64,000 nucleotides of DNA, taken from contig JBNZDD010013687.1 in the NCBI GenBank assembly GCA_050575255.1, positions 661,024-725,023 on the forward strand. The letters are read 5' to 3'. Below, piece by piece: positions 1 through 64,000 of the stretch; the stretch's first letter is position 1; the number at the start of each line of letters is the position of its first letter. The notes under the pieces were generated by a model. It saw nothing but the letters and a program-made list of their open reading frames with translations. It ran no database searches and was not told where the DNA came from. The position numbers and the translations under genes were made by a program. The stretch is from Harriotta raleighana. Its lineage: Eukaryota.

Positions 1-1232
1 ACCCATCACAGTGCTTGAGAGATTTCCAAGCTGAGATTTCCGTGCATCACTCCGACATATGGAATTCCCAGAGAAAGATTGTTGGAATGGAATGCACAGT
101 CTCTCCCTTGAGGGACGTATAACTGGGGAGGTGTGATTACCCAATTCCCAGAAGTTTTAGGCACAGGTTGGCAACAGCCAATGCTTGGGAACCATACAGC
201 GTGCGTTGGGGTACTGTCGGAATCTAACCAGCTACAATAGCATAGACTTGGATGATTTGTAGACTGAAGCAAAGCTTTCGCCTTCCTTTGTAGAGTTTGA
301 GAACTGAATGCAGCATTAACGTGCTGTCTCCCCAGCAGATGGCCTGCTAAATGTAAGCCAGGCCTGATTCCTACTTGCGGCGATATTCAAAATGGCAATG
401 GCCCACAGCCCAGGGGGTTACCTGACCAATGCTGAGTATCAGTAGTGGCATCTAGAATGATTTATTTACCCAAAAGTGACCTCCCATGACTGATGAACAA
501 AGCATTGAGGTAGGACATTACTGACAGATTAAAAGTTTCACTTTATTTTTTACCGCTTTCTGATCTGTTAATAAATACAGTACCATGGCTTTTATTCCAT
601 TTCTGTCTCCCACTTTGTTAGTGTGTCTCTGGAGGTATCAAGTCTTTTTGTTTAAGGATTATATAGTATTTCTCAATATAAATAATCTTACCCTAGAGAC
701 CGATGGTATTTACAGTGTGTGAAGTGCAATTGCACCCAATAAATTCTTCTTTTTTTTTAGTTCATTGGGAGTTCATGTGGATTTTAATCCAATATTCTCT
801 GTAATTTGACTGCCTTATGTTACATTGATTAACTAGCCTCTTGTGGAGTTATTATTTGACCTGGAAGAACCATTGCATGCCTCATTTACTGGCTATTTCC
901 TTGCAGCAGTAGCAGAATGAATCAACCTGTATTTGATCAGAAATGCTAGTCCGAGTTAATTAAGATGGTTGAAATATTCTATTTGGCTGACACTGATCGC
1001 ATAGCATGACCACTGAAAATAGGAACAGGTCAATTCACTACCGGTAACTTGGTTTTCTTCTGAATTTGTTAAGACTCTCAAGAACCTTGCCTCCTCCTTT
1101 ACCATCACTCGAACAAGCCTTTATTTGGAATGAGAATGATTTATTCCAACTGATTTTATGAGGGAATCTAGTTGCTCCAGACATTTCTTCCATTAAACAG
1201 TTTTGGTAATGAATGTTCAGTTTATGATATTT

Positions 1233-1396
1233 AACAACAACAAAAATAACAACAAAATTACACTTGTATACCACCTTTCATGTCAGGAGGACGTCACAAG
1301 GTGGACAGACAATGTTTCAGACCCGAGCTGGAGACAGAGATTGTGGAGGGAAAGGGAGGCAATTGGAGTGGCCAATGGAGCTGTCGAAGAGGAGTG
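1233..1396 (-). mobile_element. L2-clade LINE 3' end fragment
   Basis: (CAA)n tail followed by AAATTACACTTGTATACCACCTTTCATGTCAGGAGGACGTC, the same tail as the L2 copy at 61103, then purine-rich L2-like sequence. Confidence 0.7.
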
Positions 1397-1637
1397 ATAA
1401 ATCACTTACAAAGTGATAAACATAATTGTCAGTCTATAAATTCAGACTCAGTCTCTGTTGATCCTGAAACAACAAATCAGCACAGACCCAAATCCCATGG
1501 AACAGGATAACCCCAACTGTGAATTGCTCAAATGTACCGATAACACTTTTTTAATTTTGTGATACTTCCAAAGAGACAGCATCCTGAGAACTCACACAAC
1601 GCTCATTCATCTCAGGACCAAGCGTACAACAAAAGGT

Positions 1638-1935
1638 ACAACAACAACTTTGATTGATATGGCGCCCTCCACGCCGGACGGCGTCTCAGAGCGCTTCACA
1701 ATAGCAGATCCCAGGACTGGGGCAGAGGTAGAAAGGTGACCAAAGGCGAGGTCGAAGAGAAAGGACTTCAGCTGGGACCTGAAAGTGGGAAAAGAGGGGC
1801 GAGGTGAAGGGAGAGAAGAAGGAAATTCCAGAGTCTTGAGGGTGGAGTGGAGGATTCGGGGGATATAGAGGAGGCCAGACCCGGTGGAGCGAAGGCAACT
1901 GGTTTGAGGAGAGAGGAGGTCAGAGAGGTAGGTAC
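1638..1935 (-). mobile_element. L2-clade LINE 3' fragment (ORF2 C-terminus and 3' UTR)
   Basis: Minus-strand translation ...PSFPTFRSQLKSFLFDLAFGH resembles the L2 ORF2 C-terminus (FK..LKTHLF..AF); degenerate (CAA)n tail. Confidence 0.75.
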
Positions 1936-3138
1936 CTTTTCTGTAAGGGCACCATTCCATGCTGCTTGGATCACTTTGATCATAGGCAGTAATACAACTT
2001 GTATCAAGAAAAATCTTCTCACTTATCGTACACATTCTGTTATTCATGCATAAAGTCAGCAAGAAAGATGTAAGGAGAGATAGCATCAGGTTGGTGGAGG
2101 TCAGTAGTTATGGGGAGGGAATGTTGATGTTTTTAAGCCTTCAGTGCAGCCAAACAAAATGCAGCTGGCCCTTTAAAAGCATTTTTGCTGAATAGTGAGC
2201 ATTCAAAGCGGTCATTATCACCTCAGTGGGGAGTTTGCAGTGATTCACTGGTTCTGGGAAAAACTATAAAGAAAAAAGTCTGTTTAGAGGAAGTTGGTGT
2301 AGCACCTGCGTTTGCCACTGTCATGGAGAGTTCATAATGTGTAGAAGGATCTGATTTTAGATGTGACTTTCAACTAAAACGTGGGGAGAAGTGTCTATGG
2401 AATGATGTTGTGACATCGGAAATACAGTATTACTGATCTGTCCTGACTTCACTAACTTGGGCATGTGCCTTGCATGTGATTTTTCTGGCCATTTGTATCT
2501 ATTTAAAATGCATGTAATAGAAAGTACAGCTTAGTTCAATTTTCTTTCCTCCTCCCCGTGGGAGAAGGGTATGTAAGGACATCTTAACATTTCTGAACAC
2601 AATTATTTGATCATTTTTTGTAACTAAACGTCTGAAATTTTGGATGGAAAAGAAACGTACTGTTTGTTATATGAATATATATATATAAAAAAAAGTGCAG
2701 ATCAGACTTTTTGGCTGACTGCTCCATTGTGGAACGCATACATTATAATGTGAAAAATCACAACCATAAGGCTCCATGCGACTGCCAACAATGTGTGGGA
2801 TTTATATGAGCAAGACTGCCTCGGTGGGCCTTATCTCATCATGTTCATCAATGACATATGCTCCAGTAGATGAGCTTCCATATTGTATTCCAACTATCCT
2901 CGGCATGACTTTAGTTATTTCTTGTTGCGAATAATACTCTAATTTTCTCGTCCTCAGCCAGTAAAGTTTACACCACTTTCCAATATTTTTTAGGCTGTTA
3001 AGTAGCTTGTCAGGAATTTGCAATTATTGATATGATGGGTGATGGCAACTTTATACTTCTGAAGCCAATGCCAAAGAGCTCATCTAAATGAAGATGCCTT
3101 TGGTATAGGTTGATATGTAACTGTTTCCTCTTCTGCAG

Positions 3139-3298
3139 ATGGGCTGCTCCAGGCCAGTGCCAAGTGCGGGAAATTGGTTCAATTACTCTTGTCTGTTTTG
3201 AAAGTGTCAGGTATCCAAGTAGTAGTCAAGAAACAGCCCCCCTCCACAACCCCCCTCCCCACCCCCACCACCAACCACGAACATTTGCACTAGTCTAG
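3139..3298 (+). other. Candidate exon of unknown transcript, possibly non-coding
   Basis: Polypyrimidine acceptor tttcctcttctgcAG at 3137-38; consensus donor TAG|GTAAGT after 3298; weaker donor CAG|GTATCC after 3210. Confidence 0.3.
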
Positions 3299-3412
3299 GT
3301 AAGTCAGTGTTCAATCAGTATGACATAAATCTAGAAATAGTCAATCGAGAACACTTATATTGTTTGCCACCACTGCTCTGTGTATGAATTTTTTGGGACA
3401 AACCAAAAATTG

Positions 3413-3845
3413 ATACCTTTCCAATGCAGGTATGGGTAGAGCGAAGGGAGTCATGAGAACAAAGCATGTTCAAACCATAGTACTGCTGTCAATAGCAGGC
3501 ATGGCTAAGAACCAGCATAACCCAGAGGAAATTGTAACTACAAGAATTCATAACTGGTCACTTCAGCACTTGGCCTTGACGAACAGTTGGTTAAGAAAGA
3601 GCTACGCTCCATAAACAATATGTGATATGTGCTATACCTTGGAGACAATCTCAATCTTTTTACCATTTTTTAGTATTCTTCCATTTGGAAAACAAACGTA
3701 AATCGTATAAGTCTGCCCCAAAGGGTAGACACCTATTTGAAAAGAAGAAAAAGTCATTTTAATATTGACAGCAGTACTATAGTTTGAACATGCTTTTTTT
3801 CTCATGACTCCCTTCGCTCTACGCATACTTGCATTGGAAAGGTAT
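3413..3845. repeat. Inverted repeat IR1: arms 3413-3494 and 3763-3845, spacer about 268 bp
   Basis: ATACCTTTCCAATGCAGGTATGGGTAGAGCGAAGGGAGTCATGAG... matches the reverse complement of the right arm with about 4 substitutions and 1 indel; also visible as mirrored ORFs MGRAKGVMR/MRRAKGVMR. Confidence 0.95.
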
Positions 3846-4047
3846 GTTTAACATTAAAACTTGTATAATGAGGGCTCCCAAACTGCGGAAAAAAGAGTTG
3901 GGGTGTGACATGGATCAACCATGACAAGCTCATTGGCAGAATGCCTCATTGTTGGATACTTGCCATCTTGAAAAAAGACAAGCTGAACTGTAACCAATTT
4001 CAGTGTAACTGCATTTAAATACTTGGCATCTTTTCTCTATTTGACAG

Positions 4048-4135
4048 GGTCAGGAAGATGCATCGTCAAAGATGTTAGCAGTGGCAGGGAGGAGAAGTTC
4101 TCTTCTTCGTTGTATCCTGTCCTTAATCCACAAGG
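4048..4135 (+). other. Candidate exon (88 nt)
   Basis: Acceptor cttttctctatttgacAG and donor AGG|GTGAGG. Confidence 0.3.
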
Positions 4136-5594
4136 GTGAGGGTTTTAATACCAACCTTACTTACGCACAGTCACTAAATTTTATCAAAACTTTTCAAGTG
4201 CTTTGAGCCATTCTCCATATTAGAGGCGAGATGTAAAATGCAAGGATTATTATTATTATTGTTACTGCTAGGATAGGTTTCAATGGCTATACTGAATCTG
4301 TTGCTTCATAATGAAGAATAAAGAACACAGATGTAAGGTCACCACGTATACCTTGGAGACAATCATACCTAAGTACGAATGGAACTCTACTTGGAAAATG
4401 TGATTTAGCAAGTTTCAAAACTATGCAGTGGTTACTTCTAATATTACTCACTTTCTATGATAGGTCAGCTTGATGTCCAGTGGCAGATAAAGTTTGATTC
4501 CGTTTTAGCCAATTTAGCTCAAAGCACTCATCACATCCACAAGAATGTCCTGAAATTAATTCTGAAATTGATGGGGCAGACAGTTACATAACATTGAACC
4601 AGAATTTTTGATGGAAAGATATGCTCAAAATGAGTACAGTTTTTGGCTTAAGATGGAGATCTGAATTGTCCCTTTGTGTTTATCAACAGCTTTGGCCCTC
4701 ACATGGAATCTACCGACCACCTGTAAATTGTCTTAATTAAAAGTTGCTGAAATCTGGCCTTTTAGCTGCCACTTATTTTGCAGAAAATAGTCCAGACTTA
4801 TGGGCATCCTTGAGTGCACAGGACAATGCCAGGTTCCAGGGCCAATAAATAGATGATCTGAGACTTTTTGGAGCAAAAAAAAGATTTCTAATGCGGTCTG
4901 TGCACGTAGGAGTGTGTCTGAGTGTGCACCTGGGTTCACAGCACAGCAATTGAATGCTGTATATTTTCAAGCAAGACCTCAATGCAGAAAATTAAAATGA
5001 ATTGTCAAAGGTGTGATATACTCTTAAATTCATACATCTATGCTGCCACCCAACAGAAAATAGTTAAAGGAAAGTTTACTTCTGCCAGGATATTTGTAGT
5101 TATGGATCTTGGATTCAATGTTCAAGGACTAGGAAGATTTCACACTCACATTGATGCATAGGATTGTGCTTGCCTGTAAAGCTTCCTTGATCAAAAGGGA
5201 TTATCTTAGATAGACTCACACATGAACAATGGCACGCCGGGTGAATTACTGGAGGTTTGCAAGTACCCATACATCCATACCTCGACTTGTATTTCTCATT
5301 CCACACTTTATGATTTGATTAGTCATAACTTTCACAAGAGAAGGGAAATAACTGAGGAGTTCTCAATGGAACCCGTTCAACCCTTTGCTTTCTGCATTGT
5401 TAAACTCCATCATTATTATTCAGCCCTTGCTATAAATAACCTGCTGACCTTTCCATGACAGCTTGCAGAAGTAATTTATTCCTGGAAGGCTGCAATGAAT
5501 TTCTCAACCCAGTCTCAAATGTCTGCCCAGATTCTGTCTTTCCTTTAGTTATGCTGCGTAGATGAAGTCTTTCTCTAGCTCATACTGGCTCTAG

Positions 5595-5830
5595 GTCTGT
5601 CTCAGTTGGTAGTAGTTCACCTATGAATGGTTCAAGCCTCACATCTGGATTTGAGCTTCTCGTCTAGGCCCTTTACTTCCACTGCACTATACTGCATTGT
5701 TGGAGCTGATGTTATTCAGACAAGATGTTAAACTGATGTCCTGTCTGCCTATTCAGATGGATGCTAAAGTTCTCATGCACTTCCCAAAAAGGAGAAGGTT
5801 CTTCCTCCCGGTGTCTTGGCCAACAATCCG
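5595..5830 (+). mobile_element. Old DeuSINE/SacSINE-like SINE, degenerate
   Basis: tRNA-like head (CTCAGTTGGTAG...GGTTCAAGCC) followed by a Deu-domain-like core AGATGTTAAACTGATGTCCTGTCTGCC...CCCGGTGTCTTGGCCAACAAT. Confidence 0.65.
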
Positions 5831-6972
5831 CAATAACTTCAATTAATTCCCATTGACGCATGGAAGTAGACCATATCAGAATGGAATTCAAGAATGGTTG
5901 GCTTGCTGTATTTCCATTTACTGGAAGAGACAAAGTTGGTGAAATTTAGTTTCTTTATTATAGATAAATACCCCAAATGAGATCACACTCAACATTATTT
6001 TTATACCCCAATGTATTGACTTAACATTTAATATCCTGCAATCGTCATCTGTCCTTTTCTTCACTTGAATCACAGTTCCTTTTGCTATTGTACATTCAAT
6101 TGTTCCTCCATTGAATGTGCCTTGAGTTCTAGCAATCTGTTTTGTTATTCTCCTAGCTTGAACATAAAATGGATTCTTTCTTTACTCCTTGTAACTCTAT
6201 ACAGCTTTCCTGCTCCTCCTCATCATATTCATATTCCAATCAGCTTTCCTTCAATTCATATTTTTACCAGTCCCGCCACTTCCGCTCTAGTTTGAAAAAC
6301 TATTGTTTGTTTCTCTGAAGTGATAATTAAATATCACTTAGATTATTGCTGGTAGCAGGGAGTCAAAAGGACTAAGAAGATTAACTCCTCTCCAGAAGTC
6401 GATTGCATGTCACAATGCCATGCGGTCAAAAAGCATGTGGCTGGAATGTTTGTCCCCAGGGTTACACCAAGAAAAAATAAACCAGTGTCCAAGTTCTGGG
6501 AAAGACTTTCTTAGACGTTCTGTTATGTAGGAAGAAACCTAATGCCACGACCTTTTGATGTAGTGGAGAAATATTTATGTGCACGTCTAGTCTCGCACTG
6601 CCCTCAATGTGTGGGTTGTTCTTATAAACTGAGCCCTTCGTGAGACAGGTTAATTTACTACTGATCCCTTTCTGTTGCTTCTGCGTAAATTATTCAGGTG
6701 CATGCTTGAACCATTTCTGACTTGAACAGGATCTGCTGTGTGGTAAGCAGCAATTTACATGTCAGACTGTAACATTTGGCAGAGTTAATAATCTGCCCAC
6801 TATCCTCATCTTTTCTGTGGTGTTGGAGAGTTTGGACTGCTTGTACAGTATTAGCTGTATCATGCGAGCTTTGGACTCATGCCGAGAATCCCAGGCTCAA
6901 TAGGCAGTCACACTCACATTTTGCCCTAATGAGCACGTTTCATCAGACTTGGCCAGCCAGGTCATCTGTGAA

Positions 6973-7002
6973 ACACACACAGAGAGAGAGAGAGAGAGAG
7001 AG
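6973..7002. repeat. Compound (AC)n(AG)n microsatellite
   Basis: acacacacagagagagagagagagagagag. Confidence 0.95.
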
Positions 7003-7709
7003 GTTGCGGGGCACGAGTAAATCAAGTCAGGTATCAGCCTGACTTCTGAATTTCAGAAAACAGTAATGGGATCACCTAGATATCTGTACAATCTGCTTTC
7101 CCAAGCTGTGAGAAATAAGAATAACGGTTTTACAAAATATTAGCAGTTAATAGATAGATTGAAAGATTAATGCAGACACATTGTGATATTGGACAAATTG
7201 TACAAGCCCGAATTTTCAGCAAGCCACAACAGTACAAAGGCTGTCTGTACCAGACTGTCTTTCATTTTTTATGCAGATGGGTAGTTGCTAAAGTTGATGT
7301 AAATTTTGTCATCTACAATAAGATCATAACACCATGATGAAGGGCTTCCAACTTTCTCAGGGAGAGTATGGCTTTCCTTCTTGTTTTTCCTCTCGATCTA
7401 AATGAGTAATATATAAGGAGTGGGCAGTGCTCTTAACATGGACAAGATATCTCTGGAGTAAAAAGCAAATGTAATTGAAGAGAGAAGTCAAGAAATATCT
7501 GAAATAAACATATGTTCACTGCGAAATATAAAGAAAGGCTCAATGCTCATGCTACATCTTTTGGCAGGTCACCAAAGCATCAACCCCAGCCTCTACATTC
7601 TCTGGTTTGGTGGTCACACGACTGCTCAAGGTTATGTTTAATATATTGAAGTTGCAGTGACCTGAAAATCATAAATAACTTTCACTTACTTTATGACATA
7701 TTTATGGAA

Positions 7710-7832
7710 GATTGCAAATTGGCCGCTGCGTATACCCACAAGATAGTCACTCTACTTTACAGTATATCCTCTGAAGTGCTTGGAGACATCCGCCTGACAT
7801 GAATGGGCTATATGAAATGTAAGAATTGTTTA
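7710..7832 (+). mobile_element. SINE 3' tail remnant
   Basis: GCAAATTGGCCGCTGCG...CTTTACAGTATATCCTCTGAAGTGCTTGGAGACATCC matches the SINE 3' half. Confidence 0.65.
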
Positions 7833-8925
7833 TTGATTTTTCTACTCTGTTCTATTCATCTTTCTGCCATAGGTTGCATTACATTTCATCTGTCTGGGTG
7901 ACAAGGTAGTGTCCACTTTCTCACATATCTTCCATTGAAAAAGCAAACACTATATCACCCTATTTATAGGTTAGAAATTTTAAAGAAGACAGAAATGAGA
8001 AAGGCTATTCACCTCCTCTGCCCCCTTCCTCTCCTCCACCCATCAAACAAGCACCTATCTAATATGTAAAAACTCTCTGAAGGCTAATAAATGGCCATCA
8101 TTTTCAGAAGACATAATCATTGCCGGTGTGTTGAGAAACATTGCTCCATTGACAACTAGGAAATAATAACATCTACTATATAGTTTTCATGCATTCTGAG
8201 CCTTTAAGTGTTATCAATACCAATTAAATAAAATATGATTGTAAAGCACAAAGTTGGTCAGCTTTTCATAATATACTGTAACTATTTTCTGTCCATGTAT
8301 TGTGATACAGACAGTTTGAATGCTCCTTTTGGCAGTACTTATGGTAAACCCAGCTATTAGCTGTCAGAAAGCGCATATTATAATAGCTGTAATGGTTGAT
8401 TAAGGGGAACGTTATGTATAATAACAACCCAGCTGCTTTTTTTTAACCATCAATTTCTGTACCGAGAGTTGTGGCTGTTGCACTTGTCACTGTAAAGCAT
8501 TTTGAAAGATCTTTCTATCTTAATAGAGCTGATTTTCACTTTGTGAATTCGTTTGAATTTTGTCATATGAATGGGCAAAGAAGGGTGTAAATCTAGAATT
8601 AAAAATTGATAGAAAGCAAGACTCCCATTTGATGATGAAAGTAGCTACTGAGATGTAAGAACATTAGAAAGCAGGGAACAAGAAAAAGCCATTAAGCACA
8701 TCAAACCCACTGCTTGCACACAAAACCCAGCTGATCAATGATTTCATTTCAGATGGTTCATCTCCAAGGAAAATATTGCATAAGCTCCCCACCTTACCCA
8801 GGTAAGCAATTATAAGATCCAGAATAGTCAAGCTTCCTCATCTCTTACCTCCCATAGCCTCCTTCCCCACACTGACCTTGTACTGCCAGCCCTAGTAGAA
8901 CAAGTATTCTTGCGTCTCATAGGGT

Positions 8926-9360
8926 ATATTTGTTGCATCTTGTCTCCAGTTACAAGCATGCTCATTCTCAAGTTTAGAGGTCTACAAATAATCAGAGATA
9001 CATTTCAAAAGACCAGGGTATTATTCAGTTTGTTCCTTGATCCTCCAATGTTCTTCAGTAAATAATTGAGGTGTTTTTTTTTGGCCATAATCGATCCTGT
9101 GTAAATCCTGTTTGGATTCTATTTCACACATCTATTATTCAAATATTGTGCTGCTTGAGTCTTTTTAATTTTAAACCTCCGAACGTGAAAGGCATTACCT
9201 TGAGTTCTGCTCTCACAGTCTCCAGTTAAACTGAATAGGTTTCCATATGGCTAGAGGCTATGTAAGTTCAAGCTCTTTTGAAATGCATCTCTGATTGTTG
9301 GTAGACTGCTAAACTTGAGAATGAGCATGCTTGTAACTGGAGATAAGATGCAACAAATAT
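8926..9360. repeat. Inverted repeat IR2: arms 8926-9012 and 9274-9360, spacer about 261 bp
   Basis: ATATTTGTTGCATCTTGTCTCCAGTTACAAGCATGCTCATTCTCAAGTTTAG...CATTTCAAAAGA versus reverse complement: 6 mismatches in 87 bp. Confidence 0.95.
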
Positions 9361-9910
9361 TTTTCAGTCATCACCAACTACAGTTTAATGTGTGGAAAGG
9401 AAATCTGACTGACATTGTTTGGTAATTAACAGACAGCATGACAATTGAATAACAGGATACGTATTCTGATGTATTGCCCTTTCAATTGTATCGGTAGAGT
9501 CATTGCAGAGTCTGTGAAGCACGTGATTACCCAGTTGAAAGAGCAGTCGAGTTCTTTCTGATGCTCATCCTCTCTGCAATTTCTCTCTTTAGTTTTTGCT
9601 CAAATATGGAAGCACGGAAGAACAGTATAAAGTGACTCATCTGTTAGTCGTACCTATCACTTACTTTGGCAGCATTTTGCTATCCCCTCGAGGGTCCAGC
9701 TGAGGTTGGGAGTTCCCAACAAGCAAAACCATGGATATGGTTTAAACCAGTAATAGTCAATCTTTATAATTGGCCAACAACAGTATATTTCTATTCTGAA
9801 ATCAGTTATGTTCTCTTTCAAAGCAATGCTAGTGTGGAATAGAAATGTTCAAACACAGAATACACAGTCATCACTTTACCAGTAAAAATCCTATGATACA
9901 CTTTGGGATA

Positions 9911-10198
9911 ACAATAATAATCCTTGCATTTGATATCGCGCTTTTCACGTCTTCTAGATTTCTCGAAGTGCTGCGTGGAATATATTGTAAAGTGAATTGA
10001 CTGTATATTTGTGGGTGAAACAGCAGTGTCCCACAAACAGTTGTGTATTAAAAGGACCAATTTCTATTGTATTTTTTGAGAGATTATTATCAGGCGTGTG
10101 GAGTAACAAAACATGCCCATGGTTTCGCCCCGCCTGGAATTCAAACCCAGATCTTTAGCCTGCAAGGTGACTGCTCTAACCACTGAGCTACAGGACTC
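9911..10198 (-). mobile_element. tRNA-derived SINE, young family, near full length
   Basis: Reverse complement starts GAGTCCTGTAGCTCAGTGGTTAGAGCA (A box), has a B-box-like GGTTTGAATTCC, and ends TATCAAATGCAAGGATTATT; homologous to 12090-12418. Confidence 0.92.
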
Positions 10199-12089
10199 CA
10201 CAATATCCTCCGAACATGAAAGGCATCATACCAAATATGAAGATTATTGTAATTATTTCCTGTTAACACCAGCCAGTCTTGACACTGTGTAATAAAAACT
10301 GATTTGGTACCTATGATGTCTGCTTACGTTGTTATGGGCCTCCCACAGGATTTGACAGGATTGCTGAGCCTCTCACAACCTGCCGAGCCTTTCATGTGAT
10401 ACCAAAGGGATTTGACTGCAGAGATTAGCACTCTCTTAGGTGATGATTGGGTTGTTCTGTAGTCTGCTGTGTAATACCAGAAGGCCAAAAGAGGCAGAGG
10501 TTAGTCAGAATGTATTGTATGATCTTGAGGAGTCCTGACATTAGGAAGCACCTCCTGCAATTCAGTTGACCACATCTGTCAATCCAGCCTATCCAAGTGG
10601 CCAAACTACAACACTGCTATTAAATGCAAGGTTAGACATATTATTGTGTATACAACGCTAAAGGTTTTACTCCTATGTTAAATATAAGGAGTCATTGTAA
10701 ACAAAGGAGCAAGGGAGCACTTGGAAGGGTTTTGTAATCTGTCAATGTCAGTCCCATGCAAGTGTTTGGTTCCAGAATTATTTTCAGGTCAGGATATTTG
10801 GCACCTGAATTGTATCGTCCATGCCTCCTTGTCTTTCTCCTGTTGAGTGATGCAGGGTGGATTTCTCCTCCTATTCCAGACGAACGGGGAAGGAATCTGT
10901 CCAAGAGAGCAGATTAAAAGTTACAAAGCCCGGAGAAGCGTCAGCGAAAGGCAAGGAAAAGATTAAAAGATGTTAATAAGGTGTCGATTTTAAAAAGGAC
11001 TCGATTTAAAATTGGATTACCGGGCAAGACTTGTGTCTGCCAAACAGTTGACCAAAATCTGTGAAAACATTGTGGTGAAAGAATTCCACTAATCAGCATA
11101 GACCTGAGGATTGTCAATATACATTTTGCGAGCCAAACCTCACCTTAGTCAACACAATTAGACTTTTCTAAGAATATCGTTCGAACTTTACAAATGCAAT
11201 AATTGGTTGGTTTCTCTGCTGGCCCAGTAACTGTACACTCGAGCAATGTTGAGACAGGACATGGCAGTATTTAAATTTAATGAATATATAAAATATCTCA
11301 ATGCAAGCTTTTATAATGAAGTAGTCCTGATAGATTGGGCAAAATTCATGGTTTTCCTTAACATACTCCTTAATTCCTCAACGTACTCCTGTTAATTAGG
11401 GCAAGGAACACTTTAAGGATTACCTGCAGTTCACCTTAATGATTTATTCAATCTTTTAACCATTAGATTCTCCATAACCAAGTAGAGGGAAAAGCAAAAT
11501 GAAGTTGCTCTCCATTATGCAGCCTAGGATTGTAATTGTTCTTTAAAAAAATGTGGGTCTTAGTGGAGTTTAACTAAATGCACTTAATAATCCTCCATTT
11601 CTAATTAAATTGTGGTTTAATAGAAGGTAACTGGATTCAATGATTGAGTTTTTATTGTACTGTAGTATCTATTTTACTGGATGGGGCTTGTTTGTCTGTG
11701 GCTTAGGGCATAAACTGACTGTACATAGCTTGCTGGAAAGAAGATAAGTCAGGAACGCTCCCGTTCAAAGCAAACTCTAATATCGTCTGAACTGTATTTG
11801 TTAATCTCAAAGCTGTTCCCACTGATTGGCAGGTCATGCATGCCCAGAGCTCTTTAACTTCAACATATGATACAGTTGAGGTAAAAAAAATATCTGGCAG
11901 CAAGTTACAGGAGGTAATTCATCTGAATGATTTTGATAAAGTCATAAAGCACTAGAGCAGAATTTGAGCACAGTTGCCATTAGCAGGATCCACAATCAAA
12001 TTATACTCCCTCACAGACTTTTTTTTCTTGATATTTAGGAATTATTCTCTTTTTTTTAAAAGGTTTAATTTCAAAGCCTGTAGAAGAGG

Positions 12090-12418
12090 AGCTCCTGTGG
12101 CTTAATGGTTAGAGCACTCGCCTTGCAAGCATGAGACCTGTGTTCGAATCCAGGCAGTTCAGGGCGAAACCTTGGGCAAGTTTCCTTACTCCACATGCCT
12201 AATAATAATCCCTCCAAAAAACCATAATAATAAAATTGGTCATTTCAATCCATGACTGTTTGTGGGACACTGCTGTGCGCAATTAGCTGCCGCATTCTGC
12301 CCACAAAAATACAGTCAAAATCACTTTACAGTATATTCTGTGAAGCGCTTTGGGACGTCGATAAGATGTGAAAAGCGCTATATCAAATGCAAGGATTATT
12401 ATTATTATTATTATTATT
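12090..12418 (+). mobile_element. tRNA-derived SINE, full length, (ATT)n tail, probable 6-bp TSD
   Basis: A box TGGCTTAATGG, anticodon-loop-like TTGCAA, B box GTTCGAATCC, body ...TGTGGGACACTGCTGTGCGCAATTAGCTGCC..., (ATT)8 tail; AAGAGG at 12084-89 and 12419-24. Confidence 0.95.
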
Positions 12419-12878
12419 AAGAGGTGTCAAGAAATCAGAGGAGGGAGGCAATTAAGATAATAATGATGCCAGGAGGCAATTTCATTTTGTGTGCTGTTTG
12501 ATGCATGTACTATACATAATTGATTTTTGCTTAAATAGTTTAATTTTAATGTTAGCTGTGTGGCTCACAAATTGTCCAGAATGTATGATGATGGTCAGGG
12601 ATATCGTAGAGTCAGATGTCTTTCATACTTTTACTGTTATAGTTTTTGAGAAGTGTTAGTGAAAATAAACAATGCTGCTTCATGGAAAGAGCACTACATG
12701 TGTCCTGCTGTACAATATTTGTAGAGTGAAGAAAACTGTCTGCATACCATGTGAGTGAAAATCTTTTGACTAATCCACAGGTCAGATCCGAGAGTTATTC
12801 AAATATTGCCTCGCACTATGTTCTACTCTTTTTTTTTCTTCTGTGTTCTTTTTTCCCCTTTCCTCCTGCCCCCTTCAC

Positions 12879-12918
12879 CACACACATGCACGCATACACA
12901 CACACATGCACACACACA
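12879..12918. repeat. Imperfect (CA)n microsatellite
   Basis: cacacacatgcacgcatacacacacacatgcacacacaca. Confidence 0.85.
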
Positions 12919-14482
12919 ACTCTTCTTGCTCTGCTTTAGGTTATTTTGACATTCTACTGTATTAACACGAGGATCCTCTGTTACTCTGCCTATGCTTGTC
13001 TGAACTGAAGCATTGACAGACTGTCGGAGCAGCAATGTGATTGAGTCCAATCCTGACTCTATGTACTTCTCCTGGGAGACAATCACTGGGCAGCAATCAG
13101 GAGTGAACATTATCCAATTTCCTCCCTTTACTCTAGGTGATGGACCAGATTATGTCACCATGATTGTTGCCACAGATGCGATAGGATAATTGTCATGGTC
13201 GAGGAATCAAGCCTGTGCTGTATGACTTAGCTGCTCACCAACTAAAAGTAATGTATTGCGAGTTCTTGATGAGGTAAATGAATTCTGTGCAAACATGTTG
13301 CAAATTTTAGTTTGATGGGAGTTATTCTATGCGACTAGCGGGTTGTGATTTTTGGAAGTGTTCTACAGCAAAGCAATTTTGAAAAACTCGACATTACAGT
13401 AATTCCTGTGAAGCTCTTTGGGACATCCTCGTGATGTGAAACACGTTTTATCAAATGTAAGGATTATTATTATTCATGACATAAATATTTTCTACCTATG
13501 TATATCTACATTTTCAGCATCAAATAAGATTTGTCGTTTGTCTTCTCTTGGCTCCCTCCTCCCAGCATTGTGTTTGAAAATTTGACTCATTCGGATTAGG
13601 TTCCGGTTTCAAAATTATTTCTGTTGATTAGAAACAATAAGTCTCAAAGCACATTAACACTCACTGAGAATTTCCGCCTTCGAGCTGAAAATAGACTTAT
13701 GTTGTATTCTCCTCAACAGTTCCTTAACCAGTCAACATTCTATGCTGGATTCCTGCGGCTTTTAGTTAATTAGTTGTGTATTTTTGGGTGGTACTTTGTT
13801 AAAAAAAAAATCAGAAAATCTATAATGAAGAAAATATATAAGGTGTGTCAGTAACTGCTGACAGTGTGATTGTGTGATTGTGGGCATATTGTTGCAGCAT
13901 TGTGGTATGTTACAGAATGATGAGATGCGGCTTTGTGTCTCTGATTGCCCACAGTGAATGTCTGATCACAGGCTGTGATGTTAGTTACCCAACAACTTCA
14001 CAAAAGCTCCCTATAGAGAGTCAACATCATCGAACAGTCTGCCTTTCAGTGCATTGGCAATAAACTGGGGATTTTCTTGGCTTCTAGGTTTCTTGGGTTT
14101 GTGTTGTCAACAGTTTGGGTTTATGATAAGCTGTCTTGACCTGCATCAGGAAATGAGCTGAGCTGGTGTGTTCTTGCAAATTGTTTTTGTGGCAGTGTTG
14201 TTCCACACTGTGGTGGCTGTGGTGAGTATGGTAAGCGTGCTTCTGCTTTAGATGAAGTGGATGCCATGAAAAAAATCCACTAGGTGACCAGTCTGCCACA
14301 ATCAAAATATTGAAGCACTTGTGACTTTGGGAAAGATGAGAACTAAGAGTTTCACAAGTGCATTCCACAAAGCAAAATAATTTTGAGGGGAATGCAGGCT
14401 AGAAGATGAAAAATCATGTAACTCACATTTCTTAAATTGCTTTTCAAATCTCTAACCCTAGAACGAGACTGTGAACAATATC

Positions 14483-14563
14483 CATTTAATATATAATCCT
14501 TACATTTGATATAACGCTGTATCATGTTGTTGAGATATCTCAAAGCGCTTTTACAGAATATAC
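14483..14563 (-). mobile_element. SINE 3' tail remnant
   Basis: ATAATCCTTACATTTGATATAACGCT...CTCAAAGCGCTTTTACAGAATATACT is the reverse complement of the SINE tail. Confidence 0.7.
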
Positions 14564-15947
14564 TCCAGAGTAGAGTGTCTATTTATTTTATGTGTATATA
14601 AAATATATTTAATGTATTTTATTTTCTATGATTTAAGTTCAAGTAGTTTAGGTACTATCATTTTGGATTTTTCAGTCAACAGTACTATTGTTGAAATGGC
14701 CGGACACAATTGATTTTGTGGTTAGTTAAACTGTATATAATGTGATATTGCCTCAGAGAGGGTTTCTCCTATAGCAATTGAGCCATAAATAGTAGGCCGA
14801 GAGACTTTTATATGGACGTGATGGATTCCACCAAAATAAACATTACAAAGTGCCCAGCAAATCTTAGGAAAAAGTAGTTTCATCATGAGTGGAAAAGCCA
14901 AATGGTGCAAAACTGTGGTTTCTGATGATACAGAGCTCCACCCCCTCTTGGTGGTTCAGTAGTAGCATTTCCACTGTGGACAGAACTTTGGCTGGTTGTA
15001 GCAATCCACAGCATTGAGAATCCATTCGTATTTCTGCCGGAGGCCAAATTGGGCATTGAGGAGATTGTTCCAAACTGAATTAAATGTTCTACTTTGCATT
15101 CTCTGTAAACACTAATGATGATAATTATCATATTACAACACAATTCTGATGCTCGAGCACTTAATAATGGCTAATTATAGCAATTATCAATGTCAAGATG
15201 CATAATGCTGAACTAGACGTCAGTGCCTCAAATTAGTATATCTCTCAGAGACTGTAATGTCACTATTTGCTACCTTGCTCTGTGGGACAAGAGGTTATTT
15301 ATACCACACTATTTTCCTTTGGTTCGCTTCTGATTGTCCCTTTCTGTTGCCAATAATTTTGAACAGATGCTGAGACATATCACCTTAGCTTTCTTTGGGA
15401 TTAGAGCTGTAGCTTTATTAACTTTCCAGGACCTAGCTCTAGGTGGGAAAACTGGAGATATTTTGGCTAAGGCTGAAATCTTTGGCTCCGGGACAAAACA
15501 GTTGCAGAATTGTCCAAATTAATTCAAACTCCTTTCCCGGCAACTAATCGTTTGGTCAGTTGAGAACTGAAGCTACATTGTAGGCTTGTGACAATCCTGT
15601 GGGCATCAGCCCTGCTCAGATGGTAGTGCTTTTTCCTCTGAGTCAGAAGGTTGTGTGTTGAAGGACTACAGTGGGATTCTGAGCTCCAGTTCTAAGATGG
15701 CCCTCTAGTTCTATGCCATCCAGAATGAAAAAGCTCCTGACCAAGTTGCGGTGCCCGCAGCAAACCTGCGGAGAGGAATGGCTGGAAGCAAGGTCACCCA
15801 TACTAATGTTTGCATTGCAGTCTCGATTACCATTATTGAAGAACTCCTCGATCAAGTCAAATCTATCCCCAAATACGCTCATCTAAAAAGAGTGAAAAAC
15901 ATAATGCTGCGTATCAGATTCCCATTTTCTTTTTGAACAATATCATA

Positions 15948-16025
15948 TAATCTTTAACATCCACTTGAACAGGTAAACAGAACTTTATTTTTAATGTCCC
16001 ATCTGAACGATGGCACCTCTGAAAT
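15948..16025 (-). mobile_element. Deu-domain SINE fragment
   Basis: ATCTTTAACATCCACTTGAACAG...CCATCTGAACGATGGCACCTCT; the same motif recurs at 19918 and 56845. Confidence 0.55.
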
Positions 16026-16563
16026 GCCTTGCTCGCTCAGTGCTCACCCCTTGCTCAAAGTCCCACAAAGGTCAACAATTTTGTTTATTGGTGGTGGTAA
16101 ATGCCAAAATATCTTCCAGCAAATGTATTTCCCACACGGAAATATATTGACATCAGTGACGCTGCTCAGTGGGTAGGGAACAACCTCAGCAAGAGTAGCT
16201 AGAGGTTGTTCCCTACCCACTGAGCAGCGGAACGTTTGGCAGCCAAAGATCCAAACCTTAAACGCCAGCATCAGAATTTTTGTAGGCAAGTGTGTGTTTC
16301 CATAAGATGGTAGTCAGTCAGTTCTTTTCTAAACAATCAAACATAATTCCTGGAAATGGCTAGAACTGGAAGCCCTTCATGAAATGTGCCTCAATGAATA
16401 ATGCCCAGCTGTTCATTTTCCAAAGTTGCACAAGTTTCCTGAAGTGGAATTCGTATCATTTCAGTTTTCACTTTTATTTTATTTCCGACCAATTTCCCTT
16501 CTATAATGTTTCTCCCCTCTGCTGAAGGTATTTTACTCCTTTGTCCTACCGTTGGTGTGTGAT

Positions 16564-16735
16564 TCTTTGGGTTTCCAGTGGTACCTTTACCAAATGGCTA
16601 TCATTTATTCATTGAATGATGAAAACCCTGATAGTAAGTGCTCGCCAACTATTGNTCTTTGGGTTTCCAGTGGTACCTTTACCAAATGGCTATCATTTAT
16701 TCATTACCCTGATAGTAAGTGCTCGCCAACTATTG
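16564..16735. repeat. Near-identical tandem duplication joined at an N (probable assembly artefact)
   Basis: TCTTTGGGTTTCCAGTGG...CGCCAACTATTG occurs twice, differing by an 11-bp indel, with an N at the junction (16655). Confidence 0.9.
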
Positions 16736-18011
16736 AACCACATAGATATTGCATTCAACCACAGGAGCTTATCTTTATCCTCATCCAACAGTAACGCAAA
16801 AATGCACCTTCTAGCAATGGATTTTGGATCGTGATCAGCAGCAGGGGCTACTGCTGAAATTTCTTTCTCTAACTCATGGATGATGAGACCAGTTGTTGGC
16901 TCATCCACTAAGTTCATTTAGGTCAGCACACTCACCCCAGCATTTTCACACTCAAATTTAGGATTGCAAACATATGTTCTAGTGCTGCATTGCCTTTGCT
17001 TATAAGGCCATCGGAAGATGTATATCTAGATAGACAGATTGCAATGTTGATACGGCATTTAGTATTGGGCTATGATGAATTTTTTTCCAAGATAATTTGT
17101 TTTTCCATAAAGGAACTATACATTTCTAATCAAAGTGGTATGAGCAAAGAATATGATCTGTCTTGCAATTTGTTTCCACCTTCTTTTTCAAAAAAAAATC
17201 TGGTTTAAATTTAAATTTGGCAGATTATTAGCAATGTGTTCAATCTAAATAATATTTTTGAGGTGTTAAAGCTTTGAAAAGACCCTGGCCTTTTGTCTTA
17301 ATAGTTCGTTTTTGTCCTTTCCAAACGATTGGCACAACTTCAGGCAATCAGTGATCTCATTGCACTCTGGCTGACATTTTTTAAGCAGAGTGCTGAAGCT
17401 ATAACATAAGCAAACTGTAAAAGGCCAGATGCATTCACTCTTTGCTATCTGTACTTCAGTTAAAGATGAACAGTTAACAGCGCTGTGCCAATGTCTGAGA
17501 AAAGCTTCTCATGTCAGAATCGTATCAGAAAATGAAAGGATTTTTATAATCTGTGCTCCATGTGATTGGGTTTGGGGAGATTTAACACACTAACTTTTAC
17601 TAATAGGGGCAAATCCTCATGGAATTGGTGTTCAAACAATGAAATCTCACTGATCGGATACATCAGATCAATGTGAATTACATTGGTTAATTGGTATAAT
17701 TCCATTTTAAATATGATATCTACTTTGTAAGAGATAGGGATTTTTGTAAAGTATAAGACTGATTGTTTTGCAGCAACTTCATAAAAACAATGTACCATGA
17801 AAAGAATAAGTACGATGGCCATTACTTTGCCTTTTAAAATATGAAGTCCACCAGAGCTGAAAGTCTAGTAGAGATGGTGTGATATATAATGAAACATGTA
17901 ATGCTAAGAAAAATTAAAACCTTAGGGCAGTTCTCTTTTATGAATACTGTATTCCCATCAGAAAGCATACACATCCTGCAATGCAGTTGAGTATATCTGC
18001 AAATGCAAATC

Positions 18012-18067
18012 CTGGGACATCCTCATGACATGAAAGGCGCTATACAAGTGTCATTTTGTTGTTGTTG
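18012..18067 (+). mobile_element. L2 3' tail remnant
   Basis: GGGACATCCTCATGACATGAAAGGCGCTATACAAGTGTCATTTTGTTGTTGTTG. Confidence 0.7.
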
Positions 18068-18384
18068 ATGGCATTTCATTGGGATTGGAACTGAACAGTG
18101 ATGCATTCCACCAGATCTTGAAATTGCTTTTAATTATATCCACTCCTTTGGGGGAATCGGAGTTAAATGCTTGAGGAATTTCAGCAATGCCAATAAGATC
18201 AGAAATGAGGCCACTTACAGATAACGTTCAGCTGGAGGTTTCTTCCATGTTATAAGTAAATTATTAACAGACGATTGTATATCAAATGACATTAGCAAGT
18301 GTATAGGTTCATTAGTTATCTACGCGGTATTTAAGATGTTAAACAATACAAATAGCTTGAGCTAGTTTGGCCTGACTATCCAAA

Positions 18385-18445
18385 TAACAACAACAACAAA
18401 ATTACATTTATAGAATGCCTTTTATGTTGAGAGGACATCTCAAGT
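18385..18445 (-). mobile_element. L2 3' tail remnant
   Basis: (CAA)n AAATTACATTTATAGAATGCCTTTTATGTTGAGAGGACATCTCAAG. Confidence 0.7.
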
Positions 18446-19029
18446 AACTCTCAACTGCAAAGAACATGTAGCCTTGCTGCATTAGCAAGTTGCAATATTT
18501 GACGTTACTCATTCAGGATTTGGACTACCATCACTTCCCATTAAAAATCCTTTTATGTTTTACTTTGCGTGTTGGTGATCTGCCCATGCTCCAACTGTTT
18601 GAATAGTTGAATAGTCAAACACTCTGGGACGCTACCCTCCATGAGGTGTGCAATATTGTTGTCTTGAATTACGTTAATTCTCTGGCTTCCCATGTTTCCA
18701 ATTTTAATCAGATTCGCCACCAAACAGAGAGGGAGAGAGTGAAGAGGATGTGCTTAGGCTATTGGATGACTGCAGTATTGGTTAGCGTTCACAACTTGAG
18801 TTGCACTCTAGCCAACTATTGTCTGGCCACATCGGAGCATTGTGCTGGGTTTCAACATCATCTCAATGAGAGACCATGCTGTGTGTGGTCTGGGAGACTA
18901 TCAAATGGAATTTTACTACACTCAAAGTCGAATAGAATATAAAAGCAAGTTCATGTCTTCTCAATTTCATGTACATCCTCAAAGGAATGATGCTATATTT
19001 TGTTCAATTAGATTTTCTTTTTGCCATTG

Positions 19030-19215
19030 GTAATCACTTTAGTTCTCAGCTTCTCTCTTCATATACTTGAGCTCAAAGTTGTGGAATCATCCAGGCTGCA
19101 TTTCTCTAAATCCTCTCTGACAAATTAACATTTCCTTAATTTAACACCTTTTGAAGATGAAGTGCCCGAAATATTTGAACACTCCAAATGTGGTCTCAGC
19201 GATGATCTCTATCAG
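19030..19215 (-). mobile_element. Degenerate CR1 LINE fragment
   Basis: ...AACACTCCAAATGTGGTCTCAGCGATGATCTCTAT resembles the antisense of the CR1 Y..LVRPHLEY coding region. Confidence 0.45.
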
Positions 19216-22200
19216 GTTCAAAACAAATTACAATTAAAAGTTATTCTGCTGCATCCAAAGGCATGATTTGCTGTGCTCAGTAGAGTACATTCACAGAACA
19301 CCATCAATTGAAACTGACTGCTTCACACTGACTGGCTACTTTCGTAAAGTTGAAGAAAAATACACCGAAGAAAGAAAAGTTTTGAAATGCGAGTGGGGGG
19401 AAATTTTTTTTTGCATCTTGTTAATACGATACTGTACAAACTGTGGCACTTTATGTTTAAATAAGGCCTTTCATGTAAAATCAATTCTCAAATATTGATG
19501 ATATTACTAATTGCTGTTCTCAAAGGATTCACTTTGTGAGTTCACTGGCAGCTTACTTACCACTGTTCTCAGAGACCACAATCAAACATCCAGTTTATAT
19601 CATCTCCACATGTCAGTACACACCCTTGAGAGTTTTTGAGGGAACAAAATATGCAATTCTGAATTGTTGAAACCCTTAACTGTTGTGCTAAAATGCTAAG
19701 ATCTATAAGCAGAAGTTAACACTTGCAGCTTTGGTACATCGATTGGATGTCACTGGGGACCGCAACATAATGAACAGGGCAGGTCACTTGTGGAATTCCT
19801 TACATATCTCACGGACTTTATAGAGTATCACATGTTTACACCACTTAGTAACCTAAAGCCCACAAGGATTTCTGTTGTCAAGCTGTAACAGTTCAAGAAT
19901 CTCCACTCCTTAATATAGGATCTTTAACATCCACTTGAACAACATATACACATCCTTAGTTTAGGACACCTTGACTTAAACATAGGCCCTTCAATAAGGC
20001 AGCACTCACTCCTTACTTCACTGAACCTAAAATATGATCTTGGGTTTTTGTGTGGGGCCCAAAACCCTGTTCTGTACAGTAATAATAAGAGAAAAACAAT
20101 GGAGTAGGGCTAAGAGGCAATTAACTTTTAAGTTTCTTTAAGACTTTTGTCAAATCTCCCTTCCTCCTACAGTATATTGCTTTGAGAGCGATATGAAGCA
20201 ACAATGAGAGATCAGACACAGAGGAGCTCTAAATTACAGGTCCAGAATAACTGGTTTCAAACAATGAAGTAAAGACTTGTAATCTGTGACCACTCATTTC
20301 AAACTTTATAATCAATAATGATCATCAAATTAAATTACTGTAGTTTGAAAATAATGGATCACTCGTACCTGACATTCAACAGTTGGGCCGGGCCAAATAC
20401 AGGTTTACACTCAGAACTTGCATGAGTTAATTGCTTCATATTTTTCTGGTTTCTAGTTCCCGGTCCAAGCAAATTTAAATAAAAGGACCTTTATGCTGCT
20501 TTGCTTGTAAAATGCATGAAATGTATTGAAATTTGAGGTAAAAATAACCGCTACTTTTTTAAAAAAAAAAACGTTTCAGGGGAATGAGTGAAGAGAGGTG
20601 TTCTGTCTTTCCTGCTCAAACTGTACCTCTCCTGCCCGCCAGTTGTACAAACACAACCTTGCACATTCCACACTCTGTGGAATGGAGGTGAGAAAAACCA
20701 CAGAACAAGCCTCATTCAGTGCCCACAATTTTAATCTCCTGTGTGAGGACAAGCAGCAGGCTGTCATTGCCCTTGGCTGATCAGATAATTTTACTGGCAT
20801 TTTTTTTTGCCTCAGCTGGTGATCTATATCTCAGTACAGGGTCTGATAACACACCCATCATTCCTGGTGAATAGAGGTGAATAGATGTTGCTCCTTAGGT
20901 GGCATTTTCGTAAGCACCAGTGCCAGGGCAGACTACTACACCTGGAGACCAATGCTTTTGTGTGTTAAAGATCTATAGAGAAGGTCTGTTGGAAGGCACA
21001 CAGGTTAAAATGGCAAGAAAAACAGAACCTACAACATAAAGTATGGATGAGGAACAAATAGCTTTGACACTGATGTACTGTTATTCACATTTTCTAATTG
21101 ATAGATCATTTTCAAATATTAAATGTCTTTGCATGTGAATTTAGTTTTTTATTGCAATTTGTAGTGACCTTCCATTAGGTCAGGTTATTGGTGTAGTTGC
21201 TCAACACCTGTGATGTTCGTTCGCTGCATTAGAGGAACCTGTGCATCCTGATGTCTTACAAACTACACTGGCAATGTGGATTGGAATAGAAAAACAATGC
21301 ACAATCTCAGCCATAGATTATTGTGGTACATTGACAAAGTCGATAAAGAGATGAAAGAAAATGATTCATCTTCATTCAGCATTTGAGTTTCAATCGATAG
21401 AAAAACTGAAATCCATAATTTGATGATTTTTGTGATTTCTCAGTCGTTTGTCCAACAAATTCTATGTTAAGCTCAGTTTAGCCCAGAGTATTTGAGTTCC
21501 ACCCTCCTTCCCAGAGTGCAGCAAATGGGCTGCTCTCTGGGAAATAGCTGAGTAGGAGGAGTTCCCGGGCTACAAATCCGAAACATCGCCACAAGTGAGC
21601 ATCACAGCATTGCGGATGGCTGCCTAAGCCATTTTGAAAAGTTTATTTTTGCTTTCCAGTTCATATATTGTGTTTGTTCCTACCGCCCAACACTAAACCA
21701 TCTTTTCAAGTTATCCTTATTTCAGAACATAGGATGTTCCAACTTGTAGGAAGTTCCTGCGATGTTACTTGGGTCATCTTGATTGGCCAGGGAGGAGATG
21801 GCTTTCCCCACATAGGTTTTCCTTCCATCGTCTGCCTCTAGATGTCCCTATGAGACCAGCAAACCTCAACCCCAGGATTTTTGGAAATGTGACTTTGACA
21901 CATTTGACTGGAGTTCAAACTCGCATTTCTTATTTGGGGAGTTTAACACAATAGTATTCCAGATGGGCCATCTTTAAATCGATTCCAATGTATAATAATA
22001 ATAATACTTAGATTTATATAGTGCTTTCCATATCTTATCAACGTCCCAAAGCACTTTATAAGGCTGGCTGTTCATTTTGCAAATAACAAGTACATCGGTA
22101 ATGTTTTAATAACACTCACTAGTGAAGCTTAACACAGCTAAATCTTTTGGTGCATTTTGCCAGAGAGAAGAATTAAGAGGAACCTGGAAATGGAAATATG

Positions 22201-24549
22201 ATGATATAAATCTAATGAGGTTAATTAATGAGGTTTCAATCCTATAATATAATGTTGATTCATTTGCTTCATTATCCCATTTTCTCCCCCCAAACAAGCT
22301 TTTAGTTTTGTTCAATGCCAACTCACAAAACAAAAATTAAGCATTTTTGAAAACAGTAATTTGAATTATTTAGTATTTTTGAACCTCATGGATTTTAGCA
22401 ATAAACATTACCATGATATCCTGATAAGTAAGTGTTTGTTATGTGAATGTGCTACAACCTAAAATTATACTCATCAGCACAACTACATGTGTACAATCAT
22501 TTGTTTTCGTTTGCATATCACTGCAATGGACTCTCCTTTGCATTATATAATTGCACCACTAAATTTAGATTGACTTGTAGGCTCTGGATTAAAGCAAAAG
22601 GCAAAGGAAGGATCCATCCACCAAAAGGAAAGCTTCCTTTTACCATACCAGACAGTGCGCTATGTGTATCCTGATATGCAAACTGAGCAGACAATGTAGA
22701 TTGAGTAGAAGAATAATGAACAATCACAATATTAGATTATCATATTCAAAGCCAGGTTTGTGAATGCTGGTTGCGTTCAACATGGGTCGAAATATCATGA
22801 ACAGTTTTTTCAGCACTTTGTCGCTTTGATCTTGTGCAACTTTATCAACATTTTGGAATCCCCAACCTAAACTGGAAGATAGCTTTTACACTGTATCTAT
22901 CTAATCTAATTCGCCTGCTCTCTCCATTACTCTTTTATAGTGTTGGAACCATTGTTAATTGGAAAGGATTTAGCGAGCAATGTTTTGCCAGATCAACTGA
23001 CCACAGTATAATCTAAAGCCCTTCAGGCACAACAGTTTCACTCCAGAGACTCTGCCAGCATTTGACTAAGAATCTCTCTGCTTCCTTTCAGACCAGTTAC
23101 TCAATGGTACCATTTAATTACATTTCAGTCTCCGAGATTTTAGGATATTACTTTATTTCATCTCTCCTCTTGTTCTTTTCAAGCCTCCTCAAAACTCATT
23201 AAGTTGTTTCAAAACCTAATGAGAGCCCTCAATAAAAGAAGTTGTTGTTTTTTGCTTGCTGCTGTTTATTTTTTTCCTGAACAAAAATACTGTGTCTCAG
23301 TTAAAGAGATCTGCAGGAGACTGTGCTTCATTCTGTGCAGCGGGAATGCTAAATCACTTCCACGAGTCTCCTGGGTCTTCCTGGTGGCTTAAAAAACACA
23401 TCCTTCGCAATATACAGATCTCGTTGTGTATGTAAAGGATTTATTTTTTCTGAATGTATTTTCAGGATGATTGCAAATAGAACAGAGATTTAGAATCTTC
23501 TCTTCCCCAATTCTTAGTCTTTTTCTCCTGAATGCTTTCACTGCTCCTTGAGTGTCATCACTCATATGCTTTGCCCAGATGCCCATGCAGCATATCCTGA
23601 ACCCAATCTGTGAGTGTAAGAGGCTATTCAACCATGGCAGCATCACTGCCAAGCTTGATCTTGTCTATTTCATCCGATATTCACAAATGCACTTTCCATC
23701 GGGAGTCACTGAGCAGCAATCACAAATGGAAACCCCGGCTGCTTATTTTTCCACCTCCTTATCCCAGGGTTATTGAGGCCAAGCCTTTCGAAAATGTCCA
23801 CTAAATTGCCCACAGTCTATTATTTACTGTGTCCAGTGGTTTATTGAGTTAGGTCTCTCTGCTCCAGCTGGAAAGTATTTACTCAGTTCTTGTGTCAGTA
23901 TTTAGTGTGGCATCTTAACAAAATTGATCATTCCTTCAGCCTTTCAAATTGATGGAAGTCCGGTGATGTCCATGCTATTTTTCGTTACAAGAAGATTCTC
24001 ACAGGTTGGGTGTCAGCCAGGAAGTAAGTAAGTAAAGGGAATGAAAAAATCAACAACTTAGATTTAGAATAAGGTTTCCAGAACATTTCAACTAGCCTCC
24101 CATTATGCTGTGGTCTTATCCAAGCATTGCAGGATTTCAACGCCAGTGTTTACATAATCAAATGCCACTTCCAAACCAAAGTTTCATTTTCAATCATTGT
24201 CACAAGGGAGAATGGTTGACCACACCCCAAGCCAAGCCTCTGAGATCCGTAAAACTCTGTGGCACACGTTCACTCATTCTTTTTACAGGATCGCAACTAT
24301 GATCTGCCACTCACTGACAAAGTTTGGTTATATTCTTGTAAAAATAAGCGAGTTAGAAATGTTCTTTCTATCCTTTTGCAGAAACTCTTCAGTATGCTTC
24401 AGTATAAATGAGTCACCATATAATTTTGGACTTTTCCACCATGTCACCTCTCACAGGTTTTTGCATAAGATCCTTGTCCAGGAGGGTAAATTTATTGAAG
24501 ACTAAAGGATCAGAGCCCGAGCTTCTGACTTTATTAAGAACTGTAGCTC

Positions 24550-24710
24550 CACGTAAAGATTGTTTGTGGGATACTGCTATATACAACTGGCTGCTGCATT
24601 TCACATACAAAATACCACTCAACTCACTTTACTTTATATCTTGTGAAGCACTTTGAGAAGCCTCAATGACCCAATAAGGCACTAAATTAAATGCAATTAA
24701 TTATTATTGA
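24550..24710 (+). mobile_element. SINE 3' half remnant
   Basis: TGTTTGTGGGATACTGCTAT...TGTGAAGCACTTTGAG...AAATGCAATTAATTATTATT. Confidence 0.7.
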
Positions 24711-26781
24711 GGATTTAATTAGAATAAGATGAGAATTGTGCAGAAAGGGTCAGCTTCTGAGACTGTGAAATGGACAATGCTCCTTTACCTCCGAACAGAG
24801 TTGAAGGATGCAATTTGGATTGAGATTACATTTTGCCTGAGGTCAAAAATGGAACGATCGCATTTTGCCCCCAATGTCAACTTAGAACCCTGCCAGAAGG
24901 CACAACATACAGAGTGAAGCTTCCTCTCGTCTGCCCTAAGAGTTCAATTCCGGTGAAGGGTCAAACCTATTCGGATGTGAAAGGTGCTATGCAAATGTAA
25001 TCTTATTGTTGTTGTATTTCCATCAATCCTGTTTTAGGTGTCTAGCATCTGCAGGTTTTCTTTTGATTTCTACCATTATTGAGATAGTTTGCTTCACTTC
25101 GTAGGTTCAAAACCTGAAGAAGTTGACCTTAGAAATTGCTGTTCAGGCACTTCTGAAACCAATATCCAGTTTAACTGGAGTTTGGCATTTTCAAGTTTAA
25201 TATTCTGGTATTGTGTTTCTCTCCCAAATCTAGTTAAACAAACAGTTATTAGTTTTGTATATAATATTAGCAGTGCTTGTTCCTTTATTTGAGGTAGTTT
25301 TTGACCTCTTCCCAGTAGACCACTATTTTGGAAAGGGTATGACCCACCTCATTACTGTAACCAAAGTAATAAATGACGAACACAAGCCTCCCAATCAGTA
25401 TATTTTAGTAAATCTGTCAAGCAGCTTGTTTCAGTTTCCTGACTCAGGCTCCATTGGCATTATAAATATCACAAGAATGAAAATACATTTCAACAACGCA
25501 GCCTTTTGCTAAGTACCAGGGAGATTGATGTGCTCTCCACTAAAGTCACACATTCCTGACCTACCAAATGAGAAACTGAAGCAAGGGTGTGTCTGTTGCC
25601 AATAGAAATGCCACCCATGTGGCTTTAAACTGGACAGTCTGCCTTTTTGGAGGATTGGGCTGTCTACAAATTTCTGAATACTAGGCACCAAAAGTCTGGA
25701 GGGGGTATTTCAAATGGAAAATTGTGTCGCCTCCTTCGCCTGTTAATTTACCATCTATATATGTCAGAGGCTTGGTTATTAAGAATTCCAATTAATTTTC
25801 ATCAGCAGCAAAGTAAACATTAGGATTGAGACGATGGTCCTTTACTTGGTCCCTGCCTCCTGCTTACACTGGGACTTGGCAGAAGGTGTTCCTCTCTAAT
25901 GACCAGTGATGTTAAAAAAGGGTTTATTGTTTCATTCCCAATAAAGTATGGAGTTCCAACTTTACTTCTATAACAACACATAAAGCTATTCCTTTTGAGC
26001 TGTGAGGGAGCTGTTTGTAAAATCCTAGTGCCTACCCTCCTGAATGGATTTTCAAGGTGATACAAATGTACAAATATCTTTGTAAAACATGTATATTTTC
26101 CATCTTTTAAATAATAACATACACACATCAATAATGGCAATCTGAATGATGTATAGGCTTGGTTCTGAGAATAAACAACCAGCAGATAAGAGCCACGTAT
26201 TGCAGTATTTACCTAAATATATTTTGTATTATGTTGCTATAAACACATGCTAATATAACCAAAAGACTATGCTATCCATATATATTTAAAGAAGAAGAAA
26301 GATAACAAGGGATGGGAGCAAAATGCAAGTCAAAATAACAAAGCAGAATTCTTCTGTCAACAGAATTCAGTAATGAAGCTATCGGTAATAGAGCTGAAGC
26401 GAGGGGATCCTAAGACATTCAACATACCTGGAGGGAAGATAGGTAAACAACTTTGTGAGGAGTGAAGTAACTTAAAGACAAGGACATACTGTAAGGTTTA
26501 GTCAAATTATTAGGTTTATTTTATGTTTAATAAGAAAATCAATGTGTATAATATTTCGTATAACATTAGAAATTTAGGTATAAAACTGAGAAGGCTGCAG
26601 AGTTGCAGAAAAACAGAAATGAATGTAGCCAGGTTTGCACCAGTTGCAATAGATATGATAAGTGTGAAGGGCGAAGAACAAAAAACATCTTCAGTTAAAG
26701 ACATCAATATAGCTACTCTTTCCCTTCTCAAGAGTGGGAAGTCAGGGGGTAATACCGAGGAGGCAGACAAAACAGACGTGG

Positions 26782-27335
26782 GCAGATGGGGAGGTGTTTT
26801 ACATTAAGATACTTTGTGAAAACATGAATGTTTGAGAATCACGCTGCTAGTCAAGATATGGAAAGGGCTAATGAAAAACATGCCAAGGATCACCAAGAAT
26901 CAGGAGGATGACCAATGAGGGAATAATCACATGTAAAGGGGTTTTAGAGTAAGCAAGGCTAGTGGAGAAGTATAAGAATAGGAGGGAAAGAGTGGCTCAA
27001 TACAACAGTTGGGGGAATAGCTCAAGTTGGAAGCCAAGATCTCCAGCCTGCCACTGTTGACCAGAACTACTGGAATGGGTAGTTGATTTCAGTTGTTTTA
27101 CAGGCAATGAATGGTTAGTTACAGAAGCAAGCACCTGGTCTTACAATTAGTGAATAGGCTAAACAGAGCATGAGATTGGTGCTGTTGTATGCTGTATGTC
27201 CCGAGTTGCATGGGGTTGTTATCTGTGACTGGAGGTTTCAGTGTTAAGGGCTACAAGGTATCTTGACTAGCAGAGCAGTCCTCAAACATTCCTGTTTTCT
27301 CAAAGTATTGTATCGTAAAACACCTCCCCATCTGC
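26782..27335. repeat. Inverted repeat IR3: arms 26782-26858 and 27259-27335, spacer 400 bp
   Basis: GCAGATGGGGAGGTGTTTTAC...CTGCTAGTCAAGATA versus reverse complement: 11 mismatches in 77 bp, no indels, outer 21 bp perfect. Confidence 0.93.
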
Positions 27336-27530
27336 TGTTTGTAATAAGTACAGTATATAACTGTCCGTGTTGTTGTTAATAAAATTGAGTTGCACCAAAT
27401 TGGATTGTCTGGTTATTTAATTTGAACCTCGAGGATCAGGAATCCCAACTGTACTTAAATGCACAAGCTCGCAGAAAAAAAAGCTAGCGATTTTGATCAG
27501 AAATCAACACACCTAGTATTTCTCTTACAG

Positions 27531-27751
27531 ATAAACCAAATGCAGGAAGATCCTTTAGGTTTTTTCAATAATTACTTCTTATATTGAATTGTGAGTTCTT
27601 TGGTTGCGTTCCAGCCCCTAACTGTACTGCCACAGTATTTTTCAGTATCCTTCAGTTACTAAAGCAGCAGTGAACACAGGTGCTCTGCTTGTCCAAGGAA
27701 AGGTGCTCTTATGAGACAAAGTTAGATTCTTGCATTGAAGAAGGAATTTGG
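27531..27751 (+). other. Candidate exon
   Basis: Acceptor atttctcttacAG (alternative acceptors near 27645-55) and strong donor TGG|GTAAGT. Confidence 0.25.
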
Positions 27752-28927
27752 GTAAGTGTTTTATGATTATTAACATCATTCCAACTACAATTATTAGCAT
27801 TGTAGTTAAAATTCTCGTAGCTTTTTAGTACAAGAAATTGAAGGATATTTTACAAGGTACAAAGCCACCCTGTGTTCAAACACTTCGCAAGTCTGGTGCA
27901 AAGTTTAGTGACGTTGTCATGTGTTAACAATGCTTTTAGCGCACACTGGTAGATATTGTGAAAGTATCTGCACTTAGCAAAGTAAGGAATATCTCAACCA
28001 CTGCCATTTAACTTAGACGGTCTGACATCAGGAAGGCTTTCAATTGCAGCCTGTATTGTTGAGGACTTGTTCCTAATGAGTAAGACATGCTCTTTGAACC
28101 CAAGAATACACATTCTGTAAACTAAGTCTACATTTAAGGAAAAATCAGGCTCAACGGTTCCCTTCAGATATAATTTTTTAATAATTGGTCTTTTATTTTT
28201 CCTGGGGTAATCGTTTTGAGAAATAAATTGTTCTGAATGTTTAGGCATATAGAACCCCAGATTGTACAGGAAAGGAAGGAAATTACATCAGTTCATCATT
28301 ACTTGCAAGGGTCACTCCATAAATAAATAGTTACACTTGTCAATGACAAAATTATACACACAAGTGCTTTCAACACAATATTGCATTTAGACATTGCCAA
28401 CTTATACACAACACTTTTCCCTAGACCTACAAAGAGGCTGTATTTGAAAACCATCAAACCTAATCTTTGCTAGGTCCCTGGTAGATTTGTTCATATAAAT
28501 ATATTTTATTGGGAGAATAGTGCCCCACTACAGAGCATTCTTCATGCAAAACAGTATTTTTAATGCATTGCTCATTATCCTGAACCTCCTAAATTCCAGT
28601 GAAACTCTAAACTCTTGGCAGGAGAATACCTTTTATCTAGAAAATCTAATTAAAGAACCAAGATGTACAGTTGATAGTCAAGGTTGAAAAGAGGAGAAAA
28701 AACAAGGTGCCTTGAGAAGTGATTAGGTAAAATAATCGAGCAAAGTTCTTCAGACTTACAGTCTTTGGAAAGAATATACAGTATTTTAAACACTGTAACA
28801 AGGTTTGGTTTGAGTAGAATGAGGAAAGTGGGAGGTTGAAGACTATGGGATGGCATGTTTGGCATTTGGAAGGAACGAAAGAGGAGATAAAGTCAGATTG
28901 CCCTTGTAATCCAAGGGCAGTGGAGTG

Positions 28928-29402
28928 CCAGAAAAGCTGTTTTGTTCTGGAAGCAAATCCAATTTGCCATATATATTTTAATACCTATGAAAATCTAACT
29001 CAAAGTTATATACTCAAACTGGTCTTTTCATTTATGCACAGACCCTTAGTATGAACAGGAAAAGGATTCTGACATAGATGTAAGGTGCATTCATGTGGTA
29101 TTTAGTGTCATATTTTGACAAATCTATTTCTGGATGCAATCTCTGTTTTATCTTTGGCTCACACATGTTTTTATAGCAGGTTGAATGAAGCACTTATTTC
29201 CAAATTATAACAACAACAAAATTACATTTGTGGAGCATCTTTCATGTCAGGAGGGCGTCCTAAGGTTCTGAACATCAGGTGTCAGGACCCAAGCATTATA
29301 GTGGGGGGGATGGGTGGGGAGGGCGGAGAGGTGGTGTCTGAAGGCATGGTCGAAAAAGAGGGTCTATGGATGGATTTGCTTCCAGAACAAAACAGCTTCT
29401 GG
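28928..29402. repeat. Inverted repeat IR4: arms 28928-28961 and 29371-29402
   Basis: CCAGAA(AA)GCTGTTTTGTTCTGGAAGCAAATCCA and its reverse complement, identical apart from a 2-nt indel; ORFs on both strands share SCFVLEANP. Confidence 0.9.
29208..29368 (-). mobile_element. L2 3' end fragment
   Basis: (CAA)n AAATTACATTTGTGGAGCATCTTTCATGTCAGGAGGGCGTCC...GGTCGAAAAAGAGGGTCT. Confidence 0.7.
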
Positions 29403-30089
29403 AATATTTATTCGGACATTTACAGGATAAAGCTGAGATCAAACGGCAAACAAATTCTGGTGAATAAAACCAAACTTCCCCAGGGAAACCGTTTACTAAA
29501 ATCGAATCATTCATCCAACTGATCCAGGAATCATTAAGCTGTGAAAGAGGAACGTAGGTGTGAGACTCAATAAATGTTCCATTCATTAGCCCATCTCTTC
29601 TGGAGGAAGGTATTAGTAATATAGTCCAGCTGGTGGTTTGTTCGTGATTTGATCAAAGTTTGTGATCCAAATTTCCTTTGATCCTCCTTCCTACTTTCCT
29701 GTTAGAAAGGTTACCCTTGTAAAAGGGTACCTGTGTAATCCAGTGCATGCATGGGCTGTATATGTTCAGTAAATCTATTTTTCTTGCAAAGATCCTTGCT
29801 GAAAAAACTGTAGCAATCAATCTGATGATTTCTGCCAGTTTGCAAAAGGACAATTGTTCAAGCTAGATTTGTTAAGTTAAAAAATTCAATCTAAAGTTTG
29901 GTACACAAGCATTTTCAGGTACTGTACAGTGAAGACAGCCTTTTGCGAAGTGAAAGACCGGACAGTGGGTGGGAATCTGGCTTGAGTTCTGATCAGTAAA
30001 ACTGTTCATTGTAAACCTCCAAACCTAACACCACCATAAAATACATAACTAGACAGGGAGAATTACATTTTTTTGTCGCCTTTTTGAAA

Positions 30090-30227
30090 GATTGACCACT
30101 TGTATCTTGCCCACAAAATATACAGTAAATGTACACTTTATAGTATATTTTGTGAAGCACTGTGAGACCTCTCAATGAGGTAATAAGGCTTTATATCAAA
30201 GGTAAGGATTATTTTTATCATTATATT
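30090..30227 (+). mobile_element. SINE 3' tail remnant
   Basis: GCCCACAAAATATACAGT...TGTGAAGCACTGTGAGACC...TATATCAAAGGTAAGGATTATT. Confidence 0.7.
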
Positions 30228-31160
30228 CTTGGCTCATTCCTAGTTTAATAGTGGTGCATCTACCATTAAGCTGGGTGATAATACGGTAACAGTACGGTTT
30301 GCGAAGCATTGTAATTATATACAATACAGTTAAACAGCGCTTTTCACTGTTCAGGAGGACATCTCAAAGTGCTTGATACAGCTGACTGAGCACCTGAGCT
30401 GTGTGAGGAAGTAAAGATAATCAAAAGCACACTCTAGTAGGTAGGTAAGATGGGCTGTAGATGTGAGAATTTATTAATTTATCCTTTTTCTCCAATAAGT
30501 GTACATGAAATATGCTTGGAAGTTACTCTCCAAGGATTTCAGCTTCTCTTCCCAATGGTACTATGTGTTGCAGTAAAGTAGGTCATCTCTAAGTAACACT
30601 AGCCAGGCCCTGAAGCACTTTGAACTTAACAGCTGCAGACCTCTGGATAAATGGGTCTCTATTAGGTTTTATAAACCAAATGAACTTCAGACGCATTTTT
30701 ATTTACCAAAAAAATGTACTTTCAAATTAACTTTTCCTTCTTAATCCTACATCAGAATCATCAGTCAGCACTGGGGAGGTTTCCAACAGCAACACTCAAT
30801 CTTTACAAGACTAATTAAATTTACTGAACAGAAATATAGCCTAGAATACTGAATAACACAAACACCTTATTACAAGAGTCATCTTTCGAAATAGAAAGTG
30901 AAGCTTTGAGACTGTCCTGTTTTGCATATGTGATGGACTCACACATCTGGACTTGATAGAAATCTAACTTCTCCAAAAGGTTCATTAGGCAAATAGGAAG
31001 AGTTTCATGTTTGGAATCAGCAAGTCAATTCTCGCTGCGTTAACTGTACCAGGGTCTCTGGTGAATTTGCTGAATAGAAATAGTTTGAAAGTGTGCGCAT
31101 TTGGGTTAATAAACATCCTGCTAACATAATGCTGTATTTTTTGATTTTGCTTGCATTCAG

Positions 31161-31282
31161 ATGATTCAATGGGTCACCTTTTCGTTCACATCCACACCTG
31201 GGTTAGAAGTGGGCCAGAAACGGATCCCAGCTGCAGGTCGGAAACAAGTTCCAACCTCAGGTCGATAGTACATTTCAAGAAG
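31161..31282 (+). other. Candidate exon (122 nt, one open frame)
   Basis: Acceptor attttgcttgcattcAG and strong donor AAG|GTAAGA; more GC-rich than its flanks. Confidence 0.35.
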
Positions 31283-31546
31283 GTAAGATATTGATCGGCA
31301 ACATTCAGAATAATAGCATTGACTGGATAGAAGTTAGACAAATAACTTTGGTGGTACCAGTACCTACGTACAGGTTGAAATGTCCTTCACATTCCTGTTG
31401 GCACCAGTGGCCGACCATAAAAATAACGAGAGTAACTCTGTATGTCAGTGAATGAGTTGGAAGTTTTTCTGACCATTTTTTCTTATCATTGCAATCAAAT
31501 GATGTAGTCTTTATAATAGTATAGTACAGCTATTAGGATAACAATA

Positions 31547-31850
31547 CAGTAAAAGCCTGTTTATCCGGCACCCGCGGGACCTGGTCAATGCTGGGTAAAT
31601 GGCTTGCCGGTTAAGTGGTTGGATCCGACGCCAAAAACCCAACACAATTTTTTTAAACTTATTTTAACACATACCATATTAATAATAGACTAAATAATAA
31701 CAGATAATAACAGAATATTAAATGGGTACTTTATTGTAAATAATGTACATTGTACAATATAAATAATAGACCAAATACAGTAAAAACAGGTACTGTAACG
31801 ACAGAATATGGAAGTTCCAGTTCATCGAGTCACAGATAAACGGGCTTTTG
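31547..31850. mobile_element. Tc1/mariner (Tigger/pogo-like) MITE
   Basis: TA|CAGTAAAAGCCTGTTTATCCG ... CAGATAAACGGGCTTTTG|TA: terminal inverted repeats (right one lacking 3 nt) with TA duplications and an AT-rich interior. Confidence 0.8.
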
Positions 31851-31858
31851 TAATACAG

Positions 31859-32089
31859 TAATGATAATAATCCTTGGATTTGATATAGGGCTTTTCACAT
31901 CTTCTAGACGTCTCAAAGTGCTTCACAGAATATACTGTAAAGTGATTTGACTGTATTTGTGGGTGAAATGCAGCAGCCAATTGCGCACATCAGTGACCCC
32001 ACAAACAGTCGTGGATTGAAATGACCAATTTTATTGTTGTGTTTTTTTTGGAGGGGTTATTATTAGGCATGTGGACTAAGGACTTATCC
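31859..32089 (-). mobile_element. tRNA-derived SINE, 5'-truncated
   Basis: Reverse complement of the SINE body and tail; stops near GGACTAAGGACTTATCC, with no tRNA head. Confidence 0.9.
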
Positions 32090-34087
32090 TGTTTACAATT
32101 TTCAAAAAAGCAGCCTTGCAAGTTCACTGAAAGTTGGCTTATCATGGTTGTGTGATATAGCCCAGACATGCTTTTGGATTGTTGGATTGCCTCATTCGTG
32201 TCATACGTTACGCAAATCGCTTTGATGTGAGATTTAAATTAATGGAGGATAGTCTTTGACCTTGGGAGATGGGTAAGTTTCCTTTAGACAAGTTTCTTTC
32301 GTGATGGGTCCGAATCCCGATGCCTTGTTTATGGTATATACTGTCTATGTCTATACTGGTGTCTATACTCTACAGTATGAAACAGCTGGCTTCAAAGCTG
32401 CTTTTCAAGCACAAACTTCCCTGCTGATAGCTCAGCATTTACTTAACCTATGTTTACAGGATAACTTAGCCGACCAGAAATGTCTCTGGACTGCAGATTT
32501 ATCTCAGTCAAAACACGAGAAATGCTTCCTCCATTTTATTGAAATAGAAATTTTAGGCTTTGATCTCAAAAGTAACCAACTTTAATTAATTGAATGCAGA
32601 CAAGCTACAATATGCACAGGCAGCAGCAAAAGGACAGATTGAATTTCATCCACAAAATGGGATTTGAATAGCGAAATGTACAAATTTAATCTTGTTGTTG
32701 AAAGATATTCTTTACTTGAAGTAATCATTAATTTTTTGTTGTAATGAAAGCTAGGTTAATGTTTTATTAATGTTCTAATTTGTATTAGCAATTTAGTTTC
32801 AATCAAGTAAACTTAGTGGCCAAGTTGGTTGACTTAGATCCACACCCGTTCCCATAGTATTGCTTTAAATACTCTTCTCTGGTGATTGGGTTTAGATAGA
32901 TTTGAAGAACTGAGGTTCAGATTTAATGGTTTCTTAATATTTTCTTTAGTGTCTGTTCCCATCACAACGTGTTTAAACCTTTCTGACGTGTACTCATATA
33001 TTGTTTTCAAGTGAGACCCTTGTAAATGGGTTTTATTTGCTATTTCTGAGAGAGCAGCAGTTTACAGTTAATAGCTCCAGAAGGCGAGCAGACATCAGTA
33101 TAGACATGATGGACCAAATGACCTCAATTCCATGCAGTAAAGTTTCTATGACTCTTTGCATTGCAAATTCCACTATTCCGTGCCGACCAGCTTATTTACT
33201 TGCGGTAGATTCCAGATCTAGTCACGACCCAGTTTCTACTTCACAACTGAGAGTTTGCTTTAATGTTACGGGTACACTTGATTTTAGGTGAACATTACAT
33301 TGGAATTACTACAATTTGTACAGATGAGATAGATAATGAGGCTAAGAAATACTCATCACCATTTTCAGATGGAGCTGATATCATTTCAGCTGCATGTGGG
33401 TGAATGTTTTTACCCTGATACATGGCATGCATCAGAGTTCCTGAGAGTCAGGGACTAAGAATTCTTCTATGAGAGCTCATCCTAATGAGAACAGTCAGCC
33501 AGAGTCAATGTGTGGGTGTCCACATGATAATACATTATCTGAAATTTTGAAATCACTCTCAACAAATGCCAACAAGTGCCAAAAGCAAAAATAAGAGTGT
33601 TTTTTAAAAAGAAATAATGAAACATTATAAAATCTTGCCTGATAAACCTTTTACAACACTGGGGATATTATCTTGTGGCTTATTTTAGAAGCAAAAATTT
33701 ATGTTCTGCTGCCATAATGTACATCAAGTAAGATTGAACTTCAATTTTGACATTTCAATTTTAAAGTTCAATCTGTGTGATTTATGAATTGATCTATTCC
33801 AATGTCATGTAAATCCTTAAATTGATTGGCTGCCAACAGATAGCTTTAGTGGGGGTATTGTTTTTGAAGTTTCAATTCCTCTTATTTTCTGGCTGGGTTA
33901 CATAAGTGTCTGTTGTTGTTGAACTCAGATGTTGATGAGTCAAGTAAGCTATTTCAACACTTGTTTTATGTTAGACTATCTGAGGTTTCAACCTCTCCAT
34001 TGACAGTGATTAATATTCACCAGTTACGCTTCTGTTGTCTTTCGTCATTATTCAGTCAGGCTATTCATCAACGTGCCTCATCCATTT

Positions 34088-34310
34088 GAGATTGATAGAT
34101 TTCTTGTGGATAAAGGGATTAAGGGATATGGGGATAAGGCGGGTAGGTGGAGTTTGATTAGAAGATCAGCCATGATCTTATTGAATGGCAGAGTGGGCTC
34201 GAGGGGCCGAATGGCCTACTCCTGCTCCTAATTCTTATGTAAACTCATTTTGGAAAAGTTGTGTTTTTTTAAAAAAATTCTGAATATTATGTTCTTATGT
34301 TCTATGTTCT
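34088..34310 (+). mobile_element. CR1 LINE (HER1-like) 3' end
   Basis: GAGATTGATAGATTTCTTG...AAGGGATATGGGG...GATCAGCCATGATCTTATTGAATGGC...GGGCCGAATGGCCTACTCCTGCTCCTAATTCTTATG, characteristic of chondrichthyan CR1 tails. Confidence 0.85.
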
Positions 34311-34359
34311 CATGAGAGGGACGTATTGAAGCTCTGGGAAATAATTGATAGTAAAACCA

Positions 34360-34700
34360 CAGATGAAGAAAGCCCTTTGGTCCATTTAATTTTATCCTTC
34401 CAGAATACTATCCTACTAACTTTTCATCACAGCATGCATCCTATTGTTTCTTTTCAAATTAATCCAATGTCCTGGCCTCCAAGACCACCAAACCTTATTA
34501 CTTGTTCCAGTGATTAATTAGTTTGCGGAAGGAAACATTCCTTGGTGCCTGCCTTGATATCGCAATCCTAAATCTGTGTTCTCTTGTACTACTACTTTGG
34601 TGTATCTGACAGTATTGTTCTGGGCTCACTTTCCGGATGCCACTTAAATGACATTGACCAGCTTTCAGTGCATGGGTATCCTGTTGATTGATCATAGATC
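34360..34700 (-). mobile_element. Degenerate CR1-like fragment
   Basis: GATGAAGAAAGCCCTTTGGTCCATTTAATTTATCCTTCCAGAATA, homologous to the fragment at 48976. Confidence 0.55.
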
Positions 34701-34779
34701 AGGTTTGGCTGTGGCCATAGAAAAGCGAAGGTATGTGGAGCAGAGAAATTATGTGGCTTTAAAGACGTACAGAATGATA

Positions 34780-34920
34780 TGATACAGAAACAGGCCATTC
34801 AACCCATCCAGTCTACGCTAGTGTTTGTATACCCCATGAGCTCCCACTGCTCCTTTCCCCTTTGCTATCCCTCTCTTCATTCCCTTCTCCTTCATGTGTG
34901 AATCAAATGTTTCTTAAATA
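34780..34920 (-). mobile_element. CR1 3' end fragment
   Basis: ACAGAAACAGGCCATTCAACCCATCCAGTCTACGCTAGTGTTT, antisense of a CR1 tail. Confidence 0.55.
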
Positions 34921-35019
34921 TAATAATAATCAATCACAGCTTCTGCAGCAAGTTAATGAAATAAAAGTATAAGTGACATAATCCTATTTGATGTTTCTAA
35001 AGATTCCTTTCTGATACTG

Positions 35020-35313
35020 TACTGTAGCTCAATGGTTAGAGCACTCGCCTTACAAACAAGTGAACTGGGTTTGATTCTAGTTAGAGCAAAACTTTGGACA
35101 AGTTTTCTTGCTCCACCCGCGTAATAATAAGCCCTCAAAACTAATTAGTCATTTCAATCCACGACTGCATCAAGGTCAATAACTGCTGTGTATGATTGGC
35201 TGCTGCATTTTGCCCAGAAGTATAGTCAATTCGCTTTATGGTATATTCTGTGAAGCACTTTGAGATGTCTAGAAGTCGTGAGAAGCGCTATATCAAATGC
35301 ATGGATTATTATT
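35020..35313 (+). mobile_element. tRNA-derived SINE, near full length
   Basis: CTGTAGCTCAATGGTTAGAGCACTCGCCTTAC...TATCAAATGCATGGATTATTATT. Confidence 0.92.
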
Positions 35314-37249
35314 GTTAACGACGGGTACACTGTAAATACCGGGGACAAAATGATGAATGAAATCCAGAAATGCGTTTTCCCCTTAAGATACTGAAAACCT
35401 CAGCACATTGTACTGGACAGCATATTTCTCCCCAGTGAGGAGTTTTCTCCAGGAATAGTTACATGACTGGAAATCGTCTCATTTTTTCAATAGATTCAGT
35501 CTCATCATTCAACATTAATGTCATCGAGGATGTTTAAACTTCGCATTATTATTATTACCCTGAGGAATCAGCAAATTCCAGCCATCAAAGTAAAAATTTG
35601 ATACAATTGTTTAAATATTCTTCTATGACATTTTTCAGTCGAACTGCAGCTTCTGATCAATGTTTGCATAACATTGTCTGTAGTATTGCACAAGGGACAC
35701 ACTTCTGGAGAATAGAGTAACAAATAAAATATAATGGGTAGAGTATGTAGCTTGTTTTCTCAGCCAAGACCCAGAGCTGTGTGCATGTGCATATGCACTT
35801 AATATCGTTTGGGGCTTGTTTGAAAAGATAATGTTGGGAATATGACCAGCCCTAAAAACCCAAGGAGCAGATTAACGCACTGGCATAATGTTTATTTTGA
35901 GATTGCATTGCTCATGAAAATGCTCTGCGATTTTTTACTTTTGGAATTTCACAATCCTGGGTTCACCATAAAAGGAGAAACACTGCAATATCAAAAGCAA
36001 GAAAGCAGAACAAATGACAGAGTGTAAAGGCATAAGGAAAATATGCAAGACATTTCCATCGTCCGTCTTTTCCTGCCTTCATCATACCAGAACGTGGTGG
36101 GAAAATAAGGATGGCTAATGGTCCCAGAGCAGTCAGAGTTCACCTCTGGTGAATCTGTCTCTCATGTGCCCACACATATAGCCATGAAGCTGATCTAAAA
36201 ATAAAAAATGAGTAGGTGGAAGGAACTGTGGTTTACAAATAAATTGCAGAATCTGCTCCACTCGCGTCTTTCAAGCAGGACTTTGCTTTGAAGATTTCCT
36301 ACTTTGGTGAATTGCACAATAGATTCTCAGTCCTATTGAAAATCAAATAACAGCTATTTTAGGGATTCAAGACTCAAGCATCCCAAATATCTGGAGTGGT
36401 AGTAAAACAAAATACCTAATAGCACGGAATGAGCCTCCACTGAACTTGCTGAAAGCGAAGACTGCTGTGTTTAAGACTCTTAAAATACCTGGAGTTTCTT
36501 AGTGTGGAACAACCAAATGGTCATTGAGTTCAAAACCAGTGGGACTTAACGTCTCGAATGCTCTTTGTACTCTGGTACCATTTTATCTCTGGGGACTTAA
36601 TAACTGGAATTGTCAAATACTCATTATTAAAAGAATATACTTTTAAAAGAGGGGGTGAACAAATTGAATATCTTTTGAAATAGAGGGTTTTTGCCTGCAG
36701 TCAAAGATTGTAGTGAGCTAGATATTGTAACCCCATTTGAAAGTTTTATATATAATGGGTTTGGCATTTTGATAAGGGGACCTAGATCAATCGTAGGATG
36801 GTGGGATGAGGGTGATCCCTGTCTAGTATAAAAAAGCCCAGCTTTTAGAAGGGGACTAGTAGTTGGTTTACATAGTGCTGCATTCTCTAAATAAAGAATA
36901 TGAAGTTGTTTGAAGGCTTTCTGACTGTATCTGTTGGACATAATGGTAAGAATTATGATATCATTAAGTTCCATTCACTCAAATGAATCAATATCAGTCC
37001 AACTATGTCTGTTTTGTCACGACAATTTTTTTTTCAAAAATGCAAGCTGAGTTTCAGTTAGTTAATTAATGGTTAATTTCCATTTTTCTTTCTTAAGCCT
37101 TCTCCACAATTCCAATGCTAATTCTTTCACATGCTTAGTATTCACTGAAGAAAGAATATCATGGCCTTTGAAACGTCATGATTCATTTCCACTTATTTCA
37201 ATGAGAGCTTTATTTACATACGTATTCTAAGCTGTTTGTCCGTCTTACT

Positions 37250-37415
37250 GGTCAGCTAATGGCACTCTCGTCTCTGGGTCAGAAATGTGTGAATTGAAGC
37301 CCAACAGTCAGGACTTTGAACTCATCTAGGCTGATACTCCAATGCAGTGTTAGGCAAGCACCTCATTGTCGGAGATGCAGTGATTCAGATGATACTGTAC
37401 ATTGAACTGAGGTTC
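37250..37415 (+). mobile_element. Old SacSINE-like SINE, 5' half
   Basis: GGCACTCTCGTCTCTGGGTCAGAA...TCTAGGCTGATACTCCAATGCAGTG...ATTGTCGGAGATGC. Confidence 0.55.
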
Positions 37416-37424
37416 CATTGATTC

Positions 37425-37670
37425 CCTGCCACATTGTTGAAACTTCTCAAAGTGCTTCATGGAACTTTGTGACTGTTTATTGTGTGACCAATTTCCCTAC
37501 AGCAATGAAGTGTTTGATCAATGATATCAATGGATTGTTGGTCAGGTCACCAGACCAGATCTCTTCAAATAGTGTCATGAGTTATTTAGCTTCCATGTGA
37601 ACAACAATCGAAGACCTTGGTTTAACTTTTCACTCGAAGGACAGCACCTCTGACAGTGCAGCAATTCCCA
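37425..37670 (-). mobile_element. Old SacSINE-like SINE fragment, opposite orientation
   Basis: CTCAAAGTGCTTCA...GACCTTGGTTTAAC...CGAAGGACAGCACCTCTGACAGTGCAGCA. Confidence 0.55.
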
Positions 37671-38468
37671 GCATGTTTCTATCATATTTACACTGTTTTA
37701 TTATATGTTTAGTTTCTATGAGTGAAAGGCACTATACAACTATAATTTTGTTGTTGTATGAGGAGGACAAAAAAGTGGGATCCCTTCATTTTTACTGCTT
37801 TAGGTGTAATTGAGTTCCTATTACTACTGAAGTAGATAGGCAAATAAAATGTCAAAAGTGAGGGGAAAATATAGCAATCATTCTGCTTGATGTTAGCATC
37901 TCAGTTCCATGCTGACCTTCTGTATGTGAAGATAAGTAGCCAGAAGCAATCTCCATGGACTCTCTCAGTGCTGCTTCTTGGCCACGCTTTTGCGATGCAT
38001 TTTTAAGTGATGTAGTAAGAGGGACCACTCCCTAGCCAGTTTCCCCTCCTTCCCACTGACCAAGACTGCCAAGTTTCACCCAAGGGGAATGATTGAGTGC
38101 AAATGTCAGTCATAGACTAGGAATTGTGCTTGGTTCTCCAAGTCCAAGTCCAAAAAGTCCAGTCTTTCTGCTACTGAACCACTCACATGATATGATGTAA
38201 TTGACCGAGTTCAGAAGCAATACTACAGACCTCGGCAGCACTTTAACTAACATTAGGTTGAATCAGCAAAGCAACATCTGCATTATTGGGTAGAGATCAC
38301 ATATGAGGACTCTTGTTATGAAATGCAGAGGAATCCTAACAGTATCTGTGGTTCAATCCTGAGCCTCCCAGGCATCTTAAGATGACACTTTGTCAGAGTG
38401 GTTCCCAGTTCGAATTGCAAATTAAATGAACACTACTGGAAATAGTGTACAAACTTTCTTATGGATAA

Positions 38469-38643
38469 TTCTTATGGATAAAGGGATTAGGGGATATGGG
38501 AATAAGGTGAGTAGTTGGAGTTAGATTAGAAGATCAGGGCAGGCTTGGGGGGATCGAATGGCCTACTCCTGCTCCTAATTCTTATGTAAACTCATTTTAG
38601 AAAAGTTGTTGTTTTTTTAAAAATTCTGAATATTCTTGTTCTT
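38469..38643 (+). mobile_element. CR1 LINE 3' end, same subfamily as 34088
   Basis: GGATAAAGGGATTAGGGGATATGGG...ATGGCCTACTCCTGCTCCTAATTCTTATGTAAACTCATTTT... Confidence 0.85.
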
Positions 38644-39467
38644 CGTTTTGATTGTTTGATTATCTTGTACTATACATTGTATGTGGAGTGAGAGTTTCAG
38701 AACAAAACTTGGCAATTGGGTCCTTCCATAGATGCATAGAACCTATCCTGTACGGAACTTCATCCCATCCACTTTATCTCCCAGGGGGAAATTCTGCTTG
38801 GACACTTATTACATTTCCTGAAGGATTTCAAGCAAAAACTCCAAAATATCCATTCTTCTGCCCACTTCTGCAGTGTTTAATCCTGAATTTCTTCCTTCCA
38901 TGGATAACGTGGGGAAAAAAAGCCCTGGGTCCCTGAGTTTCCAAATCAGTCTCCATGGAATCATTACCCATTTCACTCTATACCTATCCTTACATTTTCT
39001 CTATCCTGGATAAACATATTTTTCTTATCCTATTTCAAAGGAATTAATTTACACAACATTAATCATGTTCTGCTTACTCCACTTCTCTGTTGAAAAGGGT
39101 AAACAATTTTGTCCTCTCCTTTCTGTTTAAATTGTAAAGCCATGGCCACCGTTCATACACAGTAATTTCAGATGTTGTGAAATAAAACAACTTTGCATTT
39201 AGTTTTGGACACTGGAAGTAAATAAACAGGATTGCGTAAATAAATACAGTAACACTAAGGTTTTCTGACTAATTTGATGTGTTGTATGATTTTTATCGGG
39301 ACAGCACTCCTAGTTCCCTTTTTATGACTTGCTTCATATGTCAGCAGCACACTCTAGTGGTTATTGTTAATGTTTTCTCCTCATCTTGAAACCTCAAAAC
39401 AAAATGGTGAAGGGCATCTGTATCATTGCAAGGCATTACATTATTGTCATCGTCAACCACACATGTG

Positions 39468-39800
39468 TGAGCCTGGCTCAGTTGGTTGGACCTCTCAATC
39501 ACAACGCTGGGGATTCAAGCCCTACATCAGGACTTTAAGGTCATTGTCAACGCTGATAAAATGCATTATCAAATGTGACATCCTTTGAGTGAGACGTTAA
39601 ACCGAGGTGCTGTCTTCCCTCTCAGGCAGATGTTAAAGATTCCGTAGCGCGAAATGAAAAGAGAAACGAGTTTCCACCAATGCCATAGCCAACAATCCGC
39701 AGGATAAAAAAGAAAACACTTTAGGGCTATTTGTGGGACATTGCTGTGCACAAATTGGCGAAAAATGTAAGTGATCTCACTTTACAAAAAACCCTGAAGT
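39468..39800 (+). mobile_element. DeuSINE/SacSINE-like SINE
   Basis: Head GGCTCAGTTGG...GGATTCAAGCCC; Deu core GAGACGTTAAACCGAGGTGCTGTCTTCCCTCTCAGGCAGATGTTAAAGAT; 3' part TTTGTGGGACATTGCTGTGCACAAATTGGC. Confidence 0.8.
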
Positions 39801-42577
39801 ACATTGAGTTTGCATTCAGCATCAGTTCGCAAATTGATCTCTGCATATCTAGAACTGAAGATTTTAGTGCAATTTGTGATATTGATGATTCTTTCTTCTT
39901 GCAACAGATCTTTAAGGGGGAAAGATAGGTGAATAAAATAACTGGAAGTAGTATTGATATGTCCCACAAATTGGTGGGTGTGAAATGATTTAAACAATCA
40001 AATCGAGTGTTTGGCAAATAAAAGAAAATTGACAACAATTTTCCAAAAGGCTCCACTTAATGGAAATAAATTGAACTAATAAAACAAGACTTAAAGTTGA
40101 GCAATTAGTTGTTGGCCTTATTTTTCTGGTCACTGAGTACAACTAGAACTCGGACCACATTACATTGATTGGGCAGGAGTCACACACCTGTACAGCCTTG
40201 TATAATTTGACATGTACATTAATTGATTATTTAATGCACCAGTTACAGTGTAATTTCTAATACTTTATGGACATGCTTTATGACAAAGTGTGTCACGTGC
40301 AGTAGTCTCTGAACTGTTTGTGCGTAATGCGTTTCGTAAAGGTCATTGTTTCTGTACAAGTATTTGTAGCAGTGTGAATTTTCAATTAAAAATAGTGAGC
40401 TTTCAGAATACTTAATTTTACATTTTTTAAAATCTTAAATCTTATTATAGCTGATGCCTAATACTTCAAATCACTTAATGATAATACTAATTCTAATCCT
40501 TGCATTTGGTCTAGCATCTTAACATGTTGGAAGGACATCTTAAAACGCTTCATAGGATTTTTGACTGTATAATTGTAGGCAAACTTAACAAATAATTACT
40601 GTCAAGTGCAATGAAAGTATTTATAAGCAAATGCGGAACCATTTTGCTTCAGCAAGATAGCACACACATTAGTCGGTCAGCCAGGCTTTAAGAGTTTTTG
40701 AAATATATGTTTTTCCTGGTCAACATAGATAACAAAATTTTATTCACTTTGCTTCACTCCAGTTTATTGAAATTGCTGTGCGCAAATTTGCTTTCGCACT
40801 CGCCTACAAATAATGAGTAAGTACTTACACTTTAAAATAAACTCTGTGAAGCGCAATGAAATGTTTAAACATAATGTACTATACCAAATGCAAGGATTAT
40901 TATGAAAAAGCTGTTTATAATGCAATCGGTTTGATTATATTTGCTTGAAGCACACGGCAATGTTTGGCAACCAGAGAGTAAAAATGGTTGCCAAATATAT
41001 CTCCATAAAGATCTCATATATTTCATGCTGAACAACGATTGCTTTTTTCGATTTGGAACAGTTTGTTTGATTTTGTTGAAATAGCTAAGTAGGAAAAGAC
41101 AGCACATGGTGTGGCAACTAGATCAGAAGTTTCGAGATGTAATTGTCAGTCTGTGTTGAATTAGGTAACCTCAGCTAGAACAGCTGTAGAAGTACTTTCC
41201 AGTCTTCCGGTTGCCCTTAGCACCCGGAACATGATGTACATGGAGTGGCTTCCCACTTCACATCACTATCTTTGACCAACTCCTCAATAGTGTTACGTAG
41301 AATTGCATGGAATGATACAGCATGAAACAAGCTATTCAGCCTAACTAGTCCGTGTTGGTGTTGATCCTCCACATGATTTCCCCTCCCTCCTCTTCTCCTC
41401 ACCTAAACTCTTCTATTCGCTAGTGTGTGGACACTTGGATAAAAACAGTATTGGACACGGCAGTGATACTTAACAATACTTACTGACTTGGCTGATACAA
41501 GAACAGTGGCTGTGAAGTGCTTTGAGACATCTAGAAGACGTAAAAAGTGCTATATGAAATGCAAGGATTATTATTCTTACTGTATTATTATTAGAAGGGT
41601 CACTGACGCTCTTCTGAAAGCCTTATCCAGTGACAGCATCTTAATTCTCACTATCTCAATGATACGATTTCTGAAACTGAATGGGAATTTCATGAAGAGA
41701 TGCTTGTTATTATGTGGCCCACTGTGTGGTGTGGGTAATCTTGGACTAAATATATCAGACATCCCATTCCAAACCTCCCATAAATTCATGTCAATCCAAT
41801 GACCGTAACTGAGTTCCAAGGATAGTGCAAGGGAACTCTGTTATAATACTCTTCAATACAGTGCTGTCTCACTTCTAGTGTTGTCTATTGGGGTCTGGTG
41901 CTTACCTGAGAATGGTATACCCAGCCTCCGGTGATGACAAGCTAGATTCCCCCACTTAAACATTAGGTTGACTTCCAACTCTCTGTGCTGCTGATGGCAC
42001 TTCGAAGTGATGTTGGTGACATTTGCTGCACACAGTGTACATGCGTGCCTGTCTTTTAATATGGCTGCTGAGACATTGGACCCAGCCAAACTGGACTGTA
42101 AGAAGGTTTCTCTATATCTACTTGATGGTAGAATTTCTCCCTTATTCACAATGGATCCACTGATAATGTGGCTTCACCATCCATGTTGTACATTAACTGG
42201 TATATCCCAGAACTGAAATCCAACATACCAAATCCACTTTATACATTCCTGGGCCTACTTTTAATTTCATAAATATACTCTTCACCTGTTGTAAGTCAAG
42301 CATAAGCGATAGATTGGAAAGTGTTTAAATACTGTAATAACTAAAATCTCACTGTGATTTATTTACTGATTTGTAGCATCAACCAAGAAGGCTTAAGACA
42401 TAAGACGCACTTGCAGTCAAATTGAGCCATCATTGTTTTAACGTTTGGGAAACACTAATAACATCTAAAGTTTCCCTTCACAATCCTGAACCTGCGCTTT
42501 CTTGTTGTGGTCCTTGGTATACATGGAATATTTTCCATTCGCTTTCTCTATCTCATTAACCATCTTGTATACTTGTA

Positions 42578-42885
42578 GAATCCTGTAGCTCAGTGGTTAG
42601 AGCACTCGCCTTACAAGCACCTGTGTTTCGAATCCAGGCAGGTCAGGGCGAAACCTTGTGCAAGTTTCCTTACTCCACACCCCTAATAATAATCCATCCA
42701 AAAAATACCTTATAATTGATTGGTAATTTCAATCCACAACTGTTAGTATGACACTGCTGTGTGCAATTGGCTGCTGTGTTTCGTCCACAAATATAGTCAA
42801 TTCATTTTACAGTATATTCTGTGAAGAGCTTTAGACACCTAGAAGACCTGAAAAGTGCTACATCAAAATGCGAGGATTATTATCA
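42578..42885 (+). mobile_element. tRNA-derived SINE, full length
   Basis: TCCTGTAGCTCAGTGGTTAGAGCACTCGCC...TCGAATCCAGGCAGGTCAGGGCGAAACC...ATGCGAGGATTATTAT. Confidence 0.93.
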
Positions 42886-45225
42886 TTTATTATACAGTAC
42901 TAGGAACTCCATTTTGCAAATCTAGGTGTACTTTATCAGATTTCTCACTATCAGTTTGAGATGTCTGCTCCTTCAAAAAGTTCCTGAAATTGGAGAGAAT
43001 AAGATTTTTTCGCTTCCGAAGCCATATTGGCAGTCATATTGACATGTTGGCTCCTGAAACTAGATATTGAAATAAATTTTAGCATTTTCGTTTTTAGTGT
43101 GCATTGAAGTTGTTATGTTTTTATTAGCAACTGCACACCCTGGAATTATGGTTACATTTCTTGTGTGTAAAGTTCTACATAAATAATCTTTGGTGTCTTT
43201 GAAATGCTGTATATTTCTCAAAAATTGGTTCAACTGTCCACTTTAACTGATCGCTGAATTCCTTTGGTTAATAAATATTATTCTACAGAAGTCTTTAGAT
43301 GACAATTCATACCCACTGAATCTGCCTCCTCAAAACACTCTGAAAGTCGATATATCTGAAAGGATAAACACGAACTGTGGATAAGATTACTTGAATGCAT
43401 ATTTGGCTGGGCAAAGAATTTGCAAAAACATGGAGAAGAAATATACATCCTTTTGATATTTGGCATTAAAATGCATCTTGTGGCCTGGAAAGGTATAGCA
43501 GAGGAGTATCGTATAGCTGTTACCAGAACTGCTCACAGAGAGAGGCATTGTACAGCAGCTATGGTGTCTCTGACTAAAAGAGCACCATTCAGTTTATATG
43601 AGAACCAGGAACTTTAGAGAAGCTGGAGCACAGATAAATAATCTCAATATAACCTTCAATATTGTAATAAATATTATGTTCAGCTCTCACCAGTTTGATC
43701 AACATCTGTTTGTGAAAATGTGCATCACATTTACACTGTTGCTTCTTCATATAATTCAGCTACTTTATAATTAATTATTATTATTTCATTCATCTTGCAG
43801 GTCAGTGAAGAGTGCAGTGAATTTTGGTACGAGGCAGAAAATCTTTGCAAAATGACAGAAATTCACTTCACCAGATGAACCCATTGGCAAGTGGCATCAT
43901 TTTGATACAAAATCACAAGGGAGAAGATCACTTGGATGAAGAAGATCACTTAATCCATTTGATCTTAAGCTTCGAGACTAACCATTCTACCATCCACCCA
44001 TTACATCATCAAGCTGTTTCTTAAATGAATCCTGGATCATGTTCTCAGCCACCCTTTCTGGTAAGCAATTTGTTATTAATTACATTTGCTGTAAAAACGA
44101 CATGGTTGGCACAAGATTGTCCACAAAGCACAGTCTTGCCATCTCCTTTGGTAACATGATCTCATTGAAGGGTTTTTATGTCAACCATTGCAAAGGACAC
44201 AAAGGCAATGGAGAGATGTAATGCGAATAAAGTACATGCAGATAAATAGACAAGCTGAGGTACCCAAGCTAACCTTCCACTTGATGGGCATGCTTTTCCC
44301 TCTGCATTTCCACAGCACAGGACGGACAACAGATTTGAAAGAATAGAATTGAAATACTAGTTTTGTGGACGAGAACAGTGTCTCCAATGCACTGAATTCT
44401 ACATAATTCTCCATCAGTCGCTGATGGATCTGTACTATCAACTTGCAAAATAAATTCCCATTGTAATTAATTCATTAGCACATTTAGAAATAGGGTGTGG
44501 TTTTTTTTTAAATTTAAAAATGTCTGTTTTAAACCCTGGACCCCTGCAGATCTCAGGACGGCTGTGTCCTTTAACCTCAAATATTAAACAAACATGTAGC
44601 CATTCCCAGCAGGATAAAAGCCGCGGCCAAAATTCCCCTTCAAATTCTCTTTGCTTGGATACCACTGATCTTTGGACTTCATCCTAATCTCCTCTGACCT
44701 TTTATCCCAGAAGTCTCCTTTCTAACTTGTGTCAGAAAAACACATCCAAGACAAAATAAACATGGAACTCATTTATATTTCACAGTCTCCTCGACCAGGG
44801 CAACAGGTTAGCCACTGATAAATGGCCTCTACAACACGTGCCAACGCATTTTCCTTTCTGTGTATTTTCTCTGAAATCTAATGACTGGTTACCCAAAGTG
44901 TCAAAATCATCAATGTTGATGGAAACAGATTGTATCATTGATACTGCCAATGTAAATGGATTGAGTCTGCGCAAGAATTGTTATAAAATTACAAAGGTTT
45001 TGGTGGCACATTAATTGCCCAGTTAATCCTCAATTCATAGTCTGACAGGTATGAAACTTCTTCAAGCGAAAATAAACTTTGGGGCTCGAGTTACTCCACC
45101 ATGGTTACTGTCAGGGTTGTTCTGGGCCTGTTCAACAGCACATGGGCTTTAATACTGTGCTTTAAAATTCCTGCCAGTCCTTCCATCAACTCTCTTCCCC
45201 CGCCTCTTTGCCCCTCAGGTTAGAG

Positions 45226-45409
45226 TAATCTGCCATGTTATGTGGGATCCCGCAGAACTCACCCAGTGAAGCTGAGTTGCCATGCCTGAAGCTGGGGTAG
45301 GGACAGCTCAGTTTGTAGTCACACATGATCAGAGAAGGATTCTATACGGTAGGCCAGTATTATGAATAAAAACACAGTAAAATGTGTACATAATCTGCCA
45401 TGTTATGTG
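45226..45409 (+). repeat. Exact 19-bp direct repeat flanking a 146-bp segment
   Basis: TAATCTGCCATGTTATGTG at 45226-45244 and 45391-45409. Confidence 0.9.
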
Positions 45410-46237
45410 ATTCCTTTCCTGATTAGTCAGGAAATGCTCTGCCTCAAATTCTGAACCCCACCCCACCCCCAGGGTACTCTGTGTAACATAAAATAAGAAA
45501 CGATTGAGAGGGACTTAAGATATATAGATGCTTAGGACTCTTCCCTGTACTATAGCTGCGAGTAGGGAAAATTCAGTGGAAGTCGCTTCTCTCCAGAGTC
45601 CATGGCTGTCTATTTTACAGTGTTGGGGAGGAATTTTGCTTACACGGCAACTTCTCCACTTATCAGCAAGTAGGGGAATTTTAAGCATTGTAAATTATGA
45701 CAAACGGTTTCACCTCATAAAACCGTCAGTGGCATAGCATGTTTTCCACACTGACTCCTCACCTCCCAGCACTATTACCTTAGGTGAACCAAAAAGCTTG
45801 CAGAACCTCTGCAAGGACCATGTTGATTTTAATACTGCTCATAATATGAGTTTTTCTTGGAAGCATGACGAATGTCTTTCACTGTCTACTTATCCAGGAG
45901 TTATGTTGGCTGGAGTAGCTGAGACACTGTAACATTTGATGATTTACAGAGCATAATTCTTCCTTAATGGTTGTAGCAAGTTATTACACACGGTGTATGT
46001 TTGGGATGCTAATGAATAGGGGTGGGTGGAGGGTAGAACCAGCCCAGTGTTAATGGGGCTTTTTAATTTGAGCGTACACATTAATGTGTTTTATATTGTA
46101 CCTCTTTAATTTGCAAGTAAGTCACTGGAATACTGTCACTGAGTGCTGTGCAACTCCATTTCTGAGTGGTTTATTATGTGAGTAGTTCTGTCAGGTTCAG
46201 CAGATATAACTGTACATGCAGCTGTGTGAAAATAACT

Positions 46238-46660
46238 AAAGCCCACCACATACTCCCTTGACCCCATCCCCACTCATCTACTTACCTCCAAGCTTCACCT
46301 CCTCGCGCTACCCCCACCCCACTCCTCACCCCACTCTCTGACATCATCAATCTCTCCCTTTCATCCGGTATCATTCCCATCCCACCTCAAAACTGCCACA
46401 ATAACCCACATCCTCAAGCAACCTCTCTGAACTCATCCATGCTCTCCAATTACCGGCCCATCTCCAACCTACCTTTTTGTTCCAAGGTCCTTGAAAGAAT
46501 CGTTGCTTCCCAGCTTCGCTCTTTCCTCTCCTCCCACTTCCTCCGCGAGCCTCTCCAATCAGGTTTCCGTGCTGCTCACAGCACGGCCCTTCTCTTCGAT
46601 CGTGCCTTTAGTCGCCCTCCGATTTCTCTGCCCTCTCTCATCCCAACCCTCGGACCCCAA
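46238..46660 (+). mobile_element. L2-clade LINE ORF2 (reverse transcriptase) remnant, internally deleted
   Basis: KPTTYSLDPIPTHLL... and LSNYRPISNLPFCSKVLERIVASQL...PLQSGFRAAHST are hallmark CR1/L2 RT motifs, frameshifted. Confidence 0.92.
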
Positions 46661-47189
46661 ATCATTTATCATCCTCGGAAAGCTATCCCTCAGAGTATCT
46701 CTGAGAGATGAGCTGCTGCATTTGTGCGCTTTTTTCTGGGTACACATGCCATCATACACCACAATTTCTGTTGCCTTTTGCGCCTGAAGGGGGAATGGTA
46801 CGACTGCACAAAGCAGCATTATGACGGTCAGCAGTACTCGTTTATTAGTCAGCCTTTTCTTGTAAACTACGGAATTCTTACCTACAATTTATCTGCAAAC
46901 CCCTCAGTGCTTTGCTTGCACACTGCTACAAGTGAAAAAAGATAAGCAGGAAACCTTCAGAGAGAATAGCGGTTGCCGTTATAAAAGAATACAGGAGAAA
47001 TGTGTTGAAGTGTTAATAAGCTCACGCTGTGATTTGAGCGCTGCTTGCAACTTGCGGCGTTGCGTGTGAATTGGGAAAAGAAGGCAACCAGTGTGGAAGA
47101 GGAAGAAAGCAGCCAGAAGCCAAACACAGGACTGACTCTTACATTTAATGACTGATTTTTTTTTTTAGAAAGAAAATATAACTATAAAA

Positions 47190-47480
47190 GAATGTCAGTA
47201 ACTGTCAGGGCTATAGAGGCTGGATAATCCATGCGCTTTGCAATGAATTAAACCAGTCATGGTTGTTTAGACCTATGTGTACATACCGTCACTTTGTGCC
47301 ACAGGAATGATAATGACATGCAGACTTAGTTAATCTTGTCATTGAATTATCATAATTGCTATTTGGGCATTCATTATTGCTACTTCGGATCCGCGCTCTT
47401 ACTTTGAACCTGTCCACCACAACTCATGGAATAATAGCACATTCGCTGGGCAATAGGAAACAGAAGGTGACAATGAATAG
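47190..47480. promoter_or_regulatory. Putative conserved non-coding element or enhancer
   Basis: Repeat-free and dense in TAAT/ATTA and TGACA/TGTCA homeodomain- and TALE-type motifs; conservation not testable here. Confidence 0.3.
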
Positions 47481-48466
47481 AGAGAGCTCTGTCAGGGGAG
47501 GGGGAATATAGAATTCCACAGGAGTCTATTCTGGGAACTTCTCATGCTGAAAATAAGAGCGCGAATTCCCCTCCCAGGTCAGTTGTGTAAAGTGTTTTGA
47601 GACATCCTCCTGACTCGAAAGGTGCTAGAGAAACGTAAAATTGTTGTTCCATGGCCTTTTCTCAATCCATTTTCTGATAATATTTAGCATGGTGAAGAGT
47701 CACATTTAGAGACATGCATGAGAAGGTCCATCTGTCCAGCTTAGTAAAGAGAGAGAGAATAGAGAGTCTTCTGTGAGGCGAGTAGGAGTAAAGAGAACCA
47801 TTTGCCTGGGTGTTGCTAATCTTGCCTGGAGCTCTTCCTATCCCTTTAGCTCTAAAGCATCACTTGTGTGCCATTTGTTGTTCTGACAGTTTGACATTCT
47901 TGTTTGTTCAGCTGGGTAAAGGCTAACATGTAAGTGAAACCAAACCAAGTCAATATGATAGAGAACCATAAATATTATGAATGAATTTTGCAGTGCAGGT
48001 GTCAACTTTGCTGATATTCATCTGAAACATCAGAAGTCCTTGAGCCCAGCTGGGAATGTACGTACCCCGAATGATGTACAGGTAGGCGTTTTGCAACGTT
48101 GAGCATTTTGACCATGAAAGGGATGCCTTCTCTTTGAAGTTTGTGATATGCAATTCACATTCCAGTGAAGCATGACAATGGAAATGTCTGATATTTGTAT
48201 TAAAAAGCAGGTCTAAGGAAAGCACTGATGGTGGCAGTGTATAGAGCTGTGGTTCTGAATGATGTCTGCTTACTTTATTCATGCTGAAGGCCTTCAAAAG
48301 TGTTAAACATACCCATCCACTCGCCCACTGTGTCAGTATATTTAACACGAAGACACTGATTTAAAATAGTTGTTAAGAGAAACAGGTGAAGTGAGGAGAA
48401 ATGTTTTGCACACAGCAAGTTGTTTGGATCTGAAATGCATTGCCTGAAAGGTAGTGGAAACCAATT

Positions 48467-48508
48467 TAACAACAACTTTTAAAAGAGTTAAACAACAACT
48501 TTTAAAAG
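48467..48508. repeat. Short tandem duplication of about 22 bp
   Basis: AACAACAACTTTTAAAAG followed by AAACAACAACTTTTAAAAG. Confidence 0.8.
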
Positions 48509-48975
48509 CATAGTTATTTGAGGACAGGTTTGCAGGGCTATGGGGAGAGAGCACAGACACGATAGGCCAATTTGCCTCCTTCTATGATGTATAATTCTAC
48601 AATAGTTTACTATTTCAGTACAACCCTTGGATTGGGAAATATCAGGAGTCGTATCACTATCAGGATTCGAATTACTGCTATAAATTTTCATTCCGCTCTT
48701 ATTTATTTCAAGGGACACCAAACAAACTCTATCACATCACAAAATAAATAATAAACCATGTTATTTTATATTATTTGCCTGTATCGTTTCACTAGCAGAT
48801 TCAGAGATAATCCCTGAAAGGCCCAGTTGGCTTTGACAGATGTATATGTTTTCCGCTCTGTTCTGGGGAGGGTTATTATTTTCCAAAAGTATAAAGTGTG
48901 CTGGATGCACTGACCTGTCATTCATTAATGTGGCATGTGTCCCGCTAAGCTTCACAAGATCACAAGCTTTGCTGT

Positions 48976-49275
48976 GGATGAAGAAGGCCCTTCGGCCCAT
49001 CTGATCTCATCCGTCCAGAATAGCTGCCCTTTATCCTCCCATCACAGCATCAAGCTGCTTTTTAAAAGATTCCAGTACCCTGGTTTCAAGCACCTTTCCC
49101 ACAACCTGTTCCAGTCATTAATTACCCTCTGAGTAAAATAAAAAGCTTCCTCATATCTGTCCTGAAATTGTCCTTTGCTAGTCTAAGCCTATGTCTTCCT
49201 ATTTACTAGTGCAGTTCAACCTAACGTAATGTGCTGGATTTACTTTTTTAATGCCATTTAAAGTGTTATACACTG
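48976..49275 (-). mobile_element. CR1-like LINE 3' fragment
   Basis: GATGAAGAAGGCCCTTCGGCCCATC...TTCCAGTCATTAATTACCCTCTGAGTAAAA...CTTCCTCATATCTGTCCTGAA, antisense of the FFTQRV..WN region. Confidence 0.7.
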
Positions 49276-49836
49276 TATTCGTGCTCCTTTAGTGCAAATG
49301 AAAACCGTTTCTGAGGGTGAGAAACAAAAAGTGTTTTCTTACATGTATCAAAGGCCTCTGGTAAACCCAGGCTTCCTAAAGTCACCCTTTCAATTGGAAA
49401 TCCTATGGGGGAAGAAAAAAGGAAAAAGCAACAGGAAACTTTTCAACAAGCCATTAGAACATATGCCAAAAATACCACTGCTAATGAAAATCTAATTACA
49501 AAATGTGTTTACAAAGCAACCCTCTTTCAAATCATTTGCAAATGATGTTATGTTTGCTGCTTCAAGTACTTCCTAAGATTTGTTGATTCGAAACTCCCCT
49601 CAAAGCTGCAATCGAACTTTTGAGAATGCACGAGGAAAGTAACAATGCCACATTGTAGTTTACACAGTAGAATGGCGTTTATGTCACAATTATCCTAATC
49701 TAATGCACATTAATCTTTATCCACATTAATTTTCTGTGCGCCAAAATATTGGTCTTTAAAACCTATCATCAACCTCCCCATGATCATTGTTTAAGGGATG
49801 AATCTATAACATGGGTATTTATTATCATCACGTGTA

Positions 49837-50189
49837 CAGGCAGTCCTCAAGTTACGTCAGGGTTAGGTTCCTAAGATGTGGNGTGACGTAGCGCAGTCTA
49901 AAGGCTGGAGAGTACTGTCCCGCCGAGCTCACAGACTCACACAGTACCTGTACAGTACACACTCGCGTCTCGCCTCCATCCTGTTCCTGTCCTGAACGCG
50001 TATCGTGGTCCCGTAAGTGTTGAGAGCGGCGACTCCAGTTTTCTATCGCGCGTGGGGCAACTAAAGTATTTACATAGTAGTGTCGTAACTTCGAGACTTG
50101 GGATGGAACTCGGNCGTAATTTTACTGATATTAAGTGTCGTAACGTTGAATTGTCGTACCTCGAAACGTCGTAACTAGAGGACTGCCTG
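49837..50189. mobile_element. Tigger-like MITE
   Basis: TA|CAGGCAGTCCTCAAGTTACGTC ... GTCGTAACTAGAGGACTGCCTG|TA; CpG-rich interior with repeated GTCGTAAC subterminal motifs. Confidence 0.93.
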
Positions 50190-53100
50190 TATTCATTGAT
50201 CATTCACATCATGGGTGCTTGTTGGACATTGCCATGCATAAATTGACTGCTATGTTCACCTGCATAGTACACAGTCACTACACTTTGCAGGAGATCCTGT
50301 GAAGCACTTTGAGATGTACGTCCTGATGTGAAAGGCACTGTGTCACATGCAATAATTATTTTAATTACTCATAACAGCTTCTCGTTTCCTTCTTTGCACA
50401 AGTGGTGTGTGATTCGAATACTGCATGTATTTTAAGAAGAGAAATTCCCATGTTAATTAATGTTGCAAACTAAATTCACCAGACTGTTTCTATATTCATT
50501 CTAAAGGAAGCTTTCTGGAATTGTGATCAGTGGGGTTGAGCAGACATGGAAGGGAATCAACATAAATTTAGAATCCCATTGTAATATTTTTTTAATACCA
50601 CAGCAAAATTTCAGCAGTGTTATTGTTTAAATATTACCTAAAGCAGAATGTAAAATAGCTGTCAATTTGGAAGAAGAATTTCCTTGCCAAACAATTGCTG
50701 TCTGGATCTGCAGGATGCCTTTGGAGTAGTACTGAAAAAGCACAAGAGCGTGCGCTGAATATTGAGAGGAAATACTGTATTGCATTGTCGCTCCCTTGAA
50801 GACACCACGCCAAATGCACAGAAACAATTGCAAGTTTTTCAGCTCCCAGACAGAGTTCACTTTATTCCTTACATCAGGTTAAGGATAGAACCAGACGGAT
50901 GCCAATTTGTATCACGCTGTTTGCCATCACAATGCATTCTGTGAGGAAGGTAAACTAACTAGGGGGTAGAAGGAGCAATCTGAATGATTGGTAGACCGTA
51001 TAATTTGTCAGTTGATGGACATCACCTTTGTTTATCACATTCCTATATATCCGTACGTCCAAGAAGCAGAATTACCAAAAGGATCATTAGCATGACATTT
51101 CCACTTTCTCAGCACCTCAAGGAACCTGAAGTGGAAATGGCTGCTTTTTTCTCACCTGCTACTTACTGACCTAGAAAGTAGTGGACACAATTTATCTGTT
51201 TGTGTTCACACCGTTGGTTTTCTGAATTTGGATGAAACTAATCAGGTGGAATCAATTGTTCAAATGTGTATATGTTAGAAAAGTTCATCAAGAGAACACT
51301 TTGGGTTTAATCGTGGGAACTTATTTCAGAAAAGTTCACAAACTCTAACATCACCAGGAATTGCACAGAAACATTTGGTAATGCTCTTGCTGTTCCCAGC
51401 CTCTGCACAAATTGATCTTTTTTTATTATAGAACTTCACTTCATGATCTCTCTGACAACCAACCATTTGCGTTGTGGACCTGACGATGACACAAGCATCC
51501 ATTTAGATGTGGATATTCCAAGTATTTCACTACTCATATTGGTAGAAAACATTACTGTGACCTATCTTGTGGTTGCTAATGTTTTTCTGACACTTATTGA
51601 AATTAGGTAGTGTGCAAAATAATTGTTGGGGAAGATAAAATAGGAGTAGAACTGCTGGTGAGATGAAACAAAGTTAGCTTCAACAAGCTACAAGTGTTCT
51701 CTTGTTAGCTTCAGGCTCTTGTCACCTGGAGTCCCACCAGTAGCATTACCATATTAAGTCCTTACATCCTCAGGGTCTTTGAGTAAAGGTAGCCCTAGCC
51801 CTACAGGTCTTCCAACAATAATATCAGCAACATTTAAGCAGTTCTGATCTCTTAACATGTTCATGCTTGCCAAATGCACTCTGATACAAGAACAAGTTTG
51901 CATTCAAATGCACGGAGACTGCTCTTCTGGGGGGCAAATTTCTGAAAATAGTAAATATCCTTAGAGTGCATAGATTGTTCATAATTTACAGATTATTTGG
52001 GGATATATTTTGTTCTATTGCATTATTGATTGTATTAATAATGTTAAAAAATCATATTCATGATGAATCTAATCCAATATCTTTCAGGTTACAAAACAGG
52101 CTTTGAAGACAAAATATAATTTAATAGAAATAAAATGAATGTGATTCAGGCAAACATGTTGCAACATATAGTTATTATATCCAATATTCACTTCGATCTT
52201 CAAAATTAAACATTAAGCAAGTTTTTTTTGATATATTTTGGCAACTCATCTGCTTTAATCTGAAAATTGTAAAAGAGCTGTAGGAGTAGGGAATCTGTGC
52301 TTCTTTTGAACAGCAGCCAGGAGATGCATTGCAAAGAGTACTTTTGATCTACAGAGGCAATACACCTGGGTAGAGGTAAAAAAAAATTGTGGTAAAATTG
52401 CACCTGAATTTAAATTTATCTTATTGATAGAGTCTTTCAGAATGTCTAGAACTTTGGCAAATTCTTGAATTCAGCCTTAACTTTAGATTTGTTTTCTTAT
52501 GTTCTTAAAGGAACTTACAGAAAACAGGCTTCAAAGTTAAGGCTGCATTTAAGAATTTGTCAAATTCTGGCTGCTCTGAAATGCTACCTTAATAAACTAA
52601 AATCTAGTCCCAAATGGGATTTTTATGCATTGATTTTACAATGTGCAGCAGTAGAAAAACTGTGTACATGGCTTGTTTAATATTCAAAAACATGATACGC
52701 CTGTTTAGGTGAATGTTAAGGATTTCATGGTATTATTCAAAAAAAGATGTTCACCCGGTGTTCTGGTCAACAATTCCCCAAATAAAATGGCTGTTTCTGA
52801 CACATTCTTGTGTGCAAATTAGATGCCATGTTTGCCTTCAAAATACACAGTTACTCCTCTTTATAGGATATCCAATGAAGCGCTTTGAGACAGCCTCCCA
52901 GCACTAGATGAATTAAAGACGCTATATGAAACATTAGGATTAAAGGATTATCTTTTTTTAAATTCCATTTTCACGGCGAGAATTTGTCAGGTTCCCTTTT
53001 CTTTGCGACCTTTGATGTTGCAGAACCACTGAATATTCCACCCTGTAAACAAAGCGAAGAAACCTATTTTAACTGCTTACCAGGCGCAATCTATTTATTT

Positions 53101-53216
53101 TGACAAACTGTTTTCACAGTGCAGCTGGTTCTTTATTTCTGTGGTTGTCTGCAGCTGAAAGCTGTGTATTGTACACAATTGAAAGGATGATCAGAATGAA
53201 TTATTATGGTGCAGGA

Positions 53217-54687
53217 TTGCTTTCATCAGTTGTGGTTTGTACATGCTTTACGTAGCCGTATCAGCCACACTGTGATGTGGGCTACCTCCACACTGCACTG
53301 GGTACTCAGGCAGTGGAGGGCACTGGGGCAAAGTCTGCATTGCCAAAATCAAGTCTTTATAAATAAGTATGGAAGAACAGCTGACAACGACTGAGATTGC
53401 TTTCAGTTTGGAATGGGAATCAGTTCTCATTTTCTAACAAATCATTATTAACTGTAATTTAATATACAACTGACATACTGTACATGAAACGACTGCGCTT
53501 TGCTATGCAATTTTGGCATGTGGTGGGTGCATGGTTTCTGCAGAATGCCAAAAAAGAGAGCTCCTTTCTGACACGTTGACAGAGTCAGTGATGAGGCTAA
53601 TCTGTAAATCACTCCGAATTTACCACAAGCTCTGCCAGACAGACATATTAAATTGGAGGAATTCATTGCTGGAGCTTGGAATTTGATACCAGAGATTGTC
53701 CTCAAAGAGATTCGTATGAATTTCAGCTTTGGAAATCTTAAATCTATGGGTCATTTTAGGAAAATTCCCCCAGGGTAAGAGATAGAAGCATGACCAACTT
53801 TGAAAAAACAGTAAAAGTATACCGAATAAAAGGAAAACATTTCACATGACTTCACACAAAATCTTCAGATCACGCCTGAAAACCTTCCTCTTCAAACTCA
53901 TTTACCCCCCCAGCTTGGCATTGTGCTCTGTCCCATCAAGCGCTCTGGAATGCTACCCTGCGTTGAGGAGCACTATATAGATGCAAATTGTTGTTTTTGA
54001 CCACATCTGCATAGCTCACGTTTCTGAATAATCTCAGCCATCATTATCCCATTGTGGACATTGCGACAAAAATGCGACACATCTGATGATATTAATGAAC
54101 AAGATGTCCCCCTCCAATGTGCAGTATTCCATTCTGCAGAGCTGATACCTAGTGTTGCTGAACCCTATGGTCTTATCCATAGGGTTATCGATATAACAAA
54201 CCCCACTTCCATGACTGTTTGTGGGTCACTGCCTTGCGCAATTTGGCTGCCGCGTTTCGCCCACAAATATACAGTCAATTTTCCTACTTTCCTTCGCCCG
54301 ACCCCTCCCCCCCTGCTCTGATCCCTACTTGACTGCTCAGCAGTTAAAGGCACTTTTGTTGTTATTGTTGTTGCTTTCATCAGTTGTGGCTTGTACATTC
54401 TTATAAGGAGCTGAAACAGCCACACTGTGACTTGGGCTATTCAGCCAGTGGAGGGCACTGGGGGCAAAGTCTGCATTTGCCCAAATCGAACCTATATAAA
54501 CAAATTGTTGTTTTTGACTACGACCGCATGGCTCCCATTTATGAGTAATCTCAGCCGTCATTTTCCCATTACTAAGATTGTCACTTAAAATGCCACGCAT
54601 CTGATGATAGACATGAACACGATTTCCAGACACATGTGCAGATATTCCATTCTGCCCAGTGTTGCCCAACCCTATAGTCATATCCAC
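53217..54687 (+). repeat. Old local duplication with one copy interrupted
   Basis: 54371-54500 matches 53217-53365, and 54495-54687 matches 53975-54180. Confidence 0.85.
53430..53710. promoter_or_regulatory. Putative conserved non-coding element
   Basis: Unique sequence with clustered TAAT, TGACA and TAAATCA (Pbx-Hox-like) motifs. Confidence 0.25.
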
Positions 54688-55628
54688 GTGAGTGTCTGTG
54701 GCTAAGCTTCAGATAGACTCACCACTCCAGATAACTCATCACTGAGCCCTTTCCCCTTGGAACGACAACAAGAAAATTACATTTATGGAACGCCTTTCAC
54801 GTCGGGAGGACATCCCAAAGAGCTGGAACAATGAGTTATCAGGAGATTAAAGAATCAGTTTTAATGACTTGCTGAACTGAAGCCATTAGTTCTCCCAATT
54901 GTGTGCTGATCCATGTTGCATGAGCAACTCAGAGTTTTGAAATTCACACTTTGGGATTTCCGGTAGTACAGCACAGGCTTGAAGGATACGTCCCTGTGCA
55001 CACACACTGCTCCTCTGCCAGCGTGCTTCTTATTTCCCCTGCAGTGCCTGCTCTACCTTTTGTTTTCCTTTTTTGCTTAAAATTTGTTGGCAAACCGAGA
55101 AGGACTCCTCATAAAATCGAGTCTGCTGGCTTTTTGTTGATTGACAATATATCACAAAACCTCCTCTGGGAGCAGCCGTTTGGCAGAAGAGGACTTGATT
55201 CGCCAACATGTGTTTTAGATGAAGAAGAAATTGAACTCCCAACAGTAATACAAACTGTACGACTACACAAGTAATTCTGCTTCATTTCAGCTCACAAGCT
55301 AATGCTGCATTGCAACAATTGCCAGCCTTTGCATTTATTATCTAATATTACACAACTACTGTCTCACCTAACGTGATGCCAAACTGTCAAGATTTGCTGG
55401 GAGAGTCTCGATTACAGCAATCAAAGGCAAAGAGCTTTGCTAAAATGTATCTTTTAGATAGTGGCAGGGGTGGGTTAAGATTGAATAAAAACCCTTGGGA
55501 ATGATCAGCCTTCGCTTAAGGAGAAATAACTATTTGCTACAGAGGCTGAATGGGGAAATGCATAACATTATTTGCAGTTGTTTGCTAAAAGTCTGCAGAA
55601 CTCTAAATTACTCCAGTGATTTCCCAAA

Positions 55629-55817
55629 AGGTGTGTTAAAAAGATTGTGGCTGATGAAATCCATATGTACAGCATATTTTCCAAAAAAAAAATTAATACA
55701 TTAGAAGGCCTTCTAATGCAAAANGGTGTGTTAAAAAGATTGTGGCTGATGAAATCCATATGTACAGCATATTTGCCCAAAAAAAATTTCATCTNTAGAA
55801 GGCCTTCTAATGCAAAA
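55629..55817. repeat. About 95-bp tandem duplication joined at an N (probable assembly artefact)
   Basis: GGTGTGTTAAAAGATTGTGGCTGATGAAATCC...TAGAAGGCCTTCTAATGCAAAA occurs twice; N at 55724 and within the second copy. Confidence 0.9.
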
Positions 55818-56654
55818 ACATCATCCCTGCTGTTTGGTTTGGCTGCCTGAATATTTTGCATTATTGCAAACTTACATTTTGATCAGAATAGTCCAATTAA
55901 TGCTACAGTAATTATTACTTTCAAATTGCTGCCTTGAATAATCTACATTTTAACTTCAGGATTTTTTTTTTGAGGTGACCATTGCAGAGCTGTAGACTAA
56001 ACATTTTGGTGAAAATGGTTCTGTTGTGTAACTAAGCTTCAATGCATTTCTGTGGTTACCTTAGAACTGCTGTAATACCTGCCAAAACTTCCAGATGTAA
56101 CTTAAAAGTAGACAGCAGTTTTCAGCATAAAGCGACTGCTTTGCAGAATGTGAATTGCAAGGTTGTAGGTTTGCTGTTAAAATGTTTGTTTTAAACAGAA
56201 TCAAATGACGGTCAGATGCAAGGAGAGATCGGTCAATCAAACCATAAGCAATGCAGTCATATTTTCAGCTTGGATTAGTACATATAACCCCTCCCTTTTA
56301 ATCTATATTTGTGCTAGCTGCATGCATGAGGGGCATTATTTATTTTGTTTTCTTTGAAAAGAATCCTGCAATTTGATCAAATATATTACGTGATATGTGC
56401 CACCCAGTTATCTAAATAATGACTCATTGAATACTAATGGCTTTGCAAACTTTGAAAATGCAGCCTCTCTCATTTCTTAAATAAATGTCTGCAAAATGGT
56501 TTATAATAGGGGCTCAAATTATACACACAAACAGCCAGAGAATATGAAACTAGAAACCCGCAAACGTATTATTTCTGATCCTCAAAGGATTAAAATCTAA
56601 AGTGGTGCCGGTGGAGTATAACAACCCCTAACAATTGCAACACCATCAGAAATA

Positions 56655-56956
56655 ATCCTTAGAATTTGACGTGGAGCATTATTATGTTGTGAAGATGTCT
56701 CAAAGTACTTCACAGGAGTTAGCGTGAAGTCTACTGATTGTGTATTTGTAGATAATCACAGCAGCCAAATTACCCATAGCAAAGTTTCACAAACAATGAA
56801 TGAGGGATCATTGGGCAGGACATTCCTTTTCGAATAGTGCAGTAGGATCTTTAACATATACCTGAACAAACAGACGGGAACTTGGTTTAATAACTCAACC
56901 GAAATCGGTGTCACTGACAGTGGTGTAAAAATCCCTGTGTTGCACTGGAGTGTCCA
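56655..56956 (-). mobile_element. DeuSINE/SacSINE-like SINE
   Basis: CAGCAGCCAAATT...TTCGAATAGTGCAGTAGGATCTTTAACAT...CAGACGGGAACTTGGTTTAA...GCACTGGAGTGTC. Confidence 0.75.
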
Positions 56957-57064
56957 AAATAATCCTTGCATATGCAGTCACGATACTTCACAGTAAAATC
57001 CTCCAAGATACTTAAGTACAGTACTTTGAACTCATATATGGTGATCCTCTAATGTTGTGTTGAA

Positions 57065-57222
57065 GGGAGTGTTCTGGACTGCCCTGGCCAAAAATCTCTC
57101 AAATAAAATTAGTCAATCATTTCATGGCTGTTTGTAGAACATTGTTGAGTGAAAATTGGCTGGTGTGTTGATGCACAAAATACTGTCATGACACGTTACA
57201 GTAATTTCTGTGAAGCTCTTTA
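57065..57222 (+). mobile_element. SacSINE-like 3' half, cut before the tail
   Basis: CCTGGCCAAAATC...GCTGTTTGTAGAACATTG...AAATTGGCTG...CTGTGAAGCTCTTT. Confidence 0.55.
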
Positions 57223-57253
57223 AGAAGGCCTTCTAATGTATTAAGTATTAAAT

Positions 57254-57555
57254 ACTGTAGCTCAGTGGTTAGAGCACTCACCTTACAAGCATGAGACCTG
57301 TGTTCTAATCCAGGCAGGGTGAAACCTTGGGCAAGTTTCTTTACTCCACATGCCCAATAATAATCCCTCAAAAAAAACTATAATAAATTGGATATTTCAA
57401 TCCACGACTGTTTGTGGAACACTGCTGTTCACAATTGGCTGCTACGTTTCACCCATAAATATACAGTCAATTCACTTTACAGTATATTCTGTGAAGCACT
57501 TTGAGGCGTCTAGAAGATGCGAAAAGCACTATATCAAATGCAAAGATTATTATTA
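57254..57555 (+). mobile_element. tRNA-derived SINE, near full length
   Basis: CTGTAGCTCAGTGGTTAGAGCACTCACC...GTTCTAATCCAGGC...TATCAAATGCAAAGATTATTATT. Confidence 0.93.
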
Positions 57556-59674
57556 AATGTATTTAACGCAAGCATTATTATTATATGAGTAGTAATAGTG
57601 CTAAGCTTTGTATTTTGAATTTTAAAAAGCAAGTTATTATAATGTAACACAATCAACCTAATGTACATACCTGAGTGATGTTTATTTCTCCCCAAAAGTC
57701 TTTATAATTATACACAAAACCAGCTAATTGTAACTATTTGAAAATGTGCATTAAATATGCTATTTTGCTTCACTTTTAGCTTCTGTTCCAGTTGTTTAAA
57801 AGTAGTCCAAATCTGTGAGTTCTGCCAGGAATCCAGCCAGTCTGCCATTTTCATTTCACCCGTGCGGCCCACTGACGTATATTACACAAAGACACCTCTA
57901 TGCTCCTTCTCTGACGTCTATCTAAAGTCAATTTAGAGAAACCCCAACACCAGCAGAGAGAGTGCAGAGTTGTCTGCTTTTATTTTACAGATAAATTCTC
58001 AATCAAAGCCAAGAGTATGCGGTTCACCAGTCAGATAGGCTGAAGGTTGATAAAACCCCTGTGAAATATCAACTTCTTAAATTGGGACATGTTTCCGCAA
58101 ACTATAATTTAACACACTAAATTTGTTGCTAAGGAGAAAGAGTTTATTTGCTGTCCAGTTTATGTCACTGCGCTTGGGTGAGGAATCAGTGCACATGCAG
58201 CACTGAAAAAGGCTTTAGAGTACAGTGGTCATCCAGACACATCGATCAAATCACAGTTAGATATCACACCTGGATTTTATAGTTGCTGAATGAGGAACGT
58301 ACCTAGCCCTTATTCTGATGTACTAACTATTTGAAACCCAAATTTAATGTATTTATTACATGTGAACTGGTACACCACACCCCAAAAATATCCCACTTCC
58401 AGGTCCCAGGTTCAATACTGTATCATTTCCTGCATGACATCAGTGGCATTTCTTGCACATGCTGTGAAGGTCTACAAAATACACACTTTACAATATTCCT
58501 CTAAAGCACTTTGAGAACCCCTTCTGTCTCAAATAACAAATATCTCGTACACATATGAAATCTGGGCAATATTATTATTTGATCAGGATTTTGTTTGCCT
58601 CGGGGCATTGCCCTTCAAAGCAAACCTGCCTTATGAGGGAACACCTTACTGGTTCTACTGTTTTCCCCTCCAGCTGAGATATTTAAAGTAATGAAGGGAA
58701 TTGACATTTCTTCCCTCTGGTGGACAAATTCGAACAAGGGGACAGAATCTTAATACTGCACTGGTTAAAAGTACTGTATAACAGAAAACACGCACAGGGT
58801 TATGAGATACAATTCACCCGAAGGCCATAACTGCAGAATTGATGCTTAAAATGAAAATAAATATGTGGGAAGTAACAGTACTAAGTGAGGGATATGAGAA
58901 AGAATGGGGAAATGGGATTAGATATAAAACCCAATAAAATAGCAGAGCAAGTTCTTACTTCCATTGCATGTCTCACAGACATTGTTATACGACTGTAATT
59001 ACAGACATTTCTATCATCCACAAACTGTACCAAGTTAGAGATAATGTAAATTCAATTATTTGTGACACATTATTCATCGTAATATTTGTACGAAACAATG
59101 GTGGAATGAAGATTATTTCTTAGTTGAAACTGTTGTACTGTACAGTACAGAATTACTGTTTATCGAGAGGTATATTTCCAGTTTGTTATAACTGAGTGTG
59201 TTTGCAAGATAGATTACAAGCTAGATTTAGATGTTTACTATTCAGTCGAAGGAACCAATTTTCCAATTTGGTGGGAGGCAGAGGAAGGAGCCAGCTACAT
59301 TTCCTCTGGGCTACATATCATTAACATAATCCAATCATAATTAAATCAACCAGACGCCACAATGCCCCCAAAGACTTGTGTACTTCCTCTTACCCATGAT
59401 TCAGATGGACACAAGTTTGTAAGGTCAGTCATCCCATTCTCCCTGTGCTGGAGAAGTCTGGTGAGCATCAGTATGTCTATTTGATGCTGCTTATAAAGTC
59501 AGCAGTAATCCATTTGATAATTGGCAATAGAGACTAAACCTCTAGCAGCACCAATATGAAACAGTATTATTTTCACATCAAGGATGTCCATCAACCTGAC
59601 TCTCATTCTTTGCCAGAGCATTTTGTCTTGCGGCAGTTTTGCTGATTATCTTTCATGGTGCTTGTGCCAAATCC

Positions 59675-59910
59675 TCACCTCGATTAGCTGCAGTAAATTG
59701 GGGGAAATAGCGTGCAAAGGCACTTTCACGCTCTCAGCAGTGTGCAAATGTTTTTTCTCAAAGCTAATTTTGTGACAGAGCTCGATACAATAAAAAGAGG
59801 GGTGGCTAGTAATTAAATCTGCTGTCAATCTAATTTCATGGGAAGGTTAAATTTGCGCAAACTTAAAGTAAATTAAGCACACTTTTTAGCCATTTATGTA
59901 TTTGTCTTTC
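59675..59910. promoter_or_regulatory. Putative conserved non-coding element or enhancer
   Basis: Unique sequence with retained CpGs and TAATTA, TGTCA, ACAAT (Sox-like) and TGCAAAT (POU-like) motifs. Confidence 0.35.
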
Positions 59911-60419
59911 TCAGTGTTGTTCTGAGGAGTGACAATGGGGTTTAGTAACCGTATCTATGATTTTAAACAACATCAAGCTGGCTCTTGGTTCTCTTTGCAT
60001 TAAACTTATATTTCTCCAGATGCTTTTCTAAAGATTGCCATCATATTCCTGTCAAGTTCAATTTAGTTCTGGGTTGAGTTATAATGCAGTTTCCCTGTGA
60101 GGAAAGCCAAGTAACATAATTGTATATCTGGGAGGGCTTGACCCTCCCTCCAGGACATATGGTTTAGACATTTTTTGAATAACTTGCCCCAGTGATTTTC
60201 TGTCCCAGTCATGTCTGGAAAACAGCTTGTGATGTAGTAGCCTACTTTACAACAGAAGGTTCATCCTTAATATTGTACCAGTGATATGTTTACATAGAAC
60301 TGCCCTTACCTCTAGAATATATATTTGTTCAACACAGGCTTCACCAGGTACAATACAACTTGTCTCAGTAGGTCTCTTAAAATTCACATCCAGAAACTAT
60401 GGCTGAAGCAGAGTCTTAA

Positions 60420-60545
60420 TGTATTGAAGAAAAAGCTTGATTGATTCATAAGGGAGAAAGGATAAGAGAGGAATAGGAGGGGTTGGGAGCTCATATGGAA
60501 TATGAACATTGGCACAGTTGGGACTAATGCCCTGTTTCCATTACA
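60420..60545 (+). mobile_element. CR1 3' end remnant
   Basis: GCTTGATTGATTCATAAGGGAGAAAGGATAAG...GGAGCTCATATGGAATATGAACA...GCCCTGTTTC. Confidence 0.5.
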
Positions 60546-61102
60546 TATCACTGTTTCTCCAATCTTAGCTCCTGAGACATCTGTCCAATATGAAGGGAAA
60601 TACGGTATACAAGTATAATTTGTTCTTGCGTAACTCTGTATACCGAGCCTTGCTTAATGGAGCACTATCCCTAAGGCTTTCCATACAAGCCATCCCATCT
60701 TGCAAACAGCAAAAAATCCACAATCTTTCCAGAATAATGATAAAGTCCTTCATCACTCTCTCACTTGTGTACACAAACATCTTTAATTGGGTTGTGAAGA
60801 ACACTGATTTCCTGCTTCTTTGCTGGATATGTGTCTAAATAAATATATTTTACATCCGCTTTATAAATAAAAGTGTTCTAAAGCCTACTTTTAAGAATAC
60901 TTATTTAACAATAAGAAAATGAATCCTAGTGTCCTGAGAAACAAAGAACACCAAATGAATCAGGAATCTTACTGTTTCTCCAATTTGATAGTGATGTTGA
61001 TTGTATTATTTGAAAAGGCAAAGAATGCGAGATTTGAAGTAGTAATTTAGCTTTAAATCTAGTTGATTCAATGTGTTTAACAGTGTATTCCTGCCTTCCA
61101 TT

Positions 61103-61850
61103 CAACAACAACAACAAAATTACACTTGTATTGCACCTTTCACGTAACGAGGATGTCCCAAGCTGCTGAACAGTCATTGTTTCAGACCAAAACTGGGGTC
61201 GGGGATGGTAAGGGGGACATTTGGGTGACCGATGGGGCCATCGAAGAGGAGGGTCTTGAGGAAGGACTTGAAGGAGGCTAGGGAGGGTGGGAGGTGGACG
61301 GACTGCAGGATGGAGTTCCAGAGGTTGAGGGCAGAGTGGCTGAAGGCTCGCATGCCAATGGTGAGGATGGTGGGTCAGGGGTCGTGGAGCACGCTGGAGC
61401 TGCCTGAGCGGAGGGGCAGGCAGGTTCGTAGGGGGTTAGGAGGTCGTAGAGGTAGGGCTTTGAATGTGAGGATCTTGAATTTAATTTTCTGGGTGATGGA
61501 GAGCCAATAGAGTCAGGTGAGGATGGGGGAGATGAGGTCACAAGCAGTAAAGAATATGGATCGCTGATTTCTGGATTAGCTGAAGCCTGTGGAGGGAGAA
61601 ATTGGGAAGGCCGACAAGCATGGTGTTGGCGTAGTCGAGCCGGGATATGATGAAGGCATGAATGAGGGTTTCAGCAGCCTGAGGGGTGAGGTAATGGCAG
61701 AGTCGGTAAATATTCCAGAGGTGAGGGAAGGCAGAGTTGATCACGGCTTGGATGTAGGGAAGGAAAGACAATTGAGGTTCGAACAAGACACCTAGGTTCC
61801 TGAATAGCTTGGTGAGGTTGAGTGTGCAACCATGGAGGTTGCAACCAGTG
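61103..61850 (-). mobile_element. L2-clade LINE 3' portion (ORF2 C-terminal region, 3' UTR, (TTG)n tail)
   Basis: Minus translation LTPQAAETLIHAFIISRLDYANTMLVGLP...LHRLQLIQ is the canonical L2 post-RT region; ends in the (CAA)n tail at 61103. Confidence 0.93.
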
Positions 61851-62393
61851 CCTGATGCATGAAGTTAAAAAGAGGGACAAAATCAGGCATTAGTGTGATG
61901 TCCTGAATCTATTTTCTTGGAATGGTGAAAAAAAACTGTCAAAAAGTACTTCTGTTTCAGCAAATTTTGAAAGAGGGAATCACACATTATCAGAGAGATC
62001 AGGACAGGACAAGCATATGTGCTGTTCATAGTAATGTTCACAAGTGAATGATATTCAATTTGATTAGACTAAAAGCAGCCACAACATTTTGTTGAAAGAA
62101 ATATTGTTTGCCTCACCTTTGAATGTCTCATGTCTTCATTGCAGGAGTAAAATATCAACAACATCTCAGGGTTTTGATTTAACTGAATTAACTGTTTTGA
62201 CTGAATTAGTGTTATTTGGAGTTTAAATCTAGAATCCTCATTTTTAATGATATGGTGGTAAGCAATAATCTCATTGGTCTCAGTATTCATGAAATTACTG
62301 GTGGCCTAGAACCAATGGGAGCATATTTTTAAAGGATAGTTTTTGTGAAAGGTTTCAATGTTTGGCTATGGGTAGAAACCTGCCATAATGTTA

Positions 62394-62452
62394 TAACAAC
62401 AACAACAAAATTACACTTATAGAGCGCCTTTCACGTCGGGAGGTATTCTCAA
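62394..62452 (-). mobile_element. L2 3' tail remnant
   Basis: (CAA)n AAATTACACTTATAGAGCGCCTTTCACGTCGGGAGG. Confidence 0.7.
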
Positions 62453-62727
62453 TATCCTTCCTTCTTGCCCTCTACCCTACCTGAACACAATCCCCAGCTT
62501 GGATCCAGATCCCTGAATGTCCAATGCATTGGGATGTTCTTCCAAAGTGAAAGACTCTATACAAACATAATTTGTTATTGTTGTTGAGTCATGCACGTTT
62601 TTCAAATATTGCTCCCTGAGAACTATGTTTTATGTAATTTTTTTCAGTCGTATCAGAACAAAATTTCCATGGATCAAAGTGACATCTGAGTGGTTTTGAT
62701 CGGATGTATGTGTTACATATCCACACC

Positions 62728-62898
62728 TTCAAGAGTGAGGTTGCTAGATTTTTGGTAGGTCAGGGTATCAAGTGATATGGGGGAAAAGCATGAAATTGGA
62801 ATTGACAGGATTAGTTGAGGACAGATCAGCCATGATCTAATTGAATGACAGAACAGGCTCAAGGGCTGAATGGCCTACTCCTGTTCCTTTGTTCCTAT
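62728..62898 (+). mobile_element. CR1 LINE (HER1-like) 3' end
   Basis: TAGATTTTTGG...GATCAGCCATGATCTAATTGAATG...GGGCTGAATGGCCTACTCCTGTTCC. Confidence 0.85.
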
Positions 62899-64000
62899 GA
62901 TACGTGGAAACCCATCACCATGTCGGAGAGGAAACAAACGAGACTGAGAGTCCTACATATGTGTACTCACATATGGACCCACTTTCACAAAGGAGCATGA
63001 ACGGAGAACAATGAAAACCAAAGAGCAATGACTGAGTGCTGAAAATAACCAATGAATGGAGAAGGCATGGTGCAACCCATACTTTATGATGAGGGTTACT
63101 GTGGATTATTTTCTATAGTCTCTTTCATTCATTGCACAGTACATCTGGAAAGCACCAAACAATAACAGCAATGGATTATGTTTGCTATTTTAGCTAAAAT
63201 ACAGTGACACTATAGTGACAATAAACCTGTCAAGTGTGAAATAAAACCAGTTTCTTGTTATGTATTTCTCTCTGTGTTTTGTACATAAAGTAAAGAATTT
63301 GCCACTGGGTCTGGCTTGCAATTTGATAGGTTTCTTATGCTCCCACAGCATGTTTATCATGTTTCCAGGGCATACGTTTGCAATGAGTTTATTCCAAACC
63401 ATACACCGCCCACTCCACCCTGTAAAAAAAACAGTGGGATGGCATCTGATTTGTAGATTATTCGCTATTTTTCTTTGTGGTTTCCTGGATACTCTTATGT
63501 ATGGAACATTTGCAACAGCCAATTTAATCTGTCTCATGGCCATAGCACCAATCCTGGCATTGTTATGAAACCACAGAAAAGCTGGAAGGAGTGGAAATTG
63601 CTGGCAGTCTTGAGGAAGATGGATTAGCTGTTTACAGGGATTTTTAAAGTGAAAATTATTGTTTTGGGATGGGTACAGTAGAGGAGCATAGGTTTCCCCA
63701 CAAATAAGCTTCTGGCCTAAGCCATGCCATTTCAGAGAGCTGTTAAACGCAAATTCAAGTACTTCCTCACGAGGAGGTAAGCAATGTCACCTTGGGCTCC
63801 TCTTGGGTACTTCCTAGTGACTAATTACAGGTTAGCAATGGTAAAGGTACCTGTTTTAGTCAGTCCATGTAGCATTGTTTTCAGTTAGTCGTGTGTATAG
63901 CACATTCAAAACTTATCACCATACATAAGGGTATTCAAACCAGACTAAGAGCTCCACATATGTATGGTACACACACCTGGACGTTTCCCTGTATGTCCTC

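Follow-up and report, generated by a model that had tools for sequence, protein, structure and literature searches.

Three inverted repeats in the window

The window, a stretch of 64,000 nucleotides from the Harriotta raleighana genome, contains three inverted repeats (IR1, IR2 and IR3), whose arms and component parts are collected in Table 1. They were reported in a first-pass annotation and are real, as seen from their arm identities and from comparison of the window with itself by BLAST, which recovers them with E-values of 2e-28, 1e-30 and 4e-18, respectively, far beyond chance. The same comparison yields no matches among the three regions, in agreement with the earlier remark that they share no sequence. 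At IR2, run X1 (record 7, 8746-9053) crosses both junctions of the left arm with 1 difference, which argues against an assembly artefact there, X1 being possibly kin of the assembly's source.

A scan of 110 open reading frames of the window (50 of the 106 of at least 75 aa and 60 of the 231 of 52-74 aa) produced only a weak RVT_1 match and a sub-cutoff match to DUF3848, and an Rfam scan gave three SINE-derived tRNA-like matches only, none of them at the arms. The first-pass annotation envisaged the arms, if transcribed, as dsRNA stems that may serve as putative ADAR or Dicer substrates. The predicted fold of IR1 (-190.7 kcal/mol, z -16) is that expected of any such repeat, and the arm pairs of IR1 and IR2 are not conserved in a relative, termed B. 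Nothing in these sequence comparisons points to a function for the three pairs.

Table 1. Inverted repeats of the window and the parts of which they are composed
Feature	Position	Strand	Description
IR1	arms 3413-3494 / 3763-3845		78/83 columns identical; spacer 268 bp
IR1 inserted copy (acceptor)	3413-3494	-	reverse complement of 3763-3845; missing in relative B; 78/83 to donor
IR1 spacer	3495-3762	+	ordinary single-copy DNA; in B collinear, same strand as left flank
IR1 donor (original copy)	3763-3845	+	found in contig 18 of B and, in C, in record 10 (3575-3938)
IR2	arms 8926-9012 / 9274-9360		81/87 identical; spacer 261 bp
IR2 target duplication of 7 bp (AGGGTAT), left copy	8921-8927	+	its final 2 nt are shared with the arm as microhomology; single copy at the empty site of B and C
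IR2 inserted copy (acceptor)	8926-9012	-	reverse complement of 9274-9360
IR2 2-nt filler and right target-duplication copy (9015-9021)	9013-9021	+	from sequence compared with the empty site
IR2 donor (original copy)	9274-9360	+	within B and C contigs 9049-9800
IR3	arms 26782-26858 / 27259-27335		66/77 identical; spacer 400 bp
Solo-LTR-like repeat copy hosting IR3	26490-27450	+	begins with TG; CA at the end of the family; sister copies flanked by a 4-bp duplication
IR3 donor	26782-26858	+	internal LTR segment about 290 bp from the LTR start, not terminus; aligned in 6/6 sisters
IR3 inserted copy (acceptor)	27259-27335	-	76 alignment columns; 3-nt microhomology at inner junction

Empty sites and polarity

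At IR1, contig 18 of B aligns with positions 2702-3414 of the window, continues with 7 letters and then resumes at 3494-4257, such that the spacer and right arm are kept collinear and the left arm alone is missing. Judged by letter count, about 7 target letters are replaced at the junction relative to this empty site. At IR2, B joins 8926 to 9049 through 31 letters that share homology with the right flank; here too the left arm alone is missing, with spacer and right arm collinear, and a second relative, C, confirms this, its loose ends continuing straight into the same right flank. The anatomy of the IR2 junction comprises a 7-bp target duplication, a 2-nt filler and a 2-nt microhomology. Relative to B, the spacers of IR1 and IR2 are not inverted.

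IR3 is polarised by sister repeats. Its host belongs to an LTR-like family with 1310 first-look candidates and a shared extent of about 910 bp, and the right arm alone is missing in all six aligned sister copies, one of which (L011) has a 22-base internal gap in the donor segment. Among the matches listed, the other 39 full ones to IR3 all end at or before query position 484 of 554. An LTR subfamily carrying the insertion was considered and rejected, as the junction 22-mer is unique in the genome at up to 1 mismatch, a search that diverged copies could escape. The two arms of IR3 are no closer to each other than to several sister LTRs (each arm matches L015, for example, at 69/77 positions), and another LTR copy, rather than the local donor, may conceivably have been the source.

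Since the empty sites lack one arm only, each pair consists of a donor and an inverted inserted copy. The original segment is accompanied by a reverse-complement copy of about 80 bp, which was inserted at a distance of 260-400 bp and cost hardly any target sequence; the extra arm is the left one in IR1 and IR2 and the right one in IR3. Whatever the mechanism, the three pairs are very probably locally templated insertions. The first-pass annotation had offered, as the second of two options, that each locus gave rise to an inverted copy of local DNA within a few hundred bp, and the empty sites bear this out at all three loci. Two of the analyses that it proposed point the same way: B lacks the left arms of IR1 and IR2, and C likewise at IR2, while in genome searches the IR1 22-mer (up to 2 mismatches) and the IR2 22-mer match at their own two arms only, marking both as single-locus, local duplications. 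The annotation, which matched none of the pairs to the SINE, LINE or Tigger families of the window, needs correction on one point: IR3 lies in an interspersed repeat, a multi-copy LTR that includes its donor and is invisible from the window alone.

In aligned blocks B differs by 64/713, 67/764, 306/4693 and 52/752, i.e., the relative is about 7-9% diverged. The arms of IR1 and IR2 differ by 6-7%, at or just below the divergence to B, as expected of neutral decay since about the split from it. B and C have many differences from the H. raleighana genome in common and thus act as one outgroup lineage; the junction comparison is based on B at IR1 and on both at IR2 (of two further runs, X13 had too little depth and X11 lay off the junctions). 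A single outgroup lineage, and an arm divergence near that of the species, would also suit a greater age of IR1 and IR2, with the precise deletion of one arm in the lineage that B and C share; at IR2 the deletion would have run between the 7-bp direct repeats. This history is highly improbable, however, as it requires two independent exact single-arm deletions and the sister copies of IR3 show that its extra arm was gained; even so, the pairs would remain templated insertions, merely older. We infer that the extra arms were gained in this lineage and not lost from the relatives. Micro-inversion by staggered breaks, a model in which the spacer is inverted relative to the outgroup, was rejected, the spacers being collinear in B and in the sister LTRs. 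The remaining option of the first-pass annotation, according to which the pairs are non-autonomous DNA transposons (MITEs) with long TIRs and no relation to one another, has only the outward geometry in its favor. Yet the genome searches gave no second copy and no dispersed two-armed copies; the empty sites miss one arm instead of a whole element; the outer flanks differ and show no duplication around the whole unit, that of IR2 flanking one arm only; and the donor of IR3 lies in the interior of an LTR. The empty sites and the lack of further two-armed copies refute this option, the probability of which is vanishingly small.

Geometry and density across the genome

The pairs were compared with a sample of 1.8 Mb elsewhere in the genome. 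Unique inverted pairs in the sample number 15 at 100-1000 bp apart versus 3 at 1-9 kb, and the class is thus genome-wide and distance-limited; direct and inverted copies number 23 and 9. The first-pass annotation had proposed a recurrent geometry, with arms of about 80 bp and spacers of 260-400 bp, and had staked it beforehand on an arm-length peak near 80 bp. There is no such peak outside the window: none of the seven simple inverted events of less than 1 kb has arms of 70-95 bp (range 34-176, median 47), and three of the seven have spacers of 250-420 bp, within a span of 148-888 bp. The proposed geometry is thus not borne out, the arms showing the very outcome that the annotation had named as refuting it. 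Three events fall in the window where 0.3 would be expected, a modest excess in a window that was itself selected. A regional hotspot was considered and rejected, the flanking 200 kb containing 1 simple inverted event (L026), about background.

Repeats cover 36% of the DNA. Of 25 simple duplications, 13 have a repeat edge no farther than 30 bp away, compared with 4.0 in a same-locus null, which ignores that copies inserted into repeats create edges; with this repeat coverage, about 11 are expected by estimate. A census of interrupted repeats began with at least 1669 raw interruptions, of which 7 rows passed the filter and 2 were kept as clean events. Four of the rows left out (L093, two of L148, and L183) are 443-751 bp long, 100% identical and likely tandem or assembly duplicates, and L072 is not a clean interruption. 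The resulting density, 2 in about 0.63 Mb or 3.2 per Mb (95% interval 0.4-11.5), hints at more events here than in human or zebrafish, for which 0.62 and 0.19 per Mb, respectively, are given (Pace et al. 2009, PMC2671141).

Possible routes of insertion

Three independent repairs of germline double-strand breaks are the probable route of the three insertions, and to judge from the junctions the repair may have been of the SDSA type. Fold-back at a resected break is likely. A germline double-strand break would be resected to at least 350-480 nt, and the resected 3' end would fold back on its own strand for intrastrand priming, with the spacer as the loop. The folded end would then be extended by a polymerase, copying about 80 nt, and rejoin the other break end, and the inserted copies would subsequently decay neutrally. 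The insertions carry no polyA tail. Fold-back, interstrand invasion and a fork template switch would leave the same sequence product. Fold-back insertions at breaks have an experimental precedent in yeast, where they range from 10 to >150 bp, with 0-5 bp of microhomology at the rejoined end; an imperfect repeat of 10 bp served for priming there, and the loop measured 41 nt (PMC11724301). The loops here are larger (260-400 nt) and the inner homology is shorter (0-3 nt at the inner junctions, with filler at IR2), which speaks against fold-back.

Two other routes should be weighed against break repair by fold-back. In fork template switching (FoSTeS/MMBIR), a stalled nascent strand jumps through microhomology, copies about 80 nt and returns; its template would be nearby single-stranded DNA of opposite polarity, giving the same product of an inverted insertion with microhomology (PMC8421209), and two multi-switch clusters of the sample (L058, L096) look like iterative switching. 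No direct test distinguishes it from break repair, yet the 7-bp target duplication of IR2 is more simply a filled-in staggered break, and this route appears unlikely. The same duplication would also suit an abortive retrotransposition in which a LINE endonuclease made the breaks and fold-back remodelled them, leaving a target duplication without cDNA. L1-induced break ends do yield local inverted duplications that keep this feature (bioRxiv 10.1101/2024.12.14.628481), and a fourth pair in the window adjoins a truncated retroelement end. IR1 and IR2, however, have no retroelement sequence at their junctions, the nearest repeat edges being 351 and 532 bp away, and the retroelement-associated route that the first-pass annotation had envisaged finds no support there. 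Moreover, no target duplication is evident at IR1, short duplications are listed at 6 of 39 proximal events for which this route is not invoked (PMC2671141), and the apparent enrichment at repeat edges is confounded. An origin in LINE cuts is thus quite improbable.

Taken by themselves, the three loci carry little weight, being lineage-specific non-coding scars of a described class. A broader reading, which is doubtful at present, is that the genome holds thousands of short locally templated insertions, at several times the density reported for primates or zebrafish. Most donors would lie less than 1 kb away, and abortive LINE cuts would have seeded some of the insertions. Fold-back of germline break ends would then have left an extended fossil record that informs on resection length and on the choice of pathway. 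The scale in such a reading is about 5 inverted events per Mb, or roughly 2,500-10,500 genome-wide. If a whole-genome count upheld the density, donor distances would become a read-out of germline break processing in this vertebrate lineage.

Comparison with known systems

Doublets are reportedly mostly same-strand and defined by exact matches, whereas IR1-IR3 are inverted and 6-14% diverged. These doublets, or short paired duplications (Thomas et al. 2004), are described by Pace et al. as local two-copy duplications, for which imperfect break repair was proposed (PMC2671141). Local fold-back inversions of yeast (Yu et al. 2024, PMC11724301) and MMB-TIs (PMC8421209) likewise place an inverted nearby copy at a break with short microhomology, and both also occur as human germline variants. 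The yeast events are mostly 5-34 bp with a 41-nt loop (PMC11724301), compared with 80 bp copied from 260-400 bp away in the window, a distance that also puts the three inverted pairs beyond the template range of MMBSearch, which is within 100 bp (PMC8421209). In the inverted duplications at L1 break ends, a self-annealed 3' overhang primes the copy and the target duplication is kept; those examples come with an L1 insertion (bioRxiv 10.1101/2024.12.14.628481), yet IR1 and IR2 carry none. A literature search did not find this class in chimaeras or sharks, which does not in itself establish its absence from print.

The closest likeness is to the repair-mediated duplications (RDs) of Pace, Sen, Batzer and Feschotte (2009), insertions that measure 50 bp or more and derive from a donor less than 5 kb away (PMC2671141). 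Their hallmarks are an empty orthologous or sister-repeat site, lack of polyA, neutral decay, and junctions with 2-9 nt of microhomology, filler, a 1-15 nt deletion or a 4-21 nt target duplication (PMC2671141). The copies in the window measure 77-87 bp, and their donors lie 268, 261 and 400 bp away, within the range of 50 bp to 5 kb on the same chromosome. Empty sites exist for IR1 and IR2 in the outgroup and for IR3 among sister repeats. The junctions agree as well: IR2 combines microhomology of 2, filler of 2 and a duplication of 7, fitting the 'MH+TSD+Filler' row of Table 1 in Pace et al., IR3 has microhomology of 3, and IR1, with about 7 letters replaced, fits the deletion rows (PMC2671141). 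IR1 and IR2 have a single other copy, as the filter of that survey demands. The donor of IR3 is multi-copy, and IR3 behaves like an RD of the 'interrupted repeat' kind yet would fall outside the published list; the authors themselves acknowledge that this filter limits what their method can detect (PMC2671141). Compared with the RD averages, the three insertions are shorter (mean 162 bp) and closer to their donors (mean 1.2 kb), yet within range. The main text of that study gives no orientation statistics, uses 'inverted' 0 times and presents one opposite-orientation example (supplementary Table S1 may hold orientations), and the survey it describes includes no cartilaginous fish (PMC2671141). 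The present cases thus have a modest value, in that three polarised inverted examples with base-level empty sites take RDs into this group. IR1-IR3 are most likely repair-mediated duplications, the products of a described, ordinary process and not a new element.

Results

The three inverted pairs and their copy number

The three inverted pairs named by the first-pass annotation (IR1, IR2 and IR3) are all present in the window, and its description of them as mutually unrelated is borne out, as no similarity was found among them. Their copy number in the genome (1.10 Gb in 13,732 contigs), which it had proposed as a check, separates IR1 and IR2 from IR3. IR1 and IR2 are single-locus, each with one candidate in the whole-genome search, and genome-wide matching of one 22-mer per arm, at a tolerance of 2 mismatches, located only the pair's own two arms. 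The host repeat of IR3 is multi-copy, with 1310 candidates in the genome, 40 of them scored. The other 39 full matches listed all stop no further along than query position 484 of 554, and among these matches the right arm re-matches the left-arm segment only, on the opposite strand.

Coordinates of inverted pairs in the window and of the nearest recognised genes (gene positions refer to 10-kb stretches sampled right of the window)
Feature	Location	Strand	Spacer (bp)	Identity	Window E-value	Distance from window
IR1	3413-3494 / 3763-3845		268	78/83 columns	2e-28	
IR2	8926-9012 / 9274-9360		261	81/87	1e-30	
IR3	26782-26858 / 27259-27335		400	66/77	4e-18	
Fourth inverted pair (28 bp)	28934-28961 / 29371-29398		409	100%		
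Rhodopsin-family receptor ORF, single-exon, 552 aa	L026:3576-5231	-				~44 kb right
Ryanodine-receptor 3' exons	L031:2354-6719	-				92-97 kb right

Comparison with related species

Neither the IR1 nor the IR2 pair is present in relative B, one of two sequence sets of related species compared with the window. At IR1, one B contig (run X5) aligns over 2702-3414, continues with 7 letters and resumes from 3494 to 4257, crossing the spacer and right arm with the strand unchanged. At IR2, one B contig aligns up to 8926 and resumes at 9049; base-level comparison shows the 31 intervening B letters to be homologous to the IR2 right flank, and the second set, relative C (run X10), passes from 8927 directly into that same flank. 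This reading of B and C implies a 7-bp target duplication in the window (8921-8927 and 9015-9021). It also implies that nothing was deleted and that the outer IR2 junction has 2 nt of microhomology, the inner one 2 nt of filler. The IR2 left arm is spanned by run X1, near-identical to the window, with a single difference. B and C count as one outgroup lineage, since many differences are common to both. The window differs from B at 64/713, 67/764, 306/4693 and 52/752 positions, and the arm divergence of 6-7% places the origin of IR1 and IR2 around the split from B or shortly thereafter.

The host of IR3 belongs to a repeat family of ~910 bp and is regarded as solo-LTR-like, because the alignment shows a TG start, a CA end and 4-bp flanking duplications in sister copies. 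Against 6 aligned sister copies, an insertion of 76 columns is confined to the window copy; it is the reverse complement of an LTR-internal segment lying 400 bp upstream. None of 7 sister loci examined carries this inverted pair. The junction sequence is unique genome-wide. Microhomology of 3 nt marks the inner junction, and the outer one has ~2 additional letters. The arms are as distant from each other as from the six sister copies aligning over the full segment (61/75 to 69/75), which makes IR3 similar in age to the LTR insertion. By the same distances, its donor may have lain in another LTR copy.

Local pairs outside the window

A census outside the window covered 180 stretches of 10 kb, a non-random sample from large contigs, in which repeats marked by all-against-all BLAST covered 36% of the DNA. 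Local pairs (arms <20% repeat-covered, score >=45 bits, gap >=50 bp) numbered 48 and formed 37 clusters, 32 simple (9 inverted, 23 direct) and 5 complex, counts that low-copy repeats unseen in the 1.9-Mb sample may inflate. Inverted pairs were far more numerous at 100-1000 bp than at 1-9 kb (15 versus 3), so that the closeness of the donors is a genuine feature. The shared ~80-bp arm geometry claimed earlier did not hold here: the 7 simple inverted events below 1 kb have arms of 34-176 bp, none at 70-95 bp, and spacers of 148-888 bp, 3 of them within 250-420. Seven simple events and 2 complex clusters give an inverted-event density of 5 per Mb (95% interval 2.3-9.5); at that rate 64 kb would hold 0.32 events, and at least 3 would occur with P ~0.004-0.007. 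Because this feature was the reason for choosing the window, and 1 inverted event of this kind lies in the 200 kb flanking it, the clustering of the three and their similar arm lengths are read as mainly selection.

Other local duplications and palindromes

In a fourth inverted pair, the right arm adjoins a minus-strand retroelement fragment (~29198-29373) at the fragment's truncated end, and this pair may be a young templated copy that arose at a retro-insertion. Zero-spacer imperfect palindromes occur in the window at 16160-16229, 52435-52581, 33731-33774 and 21508-21543, and 17 unique palindromes of similar type were seen among the first 100 non-window stretches. Old direct duplications lie at 53217-54686 (153 bp at 74%, 209 bp at 75%). 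Elsewhere, local copies in direct and inverted orientation lie several together in complex clusters (L058:5400-6271, L096:5476-7085, L052:7379-8761; copies 94-100% identical in the first two) that resemble chained template switches. At L039:1414-2101 and L072:6527-6889 the other end of a retroelement fragment is joined directly to an inverted copy that takes in the upstream flank and the first 27-35 fragment bases. Long direct duplicates (440-870 bp, 99-100% identical, 0.8-4.4 kb apart) in L093, L148, L183 and L103:6251-9102 reflect either recent duplication or redundancy in the assembly. Of 25 simple local duplications outside the window, 13 lie <=30 bp from a repeat edge, against a same-locus null of 4.0 that is confounded by insertions into repeats.

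Discussion

For the insertions it is established which arm is donor and which acceptor, that the spacer is not inverted, that almost nothing of the target was lost and that the junctions are of repair type. A break at the acceptor site would have been followed by resection; the 3' tail of the donor-side end would fold back and prime at the donor inner edge, and ~80 nt would be copied before release and joining to the other break end, the loop corresponding to the spacer. Such a route is documented in yeast, with inserts of 10 to >150 bp and a 41-nt loop (PMC11724301), and is proposed at L1-cut ends with the target duplication retained (bioRxiv 10.1101/2024.12.14.628481). The filler at the IR2 inner junction leaves no visible priming homology, which counts against the simple fold-back version. 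Interstrand invasion (SDSA) would give the same product, as would a fork template switch (PMC8421209), and either may be the route.

Nothing supports a role for the three inverted pairs. The RNA of IR1 has a strong predicted stem (-190.7 kcal/mol, z -16), the same being expected of any such repeat; Rfam returned nothing at the arms, and the 110 window ORFs scanned gave no coding families except a weak reverse-transcriptase fragment. The nearest recognised genes are a 7TM receptor and, farther to the right, the ryanodine-receptor exons.

Pace et al. 2009 give the density of repair-mediated duplications (RDs) per Mb of repeat DNA as 0.62 for human, 0.19 for zebrafish and 0.08 for chicken (PMC2671141). 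For an analogous count, 5 of 7 filtered rows were dropped, leaving 2 clean interrupted-repeat events, in which a local copy is inserted inside an interspersed repeat (L056, L079). These amount to 3.2 per Mb (0.4-11.5) in ~0.63 Mb, with P 0.06 at the human and 0.007 at the zebrafish rate, a higher density that is a hint only, because the two counts were made by different methods and old events would stay visible if substitution is slow in this lineage. IR1, IR2 and IR3 are three independent, locally templated inverted insertions, ordinary members of the known RD class. Pace et al. 2009 describe 824 human RDs within 5 kb, averaging 162 bp in length and having junctions of 2-9 nt microhomology, 1-15 nt deletion, 1-68 nt filler and 4-21 nt target duplication (PMC2671141). 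On that description IR1 and IR2 share all testable features of the RDs, IR3 departs from them at the single-copy filter only, and IR2 fits the 'MH+TSD+Filler' row, which holds 2 of the 39 proximal cases there (PMC2671141).
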